Assembly (NCBI GenBank): GCA_964502365.1 | Contig: CAZCWQ010000001.1 | Coordinates: 8,053-72,052 of the forward strand | Length of the DNA: 64,000 nucleotides | Reading direction: 5' to 3' | Origin: an uncultured Desulfobacterales bacterium | GTDB taxonomy: Bacteria; Desulfobacterota; Desulfobacteria; Desulfobacterales; C00003060 | Shown: positions 1 to 64,000 of the stretch, piece by piece | How the letters are laid out: each line of letters begins with the position of its first letter | Position numbering within the stretch: the stretch's first letter is position 1 | Made by a program: the position numbers and the translations under genes | The notes under the pieces: model-generated | What the model was told of the DNA's origin: nothing | The model's input: the letters and a program-made list of their open reading frames with translations, nothing else | The model's database searches: none

Positions 1-272
1 GTGTGGAAAGGGTGAGAAAACAACTCAACGGCGAGATCGGTTTTGGGCCGGAAGGGATACAATTTCTGGCGATTACACATCCTCATTATATAAAGTCTGT
101 TGACGGTGACCGGATCCCCTTTATTTCCCTGCCGGACTACGATGTGGCACCGCACGGATTTGGCGATTTTTATGATGCGCCTTTTCTTCTTGTAAGCGGC
201 GACACACTAGGCATAGGTGTGGGTAATGTGAGTCAGGCGTACCCCAGATACGGTTCAGGCACCCTGCGATAG
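1..272 (+). CDS. hypothetical protein, C-terminal fragment (gene enters from upstream of the window)
   Basis: The frame is open from the window edge to TAG at 270-272. No family is recognised from the 89 residues. Confidence 0.35.
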   Translation, partial: VERVRKQLNGEIGFGPEGIQFLAITHPHYIKSVDGDRIPFISLPDYDVAPHGFGDFYDAPFLLVSGDTLGIGVGNVSQAYPRYGSGTLR

Positions 273-292
273 CTTTTGAGCGGTAGGATACC

Positions 293-844
293 ATGTCTAC
301 GCATCATCTTATATTGGGCAAAACCGTTGATTTCATCACGGGCCAGACGATCGTGGACACTCACGACGAACGGGCCAGACAAAAGATTGCACGGTTCCTG
401 GTCGAAAAGAAAGGCTATTTGAAAGATGACATTGAAGTGCGGCGAGCAATAGAATTGACTGTTGACGGCGACAAGGCAACTGCCAGGGTTGATTTTCTCA
501 TCCGAGTAGCCGGTAAGGCCTTTGCCATAATCATCTTTGGGCCCGGTTCTCTGGTTACCCGTGAGCGCTCCACGCTGGCAGCAGCTAGACTTGTTGAGAG
601 CTATGCAGTTCCTTTTGCGGTGATAACAAACGGAAAGGATGCCGAAGTGTTGGAAACAAGATCCGGCGCTGTTATTTCCGAGGGGCTTGAAGCCATCCCA
701 TCAAGACAAGAAGCAGAGGAAGAAATGGACACATTAATCTTTGAGGAGATCTCTGAAGAGCGGTTGGAAAAGGAGAAGAGGATCCTTTTTGCCTTTGATG
801 TGTTGGCAAAGCGGGAATGTGACGAATTTACCTGCAATCTGTAA
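293..844 (+). CDS. type I restriction enzyme HsdR N-terminal domain-like protein
   Basis: 183-aa ORF. The pattern DFITGQTIVDTHDERARQKIARFLVEKKGY...DFLI resembles stand-alone HSDR_N_2-type domain proteins, recalled from memory. Confidence 0.5.
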   Translation: MSTHHLILGKTVDFITGQTIVDTHDERARQKIARFLVEKKGYLKDDIEVRRAIELTVDGDKATARVDFLIRVAGKAFAIIIFGPGSLVTRERSTLAAARLVESYAVPFAVITNGKDAEVLETRSGAVISEGLEAIPSRQEAEEEMDTLIFEEISEERLEKEKRILFAFDVLAKRECDEFTCNL

Positions 845-872
845 TGACTGCGAAATCAGGAGAAGCTCCAAC

Positions 873-1310
873 ATGAGGATTCTCTCTATTGCGATAAGCA
901 AGAAAAAAGGGACCCGCAAGGTCAAGGTTGATGAGGCCATTCTCATTGAGGACCATGGACTGGAAGGAGACGCCCATGCCGGACCGTGGCACCGACAGGT
1001 GAGCTTTCTTGCCGGGGAGAGCATTGAAAAGGCTCGCAAACGGGGCCTTGACGTTACCTTTGGCGATTTTGCTGAGAACATTGCCACGTCAGGCATTGAC
1101 TGGCCAAAAGTACCCGTAGGTACGCGATTAGAGTTGGGGGATACGGCGCAGGTGGAAATTACGCAAATCGGAAAGGAATGTCACAAAAAATGCGCTATAT
1201 ATTATCTGGCCGGGGACTGCATAATGCCCAGAGAAGGGATCTTTGCCCGTGTCCTTAAGGGAGGCAAGATTCGTCGCGGCGATGTGGTGCAGGTTGTGTG
1301 TGGGCCTTGA
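873..1310 (+). CDS. MOSC domain-containing protein
   Basis: ATG at 873 follows AGGAGAAG at 858-865. HGLEGDAHAG...RQVSFL...GDFAENI...GD motifs are typical of MOSC (Moco sulfurase C-terminal) domains. The longer ORF from 741 overlaps the upstream gene. Confidence 0.8.
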   Translation: MRILSIAISKKKGTRKVKVDEAILIEDHGLEGDAHAGPWHRQVSFLAGESIEKARKRGLDVTFGDFAENIATSGIDWPKVPVGTRLELGDTAQVEITQIGKECHKKCAIYYLAGDCIMPREGIFARVLKGGKIRRGDVVQVVCGP

Positions 1311-1334
1311 AAGTCTGGTTGGAACATAAAAGAC

Positions 1335-2210
1335 ATGATATCAGCTGGTTTTGTGCAACACGATATGAAGACTCAAGTGAACAGTATCCAATCTCATCGT
1401 GTGCTCCATTGTAAAGGGGAGACGTGTCAGACTTTCGAACATGAGCTGATTTGCGAAGAGCCCCTCTTGATTCGTGTTGAGGGCAAGCCCTATTCTGTAG
1501 TGATGCGCACTCCGGGCGAAGAGACCTTCCATGTGGCAGGATTTTGTCTCGCCGAAGGCTTGGTGGATAAGCCGAACGATATTGCAACCCTTGGTTACTG
1601 TGATGATGTGGATGGCAATGTTGCCAGCGTGACACTTGAACCAGAAAGACGGCAAAAGGTTTCGAGCCTGTTAAAGAGGCGGGGCTTTTTGAGTCAAACC
1701 AGTTGCGGCATCTGCGGCAAGGAATTGATAAAGGACTTATGTCAGATTCTAACTCCGGTAACAGACGAAACCAAAATCAACATTGACCGGGCCATTGGGT
1801 GCGCCGGCCAGCTTTATGAGCATCAAGAACTCTATGAGAAAACACGCGGCTCTCACGCAGCCTTGTTGTTTGATTCAGAGCCGAAATTTTTGGCCATGGC
1901 AGAGGATGTGGGACGTCACAACGCCTTGGATAAGGCAATCGGCAAGGTCTTCGTTGGCGGAAAGCTTGCTGATGCCTGTTTAGGAGTCCTCTCGTCTCGT
2001 ATCAGTTACGAGTTGGTCCAAAAGGCAGCCCGGGCCCATCTTGCGATTTTGATCGGCATGTCCCGCCCCACAGCTCTGGCAGTCCAGCTGGGCCGGACCC
2101 TGAATATGGCACTTGCCTGTATTAGTAAGAAAGGCGGGTTGTTGGTCTTTTGCGGACAGGAGCGTATTGACGGAGGCTTAGGCTTAGATGCAGGATCATA
2201 TCGACAATGA
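1335..2210 (+). CDS. fdhD: formate dehydrogenase accessory sulfurtransferase FdhD
   Basis: Carries the SCGICG cysteine loop and the GRHNALDKAIG motif characteristic of FdhD. Length is about 290 aa. The start is uncertain (1335 or 1362). Confidence 0.85.
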   Translation: MISAGFVQHDMKTQVNSIQSHRVLHCKGETCQTFEHELICEEPLLIRVEGKPYSVVMRTPGEETFHVAGFCLAEGLVDKPNDIATLGYCDDVDGNVASVTLEPERRQKVSSLLKRRGFLSQTSCGICGKELIKDLCQILTPVTDETKINIDRAIGCAGQLYEHQELYEKTRGSHAALLFDSEPKFLAMAEDVGRHNALDKAIGKVFVGGKLADACLGVLSSRISYELVQKAARAHLAILIGMSRPTALAVQLGRTLNMALACISKKGGLLVFCGQERIDGGLGLDAGSYRQ

Positions 2211-2281
2211 GAAGTTCGTAGATCAGATATTGACGATTCAGGTGAGCAAGATGGCGGTCCTATAAGACAAGAAGAGGCGCC

Positions 2282-2749
2282 ATGTCTAAAGAAAAAGGCA
2301 CCGTGGATAGCATTGAAGGCGGCTGGGCATGGGTTTCGACCCGGCGTAAGGATATGTGCGGACACTGCAGACATCAGGGCATGTGCCATATGGTCGATGG
2401 CATGGACCGGATGATAGTAAAGGCAAGAAATACAGCCCAGGCCCGCACAGGAGACGAGGTGGAACTTTATGTCAGCACCAAGACCAAGCTAAAAGGCCAG
2501 TTCGTACTCTATATGTTTCCGGTCCTTGGCTTGTTGATCGGCGCCTTCTCGGCAAACAGCCTCTCAAGGGTTTTGGGGTTGAATCAGAACGTGGGGATGG
2601 CAATCTTTACGCTGGGAGGTCTGATCCTGGCGTTTCTACTGGAGCGATTCGTTTCTAAACGCATGGAAACGAGGCAGGAACTGACTCCTATGGTCTCCCG
2701 AGTGCTACGAAGGGCCGTCAGTGGTGCCTCCAACGCCAGGGTTGTGTAA
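2282..2749 (+). CDS. RseC/MucC-family (SoxR-reducing system) membrane protein
   Basis: N-terminal Cys motif (CGHCRHQGMC) is followed by two TM helices, the typical RseC architecture. Confidence 0.65.
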   Translation: MSKEKGTVDSIEGGWAWVSTRRKDMCGHCRHQGMCHMVDGMDRMIVKARNTAQARTGDEVELYVSTKTKLKGQFVLYMFPVLGLLIGAFSANSLSRVLGLNQNVGMAIFTLGGLILAFLLERFVSKRMETRQELTPMVSRVLRRAVSGASNARVV

Positions 2750-2855
2750 CGGATCCTACATAATGTTTTATACTAACGTGGTACCCTCTTGCCCCCAGGT
2801 ATGACTTTTAGCGGTGGTAGATGGTGAGAACTGACAATTGAGGAAATTGAGTACC

Positions 2856-3269
2856 ATGCCCAGGAAACTCATCCATGTCGCATTTACTCTGGGAGTTATC
2901 CTCTGCCTTCTAGGGGTTGGCATCCTCCCAGCGCAGAAGGCTTGCGCTGGAGTATGCTGTATACGACCTGGGATGCACGGCTGCGAACATCCTCCAGGGG
3001 CAAAGGGGATCTCTCACCCCGCGGGTTGCTGCTGTGGAGGAGGGGCGTGCCCATGCGAGGTGTTGCAAGGCTGTGTTTCTAAGTTACTGGTTTTTTCTTT
3101 CTTTGTTGTGCCGAGCGTGGAAAATCCCGTCCAGTCAGACATAACAGATGGCGCGGTAAACTTATTTCCATCTCGTACCTTTCAGAGTGATTTGACTAAT
3201 AAGACTTGGACATTCGGCACAGGCCCGCCTTTGGAGCTTTATCTCCTAAATTTGTCCCTCTTGTGTTAA
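2856..3269 (+). CDS. Cys/His-rich membrane-anchored hypothetical protein upstream of the Cus-like operon
   Basis: ATG at 2856 lies 10 nt after GAGGAA. It has an N-terminal TM or signal segment, then CAGVCCIRPGMHGCEHPPG...HPAGCCCGGGACPCE. No family is recognised. Confidence 0.4.
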   Translation: MPRKLIHVAFTLGVILCLLGVGILPAQKACAGVCCIRPGMHGCEHPPGAKGISHPAGCCCGGGACPCEVLQGCVSKLLVFSFFVVPSVENPVQSDITDGAVNLFPSRTFQSDLTNKTWTFGTGPPLELYLLNLSLLC

Positions 3270-3461
3270 GCTTTTCCTGGTTGTCCCGGCATTACCTACT
3301 GGAAGTCGGCACGTTTAGTGATGGAAACGTCCTGAGACGGAGACTTGCAAGTCGTCAACTCCTTCACCCTCATGACCTGGGAGCTGACATCATCTGCCGT
3401 ACGGATCACACGTCCGCTTTCCTTTAAAGCGCGGATCCGTTTGTACAGGAGGAACGCAACA

Positions 3462-4733
3462 ATGAGAGTTTCGATTTTTGTATTCTTAGTGGGTTTGGCC
3501 GTAATTTTTCCACGTACCGCAAGAGCCTTGGATTCCCCCGAGTCGCTTGCCGGGTTGGCAGTTAAGGCAAACCCCGAGATTTCCATGCTTTGCCATCAAG
3601 TTGAGGCGTTAAAGGAGCAGGAAAGCGCGGCAACTATCTGGAAAGAGCCGGTGTTTATGGTCGAGTACAGTAATATGCCATGGGATGCCCCGTCTCTTGG
3701 GGAGCACGCGATGAGTGGGATTCAACTCAAGGTGCAGCAGACCTTTCCATTTCCTGGCAAGAATGACAGGAGGCGGGCGGTTGCTGCAGCGCACGTGGAC
3801 GTGCAGCGGCTTGAGCTTGAGGAGCTTAAAAGTCAACTTAGCGGGAAAGTGAAACAGTTCTACTGGAAACTGGTGCTTGTGAAAAAACGAAAAGCGATCA
3901 GAGAAAAACACATCGGTGTTGTCGATAGTCTGCTTGAGGCTGTAAAGGCAAAGTATTCTTCGGGCAGGGCCAATCAGCAAGATATTCTGAAACTGCACAT
4001 ATTAAAAGAAAAGCTCACTGACGAGATATACGATTTTGCCCAGAGAGAGCGGGAATTAACTGCAACTATAAATAGTGCACTTCATCGAGATATGAATGTC
4101 TCTATTGAAACTCACGAGGAGATCCCGCTCGTAAAAGTTACTGCCACGTCGAATCAACTTACTAAGGTTGCGCAGAAGGAACGAGTGCTGCTTCAAGTAT
4201 GGAAAAAGAAAGCCGAACTTGAGCGCCTTGCAGCACAGAAGGAGGGTTATGAAAAGTGGCCAGATATAACAGTCTGGACCGGGTACAGGATCAGGCGTGA
4301 AGTGGGTATGGACAGAGGTGAGGATTTTGTGTCAGTAGGCGTAAGTGTGCCGATTCCGTTTGATTACAGCAACAGGTATGAGGCAACAACTCGAGCGCGG
4401 CTGGCAAATGCGCTGGCTTATGAAGAAAAACACAAGTCCATCCTGGATGTAATTTCTTCTGACATAGATAAAAGCCTCTCAAAGTGGGAAAGAAGTTATC
4501 AGAAGGCATCGACTTACAGTGAGCGGTTGATTCCTGAGGCAAGGGCGACGCTGGATGCCGCGCTTTCCGCATGGCAGGTTGGAAGAGCTGATTTCACCTC
4601 ACTCTATCAGGCCGAACTGCAACTGCTGAATTTTGAGGAGTCTGTTGTTGTCGCTAAGGCGCAGACAGTTTTGATGTCCATAGAGGTTGAGTTTCTTGTT
4701 GGAGAATCTTCAAGCAGTGAGGAAGAGTCATGA
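3462..4733 (+). CDS. TolC-family outer membrane efflux protein (CusC-like)
   Basis: ATG at 3462 follows AGGAGG. It has a signal peptide and two long coiled-coil repeats typical of OEP/TolC. It overlaps the adaptor gene start by 4 nt. Confidence 0.8.
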   Translation: MRVSIFVFLVGLAVIFPRTARALDSPESLAGLAVKANPEISMLCHQVEALKEQESAATIWKEPVFMVEYSNMPWDAPSLGEHAMSGIQLKVQQTFPFPGKNDRRRAVAAAHVDVQRLELEELKSQLSGKVKQFYWKLVLVKKRKAIREKHIGVVDSLLEAVKAKYSSGRANQQDILKLHILKEKLTDEIYDFAQRERELTATINSALHRDMNVSIETHEEIPLVKVTATSNQLTKVAQKERVLLQVWKKKAELERLAAQKEGYEKWPDITVWTGYRIRREVGMDRGEDFVSVGVSVPIPFDYSNRYEATTRARLANALAYEEKHKSILDVISSDIDKSLSKWERSYQKASTYSERLIPEARATLDAALSAWQVGRADFTSLYQAELQLLNFEESVVVAKAQTVLMSIEVEFLVGESSSSEEES

Positions 4734-6136
4734 AAAAGTATGTTGTTTTGTTGGTTCTAGGTGTTTTCATATGGGGTTTGCCATGTCCACTAAGCGGCGA
4801 CAATCCTGTGAATAACCATATTCATGGCAAGCTTTACGCGGGCGATCAGTCTCATGAACACAGTGATAAGACGCTGTATACCTGCCCGATGCACCCCCAG
4901 ATTGTGCGGGAGGCTCCCGGACAGTGTCCCATCTGCGGTATGGATCTTGTGCCGCAGAAGAGTGCTGAGCGAGCTAAAGGCAAACCCATGGGTCAAGCCA
5001 CCATCCTTGTTGATCCTGTCACAGTGCAGAATATGGGGGTAAGGGTTGCTAAGGTCAACAAGGGCATTGTTCGTCGCCACATACGGACATTTGGCAGGGT
5101 TGAGACGCCTGACAACGCCTTTTCAGTCATCAATCTAAAGTTTTCCGGATGGGTGGAAAAGATATGGGTTGATGAGCAGGGGGCGAATGTAAGGAAAGGG
5201 GATAGGCTTTTTGCTATCTATTCTCCAGAGGTATTTTCTGCACAGGAAGAGTATGTCCTTTCCCTGAAAAACTACGGCAGAGACCACAGTATTACTCAAT
5301 CTGCCGAAAATAGGCTCAGGCTGTGGGATATCGCCGACTGGCAGATAAAAACAATCCGTAAACGCATGAAACCGATGCGCATGATAACTATTTCTGCGCC
5401 GGCATCAGGGTTCATAGAACAAGTCAACGTTGTGGAAGGTTCCCGTATTGCTTCAGGCAAAGACCTATACACCATTATCGATCTGAAAAAGGTATGGCTA
5501 AAGGCAGAGGTTTATGACTTCGACGCACCATGGATCAGAAAAGGATCGGATGTGAAGATTAACTTTTCCATACCCGGTTTTGGTGACTACAAGGGGCAGA
5601 TATCCTTTATCTATCCTACACTCAATCCTGAGACCAGGACACTGAGCGTGCGGGTTGATCTGGAAAACCCAGGTATGAAACTGAGGCCCGGCATGATCGC
5701 AAGTATGCTCATCTATGCACATTCAGAAGATAATACGCTGATCATTCCATCGGAATCCGTCATCAACACAGGGGAAAGGAAGATCGTTTTCGTGACAGAG
5801 ACCCTGGGCAGGTATGAGCCCAGAGAGGTAGAGACAGGTGTTGTGGGCGATAACCATGTGACCGAAGTTGTTTCTGGCCTCAAGGAAGGGGAAACCGTGG
5901 TTACAAGTGGCCAATTTCTGCTTGACTCGGAGAGTCAGTTGCAGGAGGCGGTCAAAAAGTTTCTTGATGCACAGCTTCAATCGTCGGAAGGTGCACATGA
6001 GGCCGATGCAAGGAAGCAAAAGGATAAAGACAAGGACAAAGAACTCTATACTTGTCCTATGCATCCCCAGATCATACAGGAACAACCCGGCCAGTGTCCG
6101 ATCTGCGGTATGGATTTGGTCAGGAAGAAGAAGTAG
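4730..6136 (+). CDS. efflux RND periplasmic adaptor subunit (CusB-like) with two heavy-metal-binding YTCPMHPQI...PGQCPICGMDL modules
   Basis: Shows membrane-fusion-protein architecture. The motif YTCPMHPQI(V/I)..PGQCPICGMDLV occurs near both the N and C termini. Confidence 0.85.
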   Translation: MKKYVVLLVLGVFIWGLPCPLSGDNPVNNHIHGKLYAGDQSHEHSDKTLYTCPMHPQIVREAPGQCPICGMDLVPQKSAERAKGKPMGQATILVDPVTVQNMGVRVAKVNKGIVRRHIRTFGRVETPDNAFSVINLKFSGWVEKIWVDEQGANVRKGDRLFAIYSPEVFSAQEEYVLSLKNYGRDHSITQSAENRLRLWDIADWQIKTIRKRMKPMRMITISAPASGFIEQVNVVEGSRIASGKDLYTIIDLKKVWLKAEVYDFDAPWIRKGSDVKINFSIPGFGDYKGQISFIYPTLNPETRTLSVRVDLENPGMKLRPGMIASMLIYAHSEDNTLIIPSESVINTGERKIVFVTETLGRYEPREVETGVVGDNHVTEVVSGLKEGETVVTSGQFLLDSESQLQEAVKKFLDAQLQSSEGAHEADARKQKDKDKDKELYTCPMHPQIIQEQPGQCPICGMDLVRKKK

Positions 6137-6147
6137 GAGAAAGTGTC

Positions 6148-9100
6148 ATGGTAAAGTGGGTCATTGAAAAATCTGTGCAAAACAGACTCTTTATCATCAT
6201 TATTACCGTTCTTGCCATCATGGCCGGGGTTTGGGCGATGCTGAACACCCCGGTTGATGCGATACCGGATCTGAGCGATGTGCAGGTAATCATATACACT
6301 CCTTATACCGGCCAAGCGCCACAGGTGATAGAAGATCAGGTGACCTATCCACTCACTACAGCCATGCTTTCGGTGCCGTATGCCAAAACCGTGAGGGGGT
6401 TTTCTTTTTTCGGGTTTTCTCTTGTGTATGTAATTTTTGAGGATGGAACAGACATATACTGGGCCCGTTCGCGAGTTATGGAATACCTGAATTTCGTGTC
6501 AAACAGGCTTCCCGAGGGGGTATCACCCCAGCTGGGGCCGGATGCCTCGGGCGTTGGTTGGGTCTATTTGTACACCATAACATCAGACAGACATGATCTT
6601 TCCCAGCTCCGCTCGATTCAGGATTGGTATCTAAAGTACGACCTAATGAGCGTGGCAGGTGTTGCCGAAGTTGCCAGCGCTGGCGGCTTTGTGAGGCAGT
6701 ATCAGATTGAGGTCGATCCTGAGAAGATGCGCGCCTACGGCCTGAGCTTAAAGCAGATAAACATGTCGATAAAGAAATCGAACATTGATGTAGGCGGCAG
6801 GGTCCTCGAGATGGGCGAAACAGAGTTCATGGTGCGAAGCAGGGGCTACTTGAAAACTATAGAAGACCTAGGAAACATCCCGGTCAGTGTGGACAAGAAA
6901 ACGCACACCCCTGTGCTGCTCTCCCAGGTTGCTCATATCCAGATAGGGCCTGAGATCAGGCGCTGTGTTATTGAGTTGGACGGAAAAGGCGAAGCCGTAT
7001 CAGGCATTGTTGTCATACGGTTCGGTGAAAATGCCTTGGATGTGATAAAACGTGTAAAAGCACGACTAAAGGCACTTGAGGCAGGCCTGCCCGAAGGCGT
7101 CAAGGTACACGCAAGCTACGACCGTTCAATGCTCATTCTTCGTGCCATTCACACCCTAAAAACAACGCTGTTCAAGGAACTAGTAGTGGTCGCAATCGTT
7201 TGCTTTGTCTTTCTACTGCACTTCAGGAGTGCGTTTGTTGCTATATTCACCGTTCCAGTGGGCATTATCTTGAGTTTTATTTTTATCAAATTTCTGGGCA
7301 TCAACGCAAACATTATGAGCCTGGGCGGTATTGCCATTGCTATCGGTGTGATGGTGGATGCCTCAATCGTAATGGTAGAAAATCTGCACAAGCACAAGGA
7401 AGCCGATGCCGGTCTTTCCCATAAGGATATGGTGATTAAGGCGGCAAAGGAGGTTGGTCCTGCACTATTCTTCTCGCTTCTTGTTGTAACGGTGAGCTTT
7501 CTGCCTGTATTTACATTACAGCAGCAAGAGGGAAGGCTCTTCTCGCCACTTGCTTACACCAAGACCTTTGCCATGGCCGTAAGCTCCGTACTAGCCATTA
7601 CCATTATCCCAGTGCTGATGTATTACTTTGTGAGAGGAAAGACGATTAGTGAGTTAAGGAATCCTCTTAACAGACTTATGATCATACTCTACAGGCCACT
7701 TATTAGACTTGTGCTCAGGTTTCCCCTCCTGACAGTACTGTTTGCCATCATCGTCACCGTTGCAACATGGTATCCGTTTATAAAGCTGGGCTCGGAGTTT
7801 ATGCCGCCCCTAAACGAGGGGGACCTGCTCTATATGCCTACCACCCCGCCAGGCATCAGTATTACCACGGCAAGAACTCTCTTGCAGCAGACAGACAAGA
7901 TTATCGCACTGCACCCCCAGGTCGCGCATGTACTGGGAAAAGCGGGAAGGGCAGATACGGCGACAGATCCTGCGCCGCTCAGTATGCTGGAGACACATAT
8001 CATCCTAAAACCACAGTCCGAGTGGCCTGAAGGAAAGACCATTGAGGATATTATCCGCGAACTTGACAATATGGTACAGTTTCCTGGGCTTACAAACTCT
8101 TGGACCATGCCGATTAAGACTAGAATCGACATGCTTGCAACGGGTATCAAGACACCAGTCGGCATAAAGCTCCTAGGCGATGACCTTGAGGAACTCTCCG
8201 AGTTGGGGCAAAAAATAGAGGGGCTGTTGCGTGGCATGCCCGAGGTTAGTTCTGTCTTTTCAGAGAGGGTCGTGGGTGGAAACTATGTAGAAATAGACGT
8301 AAACCGCAGACAGGCAGCACGCTACGGTCTTAATGTGGGTGATGTGCAGGATGTCATAAAGACTGCCCTCGGGGGTATGAACATCACAACCACGGTGGAG
8401 GGTCTTGAGCGTTATCCCGTGAATGTGCGGTATCCAAGGGAGTTGAGGGACAATGTAGACAAGATAAGAAGGCTTACAGTTTCTACGCCCATGGGGCACG
8501 CAGTTCCGCTCGGTGAGATTGCTGACATACATATACGCAAGGGTGTGCCTGCCATAAAAAGTGAAAATGCAAAACGTACGGCATGGATCTATGTGGATCT
8601 CAAAACCCAGGATATCGGCGGTTTTGTCGAAGGGGCAAAAAAGCTTGTTTCCAACCATATTAGACTCACACCCGGCGTATCCATGGTATGGTCCGGGCAG
8701 TATGAATATATGGAGCGGGCAAACAAGAGGCTTTCTGTTATTGTACCGCTTACCATAGCCCTAATATTTCTTCTGCTTTTCATGCACTTCAAGAACATGA
8801 CGGAAAGTCTTATTGTTATGCTCACACTGCCATTTGCATTGATCGGCGGGGTGTGGCTCATGTTCTTTCTGGGATACAATGTTTCTGTTGCAGTTGTTGT
8901 CGGTTTTATCGCCTTGGCAGGCCTCGCCGCAGAGACCGGTGTTATCATGCTGGTTTATCTTGATGAAAGCTATGACCGGTGGAAACATGAAGGCAGGCTG
9001 ACAACAATTGCAGACCTTAATTCCGTTATTATCGAAGGCGCTGTCATGAGGGTCCGACCAAAGCTCATGACAGTTGCTACAAACGTGTTTGCCCTGGTGC

Positions 9101-9255
9101 CGATCATGTTGATCACTGAGACTGGATCGCGTGTGATGAAAAGAATTGCAGCACCTATGGTGGGCGGACTGATCAGTTCTACCATATTAACACTCGTTAT
9201 CATCCCGGCCATCTATGCCCTGTGGAAGAGATGGACTGAGATAAAAAAGACCTAA
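6148..9255 (+). CDS. CusA/CzcA-family heavy-metal efflux RND permease
   Basis: 1035 aa from ATG 6148, right after the adaptor stop. Has a 12-TM RND topology with two large periplasmic loops and strong family-level similarity. Confidence 0.9.
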   Translation: MVKWVIEKSVQNRLFIIIITVLAIMAGVWAMLNTPVDAIPDLSDVQVIIYTPYTGQAPQVIEDQVTYPLTTAMLSVPYAKTVRGFSFFGFSLVYVIFEDGTDIYWARSRVMEYLNFVSNRLPEGVSPQLGPDASGVGWVYLYTITSDRHDLSQLRSIQDWYLKYDLMSVAGVAEVASAGGFVRQYQIEVDPEKMRAYGLSLKQINMSIKKSNIDVGGRVLEMGETEFMVRSRGYLKTIEDLGNIPVSVDKKTHTPVLLSQVAHIQIGPEIRRCVIELDGKGEAVSGIVVIRFGENALDVIKRVKARLKALEAGLPEGVKVHASYDRSMLILRAIHTLKTTLFKELVVVAIVCFVFLLHFRSAFVAIFTVPVGIILSFIFIKFLGINANIMSLGGIAIAIGVMVDASIVMVENLHKHKEADAGLSHKDMVIKAAKEVGPALFFSLLVVTVSFLPVFTLQQQEGRLFSPLAYTKTFAMAVSSVLAITIIPVLMYYFVRGKTISELRNPLNRLMIILYRPLIRLVLRFPLLTVLFAIIVTVATWYPFIKLGSEFMPPLNEGDLLYMPTTPPGISITTARTLLQQTDKIIALHPQVAHVLGKAGRADTATDPAPLSMLETHIILKPQSEWPEGKTIEDIIRELDNMVQFPGLTNSWTMPIKTRIDMLATGIKTPVGIKLLGDDLEELSELGQKIEGLLRGMPEVSSVFSERVVGGNYVEIDVNRRQAARYGLNVGDVQDVIKTALGGMNITTTVEGLERYPVNVRYPRELRDNVDKIRRLTVSTPMGHAVPLGEIADIHIRKGVPAIKSENAKRTAWIYVDLKTQDIGGFVEGAKKLVSNHIRLTPGVSMVWSGQYEYMERANKRLSVIVPLTIALIFLLLFMHFKNMTESLIVMLTLPFALIGGVWLMFFLGYNVSVAVVVGFIALAGLAAETGVIMLVYLDESYDRWKHEGRLTTIADLNSVIIEGAVMRVRPKLMTVATNVFALVPIMLITETGSRVMKRIAAPMVGGLISSTILTLVIIPAIYALWKRWTEIKKT

Positions 9256-9271
9256 GCAGAGGGAGGAAACT

Positions 9272-9814
9272 ATGAAATCAAGACACCTTATTGGCATGTT
9301 CTTACTTTTCTTGGCGGTTATAGGGTCTTCAGTGGTTTATGCAGGCACTGAAGAGTTTGACGCGGCAATGAACCCTATCTTGAAAGAATACTTGAAGATC
9401 CATGAGGCACTTGCGGCAGATAAGACGGACGGCGTAAAGAAGGCGGCAGAAAAGATTTTGAAACTTGCAGAGAGCCTTGATGCGCAGACAGTTACAGGCG
9501 AACATAAGCGTCATTATGAGCATGTGCCAATGAAGATCAAGGAGGCTGCGAGGAAACTTGCAAGAGGCAAAGATATCGGACAAATCAGGGAAACCTTCCA
9601 GGAGCTTTCTAGGCCCATGGCAATGTGGGGGAGCATGTCAAAACCAAAAGACATCTATGTTGTGTATTGCTCCATGGCAAAGGGCTCCTGGCTCCAGAAG
9701 GGTAAGGCCATTAGAAATCCTTACCACGGTCACAAAATGCTTCGCTGTGGAGAAATCGTAGGCGGTGCAGGTCTCGACAAAGACCCTCACCAGCATCACA
9801 TGAAGAGTCATTAG
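9272..9814 (+). CDS. DUF3347-like periplasmic protein with His-rich tail
   Basis: Strong RBS (GGGAGGAA), a signal peptide and a C-terminal HQHHMKSH. This family commonly accompanies metal efflux operons (from memory). Confidence 0.6.
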   Translation: MKSRHLIGMFLLFLAVIGSSVVYAGTEEFDAAMNPILKEYLKIHEALAADKTDGVKKAAEKILKLAESLDAQTVTGEHKRHYEHVPMKIKEAARKLARGKDIGQIRETFQELSRPMAMWGSMSKPKDIYVVYCSMAKGSWLQKGKAIRNPYHGHKMLRCGEIVGGAGLDKDPHQHHMKSH

Positions 9815-9881
9815 AAAAAGGGCAACAGCTCTACATAAGACATCAAAACCATGGTCACTCGTTGCTGCCGGCACAGCGGGG

Positions 9882-9900
9882 TGGATATCTAGGATATCCA
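9882..9900. terminator. hairpin between convergent genes (possible bidirectional terminator)
   Basis: TGGATATC-TAG-GATATCCA forms a perfect 8-bp stem between the DUF3347 gene and the convergent kinase gene. There is no clear T-tract. Confidence 0.3.
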
Positions 9901-9912
9901 ATAGATTATAGA

Positions 9913-11055
9913 TTAAGATGCCTTAGGCAGTGTAAAGTAGAAGGTTGCGCCTTTATCTGGCTCAGACTCGACCCAGACCTTGCCACCGTGTTCACGTATA
10001 ATCCTATCAACAATTGGAAGGCCTAGGCCCGTTCCTTCCTTGTCTTCTATTTGTTCTAATCGCTGGTACATCTCAAATATCTTGTGGTGATAATTAGAAT
10101 CGATTCCGATGCCATTATCCCTAACAGAAAATTGATGAGCCTCTCCCTTGTCTTCGTATCTGATCTCGATCTCAGGGTTCTCAGTATTCCCTATAAACTT
10201 GATAGCATTTGTTAGCAAGTTGTCAAAAACCTGATAGATTTTCTCTTCATCACAGTGGATGGTGGGAAGGTTGCCTGCCATAAGTAGCTTTATTCCTTTC
10301 TCCTTGACCCTGCCTTGAAGGGCAGAGGTTACGTTTTTTACTAGCTCAAGCGAAGGGACATCCTTAAAAGTGGTGGCTACCCGGCCAAGCCTTAACAGTG
10401 CCCCAAGGTCAGAGACCAATACCTCCATTCGGCGGGCATTGACCTTGATGTGATTGACATAGTCTAGGCACTCTTGCCCCAGTTCTTCTTGATAGTGCTT
10501 TAGTATCAGTGAAGAAAACCCGCTGATGGCATAGATGGGGGTCTTCATGTCATGTGAGACAATATGCATAAAGTCCTTAAGGTCCTCGTTTATTTTTCGA
10601 AGTGTCTCCTCGGCCCGCTTCCGATCTGTGATGTCATGGGAAAAAATAGCGATTCGCCCTACGTTTCCCTTTCCATCGAAGACAGGATAGACATTGTTGT
10701 CCAAGTACCTTCCGTCTCTTTGATCTTCGAACCGCACAGGGTTCCCCGAGCAGATGACCTCCTTGACTCGTTGTTTTCTGTCTTTGGCGATAGTGGCAGG
10801 GAGTACGTCATAATAATTCACGCCAACAAGTTTTTCCATGGCGTTCCCAAGTCTTTGGTGAGCTGTTTCATTCAAAGCAAGGATGGCCCCTTCGGTATCA
10901 ATTAGCAAAGCCGATTCAGTTGGGGCGTTTAGGAGCGCTCGCGCTGTCTCTTCGCTCTTCCGGCGTTTCTCTTCAGTCCGTTTCCATTGAATTGCCATCT
11001 GTTCTAACTGCTCGACTCTCTTTTCCAACTCTTCATATGTGGGCTTTGTCTCCAT
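9913..11055 (-). CDS. cytoplasmic PAS-domain sensor histidine kinase
   Basis: Coiled-coil N-terminus and a PAS region. H-box is VSHDMKTPI, with HATPase motifs DNGIGI and GTGLGL. Confidence 0.85.
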   Translation of the reverse strand: METKPTYEELEKRVEQLEQMAIQWKRTEEKRRKSEETARALLNAPTESALLIDTEGAILALNETAHQRLGNAMEKLVGVNYYDVLPATIAKDRKQRVKEVICSGNPVRFEDQRDGRYLDNNVYPVFDGKGNVGRIAIFSHDITDRKRAEETLRKINEDLKDFMHIVSHDMKTPIYAISGFSSLILKHYQEELGQECLDYVNHIKVNARRMEVLVSDLGALLRLGRVATTFKDVPSLELVKNVTSALQGRVKEKGIKLLMAGNLPTIHCDEEKIYQVFDNLLTNAIKFIGNTENPEIEIRYEDKGEAHQFSVRDNGIGIDSNYHHKIFEMYQRLEQIEDKEGTGLGLPIVDRIIREHGGKVWVESEPDKGATFYFTLPKAS

Positions 11056-11328
11056 CGTAACATCCTTCTATAGAAGACCTCGCGAAATGCCTCTGTTAGT
11101 TGTAAAATTAGCATTTTTCGTGGCTGAAAACTTATTGAGAATATTTAACTGGTTACGCGTAACGGATCCGGGTTGCAAGTTGCGACTTACAGCACTCTCT
11201 CTTCTTAACGCGCATCTCGTAGCATTCTAGCACTGAAAGGAATTCTACTATTCAATCTTACAAGACTGTTTGGTTCCGGCTTGTCCGGGTTGGGTGTGTT
11301 ATATAGGGAATGCGCTCACACTACCACT

Positions 11329-11571
11329 TCACTTCTTCAGTTTTTTGGCGATATAGATTCGAAGAGGACATTCACAAATATATTCATAGTCAACAGCTAG
11401 TGAGAATTTACACTCCCATGGCTTTTTTTCCTTACATAACAAGAATGATTCTCTTCCAACATCTTTTGCCTTACATAGAATCTCAAATCCCGACTTGTAG
11501 CACACAAAATCCTTCGGGCACTTGAACTCACCAACGATTTCGTGCAGTTCCATCTTGCACTCTCGCGACAT
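11329..11571 (-). CDS. small Cys-rich protein (paralog of 61663-61902 and 61926-62165)
   Basis: 80 aa. The Cys spacing C-x5-C-x8-C...C-x11-C-x-CP-x-R is shared with the two tandem ORFs at 61.7-62.2 kb. Confidence 0.55.
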   Translation of the reverse strand: MSRECKMELHEIVGEFKCPKDFVCYKSGFEILCKAKDVGRESFLLCKEKKPWECKFSLAVDYEYICECPLRIYIAKKLKK

Positions 11572-11648
11572 AAGGCTTCTCCTTTGACATCATTATGAAT
11601 TCGCCCGTCTTCTCATGGCCAAGTTGGATTCGACAGGCTTGTTAACGA

Positions 11649-12284
11649 TTATGATTTAGCCTTTCCAATCAGAAAAATACCGTAGGTAGCGCGCAGAGTG
11701 GGTAAGAATTGAATGGTGTCTCCCCGTCTGTCATGGTTGCGGCTGCTGATAGCTACCTCTTTGATGATACTAAAGCCAACTTCTTTTGAGAACTTCCTGA
11801 AATCCTTTATCGTAATGACTCGAATATTGGGGGTGTCGTACCACTCATAAGGCAGCTGCTTTGTTATGGGGGCATAGCCCGTCATGAGAAGTTGGAGGCG
11901 TACACGCCAATGGCTGAAATTGGGGAAGCTCACGATTCCCTTTCTCCCAATTTGCAACAAAGACTGGATCAACTTCTGCGGTTCATAGACCTGCTGGAGG
12001 GTTTGACTCAATATGACATAGTCAAAGGTATCATCCGGGTAATCCAAGACCTCTTCATTGATGTCGCCCTGGAGCACCGACAATCCCCTCTCAATACAAT
12101 GGGCAACCTTGGCTTCAACACGTTCGATCCCAGTGCAGGCCACCCCCTTCTTTTCCTTGAGATAATAAAGCAGATCCCCTTCGCCGCAACCAAGATCGAG
12201 AACCTTGGATCCTGGTTCAATCCAGGATGCGATTATCTGAAGATCAAAACGCATCCTGTTATTCTTGAGGTTCATTGTAGACAC
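11649..12284 (-). CDS. metW: methionine biosynthesis protein MetW
   Basis: SAM-methyltransferase-fold motif VLDLGCGEGDLL. It lies immediately downstream of, and overlaps, metX, the classical metXW arrangement. Confidence 0.85.
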   Translation of the reverse strand: MSTMNLKNNRMRFDLQIIASWIEPGSKVLDLGCGEGDLLYYLKEKKGVACTGIERVEAKVAHCIERGLSVLQGDINEEVLDYPDDTFDYVILSQTLQQVYEPQKLIQSLLQIGRKGIVSFPNFSHWRVRLQLLMTGYAPITKQLPYEWYDTPNIRVITIKDFRKFSKEVGFSIIKEVAISSRNHDRRGDTIQFLPTLRATYGIFLIGKAKS

Positions 12285-13431
12285 GTTCTAGAAATCCTTT
12301 CACCAGTGCGGACAGTCGCTCATTGGGCAGAAGAAAAGCGTCATGGCCCCACTCTGCCTCGATTTCACAAAAGCTCACATCAAGACCGTTCTTTTTCATG
12401 GCCTGCACCATAGCCTTGGATTGATAAGTAGGATACAGCCAATCGGAAGTGAAGGAAACGACCAGGAATTTGGCCTTTGCCTTGGAAAAGGCTTTGACTG
12501 CTGATCCAGAGTCATGTTGATTTTCCAGGTCAAAGTAGTCTGAAGCCTTTGTAATATATAAGAAGGAATTGGCGTCGAAACGTTCGACGAACTTTGTGCC
12601 CTGGTAGCGAAGATAACTCTCCACTTGAAAATCGGCGCCAAAATTGAAAGAAAAATCGCTTTTTTCCTGCAGTCTACGCCCAAACTTGTGCCTCATAGCC
12701 TCGTCGGACAAATAGGTAATGTGGCCGATCATGCGGGCGACGGCCAGTCCAAGGTCTGGTTTCGGCCCTGAATAGTAGTTTCCGTTGTTCCAAATCGGAT
12801 CTGCCATGATCGCTTGCCTGGCCACCTCATTGAAGGCAATGGCAAGCGCAGAATGCCTTGTTGTAGTTGCCAGCGGAACAGCCGACACAACCATGTCGGG
12901 ATATCTCACGCACCACTCGAGAACCTGCATCCCTCCTATGGACCCGCCGATTAGACAGAGGATGCTTCTTATGCCTAGATGGTCCATTAGCGCCTTTTGA
13001 GCCTTGACCATGTCTCCTATGGTCACCACAGGGAAATCGAGTCCATATGGCTGGTTTGTCTTGGGATTGATGGAGGAAGGCCCAGTGGAACCCATGCAAC
13101 TACCCAGAATATTTGAGCAGATAACGAAGTATTTGTTGGTATCAATTCCCTTGCCCGGGCCGACCATAATGTCCCACCATCCCGGCTTTGAGTCATCTTC
13201 TCCATAGTAACCGGCCACATGGGAATCCCCGGACAGGGCATGAAGGATCAAAATGACATTGTTCTTGTCGTGGTCCAGCTTCCCATAGGTTTCATAGGCA
13301 AGGGTAATTGGCCCCAGCTTAGCCCCACTTTCCAAGGTCGCCTCGTGGGGCGGTTGGGCAAAGGAGTAAAACCTCTTTTCAACTATCCCAACTGATATAC
13401 CTTGTCTGTCATGTTCGATGTATTCACTCAT
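12259..13431 (-). CDS. metX: homoserine O-acetyltransferase MetX
   Basis: Alpha/beta hydrolase with nucleophile elbow GGSIGG, about 390 aa, with family-typical N-terminal region. Confidence 0.9.
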   Translation of the reverse strand: MSEYIEHDRQGISVGIVEKRFYSFAQPPHEATLESGAKLGPITLAYETYGKLDHDKNNVILILHALSGDSHVAGYYGEDDSKPGWWDIMVGPGKGIDTNKYFVICSNILGSCMGSTGPSSINPKTNQPYGLDFPVVTIGDMVKAQKALMDHLGIRSILCLIGGSIGGMQVLEWCVRYPDMVVSAVPLATTTRHSALAIAFNEVARQAIMADPIWNNGNYYSGPKPDLGLAVARMIGHITYLSDEAMRHKFGRRLQEKSDFSFNFGADFQVESYLRYQGTKFVERFDANSFLYITKASDYFDLENQHDSGSAVKAFSKAKAKFLVVSFTSDWLYPTYQSKAMVQAMKKNGLDVSFCEIEAEWGHDAFLLPNERLSALVKGFLERVYNEPQE

Positions 13432-13433
13432 TC

Positions 13434-14690
13434 CTACACCTTGGACAATGCTTGTTCCAGATCCTCACAGATATCCTCCACCGCCTCAATACCAACTGAT
13501 AAGCGGATCATGTCGGGGGTGATGGACAGTTTCTTCCTGGTTGCGTCATCAAAGGAGACATACTGGGATGAGTATGGATGGATCACCAGGGTTTTACAGT
13601 CTCCCAAATTGGCCAAGTGGTAGATCAGATTGAGACTATCGATGAACTGAAAGCAAGTCGCCTGGTCCTTAAGACCGAAGGCCAGCATTCCGCCAAAGCC
13701 TCTATCGTCAAATTGCCTTCGGGCAATTGCGTATGATGGGTGGTCCTCCAGCCCCGGATAGTTTACCCAACGCACCTCAGGTAACTTCTTAAGGAATCGG
13801 GCCACCTCCACGGTGTTGGCCATATGGCGCTCCATGCGAAGGGCCAGGGTGTCGAGACCAATCATCGTAAGGTATGAGTGTAGGGGAGCCTGGGTGGTCC
13901 CAAAGTTGATGTGATGTTCCCGCCAGACCTTGTCCAGAAAGGCCAGCGGTCCTTTCCGCCCCACAAAAGGTTGGAAATCCGAGAACCGTTCCCGGTCCCA
14001 GGAAAAACTCCCGCCATCAATGACTACCCCTCCCACGGCTGCACCGTGTCCGCTCAAATACTTGGTGGTGGAATGGATTACCACATCGGCTCCCAGTTCC
14101 AAGGGGCGACAGAGATAGGGTGTGGCCAGCGTGTTGTCAACCAGCAAGGGGACGCCACGCTGGTGTGCGATCTCAGCAACGGCAGCCAGGTCTGGAATAT
14201 CCATCTTGGGATTACCGATGGTTTCCAAGTAAACAAAGCGGGTCTTTGAGTTGATGGCCTTCTTAATTGCCTCGGAGTCAGTGGACTCAACCAGGCGTGC
14301 AGTAATGCCATATTTCTTGAAGACATTAGTAAAAAGCAGATACGTGGACATGAAAAGGGAATTCCCCGTTACAAACTCGTCTCCAGCACGGAGTAAAGCC
14401 ATGCACGCGTTTGTAACGGCTGCCATGCCAGAAGACATGACCACCGCTGCCAGTCCACCCTCCAGAGCAGCCAGTTTCTCCTCCAGGATGCGATTAGTAG
14501 GGTTCGTAAGCCGCATGTAGATGTGATCAGTCCTCTTGCCGGCAAAGGTTTGGCTAAGGTTCTCTGCCGTGGGGTGCATATGAGAAGCCGTCTGGAAGAT
14601 AGGGGCCAAGGTTGCGCCGCTCCAATCTTCAGGCGACTGGGCCGCGTGAATGACCTGAGTGTGGAAACGGTAGGGATTTTCTTGACTCAT
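13434..14690 (-). CDS. metY: O-acetylhomoserine aminocarboxypropyltransferase / sulfhydrylase (MetY)
   Basis: Cys/Met-metabolism PLP enzyme with the lysine site HSTTKYLSGHG. It sits 2 nt upstream of metX. Confidence 0.9.
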   Translation of the reverse strand: MSQENPYRFHTQVIHAAQSPEDWSGATLAPIFQTASHMHPTAENLSQTFAGKRTDHIYMRLTNPTNRILEEKLAALEGGLAAVVMSSGMAAVTNACMALLRAGDEFVTGNSLFMSTYLLFTNVFKKYGITARLVESTDSEAIKKAINSKTRFVYLETIGNPKMDIPDLAAVAEIAHQRGVPLLVDNTLATPYLCRPLELGADVVIHSTTKYLSGHGAAVGGVVIDGGSFSWDRERFSDFQPFVGRKGPLAFLDKVWREHHINFGTTQAPLHSYLTMIGLDTLALRMERHMANTVEVARFLKKLPEVRWVNYPGLEDHPSYAIARRQFDDRGFGGMLAFGLKDQATCFQFIDSLNLIYHLANLGDCKTLVIHPYSSQYVSFDDATRKKLSITPDMIRLSVGIEAVEDICEDLEQALSKV

Positions 14691-14691
14691 G

Positions 14692-15093
14692 TTAACTCCC
14701 TTCTGGTTTCAGCAATGGCTGAAAGACCCTGCAATCTCTGCACATCTTCATCTTCTTCTTCCAGTTTGTTTGGACTGTTCCATCACAGATGGTCCCATTA
14801 ATAAACCAGCACAACCGACCGGCTCGAAATTCCCATGCCGGGCATCTTTGTCTGTGTTCCTGAGAACATTTTTTTATGACCCAGCACGACTTCTGTCGCT
14901 TCATCGCCCATGGCTTTCTTGAAACCAGGAAGAAGACCTGTCTTTCCACATGGGCCGGCACTGATCGCCATCCTTGCTCGTAGCTTCGGACAGCCTTTAC
15001 AGAAGTCCCCAGGAGTTGGGCCATTTCTTCTTGCGTCTTATTAAGCTTTTTTCGGAAATCTAGAAATTCTTTGCTGTCCACAGAAATATTCAA
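14692..15093 (-). CDS. XRE-type HTH regulator with C-terminal Cys-rich (two-CW-like) domain
   Basis: HTH is KTQEEMAQLLGTSVKAVRSYEQG. The C-terminus is CWVIKKC...CPAW...CWFINGTIC...CRDC. Its stop TAA lies 1 nt before the metY ATG. The start was moved to TTG 15093 (or GTG 15081) because the longer ORF runs through the promoter/operator repeats. Confidence 0.6.
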   Translation of the reverse strand: MNISVDSKEFLDFRKKLNKTQEEMAQLLGTSVKAVRSYEQGWRSVPAHVERQVFFLVSRKPWAMKRQKSCWVIKKCSQEHRQRCPAWEFRAGRLCWFINGTICDGTVQTNWKKKMKMCRDCRVFQPLLKPEGS

Positions 15094-15109
15094 AAGACCC
15101 TTGGTATTT

Positions 15110-15164
15110 GGTACCACAATGTGGCACCTATGTACCAAGTACCACAATGTGGCACCAGGGTCAA
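15110..15164 (-). promoter_or_regulatory. promoter with two tandem operator-like imperfect palindromes
   Basis: GGTACCACAATGTGGCACC at 15110-15128 and GTACCACAATGTGGCACC at 15139-15156, period 28 bp. Read on the minus strand they follow TTGACC (15159-15164), so they occupy the spacer and the region just downstream. Confidence 0.55.
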
Positions 15165-15238
15165 CAATAAAAAAACCGCCTTTACGTGACTGTGGACAAG
15201 TTGATGGGAAAGCGACCCCGCCCAAGGGTTTCTAATTT

Positions 15239-15490
15239 CTAGGCTGCATCCTTCTCCTGGTTACACCATTTCCTATACTTGCATGGAAACTCACCACAAG
15301 ACTTACCCGGTTTGTCAAAACAGTCTAACTGCCCTGTACTCAATTGTTTTCTGCGAATTATAGGAGTAATCACTCTTCTAAAGCATGAATCACATAGTGA
15401 TGACGAGACAGTGCCTGGGCCCCAACAGCGGGAGCAGTCTTTTTCCCACTCTTTTGAACAGTTAAGGCACTTTACACGCAGCTTGTTCAT
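15239..15490 (-). CDS. small Cys-rich hypothetical protein
   Basis: 83 aa with CLNC, CSRC, CDSC and DCF...C...C.YRKWC motifs. No family name recalled. Confidence 0.4.
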   Translation of the reverse strand: MNKLRVKCLNCSKEWEKDCSRCWGPGTVSSSLCDSCFRRVITPIIRRKQLSTGQLDCFDKPGKSCGEFPCKYRKWCNQEKDAA

Positions 15491-15854
15491 ATGATACTCC
15501 GAATCGAGTGGAATTCATCGGCATATACTGCCCACCTTTTCTTCTATACACGGGCACAACGTATCTGATGTGCTCTAGTGAGTTTCATACTTCATCATAG
15601 AAGCTTTCTATACTAAAATAATAGGGTTTCAGCCCTGAAAAGCAAGTGGGGTGAACACTGTATTTTTGAAAAAAGACCCCTATATTCTTTGATTGGGTTA
15701 TACGGTGGTTTGGTAAGTAGATAAAAAAGCCTCTGGTGTGGGTTATGCAACATGGGGTACGAAACTAGGTGAAGACTGCGGGCTATTCTTTCGGAAAGGC
15801 ATCATCTGATACCAACCGACCAGCTTCTTGCTATAAGTACCCATCACAGCCTTG

Positions 15855-16892
15855 TCAACGGGTCTGGAATCTAATGGAGAGGCCGATTTCAACCCTTCTG
15901 TTTTTTGCGCGACCCTCATAGGTGTCGTTGGATGCGATGGGCGACGTCTCTCCTTTCCCGTTGGCAGTGATGAGGTCCTTCCGTATCCCCTTGCTAACCA
16001 GATAGTCCTTTACAGACGCAGCTCTTCTCTTTGAGAGCGCCAGGTTGTCTTCTGCGGGCCCAAGGTCGTCTGTATGCCCTTCGAGATGAATCTTGCCAAC
16101 GGGAATCTGGTTCAACAATGCGCAAGCCGTGTCGAGGGATGGGAGGCACATATTCAGGATTCTATCGCTATTGGCTCGAAAAAGGGTATAAGAAATGTAT
16201 GGTCTAACCAGGCCATAAAAGGCATCGGTTAACCTCGTCACAGCCGTTTGATGGTCTTTTTCTGAAACCAAGTATATGTGTTCCCAGGCCGTTAATAGGT
16301 GTCTTAGGGCCTCCTTGTTCAGTTTTTCGTGGCGGGAAAGATCTCTATTGAATTCAGTGCCGAAAGCATTAAGGCCTGATATGTCCTCTTGTTTGCCAAG
16401 CCTATCAACGAGTTGGTGTATGAGCAGGTTTCGTTTCTGCACAAGGAATTCGCCGGCATAGAGATTAAGAAAAAAAAAGTTCGGATCTTCCCTCGAAACT
16501 TCTTCCAACCCTTTTGAGATAAGCTTGTATGCTCCGTCGAGGTCTCCCTTTCGCACGAGTCTGTGTAGCTTCCCATTTAAAGTCTCGGATTTCTCGTCTG
16601 GGGCCTGTTCACTTGAAAGAGATGCTGCGGCTAAGCTGGGATTTGATTCCATCGTCTCAAGGCCGTCTTCCTCGTTCTCCCATGAACTGGAATTCCAACC
16701 GTCTTCTTGGGGACCAAATCCTAAAGGGCCGGCAGTGTCGTGTTCTGCAAAAGTAAGGGCAGTTAGGAATGGGTCAACTTCAGGTGGGCTGTCCAGGCCT
16801 TCTTCCTGGATTGTTCCAAGACACTTGACAGGGACAGACATAAGAAAAACAAAAAATAGGGCGATTACGGGTTTTCCCATCATCCAGTTCAT
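15855..16892 (-). CDS. OmpA-family protein (C-terminal peptidoglycan-binding domain)
   Basis: Signal peptide present. The C-terminal GHTDDLGPAEDNLALSKRRAASVKDYL...NRRVEI is a canonical OmpA-like domain. Confidence 0.8.
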   Translation of the reverse strand: MNWMMGKPVIALFFVFLMSVPVKCLGTIQEEGLDSPPEVDPFLTALTFAEHDTAGPLGFGPQEDGWNSSSWENEEDGLETMESNPSLAAASLSSEQAPDEKSETLNGKLHRLVRKGDLDGAYKLISKGLEEVSREDPNFFFLNLYAGEFLVQKRNLLIHQLVDRLGKQEDISGLNAFGTEFNRDLSRHEKLNKEALRHLLTAWEHIYLVSEKDHQTAVTRLTDAFYGLVRPYISYTLFRANSDRILNMCLPSLDTACALLNQIPVGKIHLEGHTDDLGPAEDNLALSKRRAASVKDYLVSKGIRKDLITANGKGETSPIASNDTYEGRAKNRRVEIGLSIRFQTR

Positions 16893-16985
16893 TGAAGGAT
16901 CGATAAAACTTCGACGGCATCTGCCACCGCGCCAACCCTAAAACCATGCATTTCCAAACAGGGAGAGGAAACACAGGCACCAAGC

Positions 16986-17909
16986 TCATTCAAAGGCGGC
17001 ATATACTTGAATTCTGCTATTGTTTGTATCAGCAACAAAAACTTCCCCTTTGTTGTTGATGCACAGTTGAGACGGATAGTTCAAGAGCCCTTCTTTCCAT
17101 CCCATGTTGGTCTGCCGGCCAAGAAAAGAGCCGTTCTGGCCAAGGGTGACTATACTGCTTCCGTTTCTATCCACCAGATAAATCCGTCCCCTGGTGTCTG
17201 TGTCCATTGATGTGGGAAAGCGTACATATTCCTTCAAGTTCTGGGTCAAGGGAGAAAACTTCTCGGAACCTTTGAGGGCCAAAAACACCGTGGCGTTTAC
17301 ACTGTCAATTAACAATACATCCCCTTTAGGATCTACTGTCACGTCTGACAGAAACCCATAGTTTTCCGGAAAATCAAGCTGTTTCTGATATGCCCCTTCA
17401 GGGTCAAGGACAAGGACCCGAGAAGAAAATATGTCCAAGACGTATATCTGGTCTTTCTCGTCGATCTCAAAGCTTCTTGGAACAATGGACGCCGGCGAAG
17501 GTGTCCCTGTGGGCTCAAGATAATCTTTAAACTCGCCTTGTGGCGACAGGCGAACAATGCGGCGCTGCCTGCCGTCGAGGACGTAGATCTCGTTCTTTGA
17601 ATTCATCTTGACCATGATGGGATAGACCACCTCAGGCACCTTGATCGGTACTGTTTGGCCTCCCAATGTTTTGTCCTCAAAGGTGTACTGTAAGAGTCGA
17701 CCGTTTCCCGTGTCGGCCACAATCAGGAGGCCCTCGTCGTTACAAACCACCCCCTCCGGCTGCCTGAGGCCCACCCCTTTGTCATCGGCATATATGGACG
17801 CAACATGCCTGAACTTCACCATCTGGCCACAGAAGGACTTCACCGGCCAGAACACTAAAACCGTTAACGCCATGATTACTGCAAGTATTCTGTCTAAGCC
17901 TTTGCTCAT
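16986..17909 (-). CDS. NHL-repeat beta-propeller protein
   Basis: Start chosen at ATG 17909 (MSKGLDRILAVIMALTVLVF signal), 4 nt after the upstream cytochrome stop. Repeated ...YV.D..N.R(I/L)... NHL-type blades. Confidence 0.75.
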   Translation of the reverse strand: MSKGLDRILAVIMALTVLVFWPVKSFCGQMVKFRHVASIYADDKGVGLRQPEGVVCNDEGLLIVADTGNGRLLQYTFEDKTLGGQTVPIKVPEVVYPIMVKMNSKNEIYVLDGRQRRIVRLSPQGEFKDYLEPTGTPSPASIVPRSFEIDEKDQIYVLDIFSSRVLVLDPEGAYQKQLDFPENYGFLSDVTVDPKGDVLLIDSVNATVFLALKGSEKFSPLTQNLKEYVRFPTSMDTDTRGRIYLVDRNGSSIVTLGQNGSFLGRQTNMGWKEGLLNYPSQLCINNKGEVFVADTNNSRIQVYAAFE

Positions 17910-17913
17910 CTTG

Positions 17914-19230
17914 TTATCTCTTCCGTTCCGTGTGGCACTGGATGCACAGGTCATAGACAGTGGCAAATGGCATCATCGCAGGCTTGTTCCCTGTGCCGCA
18001 AGCCTTATGACAGCTTAGACACTCCACAGTGAGGTTCCTGTTCCTTTGGTCTACAACCTTTTCACCAATCGGATGTGTTGAGTGGGTCTGCCATTCGTGG
18101 CAACGGCCGCACAGCTCTATGCTGATAGACTCTTGTGAAATGAGCAGGACGTTATCTGAGGCGTGCGGAGAATGGCAGGCGATGCAATTGCCCGTCTTTA
18201 CGGGTTCGCACAACTTCGGGTTCTTGGGATTACTTATTGACCATTTTTGAAGTTCCACTGTATCGGAATGACACCTCCCGCAAAGATCGACAATGGCCCT
18301 CTTTAAGAGTTTCCCCTGCTTGGTGGCGTGGGGCCCATGACAATTCAAACATCCAGTCTGATCCACCAAAGGCCAGTGTGTGCGATTCTGGTTGAGCGTC
18401 TTATCAATCAGTTTCTTGTGACACTGCATGCACAACTCAGTGCCCTGCCATTTGGTCTTCAACGGGTTGGCCGAAGTTGGTTCTTGGTGGCATGCACTAC
18501 ACTGCTGTTTGCTCACAGGAACATGGGCATCGGCGAACACCATGCCCCTATCATTGGAGCCATGGGGGTCATGGCAGGAGCCACAGTTCGTCTTGGCCAC
18601 AGGGTAATTCATGTGCTTCCTGGAAAAAGAAGGTTTGCCCGTGTCATGGCACTCCACACAGAGGGAAGGGGCATCCTTCTTCAATAAGAAATCAGATTTC
18701 TCTGAGGCGTGCGGGTTATGGCAATTGAGGCACCCCTTTTTCGTGTTCAAGGGTTTATGTTTGAACCGGTTCTTCTTGACTTGGTTCCCCATGTCCTGGT
18801 GGCAATCAAAGCAAAGCTCGTTGCCTGTGTTGACCAGCTGAAACTGGTTGTCCGATCCGTGGGGATCGTGGCATTTGTTGCACTTGCCTTCTGCAACAAC
18901 CATATGGACCTTTTGTGCCTTCTCAGGCATCACGTCCTTATGGCAGTTGGAGCAAAGCCTCGTCGGCCCTGCGGTCAACAAGCCCTTGTGAGAAGATGTA
19001 TGAGGCTCATGGCATGCGGAACACTCGCCCCTTTTCATCAGAGGATGTACATAAGGGCTCTTAATCGTTTTTTGAAAGGTCTCATGACATTTCAGGCATA
19101 GTTGCCCTTTGGCCCCCAGCTTGAGTTTGTGTTTGCCCTCTGGGCGAGCACGAGTCGCCATAAGCAAAGTGCTCATGAGGCAGACCAGCAAGACAGTGGC
19201 GCGGCGCAGGTCAAGTTTCAATGGTCTCAT
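17914..19230 (-). CDS. multiheme c-type cytochrome, 16 CXXCH motifs
   Basis: I counted 16 CXXCH motifs. The start at 19230 forms an ATGA overlap with the upstream 26-heme gene stop, followed by a signal/TM segment. Confidence 0.9.
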   Translation of the reverse strand: MRPLKLDLRRATVLLVCLMSTLLMATRARPEGKHKLKLGAKGQLCLKCHETFQKTIKSPYVHPLMKRGECSACHEPHTSSHKGLLTAGPTRLCSNCHKDVMPEKAQKVHMVVAEGKCNKCHDPHGSDNQFQLVNTGNELCFDCHQDMGNQVKKNRFKHKPLNTKKGCLNCHNPHASEKSDFLLKKDAPSLCVECHDTGKPSFSRKHMNYPVAKTNCGSCHDPHGSNDRGMVFADAHVPVSKQQCSACHQEPTSANPLKTKWQGTELCMQCHKKLIDKTLNQNRTHWPLVDQTGCLNCHGPHATKQGKLLKRAIVDLCGRCHSDTVELQKWSISNPKNPKLCEPVKTGNCIACHSPHASDNVLLISQESISIELCGRCHEWQTHSTHPIGEKVVDQRNRNLTVECLSCHKACGTGNKPAMMPFATVYDLCIQCHTERKR

Positions 19231-21329
19231 GGTTTTTCCACTATGTGGCAGTCTACACATATATTGTCGGCAAAAGGCTTATGCATCTCGTCCTTGAAGA
19301 ATTTGGGATACCTTGAAACGTGAGGGGTGTGGCATTTTCTGCAATCCATCACCTTTGCGTCAATACGGATGTGGGCCTCGCCAAAAGAATCCGCGTCATA
19401 GTCGTGGCATTTTCCGCACAAGGGTTGAATCGGTTCCGCGATGAGGGCTAGTTCTGATGAAACATGGGGCAGGTGACATATCTGGCAGTTTTTCAGATCA
19501 GATGGCGCATGCACATAATACTTTATTTCAACGGCCTCGGGAGCAGTATCGCTCTCGCGCGCGGGCACCTCGCCTGGAGGAGTCTGCGCCTCTTTGTCTT
19601 CCGGGTACATTTTCGCTTTCAGTTCGGTATGGCAAGACAGGCACAAGTCAGGAAATGTGGCCAAGAGAAGGCTGTCGAGGTTTGCCTTATGAGGGCTGTG
19701 ACAGGCCGTACATTCCCCAGCCACCACGGGGCCATGTTGACTCTTGACGTCTGCTATTTCTTTGCCGGGGTCTGTGCCGTGGCATGAACGACACAGAAAG
19801 CTTTGCCTATTCACGATCATGCCCGGGATGTTACTTGCGTGGGCATCATGGCATCTTAGGCACTTTCCATCTCTGAAGTATTTGTGGCTGGAACCTCGCA
19901 CCTGCTTCTGCATAAGCTCACCGTGGCAGTTGGCACACAGTTGGGAGGAGGTGGCATCGGCTATCAGCATCTTTTCTCGGTCTGATCCGTGGGAACGATG
20001 GCAGGCGTCACAACTGCCATTGACTACAGGCTTATGGGTATTTGTTTTTGCGAACCGTATTTCAGCATCAAAATGACAGGCGTAACAAACCGTGTCCATC
20101 CTGTCCTTTAACATGCCCTTGAAATTCGACCCGTGGGAATTGTGGCAGGCATTACACATCCTGTCTGAAAAGGGTTGATGTGGGTTGCGGGTTCTCAGAT
20201 CTCTTTTTGTATTCTCATGACACGAGAAACACAGGTCTTCCACTTTTGCAATCAGGAGCTTCTCGTTCCTGGCGGCATGCCTCACATGGCATGAAAGGCA
20301 TCCTCTGTCGCTTGTGAGCGCTTGATGAGAGACCGCCACGGGGACGGCTTTATCGGCATGGCAACCGGCACAGAGTTGGTTGCCCTTCCTGGCAAGGAGG
20401 GTTGGATTTTCTGAGGTGTGGGGATTATGGCAAGAAATACATCGTCCCTTCTGAAAGGGCGAATGCTCGATATGCCCCCCTCCCTTAAGATCTGATGCCT
20501 TATGGCACTCGTGGCAAAGGTCGCTGCCCTTCATGGGCGTCTCAAAGGGTTTCTCGGACGAAGACGGGTTGTGGCATTTTATGCACTCAATGCTGAGAAC
20601 GGGGGGATGGGCACTGGTTCTCAACAGTCTGGGCTGTGATGATGAGTGGGGATTGTGGCAGTTGACACAGAGTGATACCTGTACAGGATAGTCGCCATGT
20701 GCTTTCTTGAATGATCTTTGACCATAGTCATGGCAGGATATGCAAAGGGCCGACTCTTTGTTCTTGAGGAGGTAAGGCTCGTCGGAACTGTGCGACAGGT
20801 GACAGACTTGACAAGGCTCTGTCTGCAATATCTTATGTACCACTTTCTTTTCGTAGCCTTCCCTCTTGTGACACTGGTAGCAAAGGTCGCGGCCTTGGGC
20901 CTTTAAGAGATGGCTTGCCTCGGACGCATGGGGGTCATGGCAGTTGGTGCATTTTCCTCTCTCGAGTCCTGTGTGCACCACGGACTTGTCCATGCCCATT
21001 TGCTTTTTTGTGTGGCACGGATAGCACAACCCCTTTCCCTCTTTCTTAAGTAGCAGCTTTGGGATCTTACCGTGTCTAAGGTGGCAATCTTCGCACTTAT
21101 TCTCCTTCACAACGGAATGAACGTTTTTCATTCCCAGATATTTAGCAGCAAAATCAGTGTGACACTCTACACACGCCTTACGCTCAAACTTGCGCGGTTG
21201 TCGCGAACGGACCGGCGCGCATGCCGAAAAGAAATAGAAAATCCCCGCCAGGACAAGTAGTACTCCCGCCACGACATATTTTCGCTTGCCAAGCATCAAG
21301 ACTCCGCGATCTCTCATTGCCATGGTCAT
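19227..21329 (-). CDS. giant multiheme c-type cytochrome, 26 CXXCH motifs
   Basis: I counted 26 CXXCH motifs in 700 aa. It has an N-terminal hydrophobic anchor ending FFSAC. Confidence 0.9.
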   Translation of the reverse strand: MTMAMRDRGVLMLGKRKYVVAGVLLVLAGIFYFFSACAPVRSRQPRKFERKACVECHTDFAAKYLGMKNVHSVVKENKCEDCHLRHGKIPKLLLKKEGKGLCYPCHTKKQMGMDKSVVHTGLERGKCTNCHDPHASEASHLLKAQGRDLCYQCHKREGYEKKVVHKILQTEPCQVCHLSHSSDEPYLLKNKESALCISCHDYGQRSFKKAHGDYPVQVSLCVNCHNPHSSSQPRLLRTSAHPPVLSIECIKCHNPSSSEKPFETPMKGSDLCHECHKASDLKGGGHIEHSPFQKGRCISCHNPHTSENPTLLARKGNQLCAGCHADKAVPVAVSHQALTSDRGCLSCHVRHAARNEKLLIAKVEDLCFSCHENTKRDLRTRNPHQPFSDRMCNACHNSHGSNFKGMLKDRMDTVCYACHFDAEIRFAKTNTHKPVVNGSCDACHRSHGSDREKMLIADATSSQLCANCHGELMQKQVRGSSHKYFRDGKCLRCHDAHASNIPGMIVNRQSFLCRSCHGTDPGKEIADVKSQHGPVVAGECTACHSPHKANLDSLLLATFPDLCLSCHTELKAKMYPEDKEAQTPPGEVPARESDTAPEAVEIKYYVHAPSDLKNCQICHLPHVSSELALIAEPIQPLCGKCHDYDADSFGEAHIRIDAKVMDCRKCHTPHVSRYPKFFKDEMHKPFADNICVDCHIVEKP

Positions 21330-21344
21330 TACGACTTTACAATC

Positions 21345-23267
21345 CTACGGTTGAAGATCTTCTCGGTGAATCTCTACCGGATAGTACGCTCTGAGTTCGT
21401 CTGCCCAGTGCTCGATCGACGCCTTCATCTTTTCCTTATAAAGGCCCTCTGCAATTTCTTCTTTCACATCTTCAAACGGTTTTGCCTTGGGGGAAATCAC
21501 GGCGGACACGAACAAGACATAGTACAGGCCATCAGGGCTCGCATACAGCCTGAAATCTCCAGAATCGGCCCCTGATACGGCCTTTTGGACTGCTTCGGGC
21601 AATCCCTCCAGGGTCAGCAGCGTCCCATCGAACGGTAGAACCCCGGCCGTGTCCTTGTCAACCTGCCCCGCTGCATTGGAACTCAACCAGTCAAAGTCTG
21701 TGCCTTTGTTCAGCTTCTCCATGGCATCCACGGCCCGACTTCTTTCTTTGAACACGACACTGCGTATTCTCATCATCTGCGGGAACGTGTACTCCTGAAG
21801 ATTGTCGTCATAGCGTTGTTTCAGTTCCTTCTCAGTGAGCTTGATGTCAGGGACAACGACTTTGTTCATGAAGGCGGCAAAGATGACCGAGTTTTCATAC
21901 TCCTTGACTCTCTGTTTATAAATCTCCGTCTCATGAATCCCCTGCTTCAGGGCCTCTTTTTCCAGTACCCGCTTTTGAAGTAGCTCTTCTAAGACCTCGC
22001 CCTTTCTCTTGTTCACTTTCTCCGTTTCGATGGCTCTCTCAACCCCGTGGTAAAATCTCGCTTTCAAACCATTGCTCAAGTCTGCAACGGTAATCGGCGT
22101 TTCTCCTTTTATCTCGGCAACAACTCGCGTGTCTTCCAAGAGGTCTTCGAATCCCGGTTTCTTGGATTCATAGTCAAGGGCATCAAAGATCTTGGCGTTT
22201 ATCTTCACATATTTCTTCTTCAAACCCTCGTAGTAGGCGTTGCCGGCACGAAGTTTCTCCTGTTTAAGGGCTTGGTGCCTTGCCTTTTGCCTTGCCTCCT
22301 GGTTCTCGTCTTTTGGGTAGCGAATACCTTCAAGGCGAAAGAGGATAAACCCTTTGTTCCCAAGTGAAAGGATAGGACTCACAGAGCCGATCTCCATTTT
22401 CGAGACAACCTGGGCCACCGGCAGCGTCAGATCCTTGGCCTTCAAATATCCTGCCTCTTGGTCTCCTTTCGCCACGCTTCGGGCAACGGCGCTGTCAACC
22501 ACCGTGTCAAAGCTCTTGCCTGCCTTTATCTCTTCCTGAATTTGCTTTGCTTCATGTTCCTTTTCAACCGTCACCGACCTTAGCTTCCATTCCTTCACTA
22601 TTTCCTTGTAGAACCGCTGCACTTCCTGCTCATCGGCCTTCACGTCTTTCATTTGCCGTTCAAGCAGAAGCTCGATAAGGCTCTTTACCGCATAGTCAGC
22701 CACAGCGCTTTTCACTTCCGGCAACTCGCCAAGGCCCATCTCTCTGGCCTCAAGCCCAATAAGTTTCATATTGATCATGCGCTTCATAATCGCGGAATAG
22801 TCTATCCGACCTGCCTCTCTTTCCTCCTGCCTTGCCGAGTGTGAGGAGGCAATGGCCCTGTTGAACTCTTCCAAAGTAATTGGTTCTCCGTCCACTGTTG
22901 CCACGACCTCCTTGTTGTCAACCAGGGGAAGTTCCTTGGCTTCGGCAAAGGCCAATGCTGAAGCCAGTAGCAAGCAAGTGGCAACGCACGCGAGCACAGC
23001 CCCTACCCATTGGACGGGACAGCCGGTCTGGTTGCTTTCATGTGTTAAGACGGAGGATAAGCGTCGGTAAAACTCCTTTCGAAATAGCAAGGCATTTGGC
23101 GACATGGTGGGCTGGGTCGGCCTGGCGAAAGCCCTGCCGCCAAGACCAACAGGAAGAACAGGCTTTGCATAGGGTTCCGGAGCAAGCATGTTGAAATGAG
23201 ACGATACCCAGGCTTTTCTTAATAACGGGATGCCCGCCGATTCAGCATTCATCGCATTGTGGCACAC
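21345..23267 (-). CDS. SurA/PpiD-like peptidyl-prolyl isomerase (PpiC/parvulin type)
   Basis: Has a TM/signal segment, a SurA-N-like VATVDGEPITLEEFNRAI and parvulin-like regions. The start is uncertain (GTG 23267, ATG 23252 or ATG 23105). Confidence 0.65.
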   Translation of the reverse strand: MCHNAMNAESAGIPLLRKAWVSSHFNMLAPEPYAKPVLPVGLGGRAFARPTQPTMSPNALLFRKEFYRRLSSVLTHESNQTGCPVQWVGAVLACVATCLLLASALAFAEAKELPLVDNKEVVATVDGEPITLEEFNRAIASSHSARQEEREAGRIDYSAIMKRMINMKLIGLEAREMGLGELPEVKSAVADYAVKSLIELLLERQMKDVKADEQEVQRFYKEIVKEWKLRSVTVEKEHEAKQIQEEIKAGKSFDTVVDSAVARSVAKGDQEAGYLKAKDLTLPVAQVVSKMEIGSVSPILSLGNKGFILFRLEGIRYPKDENQEARQKARHQALKQEKLRAGNAYYEGLKKKYVKINAKIFDALDYESKKPGFEDLLEDTRVVAEIKGETPITVADLSNGLKARFYHGVERAIETEKVNKRKGEVLEELLQKRVLEKEALKQGIHETEIYKQRVKEYENSVIFAAFMNKVVVPDIKLTEKELKQRYDDNLQEYTFPQMMRIRSVVFKERSRAVDAMEKLNKGTDFDWLSSNAAGQVDKDTAGVLPFDGTLLTLEGLPEAVQKAVSGADSGDFRLYASPDGLYYVLFVSAVISPKAKPFEDVKEEIAEGLYKEKMKASIEHWADELRAYYPVEIHREDLQP

Positions 23268-23335
23268 TCAGGTTCCCTTTGCAACTGCAAAACTGCCGGC
23301 TGCCCACAGGGCTCCAACAAGGACAAAAACATTTG

Positions 23336-23698
23336 CTAAAATACCTGTTTTAAAAAAGCCTTGATGTCAGACAGGACAAAGGGCTTGGGGATAAAAACGG
23401 CTCCCTTTTCTTCGATAGTCCTTTTTATTTCATCACCAACAGAACTTGCCGAAATAATGGCGACATTAGTTTCAGGGGATATCTGATGTATTTCGTCCAT
23501 GACATCCAGGCCACTCACATCGGGCAGTCCCAGATCGAGGAAACACACCCAGTAGGATGAGAAGTGCATCTCAATGATGGCATCTCTGCCCGTTGAGGCG
23601 GTTTTGATCTCTCCTTCAAAACCGCACAATTTACGAAGTGCGCCTGACATGCCGGACAGAATAGATGGCTCATCGTCAACGATTAGAATCTTTCTCAT
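23336..23698 (-). CDS. single-domain response regulator (REC only)
   Basis: ILIVDDEPSIL...FLDLGLPDVSG...KPF receiver-domain signature, 120 aa. Confidence 0.85.
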   Translation of the reverse strand: MRKILIVDDEPSILSGMSGALRKLCGFEGEIKTASTGRDAIIEMHFSSYWVCFLDLGLPDVSGLDVMDEIHQISPETNVAIISASSVGDEIKRTIEEKGAVFIPKPFVLSDIKAFLKQVF

Positions 23699-23769
23699 AA
23701 ATCACCTATTTGCCCAAGGGCTTTTTGTTATTCATCAACCCTTAAATGCTTCGCAGTAATCAAGAGGAG

Positions 23770-23784
23770 GCAATTACCATACCA
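23770..23784 (-). promoter_or_regulatory. candidate sigma-54 promoter for the REC-PPIase-cytochrome operon
   Basis: The reverse complement reads TGGTATGGTAATTGC, with GG-N10-GC at canonical spacing. It lies about 70 nt upstream of the REC start. Confidence 0.5.
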
Positions 23785-23942
23785 TGCAAGCTTCACATCC
23801 TTCTGATCTATCCATCCATATTCTTCATTCCCTTGTGTATGCACTGACAGCAAAGCTCACAGAACCAAACTGTTCTTTCCGAGTCCAATATTATCCTACA
23901 TAACCACTGAGCGCTTCAGGCCAATGACTCAATGTCACTCCT

Positions 23943-23977
23943 GGTGAAATCACCGAACAGACCCGGTGAAATCACCG
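23943..23977. promoter_or_regulatory. tandem palindromic upstream activator-like sites
   Basis: GGTGAAATCACCG occurs at 23943-23955 and 23965-23977. Each is the inverted repeat GGTGA-N2-TCACC, and the centres are 22 bp apart. They lie between the two divergent sigma-54 candidates. Confidence 0.55.
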
Positions 23978-24062
23978 CTTCTGCCTCAATCAACTCGCCA
24001 TTGCAGGGCGTCATGATTACCTAACACTTTGATTCGAAACGTGTTTTGTGGGGAAAAATCGA

Positions 24063-24078
24063 TGGCATGTAGATTGCT
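24063..24078 (+). promoter_or_regulatory. sigma-54 promoter for the NHL-omcS operon
   Basis: TGGCATGTAGATTGCT matches TGGCAC-N5-TTGCW at every conserved position except one. It lies 140 nt upstream of the NHL gene. Confidence 0.65.
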
Positions 24079-24217
24079 ATTCCTACTAAACAAATATGAA
24101 ATACAAAGGGAGATATTTGATCAATGTAGCCGTTGAAAAGAACCTGGCCTGTATCTGCCAATGTTGGAGGACAGCAGGTGCTTATGGTCCTCCACGCAAT
24201 GGCGAAGAGAAGCATAA

Positions 24218-25201
24218 ATGAGAAACCGACAAAATAAGATTGAATTACTCATTGGGCTGCGCCTTAAACGCATGATCGTTGTATGCCTTGCGAGTACAAT
24301 TTTCTGCGCAGGCATGTTCACTGGCGCGTCAGCACAAGTGGAACCGGTCTTTTTATACACTCTGTCCAACTTTGATGGTCCCATACCGTACAACTGGGCG
24401 AACATTTATTTTGACGAACAGAGAAACGAGATTTATGTGGTGGACAGGCGTGAGGGGGACATAAGGATATTCGATCAAAACGGCATGGAAATCCACCGTT
24501 TTGGTGACGATGGAAGGCTGGGCACTCTCATCGATGTTGCCGTTCGAAACGATGGAAACATCTTTGTTGTGTCCAGACAGGGGTTGAAGCCCTCAGTCCT
24601 TCTCTGTGATTTCAGAGGAGAGCCTCTGTCAGCACTCGAGTTCAGGAACTTCCCTCCCGATTTTTCGGTTTTTTCACCCGACCGCATCGCTTACCTGAAA
24701 GAACGGCTCTACCTGCTTGACACCATCTCCTTGAGGATAGCGATTACAGAAACCAACGGCCTTTTCCGGAACGGTTATGACGTCGTGTCTCTCCTGGGCC
24801 TCGAAGAAAAAAAGAGGGGAGAGGCGGACATCGGCGGATTCAGCGTTGACCGGGAAGGAAACATGCTCTTTACCATCCCGGTCCTCTTTTCAGCCTACAT
24901 ACTCTCTCCGGACGGGCAGATACAGGGCTTTGGCGGGCCCGGAAGCGCTCCTGGGGGGTTTGGCGTTGTAGGGGATATCGTGGCAGATGAAAGAGGCTAT
25001 TACTATGTGGCAGACCGGTTGAAATGTGTTGTCGATATTTTTGACAAGGATTTCCAGTTTCAGTCCGAGTTCGGGCATCGCGGATTCAGGCCGGAGAATC
25101 TTATAGGTCCCAAAAATCTGGTTCTGGATGCCGAGGGCAGGCTCTATGTGTCTCAGCTCGCGAGCAGAGGGGTCAGTGTTTTTAGGATAACCTATGACTA
25201 A
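24218..25201 (+). CDS. NHL-repeat beta-propeller protein
   Basis: Signal peptide present. Repeated blades such as YVVDRREGDIRIFD, YYYVADRLKCVVDIFD and LYVSQLASRGVSVF. Confidence 0.75.
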   Translation: MRNRQNKIELLIGLRLKRMIVVCLASTIFCAGMFTGASAQVEPVFLYTLSNFDGPIPYNWANIYFDEQRNEIYVVDRREGDIRIFDQNGMEIHRFGDDGRLGTLIDVAVRNDGNIFVVSRQGLKPSVLLCDFRGEPLSALEFRNFPPDFSVFSPDRIAYLKERLYLLDTISLRIAITETNGLFRNGYDVVSLLGLEEKKRGEADIGGFSVDREGNMLFTIPVLFSAYILSPDGQIQGFGGPGSAPGGFGVVGDIVADERGYYYVADRLKCVVDIFDKDFQFQSEFGHRGFRPENLIGPKNLVLDAEGRLYVSQLASRGVSVFRITYD

Positions 25202-25415
25202 TCTCAAACAACAGAGGCGCATAATTCTAAAGAGTAAGGAGGTGATCACAAGTAAGAAGTGATTAGCGTTTTCAGGGTGACCTAATGGGTACGGGCGAAC
25301 CACGAAGAACAGAGGCACATTGATTCGAAAGATGCGGAGGGGATTAGAAACATAAAGTGAAGAGATGGAAGATGAAGGGTCACAAAATCAAACATGAAAA
25401 GGAGGAAACTGAAAA

Positions 25416-26600
25416 ATGAAAACTACTAAGTTACTGGTTATCATGGCAGCAGTCCTGATAGCCGTTGGGTTAGGTGGCTCTGCCATGGCTTTCCATGACG
25501 GCGGTGTTGCACACTGCGACGGCTGCCACTCAATGCACCAGCAGGTGGACGGCGCGTCCAACCTTAGCGGGAATGCAAACAATAACCTGACCACAGGTTC
25601 AGACCCAAGCTCCACCTGTCTCAACTGCCATGCAGGAAGTGGAAGCTACCATATTCTGAGCGCAGATGGCACCAATTTTTACCCAGGTGGTGACTTCTAC
25701 TGGGTCACGGCAGGGTTATGGACGGTGGACCACGACACGGACAGCACGGACTCAAATCGCGGCCACAACATCACGGCCTTGGACTTTGGCCTTGGGGACG
25801 ATGGCAGACTGAATGTGGCTCCTGGTGGTACCTACCCCGATACCCAGCTGGGATGTAACAGCTGCCATGATCCTCACGCTAAAGTGGGCGGGGCTGGCGT
25901 AGGCCCCGGCGCACCAAACCCTGCGCCGATTTCAGGCTCCGGGTCATACGGTGACCCAGACCCTACGGATGGCTCTATCCTGGGTAACTATAGACTCCTT
26001 GGCGGTATCGGTTACGACGGTGGTCAGGGTGCAAGCGCCAACTTCGCCAATGCTGCTCCCATCGCTACGGCGCCAGCCTTTGGCTTTGCCCCCGGTAGTG
26101 TCGGCTTGACTGAGCGCGACGATAATCACGTAGACTACGGGTCAGGCATGTCGGGATGGTGTGGAAACTGTCATACCAGCTTCTTCTCAGGCGCCCACGT
26201 GCACCCGGTTGACACGGCTGCAACCCTGGGCGTGGAGGCCACTAATTACAATCACTACATCTCCACAGGCAACTTTGATACTTCAAGAACCGCCACAAGC
26301 GCAACCTACCTGGCGCTGGTGCCTTTTGAGAGAGGCACACCGGACAGAACACTCCTGTTGCCGACCAATACGGACGGTCCTGATGTTAATTCGCAGGTCA
26401 TGTGTCTGACATGCCACAGGGCTCATGCCTCACCATTCAAGCACATTGCCAGGTGGGATCTGAATACGGAGCTGCTGGCAGAGTCCAATGCAAACGCACC
26501 AGTGGCAGTGCAAGCCGTGCAATACTACGAAAGAGACATTGCAACCGACTTCGGCCCATGGCAAAGATCGCTGTGCAACAAGTGCCACGTGCAAGACTAG
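25416..26600 (+). CDS. omcS: OmcS-family hexaheme nanowire-type cytochrome
   Basis: Strong RBS (AAAGGAGGAAA), signal peptide ...AMA|FHDGGVAHCDGCHSMH and six CXXCH motifs. Blocks PGGDFYWV, APGGTYP..LGCNSCHDPH, YRLLGG, SGMSGWCGNCH, CLTCHRAHAS and a C-terminal CNKCHVQD parallel G. sulfurreducens OmcS as I recall its sequence. Confidence 0.85.
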   Translation: MKTTKLLVIMAAVLIAVGLGGSAMAFHDGGVAHCDGCHSMHQQVDGASNLSGNANNNLTTGSDPSSTCLNCHAGSGSYHILSADGTNFYPGGDFYWVTAGLWTVDHDTDSTDSNRGHNITALDFGLGDDGRLNVAPGGTYPDTQLGCNSCHDPHAKVGGAGVGPGAPNPAPISGSGSYGDPDPTDGSILGNYRLLGGIGYDGGQGASANFANAAPIATAPAFGFAPGSVGLTERDDNHVDYGSGMSGWCGNCHTSFFSGAHVHPVDTAATLGVEATNYNHYISTGNFDTSRTATSATYLALVPFERGTPDRTLLLPTNTDGPDVNSQVMCLTCHRAHASPFKHIARWDLNTELLAESNANAPVAVQAVQYYERDIATDFGPWQRSLCNKCHVQD

Positions 26601-26626
26601 TCTAAACTGTCGTGTAACCCTATTTT

Positions 26627-26660
26627 AAGGCTGAGGGCCCATGCCCTCAGCCTTTTTTTT
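26627..26660 (+). terminator. strong rho-independent terminator after omcS-like gene
   Basis: AAGGCTGAGGGC-CCAT-GCCCTCAGCCTT forms a 12-bp perfect stem followed by T6-8. Confidence 0.85.
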
Positions 26661-26810
26661 GACGGATTGACACCTTTGTGCTTAAAGAGGACAGAAGGGC
26701 CCTGATATAACCACCCAACAGCCCAGAAAGATTGTTCATATGGCAAGTGCGTGATACATAGTGGCACCTCCATCAGAGTGGAAGTAGTCGCGTCATGTGA
26801 GGAACGGCCT

Positions 26811-28223
26811 ATGATGGCACCAAGGATCTTTCCCCTCCTTCTTCTCCTCTCGTTTGTTTTGGGCAGCTGTTTTCCGCAAGGCTCCCTACATAACGTACGC
26901 TCAATGGACGAGGGTCACGTTATTTTGTATCTACAGCCTCTATCCCAGGAGGCATACAGGCTCCGGTTCGTTATCGGCGAGATTTCAGCCATCCGGGACG
27001 ACGGCACTCTGATTCCCCTCTTTCTGTCAATCAATGAGATAAAGGGAACAGGTCTTGTGGCTATCCAGAAACGGCTGGCATCAGGGGGATTGCCTCCCGG
27101 TTCATACACAGGGCTGTCCATCAGGATCAAGGACGCATTTGTGCAGGGGGAAGAAGGCGAATTTGCTTTGTTAGTCCCTGAAGAACCCACCAGGGTTGAC
27201 AGTCTGTTCAACGTGACCCGGAGAAAAACAGCCATCCTGTTTCTTTCCTTCCATGTTGCAGGAGCCATAACCGATCAGGTCCGTTTTACACCTGCTTTTT
27301 CCCTGAAACCCTCTGCCAGAGAGCTCCTCAATCTTACAGGATACGTCAGTGATCCTGCCTCCGACAGCCTCTTGGTCTTTAACAAGAAGACGATGCAGGT
27401 GGTCGGTGCCATATCAACCGGCACGGCACCCAAGGGGATCGCCCTCGACAGAAATAGGGGAAGGGCTTACGTGGCTGCTTATGAAGACGATACCGTGGAA
27501 GTCATCGATGTCATCGAAGGGGAGATTATTGGCAGGATACCACTTAACTTTGGTGATGGGCCGCTGGAGCTCGCGGTGGCCCCAGATGGAAGAACCCTCG
27601 TGTCAGTGAACCATGACTCCAATACGGTGAGTATCATTGATACGGTCTCTTTGTTTGAGATCAGGAGGGTCAGGGTTGCTGAAGGGCCCTCTTCGGCCGT
27701 GGTGGATCCTCCAGGCCTGAAAGCCTACGTTATGAGCCCTCTGGCCAATTCGGTCTCTGTGGTGGATCTGACGCAAAGTGAGGCTTCCGCAACTATAGCA
27801 GTCGAAGGCGGCCCTCTTAGAGGTGCTTTCAATCGCGAGGGCGATACGCTTTATGTTGTGAGCAGGGATTCACCCTACCTGACGGTCATAGATGCCTCAC
27901 GGTTGGTCATCACACAGAGGATTTTCATAGGCATTGGGGCCCTGTCCATAAAAGTGGACACGCAGACCGATCTCATCCTTGTGGGCATGAAGGCGGGGGG
28001 GAACATCCTGGTGATTGACGCTTTCGCTTCCATGGCCATCGATGCCATCGTACTGGAAGGCAATGCCGCTTACCTGACTATCGACGACGAAGAGAACAGT
28101 CTGTTTGTGGCCCTTCCGGACATCAAGTCTCTTCAGAAGGTCAATCTCACGAGTAAGAAGATTACGGGCGCCATAGACGTGGGCGAGGAGGCTTATGCAG
28201 TTGTCGTCGTGCGTGAGAGATAG
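26811..28223 (+). CDS. lipoprotein with DUF4382-like N-terminal domain and YVTN-type beta-propeller
   Basis: Start MMAPRIFPLLLLLSFVLGSC has a lipobox. The N-terminal half resembles the DUF4382 protein at 56673. The C-terminal half has repeated P.G(I/L)A(L/V)....(A/L)YV....D..V.VID YVTN-like blades. Confidence 0.7.
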   Translation: MMAPRIFPLLLLLSFVLGSCFPQGSLHNVRSMDEGHVILYLQPLSQEAYRLRFVIGEISAIRDDGTLIPLFLSINEIKGTGLVAIQKRLASGGLPPGSYTGLSIRIKDAFVQGEEGEFALLVPEEPTRVDSLFNVTRRKTAILFLSFHVAGAITDQVRFTPAFSLKPSARELLNLTGYVSDPASDSLLVFNKKTMQVVGAISTGTAPKGIALDRNRGRAYVAAYEDDTVEVIDVIEGEIIGRIPLNFGDGPLELAVAPDGRTLVSVNHDSNTVSIIDTVSLFEIRRVRVAEGPSSAVVDPPGLKAYVMSPLANSVSVVDLTQSEASATIAVEGGPLRGAFNREGDTLYVVSRDSPYLTVIDASRLVITQRIFIGIGALSIKVDTQTDLILVGMKAGGNILVIDAFASMAIDAIVLEGNAAYLTIDDEENSLFVALPDIKSLQKVNLTSKKITGAIDVGEEAYAVVVVRER

Positions 28224-28226
28224 CCG

Positions 28227-30401
28227 ATGAATGCGGTCCGTTCGCCAGCTGTGTGCCTGTTTTCGATTATCGTTATCTCCAGTGCCCTTTGGCCACCAAA
28301 CATTTGGGCCGAAGGGATCAACTTCCGTAGTGAATTCACCTACAGAGATTCCGACACCAAAACCACGAACAAGGTCACCGGCGAAGTGACCGAGAGTGAG
28401 TACTCAGCATTTAGGCAGTGGTACAACCTGGACCTATTCAGGACCATTTATCCCTACCTGACGTTAAGGGGCGGAAGCATTCTTGAGCTTAACGATTCTA
28501 TGTCCTCTTCTCAAGACACAGAAACCAAGACGGAGGAACAAACCCTTCGTCCATTCGCAGAAATCAACCTGAACAATCCGATTTACAAGGCTGGAATCGG
28601 ATACCGCGGGACCCAAATAGAAAGAGATACAACAGGGATTCCCACCACAAAGGACCTGAGAGACGAATTCAGTACCCTTTTCGGGTGGAGGCCTACGGAT
28701 TTCCCCGAGATGAACGTTCGCTATACCCATACCCATACTTATGACCATCCGGAGACCGTGGATACCATCGATAAACTGCTTACCTATGATGCCCGATATA
28801 CCGCATGGGAAGAACTTCGGATGAGCTATCTCTATATCCGAAATGAGAGACAAGAGCTTATCGACCCTTCCGAGACCTTGAGGCAAACGCATACCGGCAG
28901 GGTCGACTATTCACACAGTTTTTTCGGAAAACGCCTCTCTATGGGAACGGGTTACAGAATTCGTCATGACACTTTGGAGTTTCCCACATTGGCGACTTTG
29001 GAGTCTCCAGTGTTGCGCTCAGTAGGACTTTCGGCACTTGACGACACCCCCACCGACGGACCGGCCCTTGATCCAAATCTTGGCCTCATAGACGGGGATG
29101 TTGCCACGTCAGCCGGTCTGGATATCGGGTTGGCTGGCGATGAAACGACCCTGACAAACCTCGGGCTCGATTTTGGATTTCCCGTCTCTATGGATAAGCT
29201 GTATGTTTGGGTGAGCAGGCGTCTTTCCTCATCGGTCTCCAATGCTTTTTCCTGGTCTGTTTATACCAGCCCGGACAATACCGACGTGAGCACATGGTCG
29301 CTTGTGGCTACAGTTTCTCCTGCCTCGTTTGGGGCTCTTGACAATCGTTTTGAGATATCCGTTCCTGCGGTAAATACGCGCTTTATCAAGCTTGCAGTGA
29401 GGCCACTGTCTCCCATCGTGCCGGACGCTGCCAACTTTTCTAATATCTTTATTACAGAGATACAGGCGTTCAGCACGCAGTCAGGGGTGTCGTTGCAGAC
29501 GAAAGACACTACTGTGGACCACGACTACAACTTCAACCTGACGGGCAGGCTCAGCACGCACACCGTACTCGGCTATAATCTGTATTACAGCCTCCAGGAG
29601 CGGGACCCATCTGCTGAAAAAAGAACGCGCCTTTCTAATGACATCTTTCTTAAGCATACCTTCAACGAAATCTTTTCCGCCAGCACAAGTGTGTCACAAA
29701 CAGACACGAAGCTGACGGACCAGGAAACTCACACGTACACGTATGCCGCTTCGCTCAATGCCGACCATCTGGACACCTTCGGACAGACGCTGACGTACAG
29801 CGGCACGGATGAAACCCAAGACAATGATTCGGGCGATACGAATTCCGTCTTCCTTCGCAATAATGCAAAATTGTATAAGGGTTGGAGCGCCTTCTTCGAT
29901 GTGGGATACAGTTGGAACAAACCTTTGAACTCGGCCCGGACAACCTCCACAATCATAAGATCAGGGACAGACATAGAACCGAACGAAAAGCTTAACATCA
30001 ATATGAACTACTCCGTTACTGACACAAAACAAGCGGAGGAGGACGGGAGAGACACGTCCAGATCTTCACTGGATCTGCAAGCCTTCTTTCTGCCCTGTAC
30101 AACGTTGTCCCTTTTTGCCAGATTGAGCGTGCAGGACAGGGGGGGCTCCAGAACCACGCTGCAGGACTATTCCGTCAGCTGGTCACCTTTTCCTGACGGT
30201 ACCCTACAGTTTCTTCTCGGGTATACCGAGACCCTTAGGCCGGAGGACGAACAAAAGGACAGGACCATAAGCCCGAGTCTGAAATGGACCATAGGAAGGC
30301 ACATCCTCGCGGATATGTCCTACACCATTGCCACAAGCGAGACCGAGTTGCAGACAATCGATTCGAATAGTCTCAATATCAATGTGAAGCTCATTTTTTA
30401 G
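28227..30401 (+). CDS. predicted outer-membrane beta-barrel protein with internal discoidin (F5/8 type C)-like domain
   Basis: Signal peptide (...NIWAEG). Alternating-hydrophobic, Y/T/S-rich strands flank the insert, and the C-terminus is ...NINVKLIF with an aromatic last residue. The central ~150 aa reads GLIDGD...WSVYTSPDN...RFIKLAVRP...FITEIQAF. Confidence 0.6.
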   Translation: MNAVRSPAVCLFSIIVISSALWPPNIWAEGINFRSEFTYRDSDTKTTNKVTGEVTESEYSAFRQWYNLDLFRTIYPYLTLRGGSILELNDSMSSSQDTETKTEEQTLRPFAEINLNNPIYKAGIGYRGTQIERDTTGIPTTKDLRDEFSTLFGWRPTDFPEMNVRYTHTHTYDHPETVDTIDKLLTYDARYTAWEELRMSYLYIRNERQELIDPSETLRQTHTGRVDYSHSFFGKRLSMGTGYRIRHDTLEFPTLATLESPVLRSVGLSALDDTPTDGPALDPNLGLIDGDVATSAGLDIGLAGDETTLTNLGLDFGFPVSMDKLYVWVSRRLSSSVSNAFSWSVYTSPDNTDVSTWSLVATVSPASFGALDNRFEISVPAVNTRFIKLAVRPLSPIVPDAANFSNIFITEIQAFSTQSGVSLQTKDTTVDHDYNFNLTGRLSTHTVLGYNLYYSLQERDPSAEKRTRLSNDIFLKHTFNEIFSASTSVSQTDTKLTDQETHTYTYAASLNADHLDTFGQTLTYSGTDETQDNDSGDTNSVFLRNNAKLYKGWSAFFDVGYSWNKPLNSARTTSTIIRSGTDIEPNEKLNINMNYSVTDTKQAEEDGRDTSRSSLDLQAFFLPCTTLSLFARLSVQDRGGSRTTLQDYSVSWSPFPDGTLQFLLGYTETLRPEDEQKDRTISPSLKWTIGRHILADMSYTIATSETELQTIDSNSLNINVKLIF

Positions 30402-30592
30402 GTTACCGTGAAGGTCGTGACAAGTGGGCGCTCGAAACCGTCTGTGGCCGTTCCCAGACGACATCCGGTCCGTGGCAAGTGGGTTCGCAAGTTGACTGGC
30501 ATGGCCAAATGGTTTATATGGTGTTAAAAAGATAAGAGATTCACAGAAGACAAAATAGCGATACATCACCCTCTAAGGCAAGGAATTCTGCC

Positions 30593-31186
30593 ATGATTGG
30601 ATCGAAACGCGGTGTGAGTCTAATGAGATGTGTCTTGCCTTGCCTTTATCTTTCCTTGACCGCCTGTGCCGCCCCCCCTCCGCCCACCACGTATCATGAC
30701 CCGGATATGGATTTTGCGTCATTGCGCAGCGTTGCAGTCATGCCTTTTGAGAATCTCTCGCGAGACAAGCTTGCGGCGGAAAGGGTGCGAGACACCTTCA
30801 TTAACAACCTCTTGGCTACCACTTCGCTTTATGTCATCCCTCCCGGCGAGGTCGCACGGGGCAGCACAAGATTAGCGCTTGATAAGCCTGCTACGCCATC
30901 CGCGGAGGACATCTTAAAACTGGCCGTTATCATCAAGGCAGACGCTGTCATCACCGGCGTTGTCAGGGAGTACGGAGAGATAAGATCCGGGACCACATCT
31001 GCCAATGTTATATCCATCAGCGTGCAAATGTATGAGGTGCAAACGGGAACGGTGGTGTGGGCAGCATCGTCTTCGCAGGGCGGGATAAGCACATGGGATC
31101 GACTTTTTGGGGGCGGAGGCAAGCCGATGAACGATGTCACCGAAGCGGCTGTGGATGATATTATCAATAAACTCTTCAGCAAGTAA
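30593..31186 (+). CDS. CsgG/LpoB/DUF799-like lipoprotein
   Basis: Lipobox LSLTAC. SVAVMPFENLS...ADAVITGVV pattern is typical of the TolB-N/CsgG/LpoB-like fold family. Confidence 0.6.
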   Translation: MIGSKRGVSLMRCVLPCLYLSLTACAAPPPPTTYHDPDMDFASLRSVAVMPFENLSRDKLAAERVRDTFINNLLATTSLYVIPPGEVARGSTRLALDKPATPSAEDILKLAVIIKADAVITGVVREYGEIRSGTTSANVISISVQMYEVQTGTVVWAASSSQGGISTWDRLFGGGGKPMNDVTEAAVDDIINKLFSK

Positions 31187-32297
31187 ATATCTTATCACCC
31201 TTTTCACGGTTCTTATTATCCTCTGGGGTTGTGGAACGGTGAACGACCCTGTGAGAAGCGTGACGAGTGATTCCCCTGTGCATAGACCGCTCCGCGTGGC
31301 TTTTCTGCCGGTCGACAACCTTAGTGGAGGTCCTGCCCCCCTTAAGCATATCAGAGACTCCCTGTCAGACGGTTTCAAGAAACAAGGGATAACTCCCGTT
31401 GATGAGGCAGCACTTGAGAAATTTATTGCTGGGCACCGTGTCCGTTATGTAGGCGGTATGAACAGGGCCACCGCACAGGCCTTCCGAACAGAGATCTCTG
31501 CTGAAGCGGTCCTGATCACATCGCTGGAGCTCTATAGTGAGAGTGCTCCCCCCAGGATTGCTTTCACATGCAGATTGGTTTCTACGGCAGACGACACCGC
31601 AATTTTGTGGATGGATGGCATAGGGCTGGCAGGTGATGACTCTCCGGGAATTCTCGGTCTTTCTCTGATTGAAGATCCCCAGAGCCTTCTTGACGAGGCA
31701 GTGCGATACCTCGCCCTTTCTCTGTCGGCACATCTAGGAGACGGGGGCACGATGGCCACCCCCAAAAGAAGAGACAAATTTCAGCCGAAATTTTTTTACA
31801 GGTCCCCTGTGATGGCCACCGACAGACGTTACCGTGTGGCTGTCATGCCATTTTTCAATGTAAGTGAGAGAAAATACGCCGGCGAGATCATGGCCCTCCA
31901 CTTTGTCAAGGAACTCAGGCCACTCGAGAATTTTGCCGTTGTCGAGCCAGGTGTCGTAAGAGATACGCTGCTGGCACTCAGGGTCATCATGGACGATGGT
32001 CTATCCCTCGCCTACGCAGATCTCATTTTCGGCAGACTTAACGCCGATCTTATTCTTACGGGTAACGTACTGGATTATGAAGACTATCGTGGTCCCGCCG
32101 GGAAACCCAAGGTCGGTTTCTCAGCCATGCTGCTGGAGAAGAAGAGCCGGGAAGTGGTCTGGACCTGCCAGAATTATAATGAGGGGGACAACGGGGTCTT
32201 CTTCTTCGACCTAGGGAAGGTAAACACAGCCAACGCCATGGCATCCGAGATGGTACGTCTTGCCGTGGAAACAATGGCGAGGGAAGGCGGAAGGTGA
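31134..32297 (+). CDS. lipoprotein with two CsgG/LpoB/DUF799-like domains
   Basis: Lipobox ILWGC. Two copies of the same pattern (RVAFLPVDNLS... and RVAVMPFFNVS...ADLILTGNV). The start is uncertain (31134 or 31155) and overlaps the previous gene end. Confidence 0.6.
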   Translation: MSPKRLWMILSINSSASKYLITLFTVLIILWGCGTVNDPVRSVTSDSPVHRPLRVAFLPVDNLSGGPAPLKHIRDSLSDGFKKQGITPVDEAALEKFIAGHRVRYVGGMNRATAQAFRTEISAEAVLITSLELYSESAPPRIAFTCRLVSTADDTAILWMDGIGLAGDDSPGILGLSLIEDPQSLLDEAVRYLALSLSAHLGDGGTMATPKRRDKFQPKFFYRSPVMATDRRYRVAVMPFFNVSERKYAGEIMALHFVKELRPLENFAVVEPGVVRDTLLALRVIMDDGLSLAYADLIFGRLNADLILTGNVLDYEDYRGPAGKPKVGFSAMLLEKKSREVVWTCQNYNEGDNGVFFFDLGKVNTANAMASEMVRLAVETMAREGGR

Positions 32298-32306
32298 TAT
32301 TGGTAG

Positions 32307-33701
32307 CTAATCCAGGCCAAATTTTTTCAATTGGTATCTGAGACTGTCATAGCTTACGCCAAGAAGTTTTGCTGCCTGCGCCTTGTTGTTCCCGGTCCTT
32401 TCTAGAGCCTGAATGATGAGGTCCTTTTCCAATTCTTCCAGAGAGATCCCCGATTCAGGTAAAACAAAACGGTCGCTCGATGGTTGGACTGCTCCCATAG
32501 TACGTCCAAACATCCAGCTCGGCATTTGTTCAGGCTCGATTATTTCATTATCTTCCAGCACCACAAACCGCTCCACCAAATTTTTCAACTCCCTTACATT
32601 CCCCGGCCAGCCGTGAGCGCTCAGGACTTGCTCAGCGGCAGGTGAAAACCCTTTGATGGTTCTTTTGTTATACTTTGTGGCAAAATAAGAGAGGAAATGC
32701 CCGGCCAGTAGGGGTATGTCTTCTTTTCTCTCTCTGAGCGGAGGGATGTGGATATAGAATGGGCTCAGTCTGAAAAACAAGGCTTTCCGAAATTCGCCTT
32801 TTTCCACTGCCTCTGAGAGGTTTCTGCTTGTGCTAGCAATGGCTGTTAGGTCTACGGGGATTTCTTTGTTTCCGCCTATTCGTCTCACTGTCCTGTTTTC
32901 TAATATCCTTAACAATTTGCTTTGAAGCCCTGGTTGCATATCGCCTATCTCATCAAGGAGTATCACTCCTCCTTTGGCCTGCTCAAACAACCCCTTTTTG
33001 TCAGATTTAGCATCTGTAAAGGCACCCTTCTCGTGACCAAAGAGTTCGCTTTCCAAAAGTGTGGCAGGCATCGCTGCGCAATTGATTGAAACAAAGGGGG
33101 CATGATGTGATGGCGTACGGCCAAACATGAGATTGTGAATATATCGGGCAACGACTTCCTTGCCTGTTCCACTTTCTCCGGTAATGAGAATGGCAGATAC
33201 GTGGGCTTTAGCGATCTTTTGCACAGTCGCCTTTATTTCATGAATGGCCCCAGATTCGCCGATAAAATCCTTTTCTATGACCTCAGCATAGGCCTTCCTG
33301 AGATAGTTTACTTCTTGCCTAAGACTTTCTTTCTCGAGGACACTGTCCAAGACAATCTTGACCTCATCAGTATTAAAAGGCTTGGTGATATAGTCCACAG
33401 CCCCGAGCTTCATGGCTTTCACTGCGGTTTCTGCAGTTTCGTCAGCTGTCAGCATGACGACCTGAGTGTCGATAGGATTTTTCCCGCTCTTAATGTCTCG
33501 CAGGATATCTATGCCGTCTCGCCCAGGAAGGCTGATATCAAGCATAACCACATCCGGATCCCATGAGCTGATTCTATCAATGACATCGTTCGGATCAGAC
33601 TCTAAGTATATTTCGTAGCCCTCTTCCTTCAGTGCCTTCGATAGGACTGTGAGAATGAGCTCATCATCATCCAAAATAAACAATTTGCCCTTGCTTTTCA
33701 T
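32307..33701 (-). CDS. sigma-54-dependent response regulator (NtrC family)
   Basis: REC domain (DISLPGRDG), an AAA+ domain with GESGTGKE and the sigma-54 contact loop GAFTDA, and a C-terminal Fis-type HTH. It has an ATGA overlap with the upstream kinase gene. Confidence 0.9.
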   Translation of the reverse strand: MKSKGKLFILDDDELILTVLSKALKEEGYEIYLESDPNDVIDRISSWDPDVVMLDISLPGRDGIDILRDIKSGKNPIDTQVVMLTADETAETAVKAMKLGAVDYITKPFNTDEVKIVLDSVLEKESLRQEVNYLRKAYAEVIEKDFIGESGAIHEIKATVQKIAKAHVSAILITGESGTGKEVVARYIHNLMFGRTPSHHAPFVSINCAAMPATLLESELFGHEKGAFTDAKSDKKGLFEQAKGGVILLDEIGDMQPGLQSKLLRILENRTVRRIGGNKEIPVDLTAIASTSRNLSEAVEKGEFRKALFFRLSPFYIHIPPLRERKEDIPLLAGHFLSYFATKYNKRTIKGFSPAAEQVLSAHGWPGNVRELKNLVERFVVLEDNEIIEPEQMPSWMFGRTMGAVQPSSDRFVLPESGISLEELEKDLIIQALERTGNNKAQAAKLLGVSYDSLRYQLKKFGLD

Positions 33702-35908
33702 GCTAGCCGTTTGCTCTTGTACTGTTCCGCCTTCAACAAAATCGTAAAAAGGGTCCCCGTGCCTGGAGTGCTTTCAACGTGTATTTGGCCGCCCTGTTGT
33801 TCGATGAGGCGTTGGGTAATGGCCAGTCCCAACCCTGTGCCTTTTGCTTTGGTAGTAAAAAAGGGCTCGAACACCTTGTCCAAGGTCTGCTTGTCCATCC
33901 CGGTGCCGGTATCAGAGATTGTGATCCTTATGAAACCCTGCTTTTCATCATAACTGGTTCTAACGGTCAGGGTTCCGCCATTGGGCATGGCCTGGATTGC
34001 GTTAAGCATCAAGTTCAAGAAAGCCTGCTTAAGTTGCATGGGGTCAGCCAGGGTTTCAGGAAGATGCTCATCAAAATCCTTAGAAATATCTATTGCCGCC
34101 GTTACATTGGATAACAGGGAGGGGTCTTTGAGGCCAAAAGAAAGGATTTTGTCAATAATGTCATTTAAATCCACGGCCATGAGCTGAGGTTTAGGGGGCC
34201 TGGCAAAATCGAGTAGACTCCTTATCAATGATTCGATACGTCCAATCTCGTCGACCGCCTTTGATGCAATGGCCCGGTCTTCCTCAGAGATATTTGGTTC
34301 CTCTCTAAGAACCTGGACTGATACCTTGATGCCTGCAAGGGGATTCTTGATTTCATGAGCCAGTCCTGCGGCCCATTCTCCGACCAATTTCATCTGTTCC
34401 GCTCTCTGCAAAGTCTCTTGTACCCTCTTGCGTTCCGTGATGTCCCGAACCACGTGAATCAGACCTGTCATCTCTTTCTTGCTGTCAAACCGAGGCATGG
34501 CCCTCACCTCGAAATATTTGTCAAAGTGGGGCTCAAAGAATTCAAAAGACGCGGGCTCCTTAGTTTTGAAGCATTCACAGGTGGGACAATTTTCCGGTGG
34601 ACAGTCCTTCCCGTGGAAATAGGCATAGCATTTTGCCTTGACCACGTCCAGAGGTGGTAGTGCCAGAAACTCCTTTGCCGCCCTGTTGGCGTGAATGATG
34701 TTGAATTCTTTGTCGTGGACAGTAATCATGTCTCGAATAGTGTCAAATGTCTCTTCCCAGTCATTCTTGGCTTGAAGGATCTCGTTTTCTATTTTTTTTC
34801 GAGCAGAGATGTCTCTGTCAATGGCTAGGATGTATTTACGACCCATATATGTCAGGAGCCCAGCACTAGCCTCAACAGGAAACACTGTGCCATCTTTTTT
34901 TCTGTGGGGGATTTCTGCCTTGATCCACTCACCGCTCAAGATACGCTTGATACGCTCTGGCGCTTCTTTTGCAGCATCAAGCGTATCTAAATCGTTTACC
35001 AAATTGAGATTGAGCAACTCCTGCATGCTATATCCATGCATTTCTGCCGCCGCAGGGTTAGCGTCCACGATGTCGCCGCGCTTTTCCCCCTCAGCCTCTG
35101 CAATAAATATGGCATCCCCGGCGCCTTCGAAAAGCAGTCTGTAACGCTTTTCGGTTTCCACAACTTTGCGGATATGCTCTTTCAGCGAAGTAGCCATGTT
35201 ATTGAACGATGCTGCTACTTCTCCAAATTCATCTTTTAGGCCTTCAATTCTATGATCAAGATCACCGGCCCTTAACTTCCGTGTCGCCCTCAGTAGCGCA
35301 CTAAGCGGTTTTGTCAGGGTCGCCATAAAGAAAAAAACAAAAACCACGGCGGCAATGGGACCCGCGATCACTAGAACATAGATCAATGTTTTTGAATCAG
35401 CCACACTCTGAAGGGCATTTTGCGTTTCATCCGCCAGCCTGAGCGCTGCTTTATGGACCATCGTGTTGACGTCTGCTATGGCCTGTTCGGCCATACTGAA
35501 GGCCTCGTTTTCTTCCTCAGCCATCCTATCACGATTTGCCCGAAGCGTGAGTACCCTGTTCAATGCATCCTTGTATAGCCCAATTTGGCTTTCCAAATCC
35601 GTTAGGCGCTTGAGTACAGTTTCAGAGTGGTGACAGTCAAAACAGGACTTTACGACGTCGTCCATGCTCTTGACATTCTTGACAATAGTGCCAAGGTCTC
35701 GCCTGTGATGCGTCCCAATTAGCGCAAGGTCAGACTGGACACTTCTGAGATTAATCAACAGATGCTCCCTGAGTATTTCCACCTGATGAAGCATGATGAG
35801 ATGATCGAGTTGAGACGTAGCGGTTTGAATGGTGGCAATGATGTAGATGCCTCCTCCCACGAAAATGATGGAAAAGGCGCCCAGTGCCAGAAGTATCTTT
35901 TTTTTCAT
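33698..35908 (-). CDS. sensor histidine kinase with periplasmic CXXCH-containing helical domain, HAMP and PAS domains
   Basis: TM1 is aa 5-25 and TM2 about aa 176-197. CFDCH at aa 89-93 (nt 35630-35644) lies between the TMs. Then HAMP, two PAS-like regions (one with CPPENCPTCEC), H-box LAHEIKNPLAGI and GTGLGLAI. Confidence 0.85.
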   Translation of the reverse strand: MKKKILLALGAFSIIFVGGGIYIIATIQTATSQLDHLIMLHQVEILREHLLINLRSVQSDLALIGTHHRRDLGTIVKNVKSMDDVVKSCFDCHHSETVLKRLTDLESQIGLYKDALNRVLTLRANRDRMAEEENEAFSMAEQAIADVNTMVHKAALRLADETQNALQSVADSKTLIYVLVIAGPIAAVVFVFFFMATLTKPLSALLRATRKLRAGDLDHRIEGLKDEFGEVAASFNNMATSLKEHIRKVVETEKRYRLLFEGAGDAIFIAEAEGEKRGDIVDANPAAAEMHGYSMQELLNLNLVNDLDTLDAAKEAPERIKRILSGEWIKAEIPHRKKDGTVFPVEASAGLLTYMGRKYILAIDRDISARKKIENEILQAKNDWEETFDTIRDMITVHDKEFNIIHANRAAKEFLALPPLDVVKAKCYAYFHGKDCPPENCPTCECFKTKEPASFEFFEPHFDKYFEVRAMPRFDSKKEMTGLIHVVRDITERKRVQETLQRAEQMKLVGEWAAGLAHEIKNPLAGIKVSVQVLREEPNISEEDRAIASKAVDEIGRIESLIRSLLDFARPPKPQLMAVDLNDIIDKILSFGLKDPSLLSNVTAAIDISKDFDEHLPETLADPMQLKQAFLNLMLNAIQAMPNGGTLTVRTSYDEKQGFIRITISDTGTGMDKQTLDKVFEPFFTTKAKGTGLGLAITQRLIEQQGGQIHVESTPGTGTLFTILLKAEQYKSKRLA

Positions 35909-36888
35909 TAATCGTTCACGTAATCGTAGGTTGCCAGATCCAGTCCCACTTCTTGTGCATAACGGTAAACATTTTCGTAGTCTTTGTCCGTTGTCTCGAT
36001 AAATCTTTTCGCACCAAAGGCTTTTAGGACCTCCATCCCATCATGGTCATCATGCATGCTGGTCAGGGAATCCTTGAGCCTGGATTTAATCGAAGGGTCC
36101 AGGTCTGGCCGAACAGCCAAACCATTCTCCGGCACGTCAGGAGACCTTGCAAGCACAACCAATTCGTTTCTTACCCTGCTTTCTATATTAGACAGATGGT
36201 AGTATATAGTATTTTTTGCGGCGCCCACATCTGCCAGTTTGTTCAAAACGTCATGGATGGCGTTTTCATGCGTACCTGCAAAATAGGTTTCCTTGAAATA
36301 GGTCTTGTAATCTGCAATTCCGTGGGTCTTGAAATATGCAAGGGGAAGGAGATAGCCGGCTGTCGTGGCCTTGTCCACAAAGGCAAAAGTCTTTCCCCGC
36401 ATGTCCTTTGCGTCTTTGATGCCGCTGTCCTTTCTAACAAACAGGAGCCCATAGTACGTAGAACGGCCATCAGCAGTCTCAGGACGTGCAAGGGGTTCAA
36501 CACCTAATCTTGCATGGGCCAATGTGTAGGTGAAGCTCCCGAAGAATGCACCGTCCATTTTTGAAGCGACAAAATTCTCAATGATATTCCCGTACCGTGT
36601 CAGTACCTTCAGTTTAATATGCATTCCCATCTTTTTTGAAAGATAGTCGGATAGAGGCTCATATCGTTCAAGCTGTTCGAAGATATTGCGCTCAGGAATA
36701 AGCCCTATCACGAGAGAGTCTCCCTCCCGACTGGACGGCTTCACATTATCTTCTGCCCATATGTCAGTGCAGCTAACTGATATGGCCATCCAAAGCACCA
36801 TCGACAGGAGAATACTGCCCAGGCGCAACAAAGTCAGTTTTGAGGCACCGTTATGAAGTGAGACAGTGTTTTTCCCGGACGCAACCAT
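35908..36888 (-). CDS. PhnD/SsuA-like periplasmic substrate-binding protein
   Basis: Signal/TM segment followed by a type-2 periplasmic-binding fold pattern. Its TAA overlaps the kinase ATG (TAATG). Confidence 0.65.
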   Translation of the reverse strand: MVASGKNTVSLHNGASKLTLLRLGSILLSMVLWMAISVSCTDIWAEDNVKPSSREGDSLVIGLIPERNIFEQLERYEPLSDYLSKKMGMHIKLKVLTRYGNIIENFVASKMDGAFFGSFTYTLAHARLGVEPLARPETADGRSTYYGLLFVRKDSGIKDAKDMRGKTFAFVDKATTAGYLLPLAYFKTHGIADYKTYFKETYFAGTHENAIHDVLNKLADVGAAKNTIYYHLSNIESRVRNELVVLARSPDVPENGLAVRPDLDPSIKSRLKDSLTSMHDDHDGMEVLKAFGAKRFIETTDKDYENVYRYAQEVGLDLATYDYVND

Positions 36889-37077
36889 TGGTTTCTACCC
36901 TTTTTCTGCATGTGTGATATATAAGTGAATTGTGAAACTCCAAGAACCTGCGGCCTCAGTTGCAGGTTAAAAACAAGATATTGAGATGGTTACACGAAAG
37001 TAGATATCATTTTTTGGCGGAAAATATCAAGGAGGAAAGACAAGACAGTACCCCTTGATATGTCTGAAACCGGATAA

Positions 37078-38013
37078 ATGCAAAGACTATCGGTAGTAAC
37101 GATAACAATCATACTGTATGCCTTTAGCAACACTTTGCTATTTGCGGCCGACAACAATATCCCCGGGCTTGCAGATCTGGCAGAAGATACAAATCTTCAT
37201 TTTGACCAAAAATACTGCACGCAATGCCACGAGACGGTACCTGAAAAGGGAGTAGATACCTTGTTGAGATTTGACGGAAATCTTAGGCAGCTGTGTAGAT
37301 GTCATTACAATACGAGGGGTCGGTGTCCCCATCCGGCGGACATTCAACCCTCCCAGATCATGAAGACAAGGATCCCTGCTGATCTTCCCCTCAAAAACGG
37401 CAGGATCTGTTGTACCACATGCCACGATGTATATCTTCAGTGCCGAGACAGTGACATAGACAGGCTATTTCCGAAAGGAGACGCCTTTTTGAGAGGAGCA
37501 CCCTTTTCAAACAAGACAACACAGTGTTTTAGATGCCACGACAAAGAGCTATATGGGATGCTCAACCCTCACGACCAGTTGGACGGAAGCGGAAAGATCA
37601 TCGTCGAGCGATGTCTGTACTGCCATGTTGAAAAACCTGATGAAAAAAAGGCTGGATATAAGGATGTTAAGCTTGTCGGGGATCTTGAGATGCTATGTGT
37701 GAGATGCCATGGTCGTGTCAAGGCGAATAGGCAGTCCTTGCATGCCACTCACATTCGCAAGCCATCTGCCCAGGTCTTGGCTGGAATTGTCCAGGCTGAG
37801 AAGACATTTAAAACAACACTACCGCTGGACGCCGAAGGAAAAGTAACATGCGTAACATGTCATAATCCCCACGAAAAAGGTGTAATTCCCGCTACAAAAC
37901 CTGCGGCAAAGGGTGCTAGCGAGCCGTTCAAGCAACGCACACCGGGCAACATGTGCATCGCATGTCATGTCATGCAACAGGGAATCTCAGGCTCGAAGAT
38001 GGGTCGCAGGTGA
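37078..38013 (+). CDS. multiheme c-type cytochrome, 7 CXXCH motifs
   Basis: Signal peptide present. The motifs are CTQCH, CTTCH, CFRCH, CLYCH, CVRCH, CVTCH and CIACH, plus an odd CRCH. Confidence 0.85.
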   Translation: MQRLSVVTITIILYAFSNTLLFAADNNIPGLADLAEDTNLHFDQKYCTQCHETVPEKGVDTLLRFDGNLRQLCRCHYNTRGRCPHPADIQPSQIMKTRIPADLPLKNGRICCTTCHDVYLQCRDSDIDRLFPKGDAFLRGAPFSNKTTQCFRCHDKELYGMLNPHDQLDGSGKIIVERCLYCHVEKPDEKKAGYKDVKLVGDLEMLCVRCHGRVKANRQSLHATHIRKPSAQVLAGIVQAEKTFKTTLPLDAEGKVTCVTCHNPHEKGVIPATKPAAKGASEPFKQRTPGNMCIACHVMQQGISGSKMGRR

Positions 38014-38090
38014 AGTGCTCAGAGCCGGGTGGCCACGTTTCATGCCTATTGTTTGGAACACCCTGGTTGATACGGACATAGGGCCGCTGT

Positions 38091-38891
38091 TTACTGTTTA
38101 TTAGATTGGGTATCGCCGAATCGAAAGTCAATGACAGAGGGCAGGTAGAACGTATCGTATTTCTCTAGCATCCCAGTGACTTCTGTGGAAACCAGATGAT
38201 GAATACGATTTTCACTAAAGCCGAGTTGCGCAAAAGGGAGATAGCCCTCCTGTTTGTGACAATCAGTACAAAACACGGGCTTCTTTGATATGCCTGTGTG
38301 CAGTTCGACTTTTGCCTGAGCAACTTGATCAGCGGTATATTTGTCCTTGACTTCCAAGTATTGTTGCGCCGCTTTTTGGGTGATTGGCCTGAAAACGGTT
38401 TTTTCTCCACTGTCGGACACTGTTATTGGAAAGAGCTTGGCCGGGTATTTGCCGAATGCCCCTTTAACAGAAGAACTGACCTGCCCAGTTTCACGATCGA
38501 CCCAGGCAAAGGAAAAGTTGTTTTCCATAGAATCTTTCCTGACGTGGCAGACGGCACAAGCAATGAATCCGGTATGGAAATTCAGAAGGGACCGAACCTT
38601 TTTTTCTTTGCTATGAGGGTATGTCCCGTGACAAGTCAGACAAAGTGGCGGGTTTTGTTCAGGTTGTGTGACATAGTCGTCAACCATATGGAAATGACCG
38701 CGAGAAATGGTCCCTTTTTCTGTAAGGATTTCTCTGAAAACGTTTTCTCCTTTGGGACGTTCTGATATCCTAAAAGATTTTTTGGCAACAGCTTGGGGAA
38801 AGTAAACAACCCGAAGAAGCCAAAGGCCAAATGAGATAAAGACGACGATCAAAAGGGCTTTTATCAACTTTTTAATTCCACTAGCCATCAT
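38091..38891 (-). CDS. membrane-anchored triheme c-type cytochrome (Cbc-like operon, third gene)
   Basis: N-terminal TM helix with CLTCH, CAVCH and CTDCH. It is a paralog of the C-terminal two thirds of 41225-42169. Confidence 0.8.
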   Translation of the reverse strand: MMASGIKKLIKALLIVVFISFGLWLLRVVYFPQAVAKKSFRISERPKGENVFREILTEKGTISRGHFHMVDDYVTQPEQNPPLCLTCHGTYPHSKEKKVRSLLNFHTGFIACAVCHVRKDSMENNFSFAWVDRETGQVSSSVKGAFGKYPAKLFPITVSDSGEKTVFRPITQKAAQQYLEVKDKYTADQVAQAKVELHTGISKKPVFCTDCHKQEGYLPFAQLGFSENRIHHLVSTEVTGMLEKYDTFYLPSVIDFRFGDTQSNKQ

Positions 38892-38918
38892 TTTCAGATA
38901 TTGTTCCTATTTCCAGAA

Positions 38919-39674
38919 TCACTGGCCTTCCTGGATGATGTAAGTTTCCTGAAGTCTTGGATCAGACATGATCTTTTTATAGTGCAATGGGTGTTCTTCC
39001 TTCATAGTTTCTTCATCGATTACGCCATCTATCCAAACATTACTGAAGAGTTTGTACGGCCTCAAGTGGACTTCATACAAATGCCATATCATGATGGCCA
39101 GACAAGCCAGCACAGCTTCCATACCATGGATAATCGTGGCAAGATCGACTAAGAACCTGTTCCACAGAAATTCAGTCCACAGCATCAGACCAGTTATCGT
39201 CATGAGCGTATTGCCAAGAATAAGAGCCCCGTACTCCATCTTTTGCTTATAAGAGAAGCGGTCATATTGCGGGGGGGTTTTCTTAACACCAACGTAGAAG
39301 AGCATCGTGCTAATCATGTCTGTTAAATCCTTAGGTCTTGGGATCATATCCATGAGCCAACGACGCCCGGCCTTTTTAAACAACAGATAATAAAGATGGT
39401 ATAAACTGGTCAGCATCATAATGACGGCAGCAACCCGGTGTAAAATACCTCGATAATAGAACACAGGCTCCCGGGCTTCTCCAAGCATCTTGACTACTGT
39501 GGGTTCTGGGAGTTCCAACATGAGCCCAGTGATGGCCAGCACAATAAAACATGACACAAAGACAATGTGCTGTACTCTCTCTGCATAGGTTAGACGAACA
39601 AAATACCTTTTGGGTATACCTGAGCCCTTATCATAACTAGGAATATCTTTTAGCGTTACAACCTGTTCTGCCAT
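38919..39674 (-). CDS. membrane b-type cytochrome (FdnI/PhsC/Ni-hydrogenase cytochrome b family)
   Basis: About 5 TM helices with conserved His residues in TM helices (ERVQHIVF, LHRVAAVIM...YHLYY, IIHGMEAV...WHLYEVH). Confidence 0.75.
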   Translation of the reverse strand: MAEQVVTLKDIPSYDKGSGIPKRYFVRLTYAERVQHIVFVSCFIVLAITGLMLELPEPTVVKMLGEAREPVFYYRGILHRVAAVIMMLTSLYHLYYLLFKKAGRRWLMDMIPRPKDLTDMISTMLFYVGVKKTPPQYDRFSYKQKMEYGALILGNTLMTITGLMLWTEFLWNRFLVDLATIIHGMEAVLACLAIMIWHLYEVHLRPYKLFSNVWIDGVIDEETMKEEHPLHYKKIMSDPRLQETYIIQEGQ

Positions 39675-39702
39675 TTTAGCGGCCTTTCAAAGGAGGGGGC
39701 GA

Positions 39703-40863
39703 CTAATGCCCACTTTTGTGATTGCGTTTGGTTCGATAATAGTCCAGCATCTGGTGTAGTGACATAGATCCTATCACCAAGGCTATCAACACCTTATAAA
39801 AAAGTCTTACGAGGGTAAGTATCTTTTCCTGAAACACGTTTTTGTTGGAGATGCCGATTTCAGCTTGCCTCTTTGACTGCCAGGCTTTGTAGTTGACCTG
39901 AATGATATCTTTTCCGGCATAGGGCGCAACCGGCCCATTCATCCCAAACGCATGCTCTCTGCCAGCCACAAACTCCGCATCGGCATTGGGATGACATATC
40001 TGAACGCCTCCCTGGTGACGACAAGTATTTATTCTATTGGCAGGATTGACCGGCGAACGAGGGTCTGACGTGGTAAGGATATCATGTTTGGCATAGCCTA
40101 TGGGTACGTGACAATTCAGGCAATCCGGGGCGTTTTGAACGCCATATTTGATCTGAACCCAATGAAAGGTATCCCTGAAGGTCCCGACTGTTCTCAGGCC
40201 ATGTCGGGCCATCATTTGTGGATCTTCATGACAACTTAAACACAATTCCACGATCTCTGCCTGGCTCCTTCTCCTCCTCATACGGTGCGAAACATGCGAA
40301 TAGAATCGGTCTGCCCACTGTTGCTCCGTGTGGCAGCCAAAGCATCTGCCCAGTGCCTCATTGGCCAAAGGAGACCCCTCGCTCCACATAGTGCCACTAG
40401 GGTTGAGGATTCGATTATCGTGACAATACTTGCACGTCGGTAAGTCTTTGACATAGTTTTTGGGGCTCTTGGGTGTTCCAGTTCCGTGAGCGCTTGCTTC
40501 ATGTATCTTTAGAACCTTCAGGTGTGAGAATTGCTGTTTGCTGGACGGCTCTTCTGTGTGACATTTTGTGGCACAATCCACCTTCTTGACGTCGGTGTGA
40601 GGTATCTTGTCGAGGCCGACGTGACAGTCTTTGCATTTGAGCGTTCCATGCACCGACTCCGCAAACATCTTGTCGTTCAGATAGAATACCCTCTTGTTAC
40701 CATCTTCGTCATACCGTCCAATATGAGGATATCGGTGACACAACAGGCAATTCTCCGTGTCAGGGACCAGATCAATGGCTGCAAAGGCGACCCTAAAAGG
40801 AAGAACCAGAAAAAATACCATTATAAGAAACGCTATCACTGGTATCGAGCTGTCATTTCTCAT
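39703..40863 (-). CDS. membrane-anchored multiheme c-type cytochrome (6 CXXCH plus CX3CH), Cbc-like operon first gene
   Basis: Motifs are CLLCH, CKDCH, CKYCH, CFGCH, CLSCH and CLNCH, plus CATKCH. It has N- and C-terminal TM segments. I prefer the ATG at 40863 (MRNDSSIPVIAFLIMVFF...) over the TTG at 40944, which abuts a promoter-like site. Confidence 0.8.
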   Translation of the reverse strand: MRNDSSIPVIAFLIMVFFLVLPFRVAFAAIDLVPDTENCLLCHRYPHIGRYDEDGNKRVFYLNDKMFAESVHGTLKCKDCHVGLDKIPHTDVKKVDCATKCHTEEPSSKQQFSHLKVLKIHEASAHGTGTPKSPKNYVKDLPTCKYCHDNRILNPSGTMWSEGSPLANEALGRCFGCHTEQQWADRFYSHVSHRMRRRRSQAEIVELCLSCHEDPQMMARHGLRTVGTFRDTFHWVQIKYGVQNAPDCLNCHVPIGYAKHDILTTSDPRSPVNPANRINTCRHQGGVQICHPNADAEFVAGREHAFGMNGPVAPYAGKDIIQVNYKAWQSKRQAEIGISNKNVFQEKILTLVRLFYKVLIALVIGSMSLHQMLDYYRTKRNHKSGH

Positions 40864-40940
40864 GGATTCTATCTTTGTCCCAACTTCGCCTTTTTCCCAA
40901 GGCTGGATGGCCGAGTAATTGCTAGTAGTATCGTTTATAA

Positions 40941-40955
40941 TCAATGTCTGTGCCA
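40941..40955 (-). promoter_or_regulatory. candidate sigma-54-type promoter for the Cbc-like operon
   Basis: The reverse complement reads TGGCACAGACATTGA. The -24 box is perfect, but the -12 box is TTGA instead of TTGC. Confidence 0.4.
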
Positions 40956-41025
40956 GAATATTCCTATACGCCTGGACACATGGAAATCCAATGGGTTACA
41001 TGATTTAAGCTGTCTTCTTGAATGA

Positions 41026-41077
41026 TGAAATCAAAGAAATTTTGGTCAAAACACCATATGAAATCGGTCATTTCACC
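41026..41077. promoter_or_regulatory. cluster of TGAAATC-type sites related to the 23.9 kb palindromes
   Basis: TGAAATC occurs at 41026-41032 and 41059-41065. GGTCATTTCACC at 41066-41077 has reverse complement GGTGAAATGACC, an 11/12 match to GGTGAAATCACC. Confidence 0.35.
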
Positions 41078-41224
41078 ACACGGTCTATGACTTTTTCCTT
41101 ACACCCTGTGCCGTTGACAAATTGACAGAACTGGCCCATGATACTCAAATAATTCTGAACTATACACAAGACCAAGGCAAACCCGCAGGCCTTATGTTGG
41201 TTAAGAGGTCTCGTTTTTTGAAGA

Positions 41225-42169
41225 ATGAAAAAGCATCTGTTGGTAAATCTCTTGACTGTTGTTTGTAGTTGTTTTTTGTACACACAAGCCCTCGTTTGCT
41301 TCGCTGCCGACGAGACTGGATGCCTAACCTGCCACAAGTACCCAGGACTTGTAAGACGCGAAAAAGATGCACTCAAGGCGCTTCATATCGATGAACAAAC
41401 CTTTCTAGGCTCTCCCCATGGCAAGCTTAACTGCAAGCAGTGCCATGCAGACATCGTTAAGGTCCCCCACACCGGTCAGAATGCCGTCCGATGCGTCACG
41501 CCTGCGTGTCATGCGAGTGATAAGGAACGCGCTGTAATCGAAAAATATCCCTTACAGACCCTCCATCAGAAGGAGCATTCTTTTATCGTTAAGTTACAGG
41601 ATCAGTCATCGTGCAGAGTATGCCACGCCCTGTATCCCCACAGCAAGAGTAATCTGGTTAGAGCGCTACTCAACATGCACACAGGCTTCATAACCTGCGA
41701 GGTGTGCCATCTCAAACGAGATGCCTTTGCCCGTGTTGCCTATCAATGGAGCGAACCTGAACACGTTGAATTCACCGGCTTGCCTTATGGGTCCCGTTAT
41801 GATCCAGAGAGAGGAATTGTCAGAACAACCGGGAATCTTATATCTCGTTTGGTTGTCTTTGTTTGGGAAAAGGGCAGGAAAACGCTGTTCGTCCATAAAC
41901 AAGATGCTGACGAGGCGAATCGATTCTTGTTGGAGGAAAAAGGGCTGAAGGACAGGGACAAAGAGACCAAGTTGGTTTTTTTTCACAGGAATATCTCGCG
42001 TAAAGAGATAACCCTTGCCTGTAAAGAATGCCATTCCCGTAAGGGCATTCTGGATTTTGGCAGCCTTGGTTTCGGCAAAAAAAAGAGTAAAGACCTCATG
42101 GACCTCGATCTCGCGGGGTTGGTCGCTAAATACGACGTTTTTTATCTCCCAGATCTTTTTGGTCATTAG
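41225..42169 (+). CDS. multiheme c-type cytochrome (5 CXXCH plus CX4CH), mosaic of the two Cbc-operon cytochrome modules
   Basis: Motifs are CLTCH, CKQCH, CRVCH, CEVCH and CKECH, plus CVTPACH. The N-terminal ~100 aa parallel the 39703 gene and the remainder parallels the 38091 gene. Confidence 0.85.
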   Translation: MKKHLLVNLLTVVCSCFLYTQALVCFAADETGCLTCHKYPGLVRREKDALKALHIDEQTFLGSPHGKLNCKQCHADIVKVPHTGQNAVRCVTPACHASDKERAVIEKYPLQTLHQKEHSFIVKLQDQSSCRVCHALYPHSKSNLVRALLNMHTGFITCEVCHLKRDAFARVAYQWSEPEHVEFTGLPYGSRYDPERGIVRTTGNLISRLVVFVWEKGRKTLFVHKQDADEANRFLLEEKGLKDRDKETKLVFFHRNISRKEITLACKECHSRKGILDFGSLGFGKKKSKDLMDLDLAGLVAKYDVFYLPDLFGH

Positions 42170-42183
42170 TTCATCATAGCACC

Positions 42184-43170
42184 TTGAAACAGAATCTGTC
42201 GAAAAACCTTGCCCTCTTCAGAGCTACATGGGCAAATTGCTTGTCCCGCCTTTTTGTGTTGTCCTGCGTTATGCTGATGGTAATACCATTGCTCCCTGCA
42301 CATGCCGTACGGCTCGCCTATGTAAAAGGTCTTTTTGAGATTAACCATAATCTCCGAGCACCCACGGATGTCTCCGTTTCCAATCATGGCCTGATATATG
42401 TTGTAGACGGCGTACACCACGAAATCAAGATCTTCACGAGAAACGGTGAATTCCTGTCTTCTTTGGGTGGAAAGGGTTCTGGAAATGGCGAGTTTGAATC
42501 CCCTTTAGGAGTTGCAGTTGATGGCTCGGGCAGAGCCTACGTCGCCGATTCTGGAAATCACAGGGTGCAGATATTCAACCGGGATGGCAGCTTTGCCGCA
42601 TCAATTGACATTCCACCGGGCAATCTCCATCTGGCAGATCCCACAGATGTTGCTGTCAATGAGTCCACGAATACCTGTTACATCGTTGATAACGATAACC
42701 ATCGTGTCTTAGTCTATAATCTCAAGACCCTTGAATTTATGGGGAGCTTCGGAAAACCAGGGACCCAGAGGCGTGAATTCAGATATCCATTCCTTCTCGC
42801 CATAAACGCGGATGGATATCTCCATATTGTGGATGTCCTTAATACAAGGCTCCAGGTGCTCAGCCCGGAAGGTTATTTTGTTTCCGTTATTGGTAAGTGG
42901 GGCGTTGAACCGGGAGAGTTCTTCAGACCCAAGGGGGTGGCCATCGACAGGCAGGGGCGAGTTTATGTCAGTGATAGCTATATGGGGGTGATACAGGTAT
43001 TTGAGGCAGGCGGCGACTTTTGGGCCGTGATCGGTGATCCCAAAGATGAAACCGTGAAAAGATTTAGGACACCAACAGGCATATTCATCGACAATAATGA
43101 CCGACTTTATGTGGTGGAAACCTTTGCAGACAAGGTAAGCGTATACAGCTTGGGGACGGAAACCGAATAA
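42184..43170 (+). CDS. NHL-repeat beta-propeller protein
   Basis: Repeated blades (IYVVDGVHHEIKIF, AYVADSGNHRVQIF, CYIVDNDNHRVLVY, LHIVDVLNTRLQVL, VYVSDSYMGVIQVF, LYVVETFADKVSVY). The TTG start is uncertain. Confidence 0.8.
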   Translation: MKQNLSKNLALFRATWANCLSRLFVLSCVMLMVIPLLPAHAVRLAYVKGLFEINHNLRAPTDVSVSNHGLIYVVDGVHHEIKIFTRNGEFLSSLGGKGSGNGEFESPLGVAVDGSGRAYVADSGNHRVQIFNRDGSFAASIDIPPGNLHLADPTDVAVNESTNTCYIVDNDNHRVLVYNLKTLEFMGSFGKPGTQRREFRYPFLLAINADGYLHIVDVLNTRLQVLSPEGYFVSVIGKWGVEPGEFFRPKGVAIDRQGRVYVSDSYMGVIQVFEAGGDFWAVIGDPKDETVKRFRTPTGIFIDNNDRLYVVETFADKVSVYSLGTETE

Positions 43171-43179
43171 AGAAACACC

Positions 43180-45678
43180 TTGCCTTTGGAGCAAAGCGAA
43201 ACTCCTTTGAATCAAGTGAGATCTTACTGTGGCGTGAAGCAGGCGATTTGCCTCGGATTGTTATTCGCCTCCGTGCTATTCCAATTGCAGGTTTCCCACG
43301 CACAAGATGAAGCGTTGAGGAACCCTCGATCTGCAAAAGAGTGCGCCATATGCCACTATCGCTGGATCGATACGTTCTTTATCGATGGAAAAGGTTCCGA
43401 GCTGGTCCCGTACCAGTCGGAAAAGGTTGTGGCCACTCCTGATATGTGTTTTTCATGCCATGATGGCAGCGTGCTGGATTCGAGGGTAAGGGTGTACAAT
43501 GATTACGGACACAAGACGAACAAGCCACCGCCTTCTCATGTCAAGGTGCCCAAAACCTTCCCCTTGGATGAAAAGGGAAATGTGCAGTGTGCTACGTGCC
43601 ATACACCGCATGGTGTTCCGAGCGGGCCAACCGCCCAGGAAAGTATCTTCTTGAGAACTTCGAACAAAAACTCAGCCATGTGCCGGATGTGTCATGCTGA
43701 TGTGGACGGAGGGATAGATACAGGGAATCATCCCATCGGCGAGATGAAACAAGTTATTCCTGGAAGCCTTGTTTCCCTTGGCAGTGCCGTGGGGACAAGT
43801 GGTCGTCTAATCATTTGTGAGACATGCCACACAGCGCACGGCTCGCCTTACGAGAACCTTTTGATTAAGAGCGGCAGGGATTCCGGGCTGTGTGTCGAAT
43901 GTCACCGGGAAAAAGACAATAGAATCTCCCATGGAAAGAAAAAGCCGTTTCACCTGGTCAATGTCGTACCCAGGAGAGTCATAGTGCCCGAGAAGCTCAT
44001 TGAGAGGGGAGCAAGATTGGGTCGTGAGAGAAAAATCATCTGCCAGTCCTGTCATAAGGTGCATCATAATAAAATCAAACAGAGACTGTTGATCGTCAGA
44101 CAGGACATGCACTCCAGCCTATGTCTTACTTGTCACACAGAGAAGAAATACATTTTGGATACAAAACATAATCTCATCCATTCCGCACCACGAGAAAAGA
44201 ATCTCCAGGCAAAGACCGTAAGAGAGAAGGGCGTGTGCTCGGCCTGTCACTTGCCTCACAAACCGGCTCGGAGAGTAGATGAGGACCGGGATTTCGCTTC
44301 AGGGCTCTGTTTGAGCTGTCACAGCAAAGGACATGTGGGCGAGAATCCTCTGCTTGATGGGTATTCTCATCCTTTGAATGTAAGACCAAGCAGTAAAAAA
44401 CACGTAAATACCTTAGCTGGTGCACAAAGCATTCGGTCATCAGGACCGATGCTTCCTCTTTTTGCGGAATTTGGCATTCAGGACAAAACCGGGAAGCTTG
44501 CTTGCCCAACGTGTCATGACGCTCACAGATGGCAGGCGAACTCAACGGTGGGAGAAACAAGAAAAGGTGTGAAAGGAAATCGGATGACATCGTTTCTGCG
44601 GAGTCCATCGCCAGAGATTTGCCAGGACTGCCACAGCGAGAAGTTCTTTGTTGTAGACTCGGGACATGATCTGAGGAAGGTTGCTCCTTTGGAGAGGAAC
44701 ATTTTCGATCAGACGCCGTCGAAATCGGGTCTCTGTGGAAGCTGTCATCTTGTGCATGGGGGACAGAAAGATTTCTTGTGGGCGAGGGAAATTACTTCCA
44801 TGGGTGGGAGTATCGTGCAAGATTTGTGTTCGAGCTGCCACAACAAAAAGGGCATGGCAAAAGATAATGTGATAAAGGGGTATTCTCATCCTCTAAACAT
44901 CCTACCTTCGGAAAAAGACATCAAGACCACGCTTCCCCTTTTTGATGAAAACGACAGAATTCGTGAAAATGGTGTGATGCGATGCCACACGTGCCACGAT
45001 ACGCATGGTTCGCTTCCATCAGCATCAGGCAATGACCGCGTCGATGTTGTCAAGAACTCAAAAAACAGGTTTCTGAGATTGGAATATACACCATCTCCCA
45101 GGCTCTGCGAAGATTGCCACAGCAAGAAAGCGTACATTGAGAGGACCGAGCATGACCTGACTGTGACAGCGCCTTTGTCAAAAAATGAAATAGACAAACT
45201 ACCTTCTCAATCAGGCATATGCGGAGTCTGCCATGCTGTACACGGCAGCAAAAACAAGACAAGACTTTGGGCGCAGGCCTTTGGGACGGGTAACAACATC
45301 ATGGAAAGGATGTGCAATTCTTGTCATTCAGAAATAGGGTCAGCAAGAGACAAGATACCACGAATCGCGTCTCATCCAGATGTGCTCATTAACAACCTTG
45401 GACGAAACGCTAAAGGAAGCCTCCATTTTTTCCCACTGTTTCACAAAAGATCTGGGGAAATGGTGGAAGTTGGCAATATCTCATGTCCCTCGTGCCATGA
45501 CGGGCATATCTGGGATCCGCAGTCTCGCGCTAAGGGGAAAGGAAAAAGACTGGAGGGAGATGCGACCAACAGCTTTCTGAGGGGTAGAGCTCGCGATCTG
45601 CCCTGCAAGAACTGTCACGGCCCTGACGGACTGTTTAAGTTGCTTTATTTCCATGAACCTGGAAAACGGGCAAGCTAG
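43180..45678 (+). CDS. giant multiheme c-type cytochrome, 20 CXXCH motifs
   Basis: I counted 20 CXXCH motifs in about 830 aa, with a hydrophobic signal-like segment. The start codon is uncertain (TTG 43180 or a downstream GTG). Confidence 0.85.
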   Translation: MPLEQSETPLNQVRSYCGVKQAICLGLLFASVLFQLQVSHAQDEALRNPRSAKECAICHYRWIDTFFIDGKGSELVPYQSEKVVATPDMCFSCHDGSVLDSRVRVYNDYGHKTNKPPPSHVKVPKTFPLDEKGNVQCATCHTPHGVPSGPTAQESIFLRTSNKNSAMCRMCHADVDGGIDTGNHPIGEMKQVIPGSLVSLGSAVGTSGRLIICETCHTAHGSPYENLLIKSGRDSGLCVECHREKDNRISHGKKKPFHLVNVVPRRVIVPEKLIERGARLGRERKIICQSCHKVHHNKIKQRLLIVRQDMHSSLCLTCHTEKKYILDTKHNLIHSAPREKNLQAKTVREKGVCSACHLPHKPARRVDEDRDFASGLCLSCHSKGHVGENPLLDGYSHPLNVRPSSKKHVNTLAGAQSIRSSGPMLPLFAEFGIQDKTGKLACPTCHDAHRWQANSTVGETRKGVKGNRMTSFLRSPSPEICQDCHSEKFFVVDSGHDLRKVAPLERNIFDQTPSKSGLCGSCHLVHGGQKDFLWAREITSMGGSIVQDLCSSCHNKKGMAKDNVIKGYSHPLNILPSEKDIKTTLPLFDENDRIRENGVMRCHTCHDTHGSLPSASGNDRVDVVKNSKNRFLRLEYTPSPRLCEDCHSKKAYIERTEHDLTVTAPLSKNEIDKLPSQSGICGVCHAVHGSKNKTRLWAQAFGTGNNIMERMCNSCHSEIGSARDKIPRIASHPDVLINNLGRNAKGSLHFFPLFHKRSGEMVEVGNISCPSCHDGHIWDPQSRAKGKGKRLEGDATNSFLRGRARDLPCKNCHGPDGLFKLLYFHEPGKRAS

Positions 45679-46059
45679 CAAGTTGTCATTATAACTTGCT
45701 GTCGGAAAGCACATAAATACTGCCGGCGGATACGGAAGGATCATGTGTGTGGCCACCTCCATCACATCCAATTCAACGATTCTCATTCATCATAACCATG
45801 CCCACCAAACAGCAGGCCAGATCCTGTAAGCCTCCTACAAGCTAGCATCTGAAATCCAGCGATTATTTCAGACTATTCAGTTCCGAAATTCAAATGCCGA
45901 TACAATGGTCATGAATGACTAAAGGCTTGGCGAGGACGCGCTAGTCCATACGCAGCGTATGTGGGTTGAACTATCCCATGACATAGCGTATAGCTGGATG
46001 ATGCCAGCTTACCTATTTCCATATTGTCAGTCAGTTGCGGCGATTTTTTACGTGTCAAG

Positions 46060-47196
46060 ATGAAGAACAGGCTGGAAGCGATACTCATAACCATACTTGC
46101 TTTGACGGGAAACCTCGCCCTTCAAGTGCTGCCGGGTCCTGCCCACGCCTTCCATGAAGGGGGTGTTGGGTACTGCGAAGGCTGTCATGTTTTGAATGAA
46201 TCGCCAGAAGACCAGACTCCCACCGGCCCACAGCTTCGAGGCTCAGATCCGAGCTCAACTTGTCTGCGTTGTCATGCAGATGAAGGCAAGTTCTTCAACG
46301 TGATGAGTCAAGACGGGTCATCGTATACCCCGGGGGGTGACTTCTATTGGTTGACAAAAACTTTCCTGTGGAGTGTCAATGGAAGGTCTTACCGAAGCCC
46401 CGGCAACAATCACGGCCACAATGTCGTTGCTGCTGATTACGGCTTGGCTCCGGACCAGATACGGGGCTCGGCTCCCGGTGGCATATACCCTTCAACTGCG
46501 ATGGGTTGTAACAGCTGTCACAACCCCCATGCAATGACATCGACTTCTGGCTTTTACGAGGAAGACCCTCCCCCGGGAACAGAGGTGGGCAACTTCAGGC
46601 TTCTTGGCGGAACCAATTACCGCGCTGGTGACCGAGTTAACGGTATGGTTTTTTCATATCCATCCCCCGTGGCTGTGGCCAACGTAAATGACTGGATTGA
46701 GACCGACTTCAACCACACCGCCTATGGTTCAGGAATGTCCGATTGGTGTGGTAATTGCCACACCGGCATTCTCAATGAGGGCAACAAGCACCCGTGTGGG
46801 AAAATCGCGGGACTTAGCGCCACCATCATTTCCAATTACAACGCCTACATGGCCACAGGCCTTCTAGGCGGATTTCAAACAACATCCTATTTGTCATTAG
46901 TCCCTTTCGAGGTTGGGACAACGGCAGAGTATCTCCTTGACCCATCCAGCACGTCTGGGCCCGAAGGAACGGCCAATGTCATGTGTCTGACTTGTCACAG
47001 GGCCCATGCCTCGGCCTTTCAGGATATTGGGAGATGGGATTTTCAATCTACATTCATCGCTAATTCGCATCCCAAACCAGGTGACGGCGGCATAACCGGT
47101 AATGACGTACTCAACAGCTATTACGGCAGGAATATGATTGCAGAGTTTGGCAGCTTCCAAAGACAGCTTTGCAATAAATGTCACCTGCAAGATTAG
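46060..47196 (+). CDS. OmcS-family hexaheme cytochrome, second paralog
   Basis: ATG 46060, signal ...AHA|FHEGGVGYCEGCHVLN, six CXXCH motifs. It shares the same conserved blocks as 25416-26600 and ends CNKCHLQD. Confidence 0.85.
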   Translation: MKNRLEAILITILALTGNLALQVLPGPAHAFHEGGVGYCEGCHVLNESPEDQTPTGPQLRGSDPSSTCLRCHADEGKFFNVMSQDGSSYTPGGDFYWLTKTFLWSVNGRSYRSPGNNHGHNVVAADYGLAPDQIRGSAPGGIYPSTAMGCNSCHNPHAMTSTSGFYEEDPPPGTEVGNFRLLGGTNYRAGDRVNGMVFSYPSPVAVANVNDWIETDFNHTAYGSGMSDWCGNCHTGILNEGNKHPCGKIAGLSATIISNYNAYMATGLLGGFQTTSYLSLVPFEVGTTAEYLLDPSSTSGPEGTANVMCLTCHRAHASAFQDIGRWDFQSTFIANSHPKPGDGGITGNDVLNSYYGRNMIAEFGSFQRQLCNKCHLQD

Positions 47197-47406
47197 AGGG
47201 TTCTCGTATGTCACGCTAAACCGGACTTGCCAATTTCACCCCGCTGTGATTTACATCCAAAATATTAACAATTCGCCGAATACATTGGTTGGCTACTTAT
47301 GTCACAATATCGGGGACAGGAGGCAACCCCAACATTTTGCAGTATTTCTTTAGTTTCATGAAACAAAAGTCCTGTGTCGGTTAATCTTCATCAATCTAAA
47401 GGTATA

Positions 47407-47733
47407 ATGAAATCTAAGCCCTTATACGAAGAAATCACTAAGGCAAGAAAGATATTAGAGTTGCCCGAGTCAGCCACAATGCAAGAAATAACAGGACATT
47501 ATAAAAAGTTAATGACAAAATGGCATCCCGACAAATGTCGGGAGAAAAAAGGAATCTATGAACAAAAGGCAAAGGAAATTAACGATGCATATGAAATAAT
47601 TATGAGCTATTGCAATAACTATGACTTTTCGTTTTCAAAAGAAGAAGTGGAAAAACATATCACAGAGAGGGAATGGTGGTTCAAACGTTTTGGGAAGGAC
47701 CCCATATGGGGGAATTACAGTGATAAACCATGA
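47407..47733 (+). CDS. J-domain (DnaJ-like) protein
   Basis: HPD motif within KKLMTKWHPDK. ATG 47407 lies 5 nt after AAAGG; an alternative GTG start is at 47374. Confidence 0.7.
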   Translation: MKSKPLYEEITKARKILELPESATMQEITGHYKKLMTKWHPDKCREKKGIYEQKAKEINDAYEIIMSYCNNYDFSFSKEEVEKHITEREWWFKRFGKDPIWGNYSDKP

Positions 47734-47801
47734 ATCGTGAACCAGCTCTCCGAAAAGCCATATTTCCATACAGTGCAGGTATCGCCTAGCAAAAAACACA
47801 A

Positions 47802-47860
47802 CTCTCTGCAATAGCCCAACCTTTTGAAATCCCGAAAGTTTTGTGATATTCTAAACAAAA
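47802..47860 (+). repeat. promoter-bearing intergenic repeat, copy A
   Basis: CTCTCTGCAAT..CCAACC..TTGAAA(47824-47829)-17 bp-TATTCT(47847-47852), with TG at the extended -10 position. Confidence 0.7.
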
Positions 47861-47934
47861 TTTTAGATTACCTAGTTTTGGACGGGCTCCTTACCTGCCG
47901 GGACAGGCCACGGTAGCTCACAAACATAAGCCAG

Positions 47935-48306
47935 ATGGTCTATCGCACCCTCGCAGATTTTGCCTTAATCGTTCACTTTGCATTTGTCGTCTTTGCGGTC
48001 TTTGGAGCATTCTTGGTGGTTAGATGGCACTGGCTGGTTTGGATGCATGTCCCATTGGCTCTCTGGGCTGCTGTAATGGAAATTACCGGCTGGTTTTGCC
48101 CTCTCACTCATCTTGAGTACTGGCTGCGTACCAAGAGCGTAATGACTGTGCAGGACATGGGGTTTGTGGAACAGTACCTCCTCCCTTTGCTTTATCCCAC
48201 AGGACTCACACGATGGTTGCAGGTTGTTCTTGGCGCCATTGTTCTCGGTATGAACGGCCTAATTTATTCGTGGGTACTATGGCGTCACCTCAGGGTTAGG
48301 ACCTGA
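47935..48306 (+). CDS. DUF2784-like membrane protein
   Basis: 123 aa with 3-4 TM helices. The motif ...GWFCPLT.LE.WLR is as I recall for DUF2784. Confidence 0.6.
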   Translation: MVYRTLADFALIVHFAFVVFAVFGAFLVVRWHWLVWMHVPLALWAAVMEITGWFCPLTHLEYWLRTKSVMTVQDMGFVEQYLLPLLYPTGLTRWLQVVLGAIVLGMNGLIYSWVLWRHLRVRT

Positions 48307-48587
48307 CCACCTTCAGCACTGGGATCCGTCCGCTACGATGTGACTTATTGAGACCACGCTTGGAACCCAACGATTATTCCAGCACAGCAACGGCAAGTAA
48401 GTGCTGCTTTCCAAGGCAGCAGCGGCGGTTTCGTTCTGGATCGATGAACGAGACCAAGTCCAACTGGCGGAAAGGCTGAGTCATGTGCCATAGACTTCTT
48501 GGTTGTGTTAGTTTTGGTAATTTGCGATTATTTGAGCCGGGCCAGAGTTATCCAAACGTCATGAGCAAATGAAAACAGGAGGGTAAT

Positions 48588-48857
48588 ATGAAACTGAACG
48601 TCAAAGCCCTAGTGTTGACGGCAGGCATTATCTGGGCAGGGACCGTTTTAGCGGTCGGTGTCGCAAACCTAATTTGGTCTGGGTACGGCACCATGTTCTT
48701 ACAGGTGGTAGCTTCGATCTATCCTGGTTATGATGCCACCCGTTCCATAGGTGCCGTGATAGTTGGAACTTTGTATGCCCTTGTTGATGGTGCCATTTTG
48801 GGATTGGTTTTGGGCGGGCTTTACAACTTGTTTGTGAGCAAGGGAAGCCCCGTCTAA
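48588..48857 (+). CDS. small membrane protein (3 predicted TM helices)
   Basis: Strong RBS (AGGAGGG). 89 aa, Gly/Ala-rich and hydrophobic. Confidence 0.55.
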   Translation: MKLNVKALVLTAGIIWAGTVLAVGVANLIWSGYGTMFLQVVASIYPGYDATRSIGAVIVGTLYALVDGAILGLVLGGLYNLFVSKGSPV

Positions 48858-48879
48858 ACACGTAACAATCAGAAAGCGT

Positions 48880-49345
48880 AGCCATTTGTGATATTACACT
48901 GCAATCACCAAGGATACACTCATCTGACTTCTCAAATATCTTGGCTCTGCGGTTTTCCACCACCGGTCAAGTCACTACGCCTTCCCTCGGCAATGCCCTT
49001 TTCAACAAACGCTCTATACCTTCGACGCGCAATCCATTGCCTATGATCGATACCCATTCAATAGCCTACCAATCCCTGTCCACCTTTCCCATAAGAGCGC
49101 TATGGCCAGTATACGGGTGTTTATCCAATGCCTTTATATCCCTTACAGTCCTGGCACGAATCGGATTCAGGTGAATGTGGCGTATGAGCTCCAAAAGATA
49201 GAGGTCTTCCTGGCATAAAATCGACTTGTATCTATTTTAAAAAGGATGCCCGCTGCGGCGGTGACGCCTGTTATAAGGAACCGCATATCCGGTCAACAGC
49301 CGCCTCATCACCGTAGCAATCGGCACATCACCTCTGTGGATGTGT
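48880..49345 (-). pseudogene. degraded Y1 (HUH) transposase, RAYT/IS200-like
   Basis: The minus-strand translation gives ...MRRLLTGYAVPYNRRHRRSGHPF*NRYKSILCQEDLYLLELIRHIHLNPIRA...DW*A... followed by a frameshift before RRSDLTGGG. The HUH-containing N-terminal part is missing. Confidence 0.7.
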
Positions 49346-49850
49346 GGAACTTTTCTGCATAAGAGTGATTTGTATTGCACATTATTGCCGTCATTAGAAT
49401 GAAAGCTACCAGACGTGTTATCGCATCCAATGCAAGTTAACTATTTAACATCGCTAGTATATTATTCCAAACGTACATGTTGGCATGGTTCTTGATACTA
49501 AGAATAAACAGAGCAATTAACGACACCCCTCTGGACAAGAGAAAGGATCTTAAAATGCGTAGCAAGAGTCATCTCAGCAGTCCAGAAATAATAAGCCAGA
49601 AGGGGCCGTCTCATTTCTTACTCCTGTACGTCATTGGTGGGGTCTTGGAGAAATAGGGCGGCAGCGTGAAAATAGACCGAGACACCAACGCGGTCGCCTT
49701 GAGCATTCCACAGAAAAAAAGGACTGCTTGCTGTGAAGAGTTAGAGGGAGTGATAGACGTCATAAAGCCGTTCATTCGTCTTCTCCCTTCCCACGATTGA
49801 TTCTTGCATTTGAAAAAGGCTCAATGGCCCTCCTTTGAAGTGAGGTTCCT

Positions 49851-50081
49851 ATGGAACCAAATGCAAGTCCTCTTTGTAAGTCGGGTGATAGAAATGCTTT
49901 GTGTCCTTATTATGACGCTTGTTTGGATCACGCTGTGAAACATCGTTGGCAATGTTGGAACTGCTCCGTCTGCCCTCACAGACTAAAGAAACAGTGCCTG
50001 AGCGACGCGCCAATTGTTAAAGATCCAAACCCCGAATATCATATTGCCTCAGAAATCCTACGACAGTTGGCTTCATCCTAA
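49851..50081 (+). CDS. small Cys-rich hypothetical protein
   Basis: 76 aa with GTGAGG 5 nt upstream of the start. Cys pattern is C...C.YY..C.......W.CW.C..C. No family recognised. Confidence 0.35.
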   Translation: MEPNASPLCKSGDRNALCPYYDACLDHAVKHRWQCWNCSVCPHRLKKQCLSDAPIVKDPNPEYHIASEILRQLASS

Positions 50082-50437
50082 ACTCTCAAACCCTTTACTC
50101 GTTCAAGTCTATGCTACAGGTCCTCTAGTACGTTCGCCCATCCTTTCCTGCCTTTTGGCTGTTGACATTATATCTGTCAGCCTGTTACCAGATCATAGCC
50201 TCGCATTCCAGCGCTCTTCACGCCTATAATGAAAAGCAGATTGGGTTTAACTGGATCGAGGGTTTCACTCAAGCCCCTCCTTTGTCAAGTGTGTAATTTT
50301 TTTCAGTCCAAGAGATATTCTTTTCACATTTTCGCTATGGCTTTTACCCTGAATTTTGCCTAACTAAATGGAAATATAGAGATACTCCGCTTGGCCTAGT
50401 TCTTGCTCATTCTAACTTTAAAAGGCATTGCTCAGCG

Positions 50438-50620
50438 TCATTGCTTTTCATTAGGGTCGGGGAGCATTCCTTCCTTATTATGATACCTTGGTGGGAACAG
50501 CTTAACTACTTCAGAAGGCTCCCCGGCCTTTCTTCCCTTCTTGTGGTATGAAACAAGAACGCCCATGGCGCGTCCAGCCTCAAAAGGAAGCCCCCGGCCC
50601 TTACGGGTACCGGACATCAT
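50438..50620 (-). CDS. hypothetical protein
   Basis: 60-aa basic ORF directly downstream of 50637-50951. No homology recognised. Confidence 0.2.
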   Translation of the reverse strand: MMSGTRKGRGLPFEAGRAMGVLVSYHKKGRKAGEPSEVVKLFPPRYHNKEGMLPDPNEKQ

Positions 50621-50636
50621 TCACGCACATGAATAG

Positions 50637-50951
50637 TTATGAACGCCCCTTTTTGTCTGTGACCGGAATCCCTCCAAGGCCACAATAGCCATAGTCTTCA
50701 TTCTTGTCCTTGTCAGGGTTAAGCCAACGCCAAAGCATACAATTCCGTCCGAGACAAAGTTCAATCCCAGGTTCCAGCATCTGTTGCTGCATTTGTTTCG
50801 CAATTAGCTTCACCGGACAGACTAGGCTTCCAACGCTGTTATGTTGAACGATCATAACAATACCTCCTTTTCCATCTCTTCTTAGGGCATGTCGCCGGAC
50901 GAGGCATATTCCGCCCTCTTTCTTAGCTGTAACACCCGCATCTAACCGCAT
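50637..50951 (-). CDS. hypothetical protein
   Basis: 104-aa ORF, possibly starting at an internal Met. No homology recognised. Confidence 0.25.
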   Translation of the reverse strand: MRLDAGVTAKKEGGICLVRRHALRRDGKGGIVMIVQHNSVGSLVCPVKLIAKQMQQQMLEPGIELCLGRNCMLWRWLNPDKDKNEDYGYCGLGGIPVTDKKGRS

Positions 50952-51066
50952 CTGACCCGCTAAGGCCAGTATTTTCCGCCCACAGAACGGGGGATCTCCT
51001 GCACCTCCATACCCCTGTGTATCCCTTTAGCAGAAATCGTGGATTCTGGGGGCGGTTTTCATAGAG

Positions 51067-51345
51067 TTAGTCAACTTCTTTGTCCGTGTCCAAACATTGA
51101 CGGTAACAGTCCTGCAATTTCCGATTGCACTCATCCTTACAGCTCCAGCGATCATCCTGATAACCTCTAAAATACTTCCTCCTCGGCATCTTTTCGCATG
51201 TTGAGGTACACAACGAGTGCCGGGATTGGCAGTTCTTAATACAATCCCGCTGTTCTTGTGTCCTAACGTGCCGGGTTGGCTGTGCCGACTGGGCTGCACA
51301 GCCAACAAAAAGAGCCAACAGTGTTAGAATTGCCAGTTTTCTCAT
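51067..51345 (-). CDS. small Cys-rich lipoprotein
   Basis: Signal peptide with lipobox LFVGC. The mature part has 8 Cys residues (CIKNC, CTSTC, CKDEC, CYRQC). Confidence 0.55.
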   Translation of the reverse strand: MRKLAILTLLALFVGCAAQSAQPTRHVRTQEQRDCIKNCQSRHSLCTSTCEKMPRRKYFRGYQDDRWSCKDECNRKLQDCYRQCLDTDKEVD

Positions 51346-51820
51346 GTCCCCCTCACTTTGTTTGCCTTAGGATTTGAAGCAATATAACACTATATGCAAA
51401 GCCCCCACACCAGAAATGCTAATGCATGGGCATGTGCAAAACGCCTAAGACCTATCCCAGCACAGGCTTGCCTGCTCTTGCCTTGTGCTCTCCTCTTGAC
51501 TCTTGCGCCACAATCGGCTAAAGAAAACGCATACTTGCAGTACCGCTGTTCCATTTCTTAAACCAACCATATACACAGGAAGTCATATGAACCTCAAGAT
51601 GTGCCTGCCTAGTTCGTGACAGTCGTCGTAAGTGCTGTTGGGAGTATAATCTTTGGATAAAACCAAATTCATCTACCAGGCAGATGCCATGAACTGAATA
51701 TCACGAACCCGTTTCTCACAGGAAGAAGTGGGCTTTTGAGTTTCATTTGAGATCATACCTTTTTGCAGAGTGTAATGGTGGCAAGAAATCTCCTATCAGA
51801 CAAAGATTCAAATTTAAGCG

Positions 51821-52861
51821 ATGAATAGAAAAGATGTCGTAAAACGCATAGTCTTGACGATCATATTTATTGCCATTGCGTACTTTTCGTTTTCATATCG
51901 ACCTGCCTCCAAATCTGTCACATATAGGGTAAACGATGAGCAGATAACAACAACCTCCGATGGAAGTGCTAAGTTTTTTGAATGGGTAGGGCTTTTCTGT
52001 CTAGTTGTCGCCGTTTGGTTTTGGCGAAAGGAACTAAAAGCAACAGGAATCGGCTTTTTACACGGCCCAGAGCCAGACATTGAACAGCAATCTCCCCAAG
52101 ACCTCCAAAAACGTGAAGAACTCCATATTCAACAAGAGGAAGAGAGTACATCCGATATTCCTGCGTCTCCAAATGTGAGTCCTGAATTGTCGAGTAGTAC
52201 CAGAACACTACATAACTTTGAAAAGCATAGAGATTCAATAATGCAAATGCTTCGTGAAAATCATGCCTTAAATGCAATGCACCTTGCATAGGTAATTGGT
52301 GCGACACGGTCGACAGTTACAACCTATATGGATATTTTAGTACGAGAGGGAAAAGTTCGTCGTGATGGCGACTATACCGATCAGCGTGGTCTCCGTAAGG
52401 CGGAACTATATACTCTAACTTCATTGTGGGAAAATGTAGCTATTGATATAGCTCGTAGCAATATTCGTGAAAAACACACAGTCACTTGGGAAAGACGTTT
52501 TGTTAGAATAGGAAACATGAATGATGTCGATGCCATTCTAAAAACCGAGGATTTTATAACTTTCTTAATTGAAGTAAAATTCGCTAGGAAGATTATTGAT
52601 CTCTCCAAAGTATTGTCAAGACTTTCAAGTACCGCCAAGAAATTTGAACCGACAAGCAAGGCTGTTATTATTTTCCTTGTCCTAGTAAGTCGGGATGACT
52701 CTCAGATTAAGAGTCTTGAAAACTATCTCGACAATACTACTTTCGACACAGGAAATATTGAAACTAGGTTTCTCTTACTCTCGACGGATCAACTTGAGGA
52801 AGAGTCTCAAAAGAGATTTGGAGAAAAGGTTTTTTGGCCCATGTTTTTGCAGGATAATTGA
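51821..52861 (+). pseudogene. membrane / winged-helix / PD-(D/E)xK-like protein gene interrupted by one in-frame TAG (52289-52291)
   Basis: ORFs 51821-52291 and 52328-52861 are in the same frame with no other stop between them. The TAG falls inside an HTH-like segment (LNAMHLA*VIGATRSTVTTYMDILVREGKV). The C-terminal part has D...EVK nuclease-like spacing. Confidence 0.55.
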
Positions 52862-52903
52862 TTATGCTGGTTATTTGATAGCCCTTTATAGAGCGGATTA
52901 AAA

Positions 52904-52970
52904 CTCTCTGCAATTCATCCAACCGTGTGAAATCCCTAAATGTTTGTGATATTCAAAACAAACCTTGCTT
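52904..52970 (+). repeat. promoter-bearing intergenic repeat, copy B
   Basis: CTCTCTGCAAT..CCAACC..GTGAAA(52927-52932)-17 bp-TATTCA(52950-52955). Confidence 0.7.
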
Positions 52971-53123
52971 GAGGCTAGCTATTTCCTGAGCCGTGATCGT
53001 ACCAGTGATCTCTACTTCTCCCTTTATAGATATTTGGCCTGTGTTACGCCTACTAAAGAATTTTCGATCATGTTCCGATTAGAATCATGCATTTTCGTTT
53101 ATCAATCGAGCAAGGAGAGCTAG

Positions 53124-53573
53124 ATGACTGCGCCTGATCATGTGACAATATCGCAACAGCCCGATGTGGCCACTCAACTGAGAGAATCACTTAAGAACAT
53201 TGGCGGACTTCTCCATTATTTGCCTGAAAACGAACAAAAAACCCTCCTCCAGTTGTTAGAAGACTGGCAAAACCCTGAACGAAGAAGGCTTCAAAGGAAA
53301 CTTTACTCCCTCCCCGTAGATTTTGCTGTAGGAAATCGGGCCTTCAGCGGTTTTGTTCGAGATATCAATGGAAGGGGGGTGCACATCGAACCTTCTGGAC
53401 GTTTCCATGTCGGTCAGGCAATCACGCTTAGCTTTCCTTTTCCCGGCCTGTCAAAGCCTATAAAGACACAAGGAGAGATTGTATGGACTGACAAGCATGG
53501 GTTTGGAGTAAAGCTGGCAATGCCAAACAAGTATCTAGAAGAATACGTCCAGAAGAAATTAGAACAGCTCTAG
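53124..53573 (+). CDS. PilZ domain protein
   Basis: RBS AAGGAGAG. It carries RRRLQR (RxxxR) and DINGRG (D/NxSxxG-like) c-di-GMP-binding-type motifs at the right spacing. Confidence 0.65.
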   Translation: MTAPDHVTISQQPDVATQLRESLKNIGGLLHYLPENEQKTLLQLLEDWQNPERRRLQRKLYSLPVDFAVGNRAFSGFVRDINGRGVHIEPSGRFHVGQAITLSFPFPGLSKPIKTQGEIVWTDKHGFGVKLAMPNKYLEEYVQKKLEQL

Positions 53574-53647
53574 CCCGCCCTCTGATGCCGCCAGTTGAAA
53601 CAGTAACCTCTATATATTGTATGTCAGCCCCTTACTCTAAAACTATA

Positions 53648-53710
53648 TGTTTATGCAATTCACCCAACCTATTGAAACGCCTAAATCTTTGTCATATACA
53701 AACTCAATCT
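53648..53710 (+). repeat. promoter-bearing intergenic repeat, copy C
   Basis: ATGCAAT..CCAACC..TTGAAA(53671-53676)-17 bp-TATACA(53694-53699). Confidence 0.65.
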
Positions 53711-53967
53711 GTGCTGGAATTGCTCGATTCCCAGATAGAAGTCATGGCAAGTAAAGCTGCAATTGTGACAGCATAGATACCGCCTCAATATGTTGTAGCA
53801 CTTCCATTTGCCCCACCTGGCCGTAAACCAGGATGCAGTGCTCTTCTGTGAATACAGTCTTTTCCGCCATGAGATACAGTGTTCACCCTATTGATTCTGG
53901 CACTATCGGCAATTACTATATTATTGTTGTCTCCATGTGAAAGCAACGTGACAGAGAGAGGTGTAGC

Positions 53968-54288
53968 ATGACAGAGTTTATCCGTGTTCCTCCACAGGAA
54001 GTTAGGCAGAAAGTTGAGTCTGGCTCGGCTCTGCTTGTCTGCGCATATGATGATGAGCAGAAGTTTAACCAGAATCATCTCGAAGGAGCGATTTCGCTGT
54101 CGGAATTCAAGTCTAGACTAGCGTCTTTACCCAAAGATCAAGAGATCATATTCTACTGTGCTTGACCCAAGGAAGCAAGTGCTGTCGGTCAGGCAGAAAC
54201 ATACACAAAGGCAGGACACCGGAACATAACCGTACTAGGTGGCGGGGTTCAAGCCTGGAAAAGAGCTGGATATATACTTGAATCGTAG
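53968..54288 (+). CDS. rhodanese-like protein with in-frame UGA (candidate selenoprotein, or pseudogene)
   Basis: The ORF stops at TGA 54163-54165 inside ...IIFYCA[TGA]PKEASAVGQAETYTKAGHRNITVLGGGVQAWKRAGY. The same frame stays open to TAG 54286-54288, giving a complete ~106-aa rhodanese fold. Confidence 0.5.
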
Positions 54289-54365
54289 CTGAGACAATCC
54301 GTCCCCGTTTCAAGAATAATCACACATTAGGTCCATCGCCGTGAACAAAGGGAGATACTAGAACA

Positions 54366-54614
54366 ATGCGTGTACGTGTTACCGTGAAGAAAGGAAAATG
54401 TCTGGGTGGAATCCACAAACTTGGGCAGGCGTTTACGGTTGGGTGGACAACCCCTGAAGGAATGTGCTTGGGTGCCTGGAATGCCATATCTCCAAGTGTG
54501 ATTACACTGCTTTGCGGCGGGAATTTTCCATGGGAAAAACAGGCGGGTGTTACGACAATTCACTGTCCCGATCCCAAAGGCATAACATTTGAACTTAGAC
54601 GTATCGAAGAATGA
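54366..54614 (+). CDS. TIGR04076-like small protein
   Basis: RBS AAGGGAGA. 82 aa with ...G.C.GAW.AI.P....L..GG.FPW.......CPDP.....FE(L/I)RRI resembles the TIGR04076 family as I recall it. Confidence 0.55.
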   Translation: MRVRVTVKKGKCLGGIHKLGQAFTVGWTTPEGMCLGAWNAISPSVITLLCGGNFPWEKQAGVTTIHCPDPKGITFELRRIEE

Positions 54615-54682
54615 AGTACTAAAACCAATTATTAAGTATTCCTTAAAGGAGTGGGTTGCATTGACTTAGTCAAAAGTAGAGG

Positions 54683-54745
54683 TTGCTGAAATTCAACCGA
54701 CTTTTTGAAATCCTGAAGTCTTTGTGATACACAAAGTAAGTCTTA
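54683..54745 (+). repeat. promoter-bearing intergenic repeat, copy D
   Basis: TTGAAA(54705-54710)-17 bp-TACACA(54728-54733). It contains the perfect palindrome TTGTGATACACAA. Confidence 0.65.
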
Positions 54746-54797
54746 GTGCTCGCTGGTCTACAATAGCCCACAACTGGACAAGAAAGGGGTAGTTTCG

Positions 54798-55061
54798 ATG
54801 GAGAAGCCGAAGCAATCTTTGTGCGATACAGTTGATGACTCAGAAAAAGCCAACGAAGAGTATTTTTCTATGCTTGGGAGGTCTCTTTTCAGTTTCATTG
54901 AACAACATAAGGATCAGCTTCCCTGCATTAGCGTGGAAGATGCCAAGGCAAGGGGCCTGTGTAAGCTGAATGATCACTGCTGGAAGGAGGAGGGCGGAGT
55001 CAAGAGTTGTACCTGGGTACGACACACAGATGGCAAGCTGTACACCCTCACTCCCGAGTAA
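54798..55061 (+). CDS. hypothetical protein
   Basis: 87 aa with RBS AAAGGGG. No family recognised. Confidence 0.4.
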   Translation: MEKPKQSLCDTVDDSEKANEEYFSMLGRSLFSFIEQHKDQLPCISVEDAKARGLCKLNDHCWKEEGGVKSCTWVRHTDGKLYTLTPE

Positions 55062-55326
55062 GTCGTTCAAGAAAAGTCTCGCTGCATGCCATAGCTTCAG
55101 GCAAATTTTGGCATATAATCTAAGCGCTGTTCCGATCTCCATGCCAACAACTCCACCGTATTGAAATGGATTGATCATATTACGCGCTCCGTATAACGCA
55201 TTATGCGTAAAACAAAGCTGAGGTTAAGAACTTTCTTGAGGAATACATGACTGATATTTAACGGTGTGAGACTCTAATGCATGTAACCAACTAATATCAA
55301 AAGAGAAATCAAATTTGTTACGTGTA

Positions 55327-55375
55327 CCTGCAATTTTTGAAATTCCCAAAATTTTGTGATATTTAAATACACTGT
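55327..55375 (+). repeat. promoter-bearing intergenic repeat, copy E (shorter upstream arm)
   Basis: CCTGCAAT-TTTTGAAA(55337-55342)-17 bp-TATTTA(55360-55365). Confidence 0.65.
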
Positions 55376-55446
55376 GAATTGTCTCTTTGCATGCCTCAGA
55401 CAGTCTTATTGACTCTGTCATACGTGAGTATTTAGGGAGAACCGAT

Positions 55447-56100
55447 TTGGCGAAGGTTACGGTCTTTGTTTTGTGGTTTCTTTTATGGAGCAGTCCAACA
55501 GCAGCAGGTTCGTCCGAACAACCGGCATCGGCCAAATCCGTTAGTATTCTTCCAAACTCATCTGAGTCGAAAGAAATCGAGCGACCATCCGTTGAAATGA
55601 ACTTCCAGGATGTCGACATCCGTGATTTCGTGAGCTACGTCAGTAAGGTAACGAGAACGAATTTTATCCTTGGTCCCAATGTTAAGGGACGCGTCACAAT
55701 AGTCTCGGCCACAAAGGTCCCCGTGGATGAGGTTTTCAGCTTTTTTCAGTCGGTTCTTGAGGTTCACGGATACACGACCGTGGAGGCTGGAAGCGTGGTG
55801 AAGATCGTTCCGTCAGCAACGGCTCGGGGCAAGAGCGTTGAAACAGGGTTCAGAGAGGAATTAAGAACCGCAGGAGACAAGTTTGTTACGCAAGTGATCC
55901 ACCTCAACCATCTCGGCCTAGACGACACGAAAAGCCTGTTGACTCCCCTTGTATCCGAAAACAGTGTTATCGTCTCTCACCACCGATCAGGGATGCTGAT
56001 TATCACAGATTCCCTTTCAAACATTCAACGGTTACAACAGATCATAAAGGCCATTGATGTGCCAAAGGCTCTAGAAGAGATCTCGGTCGTTGGGGAATGA
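55447..56100 (+). CDS. secretin N-terminal domains only (GspD-like N0+N1, no secretin barrel)
   Basis: TTG 55447 lies 7 nt after GGGAGA. It has a signal peptide, an N0-like block (VEMNFQDVDIRDFVSYVSKVTRTNFIL...) and an N1 block (TQVIHLNHLGLDDTKSLLTPL...IITDSLSNIQRLQQIIKAID), then stops. Confidence 0.6.
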   Translation: MAKVTVFVLWFLLWSSPTAAGSSEQPASAKSVSILPNSSESKEIERPSVEMNFQDVDIRDFVSYVSKVTRTNFILGPNVKGRVTIVSATKVPVDEVFSFFQSVLEVHGYTTVEAGSVVKIVPSATARGKSVETGFREELRTAGDKFVTQVIHLNHLGLDDTKSLLTPLVSENSVIVSHHRSGMLIITDSLSNIQRLQQIIKAIDVPKALEEISVVGE

Positions 56101-56165
56101 GGACACCGCAACGCTCGCGAACGAGAGGGGAAATTCCACGTTTCCGTGACATATGGGTGCATGAA

Positions 56166-56459
56166 ATGACAATTAGAGTAAGATCCTTTGCTGTCCTTCT
56201 TCTCACGGCTTGCCTATTGTGTCTTGCTCCGCTCGCTGTCCATGGTCAGCACGTGCGGCCACTAAGAGAACCAATAGTGATCAAAGTAATCCGCCTAGAT
56301 TACGCTGATGCAGAGCAGCTTGCCTCTGTTTTAAGTCCTCTGCTGACAAGAGATGGCCGGATGGTGGCCTATTCGCCCACCAATACCCTTATCATTAGAG
56401 ACAGGAAATCCCTTGTTGAGCAATTGGTCAGAGTAATAAAAGGGGTGAGTGATTCCTAA
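56166..56459 (+). CDS. small secreted protein with one secretin-N (N1-type) domain
   Basis: Signal peptide, then IKVIRLDYADAEQLASVLSPLL...NTLIIRDRKSLVEQLVRVIKG. The start is uncertain (56097 or 56166). Confidence 0.55.
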   Translation: MTIRVRSFAVLLLTACLLCLAPLAVHGQHVRPLREPIVIKVIRLDYADAEQLASVLSPLLTRDGRMVAYSPTNTLIIRDRKSLVEQLVRVIKGVSDS

Positions 56460-56672
56460 CTCTACCAAGGACCAACCACCAGGGCATGCCCCTGTTGCTT
56501 TTGATACCAACACTTGGTACTTTGCTTCACACTTCGAGGCTTACAAAACTCAACCACAAGACCTAACGTCCTGAAATCACACAACTCACGTGATTGCATA
56601 ATTTTTGCATTTATTATAATCTCATTGTGCCATTGCATCACCGAGAAAATCCTTTTGAAGAGGAGAGAAGAC

Positions 56673-57566
56673 ATGAGACGGCATCTTGTTGTCATATCCT
56701 TGAATTACTGTTTGGTTTGTCTTTCCATGGCCGTTTTGTTGGTAGGTTGCGGTGGTGGAAGCAACGGTGACGGAAACGACCTTGCCGCCAGTAGTTCAGG
56801 AGCGCTAGGGACCTTTTCTTTGAACGTTACTGATGCCAAGCCCCTACTCCCTGATAACACTGAAAAAGTTTTAATTACCTTTGAAGAAGTGGATGTTCAC
56901 AAGACAGGTGAAGGATGGACTTCCCTGCCTTTGGCCCAAGAACCATATAAGATCGACTTGCTCCAGTTCCAAGAAGGCAAAACCACGGAGCTGGTTCCTC
57001 CGGTTAGTCTCGAATCTGGAAAATACACGCAGATCCGTATCGTGGTGAGCAGTGCAGAATTGAGAACCAACGCGGCGGCCTATTCAGTGACTGTTCCATC
57101 GGCAAGTATAAAGACAGACACTCAGTTTGACTTTGAGATGAAAGGTGGTGGCGCCGTACATGTCACCGTCGATTTCGACCTAAGCCAATCTATCGTTGTG
57201 ACCGGGCAGCAGCCCCCGTCGTATACGCTCAAACCGGTCTTTCACATAAATGAGACGTTAGAGGCAGCTACCATTTACGGTGAGATTGCTGAAGACACGT
57301 TCGTGACTAACAATTCTGGCCAAGCGATTGTCACTGTGGTCTGGGACGAAAATGCTGACGGGGATGTCAATTTCGACGATGAGATTTACACCCAAGTCGT
57401 GGTAACCAAGGATGACCCTGCGGAATTTCGGATTTTCTGGCTGGTTCCTGAGGAAGCCCACATCGTGCAAGTTGATTTGGACGGAAATCAAGGCCTTGAA
57501 TTTAAAGAAACAGTGTCATCCAATGATCTTCCAGCAGGTGCTCTGTACGACCTGGGTTCATTTTAG
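56673..57566 (+). CDS. DUF4382-like lipoprotein
   Basis: ATG 56673 follows GAGGAGAG. Lipobox LLVGC. The pattern ...LNVTDAK...I..V.VH......W..L......IDLL......L....L..G.YTQIRI.V... is typical of DUF4382. Confidence 0.65.
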   Translation: MRRHLVVISLNYCLVCLSMAVLLVGCGGGSNGDGNDLAASSSGALGTFSLNVTDAKPLLPDNTEKVLITFEEVDVHKTGEGWTSLPLAQEPYKIDLLQFQEGKTTELVPPVSLESGKYTQIRIVVSSAELRTNAAAYSVTVPSASIKTDTQFDFEMKGGGAVHVTVDFDLSQSIVVTGQQPPSYTLKPVFHINETLEAATIYGEIAEDTFVTNNSGQAIVTVVWDENADGDVNFDDEIYTQVVVTKDDPAEFRIFWLVPEEAHIVQVDLDGNQGLEFKETVSSNDLPAGALYDLGSF

Positions 57567-57719
57567 ATTTTGAGGACATTCTTGCCCCCGACCTAATGCA
57601 ATAAAAATTGGCTCAATAAAGGGCACCAGAGCCTAATGCAAGTTCTCTCCACCCGTCCCTTGACTTAAATCTGACACTCTATTATCAAACCGATAGACGA
57701 GCAAAGGAGATTCTATGCT

Positions 57720-58292
57720 ATGAGAAGAAGATGTTCACAGGTGCTATTATTGGTAACTATAAGCCTGTTTCTAGTGAGTTGTGCTACCCCAAAGGGAGTC
57801 ACAAAGCAGGAACAAAGAGATTATGTCCTGAAAATGAAAGACGAAACACTGGCCAGGCTATATGCGCAAAAGCCAGAAACAAAAGCCATGATAAAGAAGG
57901 CTGCGGGGTACGGAGTTTTTAGCAACATAGGTACGCACATATTTCTTCTCGCCGGTGGTAGTGGTTATGGGGTTGTCATTGACAATGCCACAGCGCACAA
58001 AACGTATATGAAAATGAGATCAGTAGGTTTCGGCTTAGGGATAGGCGTAAAGGACGTCAGGGCAGTTTTCATATTCAAGAACAAGAGAGTGTTAAATGAA
58101 TTTGTAGAGAAAGGCTGGGAATTTGGAGGGCAGGCTGACGCTGCTGCGAAATCCGGGGACAAAGGTGCCGCTGTTGGTGGTGAAGCATATGTTGAGACTG
58201 GCATTGCTATTTATCAGCTTACAGAAGCTGGTGTTGCTCTCCAGGCAACAATTGCCGGAACGAAGTATTGGAAGGACAAAGATTTGAACTAG
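57720..58292 (+). CDS. SYLF/Ysc84-like (DUF500) lipoprotein
   Basis: Lipobox FLVSC. GYGVFSN...GGSGYGVV...GFGLGIG...GWEFGGQADAAA pattern matches the family. Confidence 0.7.
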   Translation: MRRRCSQVLLLVTISLFLVSCATPKGVTKQEQRDYVLKMKDETLARLYAQKPETKAMIKKAAGYGVFSNIGTHIFLLAGGSGYGVVIDNATAHKTYMKMRSVGFGLGIGVKDVRAVFIFKNKRVLNEFVEKGWEFGGQADAAAKSGDKGAAVGGEAYVETGIAIYQLTEAGVALQATIAGTKYWKDKDLN

Positions 58293-58323
58293 TGACTGTG
58301 ACAGACACTTTAAAGGAGGAAAC

Positions 58324-58506
58324 ATGAAAATCAACATTGAAAAGAGTCTGGTGGAATTCGAGCCGGAAAGCGACACAGAGACAGCTATGGTTGAAGCCCT
58401 GTGGAGACTGATCGTCGACTGCGCGAAGTTTAATAAGAAGCTTGTGCCAGTCGGAGAATACATACCACAAAAGAAAAACCTTGCACGATTTGTTATTGAG
58501 GACTGA
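58324..58506 (+). CDS. hypothetical small protein
   Basis: 60 aa with RBS AAGGAGGAAAC directly upstream. Confidence 0.4.
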   Translation: MKINIEKSLVEFEPESDTETAMVEALWRLIVDCAKFNKKLVPVGEYIPQKKNLARFVIED

Positions 58507-58740
58507 CCTCACGTCGGGCCTCTCATGATCCTTAGAGTAAAGAGCATTGACACAGGTGTGAAAGGAGAAGGAAGCCTATGGCTCACCGTACCCTCAGTCT
58601 CAGCGAACCACTTTATCAGCCTTGTCCCAATAGGCGACGGACTAATGCTCGTTCGTAAGCAATAAGAAAAGAAAGGAGGGTTGGCGTGAAGCTTTCGGGC
58701 CTTCATCTACCCTTGACATACCAGTTGGTTATTCTTCTTC

Positions 58741-59862
58741 TCAACGGTAAAGGGCTCGATACTTTTTCCGCTTTTCTTTTTGCCATCTTGGACAGAGTGA
58801 AGGTTTGCCCTTCATCACCAACTGAAGACATGCATCGCATTTAGGGCTACATTTAAGGATTGATCTATCCCGTCCTTGTCGGGCCTTGAGGGGCCATTCA
58901 GGATCCACCCAGAGCATGCGTGCCAGCCCTATGAGGTCCGCCTTTTTCTCTTTCAAGATTGATTCTGCCAGTGCAGGGGTTGATATCCGACCAGCGGTGA
59001 TAACAGGTACCTTCACGTCTTTCTTGATAAAACCAGCCAAGGAAACCATGTAGCCGGGTCTACGGGATTTCTTGATAGTCTCGGGAAGGAAAAACGACTC
59101 ATAGGTTCCGCCCATGACCGAGATATAAGCTATACCCGCTTCCTCTAGAGCCTTTGCCAAAACAGCCGACTCCTCAACATGAAGTCCATCGGGGAGCCAT
59201 TCATCAGCCATGAAACGATACCCTACAGGGAAATCGCCCACCAAGTCCTTGACACGCTTGAGTACTTCGAGTGGAAACCTGATTCGATTCTCTATTGCCC
59301 CTCCATAGTCATCTTCCCTTCTGTTGGTCCTTGGAGATACGAACTCGGCAAGTAGATACCCTGTTCCTCCGTGGAGCTCCACCAAATCAAATCCGGCTTT
59401 CTTAACCCTCAATGCGGCTTTTGCGTATTGCTTTTGGATGGTCGTGATCTCTTTCTTTGTGAGCGCACGGGGCATGTTGTTGAAAGCCGGAACTGCTGAG
59501 GGTGCAACGGGTTCAGCGACATGGGCAAAACGCCCAGCATGATTGATCTGGAGGGCTGCCAGGGTGTTTTCCCGCTTAATAACGCCGGCCAGGCTTTCCA
59601 GGCCTTTCAGGTAACGGTCATGGTCGCAACGAATGGTCCTAGGTGAACCACTTCCCTTGGGGGTTATGCTAGAGTTCTCGACCACTATCAATGCTGCGCC
59701 GCTTTGTGCCATGAGTTTGTAATGATCCAGCAGCAACACAGAAGTCTTTCCACCAAGAGCAGCATACCCTAGATAGAGCGGAGCCATGGTAATACGATTC
59801 TTAAGCTTCAAGCCGTTCAGTTTTAGTGGTCGAAAAAGGTTAGGATAAAAGGCTTTTTTCAT
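58741..59862 (-). CDS. NADH:flavin oxidoreductase (Old Yellow Enzyme family)
   Basis: NRITMAPL, QINHAGR and HGGTGYLLAEFVSPRTNRREDDYGG motifs. The start is taken at MKKAFYPNLF. Confidence 0.85.
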   Translation of the reverse strand: MKKAFYPNLFRPLKLNGLKLKNRITMAPLYLGYAALGGKTSVLLLDHYKLMAQSGAALIVVENSSITPKGSGSPRTIRCDHDRYLKGLESLAGVIKRENTLAALQINHAGRFAHVAEPVAPSAVPAFNNMPRALTKKEITTIQKQYAKAALRVKKAGFDLVELHGGTGYLLAEFVSPRTNRREDDYGGAIENRIRFPLEVLKRVKDLVGDFPVGYRFMADEWLPDGLHVEESAVLAKALEEAGIAYISVMGGTYESFFLPETIKKSRRPGYMVSLAGFIKKDVKVPVITAGRISTPALAESILKEKKADLIGLARMLWVDPEWPLKARQGRDRSILKCSPKCDACLQLVMKGKPSLCPRWQKEKRKKYRALYR

Positions 59863-60394
59863 CTTCACACCCCTGTCAATTTCTTTCATTGTAACAGCCA
59901 TGAAATATACCAAGTTCTAATAGATCTCAATAGCAGATCGGGGGGATTGATAGATTCTTTCAACAACTGAACCGCTTCTTGATTTTTATATCTCCAGGCA
60001 GGTATTACAAGATATACGGCGACATCCTGTGTAGTCTGGCATGCAATAGACTGTCAAGGGGCTTTCGCTGCAATGGTCAATCCTTGTTGCCGACGCGGCG
60101 GGGGTGGATATTTACGCTTCGGAATTCTCACTGTCACGTGCGTATGATGGCAGGTAATCTTTGATCTGCAAAATCCAGCATCGCGGGCCTCAGAATGATG
60201 ATATCTATAGTCCCGTCACGACAAGATAGCCGTCTAGGATCGCCCCAAAAAGGCAACCAGACACCCTTCGGGACCTTGCCAATTCGGCTGCGGTTGTGAT
60301 TTACATTTAAGATCTCAAAAAACGTTAGAATCAACGGTGTGGCAAGATATCGAACCCATTGTTGTGTTCCCCGTAACCATCAAGGAGGAGTAAA

Positions 60395-61264
60395 ATGTTT
60401 AGACGTATCCCAATCCTTGTGACATCGGCCTTGGTGGTGAACGTTTTTCTCGTCTCCCAAACGTTTGCCGGCGGAAATCCCACCCAACTCACTACGTTCT
60501 TTAATCAACTATGGCTCAAAGCTGTTGTGTCAATCGAGCAGGCAGTCGGGTCAAACAAATATCAAGCTATCGGGACCGGCTTTCTCGTCGGTACCAAGAA
60601 TAAGCACATAATTTTGGTAACAGCTAAGCACGTAGTAACTGACAAGCAGGGCAACACGAAGAAAGGCCTCGCCTATCTAATGAATTTAAAGGACGAGAAA
60701 AGCAAGGTTGTTACAGACGCAAAGATGAAAGAACTCGGATTAGGTGATTGGTTTATTGCTGAAGATGCGGACGTTGCGGCCCGATTCACTGGTCGTTTTA
60801 AGACATCCGACATCGCTACAATAGACCCTGAGATGTTTCTCAAAAAAGAATCAATCCAGGCTGGTTCGCCAGCTCTAACCCTTGGCTTTCCGACGGGCCT
60901 ACGATCAAAAGAGTATGCCATACCGGTTGTCAGGAGGGCCATGGTTGCTATAGCGGATGCGAAGCGTTTTATCGTAGATGGCTTCGTTTTCCCTGGAAAT
61001 AGCGGTGGACCTGTGGTGTACATGCCGGCTTTTCAGATTGGCAATATTGCGTTAAATAACTACATTCAAGAGCAGCGATTGATTGGCCTGGTCTCCTCTT
61101 ACATTCCTTATATGGATACTGCAATCAGTTTGCAGACAAAACGCCCTCGCATTATTTTCGAAGAAAATTCCGGTCTGGCAAATGTAGTACCTGCTGACGC
61201 AATCCTGAAACTGATCGAACGTGAGGATATGCAAGCACTCGACAAGGTGATTCCCTCAGGGTGA
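60395..61264 (+). CDS. trypsin-like (S1) serine protease, secreted
   Basis: RBS AAGGAGGAG and a signal peptide. Triad context is GTGFLV...TAKHVV, DVAA and GNSGGPV. Confidence 0.75.
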   Translation: MFRRIPILVTSALVVNVFLVSQTFAGGNPTQLTTFFNQLWLKAVVSIEQAVGSNKYQAIGTGFLVGTKNKHIILVTAKHVVTDKQGNTKKGLAYLMNLKDEKSKVVTDAKMKELGLGDWFIAEDADVAARFTGRFKTSDIATIDPEMFLKKESIQAGSPALTLGFPTGLRSKEYAIPVVRRAMVAIADAKRFIVDGFVFPGNSGGPVVYMPAFQIGNIALNNYIQEQRLIGLVSSYIPYMDTAISLQTKRPRIIFEENSGLANVVPADAILKLIEREDMQALDKVIPSG

Positions 61265-61267
61265 TGC

Positions 61268-61335
61268 TCCCTGCAATCCATTCAACAAATTGAACTCCCG
61301 ATATTTTTGTGATACACAAAAGAAACCTTGACGGG
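61268..61335 (+). repeat. promoter-bearing intergenic repeat, copy F
   Basis: CCCTGCAAT..TTCAAC..TTGAAC(61290-61295)-17 bp-TACACA(61313-61318). It carries the palindrome TTGTGATACACAA and a downstream AAACCTTG as in copy B. Confidence 0.65.
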
Positions 61336-61662
61336 GCTTCCCTACTTGCCAAATGGAAGTCTTGGCTTTCAAATCAACACTATTGCCTGGCCAGACTGAC
61401 CCACCACATATTGATTATCCACCGGTTGCCTTGACTGAGAACTCCTTTCTATGGCCTTAATTTTGCGCTTTCTTTTCACTGGTCTAAAGTATCGACCAAC
61501 CCTCCAGAGAACAGAGGATCATATTGATGTTCAATGGCTCTCCGGCCTTTTTCTGTTTTTCCACCACGGCCATTCATATCGCTTGACTCCAACCCAAGTC
61601 GTTTAGTATAGAAAACCCAGTTAGGTTCGTTCCGAAACAACCAACACAATCTGGAAATCTCG

Positions 61663-61902
61663 ATGGGCATCACAGTAAGTGAGGACACACTCGCCCAGAC
61701 GACTAAGTGTCAAAACGGCTTTTTTTGCCTGTCCGGCACGGCACCTGATGTGTGCGAAGTCGAACGGGCTTTGGGATCTCATCCTGTTCTGTTTGTCAAA
61801 AAAAACACGTCCTATTTTTGTCCCTATGCTGGGCGTTTTGGAACGTCCTACGTTTGTGCGTGCCCAGTCAGGAGAGAACTTTACCAACGCTACGGCGTTT
61901 AA
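61663..61902 (+). CDS. small Cys-rich protein, tandem paralog 1
   Basis: 79 aa: TTKCQNGFFCLSG...CEVERA...FCPY...YVCACPVRRELYQRYG. Confidence 0.55.
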   Translation: MGITVSEDTLAQTTKCQNGFFCLSGTAPDVCEVERALGSHPVLFVKKNTSYFCPYAGRFGTSYVCACPVRRELYQRYGV

Positions 61903-61925
61903 CGCGATTTTGTGAGGATCTTTCC

Positions 61926-62165
61926 ATGGCCATTATTTTAAGTGATGATGTCCTCAATCAGACGACTAAATGTGAAATGGACTTCGCTTGTCTGTCTAGC
62001 AGGACAGATCATCTATGCAAAGTCGAACGAGCTATGGGGTGTGGGCCGGTTCTGTTCTTGCGCCAGGGAGAGGAACCTCACTGTTATTACAACTATAGGT
62101 TTGGAAACAGCATAATTTGTTCATGCCCTGTTCGGTTAAAACTGTACAATCGCTACGGTATCTAA
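61926..62165 (+). CDS. small Cys-rich protein, tandem paralog 2
   Basis: 79 aa from ATG 61926, colinear with paralog 1 (TTKCEMDFACLS...CKVERA...IICSCPVRLKLYNRYG). Confidence 0.55.
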   Translation: MAIILSDDVLNQTTKCEMDFACLSSRTDHLCKVERAMGCGPVLFLRQGEEPHCYYNYRFGNSIICSCPVRLKLYNRYGI

Positions 62166-62255
62166 TTTTTTTCCACTTGACGATTTCCTGGCTAACCACT
62201 AGGAATTGAAGTGGTTTTGCCGTTCAATTAACTCTCACCTGATAGACAAATAATC

Positions 62256-62480
62256 GTGTCAGTACATCGGTTGGATACCCTGGGCCTTAAAAGCCCTCAG
62301 CCCGTTCTGAAGATTGCGGTGAAGGCTCCATACATGCAACCTGGCGATATTTTGGAGGTATTGGAAGACTGTCCAACCTTTGAGCAAGAAGTGCGTATGT
62401 GGTGCGAGCGGTTGGGAAGGCTTTTGCTCTCCGTAAAGGATGAAGGGTACAATAAGAAGATAATCCAGATCCAGTTTTAA
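62256..62480 (+). CDS. TusA/SirA-like protein lacking the catalytic Cys
   Basis: LDTLGLKSPQPVLK corresponds to the TusA motif LD..GL.CP.P.L, with Ser (AGC) in place of Cys. The start is GTG. Confidence 0.6.
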   Translation: MSVHRLDTLGLKSPQPVLKIAVKAPYMQPGDILEVLEDCPTFEQEVRMWCERLGRLLLSVKDEGYNKKIIQIQF

Positions 62481-62755
62481 CAGGCAAACTCTTAGGCCCG
62501 AATGTTTTTAATTTGTCTCAAAGTGGCGATGTTCGCTTTCTGCTATGTTGATTTGGCAGTCATCGTAACGACCACAATATATAGTTCGAAAGAGAAACAT
62601 AGTCGCGTCGTTTTCTCGCCCCACCTCTGAGTTCTTAACCCCGACTCCGTCCGTTTCTAAAGAAAAAATTCTGGCGCTGACATTTTGCAGGGGCATGTCG
62701 GATTTTAAGTGGCAGTGTGGACTTAAGAGTTTTCTGTAAATGGTCGATAGATATA

Positions 62756-63022
62756 ATGAGGACGGACAAGAAGCAAATGGAGATCACAGCACGACTAAAT
62801 TCAACGGCGCTACACTCAGGGCTTTCAGGCAAGCAGTCTTCTGTAGGCGCTGTTGTCAACACAAGTCTGAAATACAGAGTTTATGACAAGAACAAGATTG
62901 CGGTTACCGTTGTAAACAAGAAATCGGGGGAGATCATACGTGAAATTCCGCCCGAGAGTCTTCAGAAGTTATCTGAGCGGATAGATAAAACCATAGGCAA
63001 TTTCTTCGACCAGGTGGCTTAA
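62756..63022 (+). CDS. flaG: flagellar protein FlaG
   Basis: The C-terminal ...VTVVNKKSGEIIREIPPESLQKL... is typical of FlaG. The start is uncertain (62717, 62756 or 62777). Confidence 0.65.
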   Translation: MRTDKKQMEITARLNSTALHSGLSGKQSSVGAVVNTSLKYRVYDKNKIAVTVVNKKSGEIIREIPPESLQKLSERIDKTIGNFFDQVA

Positions 63023-63198
63023 GAGGCCCTATGTGGCAGCGTTGCTTCTTCTTTGAACAAGAGGAGCAGAACTGGACGGTATTCTATTCTCCGAACATCT
63101 TTCCTGAAAAAGAAATTGCCCAACACCTTGTATGTGTCAGATTTGCCTCAAGACTGAAAATACTACAGAAGTCACAGGCGTGAATACTAGACTGCCCA

Positions 63199-64000
63199 AT
63201 GCAACATAACTTAAAAGAAAATATTTTGCTCGCTGTCAACAACCTCCCGCCCATGCCTCAAGTCATGCATAAGGCCCGGGAATTACTTCGAAGTCCCACT
63301 TCAAGTTTGAAGGATGTGGCAGATCTTATTGAAACCGACCAAGCACTTGCCATCAAGCTTCTGAGATTAGCCAACTCAGCCTATTATAGTCGGACAGGAA
63401 GAGTGTCATCTGTGCAAGAAGCTGCGGTTGTTCTTGGACTTAAGGGCCTGAGTGAAGTTATCACAGTGGGTTTTACTTCAAAACTTCTCGGCACTTCGCT
63501 TAAGGGTTACGGTCTCCCGGCCAGATCTCTCTGGAAACATTCTCTCGCTGCTGCTGTTGGATCGAGAATGATTGCAAACGTGAGATTCCCTGCGTTGGCC
63601 AATCAAGCCTTCTTTGCAGGACTGATTCACGATTCAGGAAAGCTCATCTTGGACCCGTACGTTCTAGAGAGAAAAGAAGAGTTTTCGGAACGCGTAGCGG
63701 ATGGCGAACAGATATCCCTCGGTGTTGAAAAAGAGATCTTCGGCTTTGATCATGCGGAGATTGCTGCACAGATTTGTGAAAAGTGGAATCTTCCAAAATC
63801 GATATCTATTGCTACTAAGTATCATCATTATCCTTCCCGGTCACTGGGCAATAAATTAGCATACATCATCCATGCAGCAGATCAGGTTGCGAAATGGAGT
63901 AATATGGACACAGAAGGAATAATACATAAACTCGACGGCGACTCAATTCAAATGCTGGGCATTGAAAAAAACGACATCGAAGTGATTATCAGTAAAGTGG
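63199..64000 (+). CDS. HDOD domain protein (3' end beyond window)
   Basis: LPPMPQV...LIETDQALAIKLLRLANSAYY...LWKHSL...GLIHDSGKL is a typical HDOD pattern. The frame is open to the window end. Confidence 0.8.
   Translation, partial: MQHNLKENILLAVNNLPPMPQVMHKARELLRSPTSSLKDVADLIETDQALAIKLLRLANSAYYSRTGRVSSVQEAAVVLGLKGLSEVITVGFTSKLLGTSLKGYGLPARSLWKHSLAAAVGSRMIANVRFPALANQAFFAGLIHDSGKLILDPYVLERKEEFSERVADGEQISLGVEKEIFGFDHAEIAAQICEKWNLPKSISIATKYHHYPSRSLGNKLAYIIHAADQVAKWSNMDTEGIIHKLDGDSIQMLGIEKNDIEVIISKV

Follow-up and report, generated by a model that had tools for sequence, protein, structure and literature searches.

An OmcS-type "nanowire" gene set joined within 31 kb to another conserved cytochrome cluster and a probable common regulator

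The window, i.e., the whole 64,000-nucleotide stretch of DNA analysed here, carries within 31 kb a complete OmcS "nanowire" gene set, another cytochrome cluster that is likewise conserved, and a regulator that probably serves both; it is a putative electron-export locus, fuller than usual and largely of a familiar kind. Translation of the open reading frames gave nine cytochrome genes with 16, 26, 6, 7, 3, 6, 5, 20 and 6 CXXCH motifs, 95 in total and exactly as counted in the initial annotation (well under one motif is expected by chance in ca. 7,000 residues); a single heme site had been overlooked there, the CXXCH at residue 89 in the periplasmic part of the histidine kinase. The gene coordinates were likewise correct, and Pfam and NCBIfam searches bore out the cytochrome b561/Ni_hydr_CYTB protein, the YVTN propeller, the SurA_N plus parvulin isomerase, the OmpA C-terminal domain, the HAMP-PAS-PAS kinase, the REC/sigma-54/HTH_8 activator and the GNA1162-like lipoproteins. 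Two of the three NHL propellers named are firm (16986–17966 and 42184–43170), while the third (24218–25201) gives a weak propeller match. The genes fall into three blocks:

16986–32297: block 1, homologue of the omcS-companion (osc) cluster
32307–36888: block 2, a regulatory triad
37078–45678: block 3, a separately conserved cytochrome cluster

The osc block and the two OmcS homologues

The following genes lie in block 1 and beside it, together with the distant second OmcS-like gene:

15855–16892, minus strand: OmpA C-terminal domain protein (PF00691, E 8.7e-18), following NHL1 in the same orientation
16986–17966, minus: NHL beta-propeller, NHL1 (PF01436, E 1.7e-25), last gene of the osc block
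17914–19260, minus: 16-heme cytochrome, OscJ-like (16 CXXCH)
19227–21329, minus: 26-heme cytochrome, OscI-like, GSU2495 type (26 CXXCH in 700 aa)
21345–23267, minus: SurA_N plus parvulin (PpiC) chaperone, OscH-like (Rotamase_2, E 1.8e-24, and SurA_N)
23336–23698, minus: single-domain response regulator, REC only (PF00072, E 5.9e-19)
24218–25201, plus: 327-aa beta-propeller protein
25416–26600, plus: OmcS-like hexaheme A, predicted filament subunit
26751–28223, plus: YVTN beta-propeller lipoprotein, OscD-like, without heme motif (TIGR02276, E 1e-28)
28227–30401, plus: 724-aa predicted outer-membrane beta-barrel, OscE-like (signal peptide; C-terminal ...KLIF)
30593–31186, plus: GNA1162/LpoB-like lipoprotein, OscF-like (PF05643; lipobox LTAC)
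31134–32297, plus: 387-aa lipoprotein, OscG-like
46024–47196, plus: OmcS-like hexaheme B, orphan-type paralogue

Both hexahemes are, as judged from their sequences, true OmcS homologues, in line with the similarity first proposed for 25416–26600 and 46060–47196: phmmer matches them over their full length to OmcS as given in PDB 6EF8 (E 8e-63 for A and 3e-62 for B). Hexaheme A occupies the oscC position, immediately upstream of the OscD-like gene, and is 37–40% identical to OmcS, OmcT and OscC; in the alignment it has six CXXCH motifs, the five invariant non-motif (distal) histidines and His16. Hexaheme B, 41% identical to A, lies outside both conserved cytochrome blocks; its nearest relatives (52–63% identity) have no conserved neighbours and form an orphan clade. 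Its reading frame opens with TTG at 46024, and the ATG at 46060 within it could plausibly serve as start codon. Residue His16, which in the OmcS filament is the ligand of a heme in the next subunit, is kept in 97 of the 105 family members from 81 loci and the window. In hexaheme B it is replaced by Asn, the only case among 12 aligned sequences without His at mature position 16.

Genes 16986–32297 form a complete homologue of the Geobacter osc cluster. That cluster, already invoked in the initial annotation, is described in PMC13194489 and PMC12977616, which refer to Shen et al. 2025; these two sources supply the names and putative functions of the Osc proteins used here. Direct blastp against the G. 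sulfurreducens locus AP028061.1 confirmed the synteny gene by gene, the protein lengths falling within 5 residues of their counterparts: the OscD-like protein is 41% identical to OscD (E 2e-108), the OscE-like one 31% to the 725-aa OscE (E 4e-90), the OscF-like one 61% to OscF (E 9e-73) and the OscG-like one 44% to OscG (E 3e-102), its C-terminal half being also 27% identical to OscF. The 327-aa propeller is homologous to the G. sulfurreducens protein of the same length encoded directly upstream of omcS (36% identity, E 2e-77); NHL1 corresponds to GSU2493 by position. Of 56 OscD homologues, only that of G. sulfurreducens has a CXXCH; the window protein lacks it. The "large barrel protein" of 724 aa gave no family match in Pfam or NCBIfam and is predicted to be a barrel from its OscE homology, its signal peptide, a terminal Phe conserved among homologues and 25 amphipathic strand-like segments, about twice the number in controls; a single-sequence AlphaFold2 model had a pLDDT of 30.

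The osc cluster is widespread, with more than 572 loci in reference genomes, and the block was present in ca. 35–50 of 80 loci compared (Desulfuromonadales, Geomonas, Desulfobulbaceae, Nitrospirota). The 327-aa propeller gene was found in 50 of the 80, the OscH-like gene in 43 and the 16-heme gene, with its 16 hemes kept, in 37. The PpiC, 26-heme and 16-heme proteins are 40–53% identical to those of Geomonas azotofigens, where the gene order is the same (40% for the OscH-like and 53% for the 16-heme protein). The start of the OscH-like gene probably lies downstream of the GTG, since its homologues have 552–578 aa. Homologues of the 26-heme protein, which has a possible lipobox (FFSAC) after an N-terminal hydrophobic segment, occur in six of the loci; GSU2495, a protein of ca. 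70 kDa with 26 hemes (PMC12977616), has been named oscI (PMC13194489). NHL1 homologues (42–55% identity) follow the 16-heme gene in seven loci. The REC gene is divergent from the propeller/omcS operon, as in canonical clusters, and has the same position in many loci. One part of the osc block is inverted here, an arrangement common to six related Desulfobacterota genomes. Membership of the OmpA-like gene in the cluster is doubtful, because none of the 80 OmcS-centred loci has a homologue of it.

In G. sulfurreducens, OscEFG have been assigned to secretion and OscH to folding, the latter proposed to act on OmcS (Shen et al. 2025, as quoted in PMC13194489); published work on this species also connects OscD with the morphology of the filament. 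By analogy, the OscH-like parvulin chaperone may fold the OmcS-type subunit, the OscE-like barrel and the OscF/G-like lipoproteins may export it and the OscD-like propeller may influence filament morphology. The remaining members of the block are two NHL-type propellers and the cytochromes with 26 and 16 hemes.

The regulatory triad and the second cytochrome cluster

Blocks 2 and 3 comprise:

32307–33701, minus: NtrC-type sigma-54 activator (REC, AAA+, HTH_8)
33698–35908, minus: sensor histidine kinase (periplasmic domain of ca. 150 aa, HAMP, two PAS, HisKA, HATPase)
35908–36888, minus: PhnD-like periplasmic binding protein (PF12974, E 9e-65), first gene of the triad
37078–38013, plus: 7-heme cytochrome, accessory member (7 CXXCH and 1 CX3CH)
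38091–38891, minus: 3-heme cytochrome with an N-terminal membrane anchor (3 CXXCH)
38919–39674, minus: membrane cytochrome b, Ni_hydr_CYTB family, CbcB-like (PF01292, E 8e-14)
39703–40944, minus: 6-heme cytochrome, CbcA-like (6 CXXCH; C-terminal transmembrane helix with a conserved His)
41225–42169, plus: 5-heme cytochrome (5 CXXCH and 1 CX4CH), heading the 5-heme/NHL/20-heme operon
42184–43170, plus: NHL beta-propeller, NHL2 (PF01436, E 4e-31)
43180–45678, plus: 20-heme cytochrome (20 CXXCH), signature gene of the second cluster

The kinase and the activator do lie mid-region, as had been pointed out, and the PhnD–kinase–activator order is conserved in almost all kinase-centred loci. Orthologues of the activator (62–70% identity) adjoin the osc cluster, the 20-heme cluster or both. 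In the periplasmic domain of the kinase an invariant CXXCHH forms a predicted c-type heme site, its CXXCH near residue 89 being kept in 36 distinct homologues from Desulfobacterota and Nitrospirota; this domain is most likely a sensor of the redox state with a bound c-type heme.

In block 3, the 6-heme/cytochrome b/3-heme/5-heme/NHL/20-heme set recurs with 44–63% identity in seven loci (L084, L086, L087, L088, L089, L105 and L165) and, more distantly, in one Nitrospiraceae genome. Cytochrome b, with six invariant histidines, is 57–63%, the 6-heme protein 53–56% and NHL2 53–59% identical in four of these; the 5-heme protein is 44–51% identical in five loci, and the 3-heme protein, its paralogue, 56–60% in four. 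The real start of the 6-heme protein is probably the Met near 40863. Homologues of the 7-heme protein (43–47% identity) adjoin the 20-heme cluster in three loci. The 20-heme protein has more than 1,000 homologues and, among the matches listed, 89–99% query coverage and 42–75% identity. The 6-heme and cytochrome b proteins resemble CbcBA in the C-terminal helix with its conserved His and in PF01292 with the six histidines, the likeness being drawn from the description of CbcBA, i.e., GSU0593/0594 (bioRxiv 10.1101/2021.04.15.440034). Together with the anchored 3-heme protein they would form an inner-membrane CbcBA-like unit, most likely exchanging electrons with the quinone pool, and the 5-heme, NHL, 20-heme and 7-heme proteins may carry electrons across the periplasm.

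Candidate promoters and a shared palindrome

The intergenic regions contain the following elements:

23769–23784, minus: candidate sigma-54 promoter of the REC/PpiC/26-heme/16-heme/NHL operon, TGGTATGGTAATTGCC (8/11 of the consensus, GG and GC intact)
23943–23976: palindrome in two exact copies 22 bp apart, GGTGAAATCACC, predicted upstream activating sequence (UAS) of the sigma-54 activator
24063–24078, plus: sigma-54 (-24/-12) promoter of the propeller/omcS/oscD–G operon, TGGCATGTAGATTGCT (10/11)
40940–41077: divergent control region of the second cluster, with a sigma-54-like site and a one-mismatch palindrome
40940–40955, minus: sigma-54-like site of the cbc-like operon, TGGCACAGACATTGAT (degenerate -12, GC reads GA)
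41066–41077: one-mismatch palindrome, GGTCATTTCACC

In 23 of 38 loci a sigma-54 site of at least 10/11 precedes the propeller gene; the antisense control gives two of 38. Sites related to the minus-strand promoter at 23769–23784 occur in L003 (10/11) and L012 (9/11), and L087 and L088 each have a 16-mer identical to TGGTATGGTAATTGCC ahead of the 5-heme gene. Between the palindrome at 41066–41077 and the 5-heme gene of the window no sigma-54 site was found; among relatives, five of six second-cluster promoter regions have sites of 10–11/11, and the equivalent minus-strand promoter (10–11/11) lies 100–130 bp from an exact palindrome in L084, L087 and L088. The palindrome, GGTGA-N2-TCACC, occurs 28 times in the 2.18 Mb of DNA examined, where about two occurrences are expected. 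Outside the window, 21 of 24 hits fall in osc, cbc/5-heme or regulator-flanking promoter regions (six upstream of the propeller gene, nine in 6-heme/5-heme regions and six beside regulators). Since sigma-54 promoters and the shared palindrome lie upstream of both clusters, one regulon is predicted. The activator would bind GGTGA-N2-TCACC and switch on the sigma-54 promoters of blocks 1 and 3, with joint induction of the membrane oxidoreductase, the filament machinery and the large cytochromes of the periplasm. In the window itself, the degenerate -12 element and the mismatch in the palindrome of the cbc-like operon, like the missing sigma-54 site before the 5-heme gene, speak against this picture.

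Interpretation of the region

The region is best explained as a supercluster of three conserved blocks and one stray gene, that of OmcS-like B (46024–47196), an explanation to which, as a whole, we give a probability of about 0.7. Joint recurrence of the three blocks was seen in at least four other contigs: block 3, regulators and osc block occur together in L087, L105 and L165, and L012 combines osc and regulators with a 20-heme gene. The physical links to the regulator and to the Cbc-like unit, rightly noticed in the initial annotation, are recurrent conserved arrangements and not unusual ones; in G. sulfurreducens, too, omcS has a sigma-54 regulator and a kinase as neighbours. The annotation had further read the region as duplicated into two modules; on that model each OmcS module would comprise one OmcS subunit, one giant cytochrome and one NHL propeller. 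In each half there is indeed an OmcS-like gene, along with a very large multiheme cytochrome and an NHL propeller, and A and B share 41% of residues, as stated. Nevertheless, OscD–H are present once each, no assembly gene being duplicated; NHL2 is ca. 25% identical to NHL1, and the 20-heme protein has a generic similarity of 21–25% to the 26-heme and 16-heme proteins. Moreover, the 5-heme/NHL2/20-heme genes always accompany the cytochrome b unit, an OmcS gene follows the 20-heme gene in none of seven loci holding that gene with its 5-heme/NHL neighbours, block 3 recurs elsewhere without OmcS and the relatives of B are orphans among unrelated neighbours. The synteny data contradict the duplication, which we consider highly improbable.

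The predicted filament itself admits two other readings. The OmcS-like proteins might be ordinary non-polymerising outer-surface hexahemes, exported or matured by the companion block without a nanowire; polymerisation is known for OmcS alone and not for its paralogues in G. sulfurreducens, and sequence cannot yet discriminate between them (PMC12977616). The limited identity of A to OmcS, OmcT and OscC and the missing His16 of B agree with this, but A has lost none of the heme motifs or invariant distal histidines and also has His16, and the retention of this residue in most of the family (97 of 105 members) is hard to explain unless an inter-subunit bond is under selection, so that we regard a non-polymerising role as unlikely. 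Rather doubtful, and compatible with the assembly model, is a porin–cytochrome conduit that conducts electrons with no filament assembly or secretion: the 724-aa barrel would house the 26-heme and 16-heme proteins as a trans-outer-membrane wire, one periplasmic and the other an extracellular lipoprotein, with the OmcS-like protein as extracellular partner. It is likened by description to the oetABI cassette, for which Murali et al. 2023 (PMC10553843) describe a cytochrome in the periplasm, a beta-barrel of the outer membrane (OetI) and a lipoprotein cytochrome on the outside. Consistent with it are the lipobox-like FFSAC of the 26-heme protein and the 724-aa protein, which in its length, signal peptide and final Phe fits a large outer-membrane barrel. 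A plain conduit would leave the parvulin chaperone, the propellers and the OscF/G lipoproteins without a function, and the secretion and folding roles assigned to OscEFG and OscH also count against it.

In the three-block reading electrons would flow outwards. With an inward flow, electrons drawn by filament and cytochromes from a partner or from a mineral would reach the CbcBA-like unit, which would reduce the quinone pool of a sulfate-reducing or syntrophic Desulfobacterota host; the odds are somewhat against this. Export and uptake are not distinguishable in the sequence, and no marker of sulfate reduction or other host metabolism was found within the window; on the other side, reversed use of OmcS-like filaments and CbcBA has been proposed for bacterial partners of methane-oxidising archaea (Murali et al., PMC10553843), and the nearest loci lie in genomes labelled Desulfobacteraceae and Desulfosudis.

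Gene content and boundaries of the island

The cytochrome-rich island (15855-47196) comprises the following parts.

16986-32297: predicted osc (omcS-companion) cluster, with the propeller gene NHL1 at 16986-17966 and the gene for A, an OmcS-like hexaheme protein, at 25416-26600
32307-36888: genes for a PhnD-like binding protein, a histidine kinase, and a sigma-54 activator
37078-45678: second cluster, with genes for 7-, 3-, 6-, 5-, and 20-heme cytochromes, cytochrome b, and the propeller NHL2 (42184-43170)
46024-47196: gene for B, another OmcS-like hexaheme protein

Translation of the ORFs gave exactly the count of the initial annotation, i.e., nine c-type cytochromes with 16, 26, 6, 7, 3, 6, 5, 20, and 6 CXXCH motifs (95 in total), while a tenth heme-motif protein, the histidine kinase with its single CXXCH, had been overlooked. 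Searches of Pfam and NCBIfam upheld the membrane cytochrome b (PF01292), the YVTN propeller, the SurA_N/parvulin isomerase, the OmpA-like protein (through its OmpA C-terminal domain), the lipoproteins (one is GNA1162-like), and, in the middle of the region, a HAMP-PAS-PAS kinase and an activator with REC, sigma-54, and HTH_8 domains; a PhnD-like binding protein was recognised as well. Two of the three NHL propellers proposed earlier are firm, and the third (24218-25201) resembles a propeller only faintly in profile searches. The 724-aa protein described as a barrel and a 387-aa protein match no curated family in Pfam or NCBIfam, and models for OmcS, OscE, and OscG are absent from both collections. 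No counterpart of the OmpA-like gene is present in any of the related loci mapped. Genes for methionine biosynthesis and for a CusCBA-type efflux system occupy the left flank, and genes for a DnaJ-domain protein and a DUF2784 protein the right one; since these are unrelated housekeeping genes, the boundaries of the island are considered real.

OmcS-type proteins and the osc cluster

The similarity of A and B to OmcS, proposed in the initial annotation, extends over most of both proteins: residues 26-394 of A align with residues 1-407 of OmcS (PDB 6EF8/6NEF) at E 8.2e-63, and residues 43-390 of B with the same segment, i.e., the full mature length, at E 2.9e-62. A is 41% identical to B and 40% to OmcS of G. 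sulfurreducens (blastp, E 2e-78). An alignment of 12 sequences, A and B included, reveals six invariant CXXCH motifs in conserved order and five invariant histidines outside the motifs (OmcS H2, H110, H147, H257, and H335), which are probably the distal heme ligands, their assignment to particular hemes being read from invariance. The sixth distal ligand of OmcS, mature His16, which bonds a heme of the next subunit, is kept in A (CDGCHSMH) and replaced by Asn in B (CEGCHVLN), the sole exception among the 12 aligned proteins. His16 is present in 97 of 105 distinct family members (from the window and the first 81 loci fetched). An all-against-all BLAST of the OmcS family placed B closest to orphans (52-63% identity) with unrelated neighbours, a clade in which some members retain His16 and others have Leu or Asn. 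The residue is Leu in the compared loci L020, L032, and L036 and His in the closer relatives L021 and L011, so its loss appears to be recent and repeated in the orphan clade. A cross-subunit histidine-heme bond has been described in OmcS (PMC12307469). A may form filaments here; more speculatively, B could accept the histidine of a neighbouring subunit and not donate its own, and would thus cap or anchor a filament.

The OmcS family is very large: the protein collection yielded more than 2,888 matches with E below 1e-5, and reference genomes (one per species) of Desulfuromonadales, Geobacteraceae, Desulfobulbaceae, Desulfobacteraceae, and Nitrospirota gave more than 572 confirmed loci; the best locus in this one-per-species set is 51% identical to that of the window. 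All window proteins were mapped onto 80 of the more than 572 loci. The canonical order, on one strand, is: a 327-aa propeller, one to four OmcS-like genes, the YVTN propeller, the 724-aa protein, the 197-aa lipoprotein, the 387-aa protein, the parvulin, the 26-heme and 16-heme cytochromes, and an NHL propeller. This block is often preceded by genes for PhnD, the kinase, and the sigma-54 activator, accompanied by a divergent REC-only gene. In G. sulfurreducens (AP028061.1), genes for a kinase, a sigma-54 regulator, a 327-aa protein, OmcS, OmcT, and a 1017-aa protein are followed by those for proteins of 437, 492, 725, 199, and 392 aa, of which the last four were assigned the names OscD, OscE, OscF, and OscG by counting along the operon.

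Homologues of window proteins at the G. sulfurreducens locus (window protein; G. sulfurreducens protein; identity; blastp E value)
327-aa propeller; 327-aa protein; 36%; 2e-77
YVTN propeller, 490 aa; 492 aa (OscD); 41%; 2e-108
724-aa protein; 725 aa (OscE); 31%; 4e-90
197-aa lipoprotein; 199 aa (OscF); 61%; 9e-73
387-aa protein; 392 aa (OscG); 44%; 3e-102

The homologues of OscD-E-F-G (GSU2500-2497) directly follow the hexaheme gene A, and both their order and their lengths are those of G. sulfurreducens. The G. sulfurreducens locus compared ends at OscG, and the genes from OscH to NHL were compared with those of Geomonas azotofigens (L057), in which the parvulin, 26-heme, and 16-heme genes are 40-53% identical to those of the window and conserved in order. 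Homologues of OscH (parvulin), OscI (26-heme), OscJ (16-heme), and the terminal NHL propeller are thus all present, and the number of 26 hemes agrees with that published for GSU2495 (PMC12977616). According to PMC13194489 and PMC12977616, oscC is GSU2501, oscI is GSU2495 (26 hemes, ca. 70 kDa), and oscJ is GSU2494, the whole osc cluster, GSU2505-GSU2493, being credited there to Shen et al. 2025 (Cell Chem Biol). Because of the ordered homologies to G. sulfurreducens and Geomonas azotofigens, genes 16986-32297 are called here, on the strength of homology and gene order, a complete osc cluster. The likeness to the omcS neighbourhood with its PpiC-type isomerase, very large cytochromes, and NHL proteins, pointed out in the initial annotation, is borne out by the gene order within each block and by identities of 31-61%.

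Nevertheless, several features differ between the two organisms. In the window, the parvulin/26-heme/16-heme/NHL segment is inverted and diverges from the propeller/omcS operon, whereas in Geobacter all the genes are collinear on one strand; the inverted variant is common to six related loci from metagenome-assembled genomes (L002-L005, L012 of Desulfosudis oleivorans, and L064). The osc block of the window has one OmcS-type gene, that of G. sulfurreducens three, and the 1017-aa spermine-synthase-like gene of the latter is absent from the window. A kinase and a sigma-54 regulator adjoin omcS in G. sulfurreducens likewise, but the regulators of the window lie downstream of the osc block. Moreover, OscD of G. 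sulfurreducens has a CXXCH motif and the OscD-like protein of the window does not. The motif occurs in one of 56 homologues, that of G. sulfurreducens, and does not define the wider family; since it is missing from the 55 other homologues, the published heme-dependent behaviour of OscD may be specific to G. sulfurreducens. In that protein (L082, 15790-17268) the motif is CSGCH and stands directly behind the lipobox.

Roles in folding (OscH), secretion (OscE, OscF, and OscG), and filament morphology (OscD) were proposed by Shen et al. 2025, as reported in PMC13194489. The 724-aa OscE-like protein begins with a signal peptide, ends in a conserved Phe (...KLIF), and contains about twice the number of amphipathic strand-like segments seen in control proteins; its single-sequence AlphaFold2 model (pLDDT 30) is of too low confidence to be used. 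A barrel is also known from the OetABI (DIET) cassette of syntrophic sulfate reducers, where it was read as part of a porin-cytochrome electron conduit (Murali et al. 2023, PMC10553843), in contrast to the secretion channel of the osc reading. This cassette, likewise from Desulfobacterota, combines a barrel (the outer-membrane protein OetI), large cytochromes (OetA, periplasmic, and OetB, an extracellular lipoprotein), and OmcS-like extracellular cytochromes. OetABI, matched by description, appears to be the same set of gene families as osc under another name. It was reported as rare in Desulfobacterales (PMC10553843), whereas the nearest relatives of the window are labelled Desulfobacteraceae. 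The OmcE nanowire cluster (two multiheme cytochromes, beta-propeller lipoproteins, a filament subunit, and a large beta-barrel; bioRxiv 10.1101/2025.10.22.684050) shares the general recipe with the window but differs in the subunit family, OmcE being tetraheme.

The cytochrome b/20-heme cluster

The initial annotation regarded the island as one region duplicated into two OmcS modules. This is contradicted by both identity and synteny. NHL2 is only distantly related to NHL1, as is the 20-heme protein to the 26- and 16-heme ones (21-25% identity), and no OmcS gene follows the 20-heme gene in any of the second-cluster loci compared. The 20-heme protein belongs to a family of its own with more than 1,000 homologues, the best 120 of which cover 89-99% of the query at 42-75% identity. 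Comparison of the surroundings of six 20-heme homologues with the window revealed a conserved set comprising the 6-heme protein, cytochrome b, 3-heme protein, 5-heme protein, NHL propeller, and a 20-heme (or 24-heme) cytochrome, with a 7-heme homologue nearby in several loci. The set is 46-63% identical to that of the window in two complete Desulfobacterota chromosomes assembled from metagenomes (CP070652 and CP070697); it is also found in further contigs and, in a more distant version, in a Nitrospiraceae genome. Against PDB sequences, the 5-, 6-, 7-, and 20-heme proteins gave generic weak cytochrome matches, none of them significant to OmcE, OmcZ, archaeal filament cytochromes, or other solved filament cytochromes (E 0.12 for OmcE, 7TFS, with the 20-heme protein).

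The 6-heme protein has six CXXCH motifs and one CX3CH, an N-terminal signal or anchor, and, at its C terminus, a transmembrane helix in which a histidine (LHQ) is conserved. Six histidines of the cytochrome b (PF01292, E 8e-14) are invariant over nine homologues, and a crude hydropathy scan shows three strongly hydrophobic segments in it; the 3-heme protein has an N-terminal anchor. In CbcBA of G. sulfurreducens (GSU0593/GSU0594), the C-terminal helix of the multiheme CbcA provides a histidine to CbcB, a hydrogenase-type cytochrome b, and a sigma-54 promoter, with BccR as activator, drives expression (Joshi et al. 2021, bioRxiv 10.1101/2021.04.15.440034). The window resembles this system in that a helix-anchored multiheme c-type cytochrome with such a histidine is encoded just before a hydrogenase-b-type cytochrome b. 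A REC/sigma-54/HTH activator gene is adjacent; promoters in relatives match the sigma-54 consensus at 10-11 of 11 positions, and the window's own site has GA in place of the -12 GC. Because this architecture is that described for CbcBA, it looks as though the 6-heme/cytochrome b/3-heme unit works like CbcBA, the likeness being one of architecture. It differs in the number of hemes (seven in CbcA against six CXXCH and one CX3CH), in its extra anchored 3-heme subunit, and in the fixed company of the 5-heme protein, NHL propeller, and 20-heme protein.

In relatives, tandem duplication of the cytochrome b unit is common. Such duplicates of the 6-heme/cytochrome b/3-heme genes occur in L084, L087, L088, and L165, the second copy being 30-40% identical and having no histidine in its C-terminal helix; only one copy is present in the window. 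The 3-heme protein is a paralogue of the 5-heme one (27-35% identity).

The regulatory triad, predicted promoters, and a shared palindrome

The kinase has two transmembrane helices around a periplasmic domain of ca. 150 aa, with an invariant C-x-x-C-H-H at residue 89 that 36 distinct homologues share, among them those from Desulfuromonas, Nitrospirota, and the isolate Malonomonas rubra DSM 5091. The obvious reading is that the kinase would bind heme covalently as a sensor, whereas the kinase beside omcS in G. sulfurreducens has a dCache sensor without CXXCH. The motif was seen in L005, L012, L033, L044, L047, L055, L071, L087, L088, and many of L090-L169, and its invariance points to a conserved family of putative c-type-heme sensor kinases, following a PhnD-like binding protein, across Desulfobacterota and Nitrospirota. 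Metagenome contigs scanned with the kinase sensor domain as a query showed an almost invariant order of PhnD, kinase, and sigma-54 activator genes. Of 36 loci spanning 7 kb or more, about 12 have this triad next to osc genes; in L105 and L165 it is flanked by the 20-heme cluster on one side and osc on the other, and in L124 and L169 only the second cluster is beside it. The three-block supercluster is found in at least four other contigs, with the blocks in varying orders (L105, L165, L087, and L012). Of the earlier interpretation, the OmcS/osc identity, the regulators, and the linkage to a Cbc-like unit stand; the duplication does not, and neither does the view that these linkages are unusual, since the same arrangement recurs elsewhere.

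Predicted control sites in the window (position; element; location)
24063-24078; sigma-54 site TGGCATGTAGATTGCT; 140 bp upstream of the 327-aa propeller gene
23943-23954 and 23965-23976; palindrome GGTGAAATCACC in two exact copies 22 bp apart; between the divergent osc promoters
41066-41077; palindrome with one mismatch; cbc/5-heme control region

A sigma-54 scan of the whole window yielded no more matches in total than shuffled sequence, and the signal emerges only when scans restricted to upstream regions are compared across loci. An equivalent site of at least 10 matches out of 11 precedes the propeller gene in 23 of 38 loci, against 2 of 38 in the antisense control, the rate in all the DNA collected being 0.03 per kb per strand. 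In L084, L086, L087, L088, and L089, sites of 10-11 out of 11 lie in the divergent regions of the second cluster, and the window's own has a weakened -12 element (GA for GC). A sigma-54-like 16-mer, TGGTATGGTAATTGCC, is present at 23769-23784, upstream of the REC/PpiC operon, and two unrelated contigs have the identical 16-mer in front of their 5-heme gene (L087, 7933-7948, and L088, 7906-7921).

The palindrome, GGTGA-N2-TCACC, occurs 28 times in the 2.18 Mb of sequence collected, against ca. 2 expected (ca. 13-fold). Among the 24 copies outside the window, six lie upstream of the propeller gene, nine in the 6-heme/5-heme divergent regions, six beside regulator genes, and three elsewhere. Besides the window, it is carried by L003, L007, L008, L012, L017, L084, L087-L089, L124, L125, L165, and L169, often as pairs 22 bp apart and nearly always in the promoter regions of osc, cytochrome b/5-heme, or regulator genes. 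Where the two elements occur together, 100-130 bp separate the palindrome from the promoter downstream of it. Such upstream spacing is the usual geometry for an enhancer-binding protein. Neither a strong sigma-54 site nor the palindrome was found at the G. sulfurreducens locus. In silico, a single activator is predicted to control both clusters.

The PhnD-like protein, the heme-sensor kinase, the sigma-54 activator, and GGTGA-N2-TCACC would together constitute a dedicated redox-responsive regulon inducing the whole membrane-to-filament route as one unit, a tentative reading to which we assign a probability of roughly one in three. In a Desulfobacterota lineage, the OmcS nanowire machinery would be turned on by the regulon along with the periplasmic cytochromes of 5, 7, and 20 hemes and an oxidoreductase resembling CbcBA; the functions and the direction of electron flow are putative. 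The OmcS homologue with its osc companions is a published and widespread core, hence its finding is a confirmation and not the discovery of a new kind of system. No published description was found of four parts, namely the seven-gene cytochrome b/NHL/20-heme cluster, its linkage to osc via a heme-type kinase, the shared operator, and the OmcS paralogue without the inter-subunit histidine. At stake in Geobacter is the question of how OmcS filaments are fed, by which proteins of the inner membrane and the periplasm, and of what triggers filament production. It is hard to tackle there owing to dozens of redundant cytochromes scattered over the genome. In the window and at least four other contigs, a candidate quinol oxidoreductase, large periplasmic cytochromes, the complete filament assembly set, and a heme-type kinase with its activator are linked and have predicted promoters and an operator in common. 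This linked set is a compact candidate for a complete pathway together with its switch, and offers defined genes for heterologous nanowire production.

Neither tRNA genes nor Rfam matches were found within the whole 64 kb. Two regions of lower G+C content (ca. 42-47%), 48300-55400 and 61300-64000, contain no ORF of at least 150 aa except for two at 51821-52861 without a Pfam match; a PilZ protein (53124-53573) is the sole recognised domain there, and no tandem repeats were found in them. The CusCBA-type heavy-metal efflux system (3345-9814), unrelated to the cytochrome island, consists of an outer-membrane factor, a membrane-fusion protein with heavy-metal-binding domains, and an AcrB-family pump, and is followed by a DUF3347 protein. 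Two consecutive ORFs at 55387-56459 code for GspD-type N0 and Secretin_N domains with no secretin C-terminal domain after them, and may represent a split or truncated secretin gene.

Follow-up and report, generated by a model that had tools for sequence, protein, structure and literature searches.

The omcS-companion (osc) gene cluster of Geobacter sulfurreducens, which extends from GSU2504 to GSU2493 (Shen et al. 2025, Cell Chem Biol 32:239, cited in PMC13194489 and PMC12977616), is the closest described counterpart of the locus presented here. As far as the cluster is summarized in these two citing reports, its eight-gene block GSU2500-GSU2493 has been linked to maturation and secretion of the OmcS nanowire, with secretion being assigned to the channel-like OscEFG, morphology to OscD, and folding of the OmcS nanowire to OscH, the Geobacter homologue of the PPIase discussed below (PMC13194489, PMC12977616, citing Shen et al. 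2025). In the G. sulfurreducens literature, GSU2495 is named as oscI (~70 kDa, 26 hemes), GSU2494 as oscJ and GSU2501 as oscC; GSU2495 is described there as periplasmic and responsive to electron-acceptor conditions, and the eight-gene block as always accompanying an OmcS-like hexaheme in Geobacter genomes. For G. sulfurreducens, a separate transcriptional unit formed by omcS and omcT has been reported, so that such a cluster need not be one regulon. A second described type is the minimal OmcE cluster of Desulfuromonadia which, according to the preprint, consists of two multiheme cytochromes, two beta-propeller lipoproteins, a nanowire subunit and a large beta-barrel (bioRxiv 10.1101/2025.10.22.684050).

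In the current work, a stretch of 64,000 nucleotides from an uncultured Desulfobacterales bacterium (referred to as the window) was analyzed with respect to its positions 15855-23698, which probably represent the oscH-oscI-oscJ-oscK-like half of an OmcS-type nanowire (osc) cluster, present here as two divergent operons with sigma-54-type promoters and with a minus-strand half that acquired a receiver gene as its first and an OmpA-domain gene as its last member. The stretch is a fresh example of an already described gene cluster, by which conductive filaments of OmcS type are built and probably also wired up, and not a new system. Orthology to the GSU genes is to be regarded as putative, being based on Geobacter sp. 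AOG1, heme counts, protein sizes and gene order; G. sulfurreducens sequences were neither among the 80 retained loci nor among the 120 best protein hits.

Organization and conservation of the locus

The features of the locus are as follows (evidence in brackets).

15855..16892, minus strand: protein in which an OmpA-C (peptidoglycan-binding) domain is combined with a non-barrel N-terminal region; clade-specific addition located 93 nt past the NHL gene (Pfam OmpA)
16986..17909, minus strand: OscK-position NHL six-bladed beta-propeller, 307 aa (Pfam NHL, E 1.1e-25)
17914..19230, minus strand: OscJ-like 16-heme c-type cytochrome, 438 aa, cleavable signal peptide (CxxCH count, synteny)
19227..21329, minus strand: OscI-like 26-heme c-type cytochrome, 700 aa, lipobox-like FSAC signal, MtrA-like wire (CxxCH count, MtrA matches)
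21345..23267, minus strand: OscH-like periplasmic chaperone of SurA/PEB4 type (the PPIase), two tandem modules, each with a helical chaperone and a parvulin-like part (Pfam, AF2 model, synteny)
23336..23698, minus strand: CheY-like receiver standing alone, 120 aa, which opens the minus-strand unit and is a lineage-specific addition (Pfam Response_reg, E 5.9e-19)
23770..23784, minus strand: promoter-like -24/-12 element of sigma-54 type (TGGTATGGTAATTGC), 72 nt ahead of the receiver ATG (exact match to TGGYAYN5TTGC)
24063..24077, plus strand: second sigma-54-type -24/-12 element (TGGCATGTAGATTGC), facing the plus-strand half (exact match to TGGYAYN5TTGC)
24218..25201, plus strand: divergent propeller of NHL type, 327 aa, which opens the plus-strand half (profile match, synteny)
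25416..26600, plus strand: OmcS homologue of six-heme nanowire-subunit type, 394 aa (phmmer against OmcS 6EF8_A)
26751-28223, plus strand: YncE-like propeller lipoprotein, OscD/E/F/G-position set (Pfam, lipobox)
28227-30401, plus strand: outer-membrane beta-barrel, 724 aa, OscD/E/F/G-position set (signal peptide, C-terminal ...VKLIF beta-signal)
30593-31186, plus strand: GNA1162/LpoB-like lipoprotein, OscD/E/F/G-position set (Pfam, lipobox)
31134-32297, plus strand: double PelC-like lipoprotein, OscD/E/F/G-position set (profile against PelC, E 7e-6; lipobox)
32307-33701, minus strand: candidate regulator, NtrC-type sigma-54 activator (Pfam)
33698-35908, minus strand: candidate regulator, PAS/HAMP histidine kinase (Pfam)
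35908-36888, minus strand: PhnD-like periplasmic binding protein, candidate regulator set (Pfam)

The six co-oriented minus-strand genes had been named in an earlier note on this DNA as encoding a receiver, a SurA-like parvulin, a 26-heme and a 16-heme cytochrome, an NHL protein and an OmpA-like protein, and both the open reading frames and Pfam agree with that naming. The ATGA overlap of the 26-heme and 16-heme genes is present at 19227-19230, and the NHL gene indeed starts (ATG at 17909) 4 nt past the 16-heme stop, the spacer being CAAG. The accompanying description of tiny gaps is accurate within the core of four genes (15-48 nt, -4 nt and 4 nt) but not for the NHL-OmpA spacing or for the spacing between the receiver and PPIase genes, which amounts to 68-230 nt depending on the PPIase start chosen (GTG at 23267; ATG at 23189, being the choice of gene callers, 614 aa; or ATG at 23105, 586 aa). 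For the 26-heme gene, an alternative start at 21296 results in a 689 aa protein. In L084, a public contig with an identical OmpA-domain protein and the same gene order, the 16-heme and NHL proteins were called as 438 aa and 307 aa, respectively, which matches the starts adopted here for these two genes.

The six genes are not a self-contained unit but the distal half of the osc cluster, the other half of which is located at 24218-32297, across a divergent promoter region of 520 bp. This plus-strand half specifies the OmcS homologue, a second NHL-like propeller, the YncE-like propeller lipoprotein, the outer-membrane barrel and two PelC/LpoB-like lipoproteins. The product of 25416-26600 matches OmcS (6EF8_A) over its full length (phmmer E 8.2e-63), and the mature N-terminus (FH..C..CH.MH), including the equivalent of His16, is aligned together with all six CxxCH motifs. 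No single-sequence Pfam match was obtained for 24218-25201; its profile matches that of the OscK-position NHL protein (hhalign 97.6%) and, in the PDB, the TRIM71 NHL domain (E 3.6e-34), and the gene is syntenic in L002, L008, L011, L038 and other loci. The pairing of a giant cytochrome with an NHL propeller, claimed to recur three times in the window, is found at 42184/43180 (NHL E 4.4e-31; 20 CxxCH motifs), whereas the propeller of the 24218/25416 pair, NHL-type by profile, is followed by the six-heme OmcS homologue and not by a giant cytochrome.

The previously suggested comparison with the Geobacter GSU2492-2496 region was apt, GSU2495 being oscI and GSU2494 oscJ. Shared with the osc cluster of G. 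sulfurreducens are an OmcS-like hexaheme gene, a beta-propeller (OscD), three channel-type genes (OscEFG), a chaperone of prolyl-isomerase type (OscH), the 26-heme cytochrome OscI, another large cytochrome (OscJ) and, at the GSU2493 position, a terminal gene, the window containing the eight-gene companion block in the same count and order, yet split over two strands, and an OscI-like protein of matching size with 26 CxxCH motifs. The window differs in being organized as two head-to-head operons with sigma-54-type promoters, a layout common to L002, L082 and L083, and in carrying a CheY-like receiver gene before the oscH-like gene and an OmpA-domain gene after the NHL gene. It also differs in having a single OmcS-like gene at the locus (no omcT/oscC trio); a second OmcS paralogue is located 20 kb off. 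The parts list, with two cytochromes, two NHL and one YncE-like propellers, an OmcS-like subunit and a barrel, also resembles that of the OmcE clusters, in which, however, the filament subunit is a tetraheme OmcE rather than a hexaheme OmcS, and for which the preprint passages considered mention neither a SurA-like chaperone nor a 26/16-heme pair.

A synteny survey was performed on 45 orthologous genome loci, with denominators of 39 for the PPIase gene, 38 unfused loci for the 16-heme gene and 40 for the NHL gene. At least 30 of 39 loci have the PPIase gene directly before the 26-heme gene, and at least 37 of 38 unfused loci have the 16-heme gene directly after the latter; an NHL gene occurs downstream of the two cytochrome genes in at least 31 of 40. 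Both cytochromes are encoded as one fused 42-heme protein in six of the 45 loci. The PPIase-26-heme-16-heme-NHL order is retained in dozens of genomes from many phyla, which is more than chance; the adjacency of NHL and PPIase genes with multiheme cytochromes in relatives, selected beforehand as the observation on which the operon proposal could fail, proved strongly conserved, so that no refutation came from this side. Wherever the flanking sequence allows judgment, the four core genes are never found without the rest of the OmcS cluster, and the genes at 26751-32297 are collinear with the core block in many genomes. The resulting ten-gene order (NHL-like, OmcS-like, YncE-propeller, barrel, LpoB-like, PelC-like, PPIase, 26-heme, 16-heme and NHL) is present in Geobacter sp. 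AOG1 (L008; 29-54% identity to the window protein by protein, with a first gene matching OmcS at E 3e-106) and in at least six other phyla, with Nitrospirota, Acidobacteriota, Anaeromyxobacter and Desulfocapsa being among the further carriers.

The cytochrome pair and the SurA-like chaperone

Exactly 26 and 16 CxxCH motifs are encoded by 19227-21329 and 17914-19230 (Pfam Paired_CXXCH, 5.5e-134 and 9e-84, respectively). All 26 motifs and 26 further histidines of the former are invariant across 11 homologues, as are the 16 motifs of the latter across 38 homologues; ligation is all-bis-His, the heme density is about one per 24 residues, and many conserved His-x-Pro motifs are present in these giant cytochromes. 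For the 26-heme protein, MtrA is the sole significant match by sequence as well as by fold (6R2Q_A; sequence E 7e-19, Foldseek E 3.9e-7 with 33% identity over 271 columns). Its AF2 model is of moderate quality (pLDDT 67, pTM 0.42), and overall shape and length are not fixed by it. Membership of the DmsE/MtrA decaheme family TIGR03508 was considered and rejected: the 26-heme protein reaches 277.6 bits in 6 stretches, so that the cut-off is passed only through repeated partial matches, and the motif numbers are 26 and 16, not ten. From their sequences, both proteins would work like MtrA-type wires outside the decaheme family.

In the six fused loci, the 42-heme protein is collinear with the 26-heme and 16-heme proteins and contains one fixed junction. 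The 26-heme lipoprotein and its 16-heme partner are peptide-minimized heme wires of an MtrA-like, bis-His kind; since the two form one continuous 42-heme chain in six lineages, they work as a unit. With MtrA/DmsE of Shewanella (6R2Q chain A, TIGR03508) they have in common the paired-CXXCH modular build and the bis-His hemes, and they differ in containing 26 and 16 hemes, or 42 when fused, instead of 10, in being encoded together with an NHL propeller and a SurA-like chaperone rather than an MtrC-type surface cytochrome, and in the lack of an MtrB-like partner detectable by sequence in the window cluster. The 724-aa barrel belongs to the cluster but is not adjacent to the cytochrome genes, and a profile of this barrel retrieved neither MtrB nor any other relative from the PDB.

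The product of the PPIase gene combines the helical chaperone domain, the parvulin fold and the export signal of the SurA/PEB4/PrsA family. Pfam assigned Rotamase_2 and SurA_N (1.8e-24), with SurA_N_2/3 and Rotamase also being matched, and its signal peptide ends in ...ALAFA/EA. The AF2 model (pLDDT 84) matches PEB4 (3RFW, TMt 0.65) and also SurA, HP0175 and PrsA (PDB entries matched: 3RFW, 1M5Y, 5EZ1 and 4WO7), in each of which a helical chaperone module likewise wraps a parvulin-fold domain. PEB4 and HP0175 are homodimers of one module, whereas the window protein contains two complete modules in one chain, its N-terminal half aligning to its C-terminal half (E 1e-6), indicative of an internal duplication. 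A further difference is the absence of the dual-His motif from both parvulin-like domains, as aligned to HP0175, CBF2 and CsPin: the first His position is occupied by Ser in both domains and the second by Tyr in the C-terminal domain, the corresponding segment of the N-terminal domain (GFILFRL, read by eye) being devoid of His. The family consensus is equally without this motif. The protein therefore looks like a SurA-type holdase, not an isomerase, a predicted loss of activity that follows from the missing catalytic pair. Within the SurA family it also differs by being dedicated to a cytochrome-nanowire cluster rather than serving as a general chaperone of outer-membrane proteins. That it is dedicated to maturing the two giant cytochromes, as proposed, found no specific support, since all genes of the cluster always travel together and synteny cannot separate these cytochromes from OmcS as its client.

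Promoters, regulators and lineage-specific genes

The motif TGGYAYN5TTGC has only two exact matches in the 64-kb window, both in the divergent spacer and each facing its own operon, against a background of 0.025 per kb over 1.39 Mb of loci. The same pair is found in the divergent spacer of L002 and L082, and a single motif in that of L083. The minus-facing element has its equivalent in L002 (at a distance of 76 nt from the PPIase gene, before which no receiver gene is present there) and L082, and the plus-facing element in L002, L082 and L083 and, in L038, ahead of the gene with which the collinear cluster begins. With GG at -24, GC at -12, the fixed spacing and an NtrC-type activator gene nearby (32307-33701), the two elements are predicted to be sigma-54 (RpoN) promoters. 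Promoter-like sites retrieved by a simple promoter scan were no more frequent than in shuffled sequence, weak terminator-like sites were in an excess that was not clearly significant, and RNA folds of the NHL-OmpA spacer and of the region downstream of the OmpA-domain gene were not significant. Gene spacing and the promoter motifs suggest that the genes of each half may be co-transcribed. In L002, L022, L049 and further loci, sigma-54 activator genes are likewise found in the vicinity of the cluster, and the genes at 32307-36888 are candidates for a regulatory link to it.

The receiver contains D8, D9, D55, S83 and K105 and is of the CheY-like single-domain type, with no output domain. It is the first gene of the minus-strand unit here, in agreement with its description as leading the operon, but this position is not conserved: among the relatives it is present solely in L082, the PPIase of which is 91% identical, it is absent from L002 and L083 despite their divergent layout, and no adjacent small receiver gene was found in any of the 45 orthologous loci.

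The OmpA domain (PF00691, E 8.7e-18, residues 238-332, profile positions 2-98 of 98) carries the canonical peptidoglycan-binding motif TDDLG...NLALSKRRA...NRRVEI (TDDLGPAEDNLALSKRRA...NRRVEI). Its gene is present in none of the 45 orthologous loci (0/45) and so is no member of the osc cluster proper; it follows the NHL gene in L086 (70% identity) and L087 (53%), a narrow clade, and a full-length homologue of 51% identity is located in an unrelated context (L085). The suggestion that this protein tethers the complex is not borne out by such a distribution. It may anchor something to peptidoglycan, yet is not a conserved cluster component.

Proposed working and competing readings

The conserved -24/-12 motifs suggest that the shared intergenic region would switch on both halves together, probably through the neighboring NtrC-type activator. 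According to their sequences, all products bear export signals and have their place of action in the periplasm or the outer membrane. There, the holdase-like PPIase would chaperone unfolded, heme-loaded cytochrome toward the outer-membrane channel, its clients presumably including OmcS, as reported for Geobacter OscH. The 26/16-heme wire most likely bridges the periplasm, taking electrons from quinol oxidases of the inner membrane to the point where the OmcS filament begins, both cytochromes thereby having a putative role in feeding electrons to that filament. The NHL propeller, by its conserved adjacency, may be a docking or scaffold partner of this wire, and the plus-strand half (24218-32297) would provide the OmcS-like filament subunit, two propellers, and the outer-membrane barrel with its lipoprotein funnel.

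The reading from which the analysis started, in which a six-gene operon stands by itself, a parvulin/SurA-type isomerase folds the 26- and 16-heme cytochromes and an OmpA-domain protein tethers the complex to peptidoglycan, appears unlikely. In its favor, at least 30 of 39 loci have the PPIase gene directly ahead of that for the 26-heme protein, and where the cluster is split (window, L002, L082 and L083), the PPIase gene stays with the cytochrome pair rather than with the OmcS gene; the many conserved His-x-Pro motifs of the giant cytochromes are also in keeping with this reading, as are the peptidoglycan-binding motif of the OmpA domain and the NHL-OmpA adjacency kept in two relatives. Against it stand the constant company of the OmcS cluster where flanks allow, the equally constant OmcS-like hexaheme described for the Geobacter block, and L028, where the PPIase gene is detached from the fused cytochrome gene and follows the PelC-like gene. 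The reported function of OscH in OmcS folding, as summarized in the citing papers, the missing His pair in both parvulin-like domains, the absence of the OmpA-domain gene at 45 of 45 orthologous loci together with its 51%-identical homologue elsewhere, and the lack of conservation of the receiver gene also argue against it.

Two further readings concern the wire itself. It could thread the 724-aa barrel as MtrA does in MtrB and touch the OmcS filament outside, the barrel then acting as an electrical sheath instead of, or in addition to, a secretion channel. MtrA as the sole significant match of the 26-heme protein, a barrel of about 720 aa with a typical beta-signal and of a size similar to MtrB, and the constant co-occurrence of barrel and cytochromes are in line with such a conduit, which we nevertheless regard as rather improbable: the barrel profile finds no MtrB or other PDB relative, three genes separate barrel and cytochrome genes that are adjacent in known conduits, 42 hemes far exceed what crossing the outer membrane requires, and the lipoprotein partners of the barrel resemble PelC/LpoB export-funnel parts, which fits the secretion role of OscEFG as summarized in the published reports. 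Very improbable is a function mainly as a periplasmic electron store, i.e. a 42-electron capacitor or buffer on which the cell could go on respiring while its filament touches no acceptor, without fixed nanowire wiring and with clustering with omcS reflecting co-regulation only. The very high heme density with all-bis-His ligation, and the description of GSU2495 as periplasmic and responsive to electron-acceptor conditions, are compatible with storage, but MtrA-type modules are linear wires, and the strict gene order, translational coupling, conserved NHL partner and recurrent 26+16 fusion with its fixed junction would be left unexplained.

Within the preferred reading, that of an OmcS-type nanowire cluster in two divergent operons, a more specific model may be put forward tentatively and with considerable doubt. 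The 26- and 16-heme proteins might dock end to end as one static MtrA-like wire, in the way in which the 42-heme fusions of six lineages unite them covalently. MtrA contains 10 hemes over about 8 nm, from which a length of ~30 nm is obtained by scaling, so that this wire could span the whole periplasm; the NHL propellers might be the adaptors by which it is connected, at the OscEFG-type channel, to the foot of the OmcS filament, with the OscH-like protein serving as a non-catalytic tandem holdase for all three cytochromes. If this were true, an unbroken heme path would lead from the inner-membrane quinol oxidases to micrometers outside the cell, without diffusible periplasmic carriers.

Gene content of the minus-strand unit and its relation to the osc cluster

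The six minus-strand open reading frames that the earlier note had described at 15855-23698 are all present, and every domain call was upheld by Pfam:

15855-16892, minus strand: protein with OmpA C-terminal domain (E 8.7e-18)
16986-17909, minus strand: NHL-repeat protein (E 1.1e-25)
17914-19230, minus strand: 16-heme doubled-CXXCH cytochrome (E 9e-84)
19227-21329, minus strand: 26-heme doubled-CXXCH cytochrome (E 5.5e-134)
21345-23267, minus strand: Rotamase_2/SurA_N protein, here 'PPIase' (E 1.8e-24)
23336-23698, minus strand: receiver domain, REC (E 5.9e-19)

Motif counting returned exactly 16 and 26 CxxCH for the two cytochromes, and the junction sequences contain both the ATGA in which the 26-heme gene ends and the 16-heme gene begins and the 4-nt spacer CAAG between the 16-heme gene and the NHL ATG. 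On the contig of L084, a locus with an identical OmpA-domain protein and the same gene order, public gene calls agree on the 16-heme and NHL starts. The tiny gaps ascribed to the whole unit are found among the four central genes, but not between NHL and OmpA (93 nt) or between REC and PPIase, where the gap is 68-230 nt depending on which PPIase start is chosen (23267 GTG, 23189 ATG or 23105 ATG). Two small genes separate the OmpA-domain gene from metY/metX, and in L084 and L087, another locus with an OmpA-domain homologue, that gene is likewise followed by the 83-aa open reading frame, metY and metX:

14692-15225, minus strand: HTH_3/MqsA-antitoxin-like protein
15239-15490, minus strand: cysteine-rich 83-aa ORF

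In G. sulfurreducens, GSU2495 is described as a 26-heme cytochrome of ~70 kDa and is now named oscI, GSU2494 being oscJ. For this osc (omcS-companion) block, two papers (PMC13194489, PMC12977616), both citing Shen et al. 2025, report OmcS folding as the role of OscH, secretion as that of OscEFG and morphology as that of OscD. The window has eight genes whose count, arrangement and known properties match the block, so that the minus-strand unit reads as REC, an oscH-I-J-K-like set and OmpA. The system is already published in kind, the split layout, the pair of sigma-54-type motifs and the addition of REC and OmpA being minor variations. The observations of the earlier note were largely correct and its interpretation was partly right, the governing OmcS-cluster context having been missed.

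The plus-strand half and other cytochrome genes

The gene at 25416-26600 (plus strand) encodes a six-heme protein that matches cryo-EM OmcS over its full length (6EF8_A, E 8.2e-63), the match taking in each of the six heme motifs as well as FH..C..CH.MH of the mature N-terminus. In the OmcS filament structures, His16 of this N-terminal segment ligates a heme of the adjoining subunit, so its conservation in the window protein is compatible with polymerisation. Five further genes surround the OmcS homologue on its side of the divergent spacer. Among these, the 327-aa neighbour had no match in a single-sequence Pfam search and is an NHL propeller by family profile (hhalign 97.6% to the NHL protein of the operon; E 3.6e-34 to the NHL domain of TRIM71). 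The other four, all in the plus-strand half (24218-32297) and in the positions of OscD, OscE, OscF and OscG, are:

plus strand: YncE-like propeller lipoprotein
plus strand: 724-aa protein that has a signal peptide and ends in the outer-membrane beta-signal ...VKLIF
plus strand, first of the pair at 30593-32297: GNA1162/LpoB-like lipoprotein
plus strand, second of that pair: lipoprotein with two PelC-like repeats (9H80_C, E 7e-6)

In the Pel polysaccharide exporter, PelC forms a dodecameric funnel; taken together, the 724-aa barrel and the GNA1162/LpoB-like and PelC-like lipoproteins resemble an export funnel of the PelBC type that now serves a cytochrome filament.

The earlier note counted three pairs of an NHL gene with a giant cytochrome. 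One of them, 24218/25416, has the six-heme OmcS homologue in place of a giant cytochrome; both NHL/giant-cytochrome pairs in the window adjoin an OmcS-like subunit gene. A second OmcS homologue (46024-47196, plus strand; 41% identity to the first, E 9e-96) with the same FHxGGVxxCxGCH N-terminus lies directly after an NHL gene (42184-43170) and a 20-heme gene (43180-45678), both on the plus strand, and a 5-heme gene is located at 41225-42169. At lower coordinates lie:

37078-38013, plus strand: 7-heme cytochrome
38091-38891, minus strand: NapC/NirT-like 3-heme protein
38919-39674, minus strand: cytochrome b561-type membrane protein
39703-40944, minus strand: 6-heme cytochrome

The three minus-strand genes probably constitute an inner-membrane quinol-oxidoreductase set, and electrons could plausibly enter the nanowire system through the proteins encoded at 37078-40944.

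Conservation, regulation and later additions

Starting from a 6-sequence alignment of 26-heme homologues and taking one genome per species, 80 loci were obtained, in which open reading frames were called and compared with the window proteins. Of these, 45 encode either an orthologue of the 26-heme protein or a fusion with 42 hemes. The PPIase gene directly precedes the 26-heme gene in at least 30 of the 39 loci that have room for it, and at least 37 of the 38 loci without a fusion have the 16-heme gene directly after the 26-heme gene. An NHL gene comes after the cytochrome pair in at least 31 of 40. All three counts are lower bounds, as distant homologues score under the BLAST thresholds used. 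This four-gene block is kept across at least seven phyla. Moreover, a collinear order of ten genes (NHL-like, OmcS-like, YncE-propeller, barrel, LpoB-like, PelC-like, PPIase, 26-heme, 16-heme, NHL) is found in Geobacter sp. AOG1, where the first gene of the locus (L008) matches OmcS (E 3e-106), in Nitrospirota, Acidobacteriota, Anaeromyxobacter, Desulfocapsa, Desulfobulbaceae and others, and the head-to-head layout in two halves is common to the window and its closest relatives (L002, L082, L083). A record titled as a Promethearchaeota archaeon MAG (L056) holds a 26-heme/15-heme/NHL/hexaheme/propeller block with a layout nearly identical to that of the bacterial locus L029; this is probably a binning error and not archaeal possession.

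The sigma-54-type motif TGGYAYN5TTGC, with a background rate of 0.025 per kb, occurs twice in the 64 kb; the two copies share the divergent spacer of 520 bp, where each points to its own operon. Both motifs are identical in L082, variants occupy the same two positions in L002, and one motif each is present in L083 and, before the first gene, in the collinear cluster L038. From this we infer paired sigma-54-dependent promoters, which would drive the two halves. Just past the plus-strand half are genes for an activator of the NtrC type, a PAS/HAMP kinase and a binding protein resembling PhnD. Rfam returned zero RNA families across the window, RNA folds of the spacer between NHL and OmpA and of the sequence beyond OmpA were no better than those of shuffles, a generic promoter scan gave no more sites than shuffled sequence, and terminator-like sites were in an excess over shuffled sequence that was not clearly significant; the ends of the operon are therefore not delimited by these data.

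REC retains all phospho-acceptor residues, and besides the window its gene was found only in the 91%-identical relative L082. In L002, owing to the lack of REC, the minus-half motif is only 76 nt away from the start of the PPIase gene. A search of the REC-PPIase gap for a sigma-54 motif found none, so that REC would seem to have been inserted into the operon leader. The OmpA-domain protein carries a canonical peptidoglycan-binding motif; its gene was detected in 0 of 45 orthologous loci and follows the NHL gene in two relatives, at 70% and 53% identity. A 51% homologue (L085) adjoins a Tricorn-like/peptidase gene pair instead. Upstream of it (L085 1524-5247) are a PhnD-like protein, a histidine kinase and a sigma-54 activator, as in the trio at 32307-36888 of the window, but in a different context, with a Tricorn-like propeller and a large peptidase (M1/M28). 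The arrangement is a hint that the regulatory trio and the OmpA-domain gene travel in one genomic neighbourhood, independently of the osc cluster.

The cytochrome pair, the chaperone and the proposed mechanism

In the 26-heme protein, which has ~24 residues per heme on average, 26 CxxCH motifs and 26 further His are invariant among homologues, implying that all hemes would be bis-His. In both the sequence and the fold search MtrA was the only PDB relative of the protein, the matched chain carrying a wrong molecule name in the PDB; the AF2 model is of moderate confidence only (pLDDT 67, pTM 0.42). A lipobox-like FSAC at the N-terminus is common to the closest relatives and not to all orthologues. 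Heme motifs 22 and 23 are spaced by 52 residues (window 20580-20735, residues ~567-615), the spacing elsewhere in the protein and in fused orthologues being 22-28; the additional residues form an acidic, proline-rich stretch (…PEDKEAQTPPGEVPARESDTAPEAVE…) with very low AF2 confidence. At six loci (L028, L033, L036, L037, L046, L049), a single protein of 1015-1254 aa with 42 CxxCH is collinear with the 26-heme protein (~residues 50-700) in its N-terminal part and with the 16-heme protein (~residues 44-433), without its signal peptide, in its C-terminal part, a Rosetta-stone argument for the two cytochromes functioning as a single physical unit. Such fusions were seen in delta-proteobacterial, Eisenbacteria, Acidobacteria and Thermoanaerobaculia MAGs, in ~1060-aa proteins (P0008-P0033) and, among the named matches listed, in Zixibacteria, Krumholzibacteria and FCB-group MAGs.

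The earlier note had proposed a dedicated foldase for the giant cytochromes. 'PPIase' is an internally duplicated module of helical chaperone and parvulin, the halves of which align at E 1e-6, and its confident AF2 model (pLDDT 84) matches PEB4, SurA, HP0175 and PrsA. In alignments to HP0175, CBF2 and archaeal parvulin, the first His of the dual-His motif is replaced by Ser in both parvulin domains and the second by Tyr in the C-terminal domain; read by eye, the N-terminal domain has GFILFRL at the second position, with no His. Given the missing catalytic pair and the SurA/PEB4-like model, 'PPIase' is read as a putative SurA-type holdase and not an active isomerase. As to its client, the abstract of Shen et al. 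2025 is said to describe OscH as a prolyl-isomerase-containing chaperone interacting with OmcS; the OmcS-cluster genes occur together in all loci found here, as they do in the Geobacter survey, so that co-occurrence cannot separate an OmcS client from a giant-cytochrome client. With respect to the electron path, a porin-cytochrome conduit through the 724-aa barrel might be considered, but a PDB profile search with this barrel gave zero matches, leaving the conduit and an MtrB-like identity without sequence support. The 26- and 16-heme proteins could also serve as a periplasmic capacitor.

Building on the established parts list, export signals, MtrA-like and SurA-like folds, cytochrome fusion and conserved gene order, the preferred reading is that the 26- and 16-heme pair would form a periplasmic wire feeding the base of the OmcS filament, with NHL as its adaptor, a chaperone that may serve all three cytochromes, and the OmpA-domain protein as an optional anchor. 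NCBIfam has no dedicated models for these proteins, and no report was found joining NHL, multiheme cytochrome and peptidyl-prolyl. Four comparative points (the block in at least seven phyla, the 42-heme fusions, the His-less 'isomerase' and the sigma-54 split) were not found in the excerpts of the published osc accounts; they offer concrete experiments on OscI, OscJ and OscK, the residual novelty being the proposed role of the two cytochromes and of NHL. What seemed an orphan 'giant cytochrome operon' becomes readable as one part of a complete OmcS-type nanowire locus, which for this uncultured, probably Desulfobacterota-like bacterium predicts long-range extracellular electron transfer.

Follow-up and report, generated by a model that had tools for sequence, protein, structure and literature searches.

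A predicted bidirectional sigma-54 control region with one shared activator box pair between an OmcS-type cluster and a multihaem cytochrome operon

Two divergent sigma-54 promoters served by activator sites lying between them are familiar from the zraP/zraSR (ZraR) and hyc/hyp (FhlA) regions of Escherichia coli. To our knowledge, the control under which cytochrome-nanowire and extracellular-electron-transfer machinery is built is poorly known, even in Geobacter. The osc cluster is said to have been named by Shen et al. in 2025. A search of the available literature returned nothing on such control in the uncultured sediment lineages that bear most OmcS-type clusters. In Geobacter sulfurreducens the REC-AAA+-HTH protein BccR (GSU0598) activates the sigma-54 operon cbcBA (bioRxiv 10.1101/2021.04.15.440034). 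Activators whose sigma-54 contact loop reads GAFTDA have been reported as functional, an example being DVU2106, under whose joint control a pair of divergent sigma-54 operons stands (Fievet et al. 2011, summarised in PMC4641369); VfmH is also a GAFTDA protein, and its interaction with sigma-54 was not seen (PMC10714721).

We analysed a 64-kb stretch of DNA from an uncultured Desulfobacterales bacterium (the window, meaning this whole stretch) together with related genome and metagenome loci, which carry L numbers below. A 520-bp intergenic region separates the two divergent operons of interest (Table 1). To judge from its sequence and that of its relatives, this region is very probably a bidirectional sigma-54 control region with a single activator box pair, for which the protein encoded at 32307-33701 would be the activator. 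A sequence-only reading of the same DNA had proposed an NHL-omcS operon on the plus strand, a REC-PPIase-cytochrome operon on the minus strand, a sigma-54 element before each, and between them two identical 13-mers 22 bp apart, each an inverted repeat GGTGA-N2-TCACC. Pfam, the match to PDB 6ef8 and homologues with NHL repeats agree with the operon identities, and the coordinates of both promoters and of the repeats proved exact. The rightward operon has the make-up of an OmcS nanowire (osc) cluster, an OmcS homologue with conserved companion genes, and the receiver protein encoded leftward may act as feedback. The closest genomes are Desulfobacteraceae or 'Deltaproteobacteria' MAGs, with identities of 63% at most.

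Table 1. Features of the control region, its flanking operons, the candidate regulator genes and the second box site, ordered along the window.
Feature	Position	Strand	Remark
Target operon 2	17914-23698	-	Pfam; synteny among related loci
Two multihaem cytochromes	21329-19227, 19260-17914	-	Operon 2
SurA-like PPIase	23267-21345	-	Operon 2
Stand-alone receiver (REC)	23698-23336	-	REC only here; REC-PilZ in relatives
Divergent sigma-54 type promoter TGGTATG-GTAA-TTGC = TGGTATGGTAATTGC	23784-23770	-	GG-N10-GC
Activator box 1, GGTGAAATCACC	23943-23954 (13-mer GGTGAAATCACCG to 23955)		Exact 12-mer; first half of 34-bp site
Activator box 2, GGTGAAATCACC	23965-23976 (13-mer GGTGAAATCACCG to 23977)		22 bp from box 1, start to start
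IHF-like site TAACACTTTGATT (fits YAANNNNTTGATW)	24022-24034	+	Starts 41 bp upstream of promoter TGG
Sigma-54 type promoter TGGCATG-TAGA-TTGCT = TGGCATGTAGATTGCT	24063-24078	+	GG 24064-65, GC 24076-77, 10 bp between
Target operon 1, omcS-companion type cluster	24218-32297	+	Gene order kept in ~70 loci
NHL-like beta-propeller, 327 aa	24218-25201	+	Homologues carry NHL repeats
OmcS homologue	25416-26600	+	PDB 6ef8, E = 8e-63
Beta-propeller	26751-28223	+	Operon 1
724-aa protein, lipoprotein, 387-aa protein	within 24218-32297	+	Remaining operon 1 genes
Candidate sensor-regulator operon	32307-36888	-	Binding protein, kinase, activator
NtrC-type activator, GAFTDA loop	33701-32307	-	Pfam REC + Sigma54_activat + HTH_8
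HAMP-PAS-PAS histidine kinase	35908-33698	-	Adjacent to activator
PtxB/AioX-like periplasmic binding protein	36888-35908	-	Structure matches
Sigma-54-like promoter TGGCAC-AGACA-TTGAT, unusual -12	40940-40955	-	~118 bp from centre of second box pair
Second tandem box site GGTCAAAACACC-N10-GGTCATTTCACC	41044-41077		Window scan, related sites

The plus promoter agrees with TGGCACG-N4-TTGCW at 11 of 12 positions with GG-N10-GC spacing, is correctly oriented for the gene downstream and is kept at the orthologous position in other genomes. Pattern matches within the window alone are weak evidence (the consensus with up to two mismatches occurs 34 times in the 64 kb against 38 expected, showing no enrichment), and the related loci give the decisive statistics. 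Within the window, the site at 24063 is the sole intergenic match that has both GG and GC and at most one mismatch. Of 68 related genome loci, which come from several phyla, 58 have TGGCAY-N5-TTGC ahead of the NHL-like/OmcS operon, counting sense-strand sigma-54 elements no more than 280 bp from the NHL gene; the background rate is about 4, giving a 16-fold enrichment. Transcription is predicted to start near 24089, leaving a 5′ UTR of about 129 nt. Cyclic-dinucleotide riboswitches occur upstream of Geobacter cytochrome genes; such a riboswitch in the present leader was rejected, Rfam giving no match at E up to 1 over 20000-36000, and a hairpin in the leader was marginal (z = -2.0).

Both 13-mers between the promoters contain GGTGA-AA-TCACC, and the exact 12-mer box occurs in the whole window only at these two places; with up to two mismatches allowed, 14 boxes were found against 6.8 expected, a mild enrichment only. 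Across all related sites the box spacing is 21-23 bp, and the conserved 34-bp site reads GGTGAAATCACC-N10-GGTnWTTTCACC, the consensus of the pair being GGTGAAATCACC-GAAYnnnnCY-GGTnATTTCACC. Most relatives have as box 2 the reverse complement of box 1, which makes the site a 34-bp palindrome, and the identical copies of the window are a minor variant. No more than 29 box pairs were found in 1.15 Mb (window plus genome loci), about 22 of them upstream of an NHL gene. An unbiased metagenome scan for the pair retrieved 100 stretches against about 0.2 expected by our own estimate, counts which overstate the number of independent observations because many of these loci are related to one another.

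Among the matches listed, 55 of 80 metagenome loci have a canonical sigma-54 element 90-215 bp from the boxes (4.6 for random centres), and the distances from box centre to promoter cluster at 105, 116-117, 130 and 176-186 bp. In the window they are 189 bp on the minus side and 116 bp on the plus side, the latter, measured to the -12 G, being the modal distance among the metagenome loci. The layout is that of an enhancer, with repeated dyad-symmetric sites some 80-200 bp upstream of -24/-12 elements. Of 101 unique spacers between boxes and promoter, 26 (0.8 in shuffles) contain an IHF-like motif that has the same orientation and starts 40-42 bp before the promoter; in the window it was found for the plus promoter only, at this family-conserved position.

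The candidate activator combines a receiver, an AAA+ domain and a Fis-type HTH, and in the PDB it is matched best by full-length NtrC-family proteins such as 4l4u, with the ZraR structure 1ojl also among the best. Its sigma-54 contact loop is GAFTDA, not the canonical GAFTGA, and this loop is kept in all orthologues. The co-encoded periplasmic binding protein gave structure matches to PtxB (E = 2.5e-37), ArrX (3e-19) and AioX (6e-16), the best being phosphite/phosphonate binders and not arsenic sensors. PtxB-like binding protein, kinase and sigma-54 activator form a gene trio like AioXSR, and the trio recurs in L035, L067, L068, L117, L141, L147 and L148. Autoregulation of the sensor operon was rejected: boxes were found upstream of it in none of the 16 loci examined, and sigma-54-like matches only in L141 and L042. 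An rpoN gene is absent from the window.

Activator orthologues (56-70% identity, GAFTDA), accompanied by the kinase and the binding protein, are found 1-2 kb or less from an exact box pair in 12 metagenome loci and beside the cluster in 15 genome loci. Of 14 orthologue-bearing genome loci with upstream sequence (group A), eight have a box pair, three (L007, L024 and L026) have degenerate boxes only, and three more have single boxes. Where the activator is of a different type (38-45% identity; GAFTGA in L036 and L050, where the loop was read), none of nine loci has a box pair, and the promoter is retained without boxes. The boxes go with one activator lineage, the GAFTDA-type orthologues, and the HTH sequence is strongly conserved wherever boxes occur. 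It could still be that promoters and boxes are real but that another enhancer-binding protein, encoded elsewhere in the genome, binds the boxes: 8 kb separate the activator gene from the site, such bacteria have many activators (37 in D. vulgaris; PMC4641369), and L001-L004, L008, L010 and L034 have boxes with no orthologue visible. In these loci the activator gene falls outside the sequence covered, so linkage is unproven there; but the proximity of orthologues to exact box pairs, the absence of boxes beside activators of another type, the conserved HTH and the fact that the 32307-33701 protein is the sole sigma-54 activator in the 64 kb make another binder unlikely. The sequence-only reading had also proposed a single shared enhancer-type site with this NtrC-family protein as its likely binder; the first part is borne out by the fixed distance to both promoter types across the metagenome loci, and the second gains support from the linkage of orthologues to boxes.

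The minus promoter agrees with TGGCACG-N4-TTGCW at only 9 of 12 positions; the start of its transcript is predicted near 23758, with a 5′ UTR of about 60 nt. TGGTATGGTAATTGC or near variants precede REC or PPIase genes in L004, L010, L011, L017, L024, L027, L029, L037 and L066. Conceivably the plus promoter alone is functional, TGGTATGGTAATTGC being a look-alike and the REC-PPIase-cytochrome operon using another promoter, as might be argued from the modest match, from the 189-bp spacer, in which no IHF-like site was found between boxes and promoter, and from several close relatives that have no such element (L001, L002, L003 and L034). We regard this as quite improbable, since the 15-mer is near-identical across lineages and stands before different genes (REC, PPIase and CYT314), since in more than 20 metagenome loci elements of this type fall in a narrow band 176-186 bp from the box centre, and since no sigma-70-like site was found when 23300-24500 was searched.

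Short palindromes between divergent genes are typical of operators, and the half-sites inside one box are only ~7-8 bp apart, closer than in classical NtrC sites, which leaves the binding stoichiometry uncertain. The boxes might thus be the operator of a conventional repressor or activator, or of the divergently encoded receiver, acting on sigma-70 promoters, and a sigma-70-like TTGACA-17-CATGAT does lie just downstream of the boxes at 41044-41077. This is highly improbable, because no such promoter was found at the main site, the boxes stay 100-190 bp from the -24/-12 elements without overlap, no other transcription factor gene accompanies them, and the receiver protein (REC alone, or REC-PilZ in relatives) was rejected as box binder for want of a DNA-binding domain. 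That the repeat arose by chance duplication, or is an iteron or tandem-repeat element of 22 bp without a role in transcription, is effectively refuted: although in about 10 of the metagenome matches the pattern belongs to a multi-copy tandem array of 22-bp units in an unrelated context (e.g. L102, L133 and L128), the window has exactly two copies, between cytochrome operons, and not the three or more head-to-tail copies near a replication gene of a plasmid iteron, and the pair is kept across phyla at the orthologous position with sigma-54 elements flanking it at fixed distances.

Besides the shared box pair of the bidirectional control region, the window contains a second box pair at 41044-41077. 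A CYT386-cyt b operon beside a CYT314-NHL-CYT832 operon is the commonest metagenome context of the exact motif, and the window has the same context. The sigma-54-like promoter at 40940-40955 reads into a cytochrome c / cytochrome b561 / cytochrome c operon (40863-38091). Its TTGAT at -12 is kept in the orthologous context (L085 and L115) and recurs in 12 or more other loci; when GA is permitted at -12, box-linked promoters rise from 55 to 70 of the 80 metagenome loci among the matches listed. Plus-strand TGGCCGAGTAATTGCT (40908-40923), considered as a promoter of the right-hand operon of this site, was judged spurious because it lies on the wrong side relative to the boxes, overlaps the leader of the conserved leftward promoter and has no counterpart in related loci.

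From these elements a course of events can be proposed. The HAMP-PAS kinase, probably instructed by the co-encoded PtxB/AioX-like binding protein, would phosphorylate the adjacent NtrC-type activator. The activator would then bind the two 12-bp boxes, which, being 22 bp apart, lie on the same face of the helix, as two dimers, and would assemble its active ring there. DNA looping, aided on the right side by an IHF-type bend at 24022-24034, would carry the ring to sigma-54 holoenzymes parked at the plus promoter, 116 bp from the box centre, and at the minus promoter, 189 bp from it. ATP hydrolysis would open both promoters, so that the NHL-OmcS nanowire-assembly operon and the REC-PPIase-multihaem cytochrome operon would be induced together, and the same activator may also work at 41044-41077 on the cytochrome bc-type operon.

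Almost every gene downstream of a box-linked promoter encodes a multihaem cytochrome, a porin-like protein or a second activator. Porin-cytochrome conduits and further multihaem cytochromes follow these boxes in relatives, which gives the system the look of an extracellular-electron-transfer switch; the box-marked genes appear to form a conserved extracellular-electron-transfer regulon in many uncultured sediment bacteria. We tentatively extend this to a broader possibility, namely that binding protein, kinase and GAFTDA activator might constitute a cross-phylum master switch for extracellular electron transfer, which through one 34-bp enhancer motif would co-induce OmcS nanowire assembly genes, porin-cytochrome conduits, inner-membrane cytochrome bc modules, a REC(-PilZ) feedback protein and a second-tier membrane activator, partly via a natural promoter class with A in place of the near-invariant C at -12. 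If so, the periplasmic binding protein would make the inducing signal directly identifiable. The region supplies a testable code made up of a 34-bp motif, a promoter geometry, a candidate activator and a sensor whose binding protein can be screened for ligands. The motif can be used to predict co-regulated electron-transfer genes in metagenomes, the region offers an inducible sigma-54 cassette for the expression of nanowire genes, and the conserved TTGAT variant at -12 may bear on the silencing of the sigma-54 closed complex.

The mechanism is classical, and neither the regulon nor the motif nor the sensor appears to have been described before, though Shen et al. 2025 may mention regulators. 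Searching the literature for the motif string returned matches to primers only; the main text of Leang 2009 does not mention GSU2503-2506, and the papers that do mention these genes give no promoter or binding site for them. In G. sulfurreducens, as in the window, a sigma-54 activator and a histidine kinase adjoin the OmcS-type (osc) cluster (PMC10599522; PMC13194489), but the architecture is different there, since the activator GSU2506 contains PAS and the kinase GSU2507 is of the Cache/HAMP kind. In the Geobacteraceae loci L016, L019, L020 and L022 the NHL gene is preceded neither by boxes nor by a good sigma-54 element. The target operon of BccR, with a stand-alone receiver, a b-type and a multihaem c-type cytochrome, resembles our second site and the REC gene of the first, whereas BccR is encoded divergently from its target, and the accessible part of the bioRxiv text reports no binding site and no link to omcS.

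With D. vulgaris DVU2106 and the orp operons the window shares the GAFTDA loop and two divergent sigma-54 operons with a common upstream region; DVU2106, in contrast, is a one-component regulator of cell-division and orange-protein genes, with no cytochrome regulon reported for it (PMC4641369). Three-component systems of the AioXSR/ArrX type likewise co-encode a PtxB-like binding protein with a histidine kinase and a sigma-54 activator, but the targets in the window are cytochrome and nanowire genes and not arsenite oxidase, and the best structure matches are to phosphite/phosphonate binders. Compared with zraP/zraSR and hyc/hyp, the box sequence, the target genes and the signal are different, the sensor has a periplasmic binding protein as a further, separate component, and neither of the divergent units is the activator operon; what the locus has in common with them is a pair of divergent sigma-54 promoters with intervening activator sites, and ZraR is itself an NtrC-type REC-AAA+-HTH_8 protein.

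Reading 23500-24400 of the window confirmed the sequence elements proposed by the sequence-only reading, two of sigma-54 promoter type and a pair of repeats, all at the same coordinates, and each repeat copy is indeed an inverted repeat (see table). The flanking genes also match its description, with a 120-aa receiver, a SurA-like PPIase and two multihaem cytochromes to the left, and to the right a beta-propeller of 327 aa, with NHL repeats in its homologues, followed by an OmcS homologue (PDB 6ef8, E = 8e-63) and four more genes. The plus promoter is the sole near-perfect intergenic sigma-54 match in the window, where the exact 12-mer box occurs only as the 23943/23965 pair; relaxed matches to the sigma-54 or box consensus are not enriched, and statistics from the window alone are weak evidence. 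A search of this region for a sigma-70-like promoter found none, and no RNA family was matched by Rfam search. The leader of the NHL gene holds a GGAGGAC...GUCCUCC hairpin (24160-24195), with a folding z-score of only -2.0 and no Rfam match.

Features of the two box-bearing regions of the window, and related genes in other loci
Feature	Sequence	Position	Strand	Remarks
Plus promoter	TGGCATGTAGATTGCT	24063-24078	+	GG 24064-65, GC 24076-77
Minus promoter	TGGTATGGTAATTGC	23784-23770	-	
Repeat (two copies)	GGTGAAATCACCG	23943-23955 and 23965-23977		22 bp apart; GGTGA-AA-TCACC inside each copy
IHF-like site	TAACACTTTGATT	24022-24034		matches YAANNNNTTGATW; starts 41 bp upstream of TGG of plus promoter
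Second box site	GGTCAAAACACC-N10-GGTCATTTCACC	41044-41077		between two further cytochrome operons
Sigma-54-like promoter, second site	TGGCACAGACATTGAT	40955-40940	-	left, ~118 bp from second-site centre
971-aa activator genes (metagenome loci)		L083 2037-4952; L138 1702 leftwards; L080, L087, L093, L095, L105, L129, L135, L144, L149, L151		
REC-PilZ genes		L011 8291-8956; L027 8855-9535; L037 5333-6001; L043 2148-2837		

To follow the promoters in related genomes, a genome collection was scanned by alignment of the NHL-like protein, which gave 71 loci from Desulfobacteraceae, Desulfobulbaceae, Nitrospirota, Thermodesulfovibrionia, Acidobacteriota, Myxococcota and others. All share a cluster of NHL, OmcS, beta-propeller, 724-aa protein, lipoprotein and 387-aa protein; the PPIase and multihaem cytochromes are divergent from or downstream of this NHL-OmcS cluster, depending on the locus. 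Upstream DNA was usable in 68 loci. A plus-promoter element, defined as GG-N10-GC on the sense strand, at most 280 bp from the gene start and matching the consensus at 8 or more of 10 positions, is present in 58 of them, compared with ~4 predicted from the background of the same loci (16-fold enrichment). The minus promoter is kept in relatives as TGG[T/C]A[T/C]NNNAATTGC, preceding the receiver gene in L011, L024, L027, L037, L043, L067 and L068 and directly preceding the PPIase gene in L004, L010 and L066. Conservation on both sides thus argues for the predicted pair of divergent sigma-54 promoters. The divergent operon begins with a gene for REC-PilZ (221-229 aa) in other lineages, whereas in the window the corresponding gene (23336-23698) encodes REC only (120 aa), which hints that a cyclic-di-GMP link was lost or separated there.

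Alignment of the relatives on the plus promoter revealed two boxes ~95-125 bp upstream. When box pairs were defined by at most 4 mismatches and a spacing of 21-23 bp, only 29 were found in 1.15 Mb (window plus genome loci), ~22 of them upstream of the NHL gene. Most sites pair box 1 with its reverse complement as box 2, making the whole site, with the consensus GGTGAAATCACC-GAAYnnnnCY-GGTnATTTCACC, a 34-bp palindrome; the identical copies in the window depart from this pattern only at two central bases. Variant boxes (GGGCAAATCCCC, GGCAAAATAGCC) with the 22-bp spacing kept, three in most loci, are found in Desulfobulbaceae (L038, L039, L043, L067, L068). Extra box pairs lie within the divergent operon of L002, between the PPIase and cytochrome genes (5784-5817), and upstream of a second receiver gene in L029 (11119-11152).

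A metagenome collection was also scanned with GGTGAAATCACC-N10-GGTNWWWTCACC as the query, ignoring promoters and genes, and yielded 100 stretches, where we estimate ~0.2 by chance; 80 loci were returned. A canonical sigma-54 element is located 90-215 bp from the box centre in 55 of these 80 loci, and in 70 if A is permitted at -12; the figure for random centres is 4.6. The distances cluster sharply at 105, 116-117, 130, 138 and 176-186 bp, the commonest arrangement being a TGGCATNCTCATTGC-type promoter at 116-117 bp and TGGTATGGTAATTGC at ~180 bp on the opposite side; in the window, the plus promoter lies at 116 bp and the minus promoter at 189 bp. This recurrence supports the earlier proposal that the promoters share a single, putative tandem activator site. 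About ten metagenome matches are unrelated multi-copy 22-bp arrays. Such tandem arrays of the same 12-mer on unrelated contigs (L102 4613-4700, L133 3950-4060, L128 10650-10730) look like iterons and have no linkage to sigma-54 elements. Of 101 unique box-to-promoter spacers, 26 have the IHF-like motif in the same orientation with its start 40-42 bp upstream of the promoter (0.8 in shuffles), and this conserved position therefore completes on the plus side a classical three-part arrangement made up of enhancer, bend and -24/-12 element; a search of the minus side of the window found no such site.

The protein encoded at 32307-33701 (REC, Sigma54_activat and HTH_8), put forward as the candidate regulator, is the only enhancer-binding protein encoded in the window; its operon also encodes, ahead of it, a periplasmic protein with a Phosphonate-bd domain and a histidine kinase of HAMP-PAS-PAS type. 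Orthologues (56-70% identity) adjoin the cluster in 15 genome loci; in 12 metagenome loci, mostly together with the genes for the kinase and binding protein, they lie at most 1-2 kb from an exact box pair. Their HTH is near-identical (NK.QAAKLL.ISYDSLRYQ.KK), and all have G[A/S]FTDA in place of GAFTGA (GAFTDA at 33026-33043 in the window). GAFTDA is among the loops recorded as allowing activation, and DVU2106, a co-regulator of two divergent sigma-54 operons, has it (PMC4641369); the significance of this loop in VfmH is not settled (PMC10714721). Among the genome loci with an orthologue and upstream sequence, 8/14 have the box pair and three more have single boxes. Nine others (L012, L013, L018, L031, L032, L036, L045, L047, L050) carry a different activator, encoded just ahead of the NHL gene on the same strand (38-45% identity; GAFTGA loop in L036 and L050, the two loci where it was read), and retain the sigma-54 promoter without boxes, with other repeats instead, such as GAATCCACAGAGGTGCGGGATA in L012 and L013. 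The presence of boxes with one activator type and their absence with another (pairs in 8/14 versus 0/9, hypergeometric ~0.006 by our estimate) acts as a natural swap experiment and, together with the adjacency of orthologues to box pairs, points to the 32307-33701 protein as the probable box binder. The receiver protein was ruled out for this role, being REC only in the window and REC-PilZ in relatives. For the Desulfobulbaceae variant-box loci, the identity is 51-52%. The DNA upstream of the sensor operon, compared across 16 loci, holds no boxes, and just two of these loci show sigma-54-like matches there.

Further along the window, multihaem cytochrome genes (311, 266, 386, 314 and 832 aa) are very densely packed in 37078-45678, together with a cytochrome b561 and another NHL protein (42184-43170). 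At the second box site, the leftward promoter TGGCACAGACATTGAT reads into a cytochrome c/cytochrome b561/cytochrome c operon; its -12 element, TTGAT, has A for C and is kept in orthologous context (L085, L115). In at least 12 metagenome loci, the TTGAT variant and box pair also stand before the gene for a second activator, a membrane protein of 971 aa with dCache-PAS-sigma-54 architecture and GAFTGA; this arrangement suggests a regulatory cascade of two tiers. For the right-hand operon (cytochrome, NHL protein, 832-aa cytochrome), TGGTATGGTAATTGC serves as promoter in ~22 metagenome loci; in the window, GG-N10-GC is absent from 41078-41225 on sequence reading, and only a sigma-70-like TTGACA-17-CATGAT (41114-41142) is present. 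In L090 (1739-3697) and L142 (299-4436), exact box pairs precede genes for a porin-like protein, then periplasmic and large extracellular multihaem cytochromes, which look like a porin-cytochrome conduit, and boxes precede several further multihaem cytochromes in other loci. The common theme of the regulon is extracellular electron transfer.

Established knowledge of NtrC-type activators suggests how the system would work. The periplasmic binding protein, homologous to PtxB, ArrX and AioX, would signal a ligand to the kinase, leading to phosphorylation of the activator's receiver domain; activator dimers filling both boxes on one helix face would assemble an ATPase ring, looping (IHF-aided on the plus side) would bring this ring to the closed sigma-54 complexes at the two promoters, and both operons would be switched on together. 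The stand-alone receiver, a conserved regulon member, may speculatively be a phosphate sink or output link.

Overall, the original observation is real, and comparative sequence analysis strongly supports its interpretation. The mechanism is textbook; what gives the finding its value is a conserved regulon with its sensor, apparently undescribed so far, for genes of cytochrome nanowires and electron conduits in uncultured bacteria. Our literature search found no paper on the box motif, the activator lineage or sigma-54 control of OmcS-type clusters, and database names for the activator are generic only. Divergent sigma-54 promoters with common activator sites are known from zraP/zraSR and hyc/hyp. 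Further divergent examples are the DVU2106 orp operons and DVUA0100 (PMC4641369), and a preprint on BccR/cbcBA of Geobacter describes sigma-54 control of an electron-transfer cytochrome operon with a receiver gene (bioRxiv 10.1101/2021.04.15.440034). The Geobacteraceae loci among those compared have neither boxes nor a good sigma-54 element. In G. sulfurreducens, GSU2506/2507 adjoin the omcS cluster (PMC10599522), have reported effects on omcB and pilA, and form a sigma-54 system built differently from the sensor-activator operon of the window.
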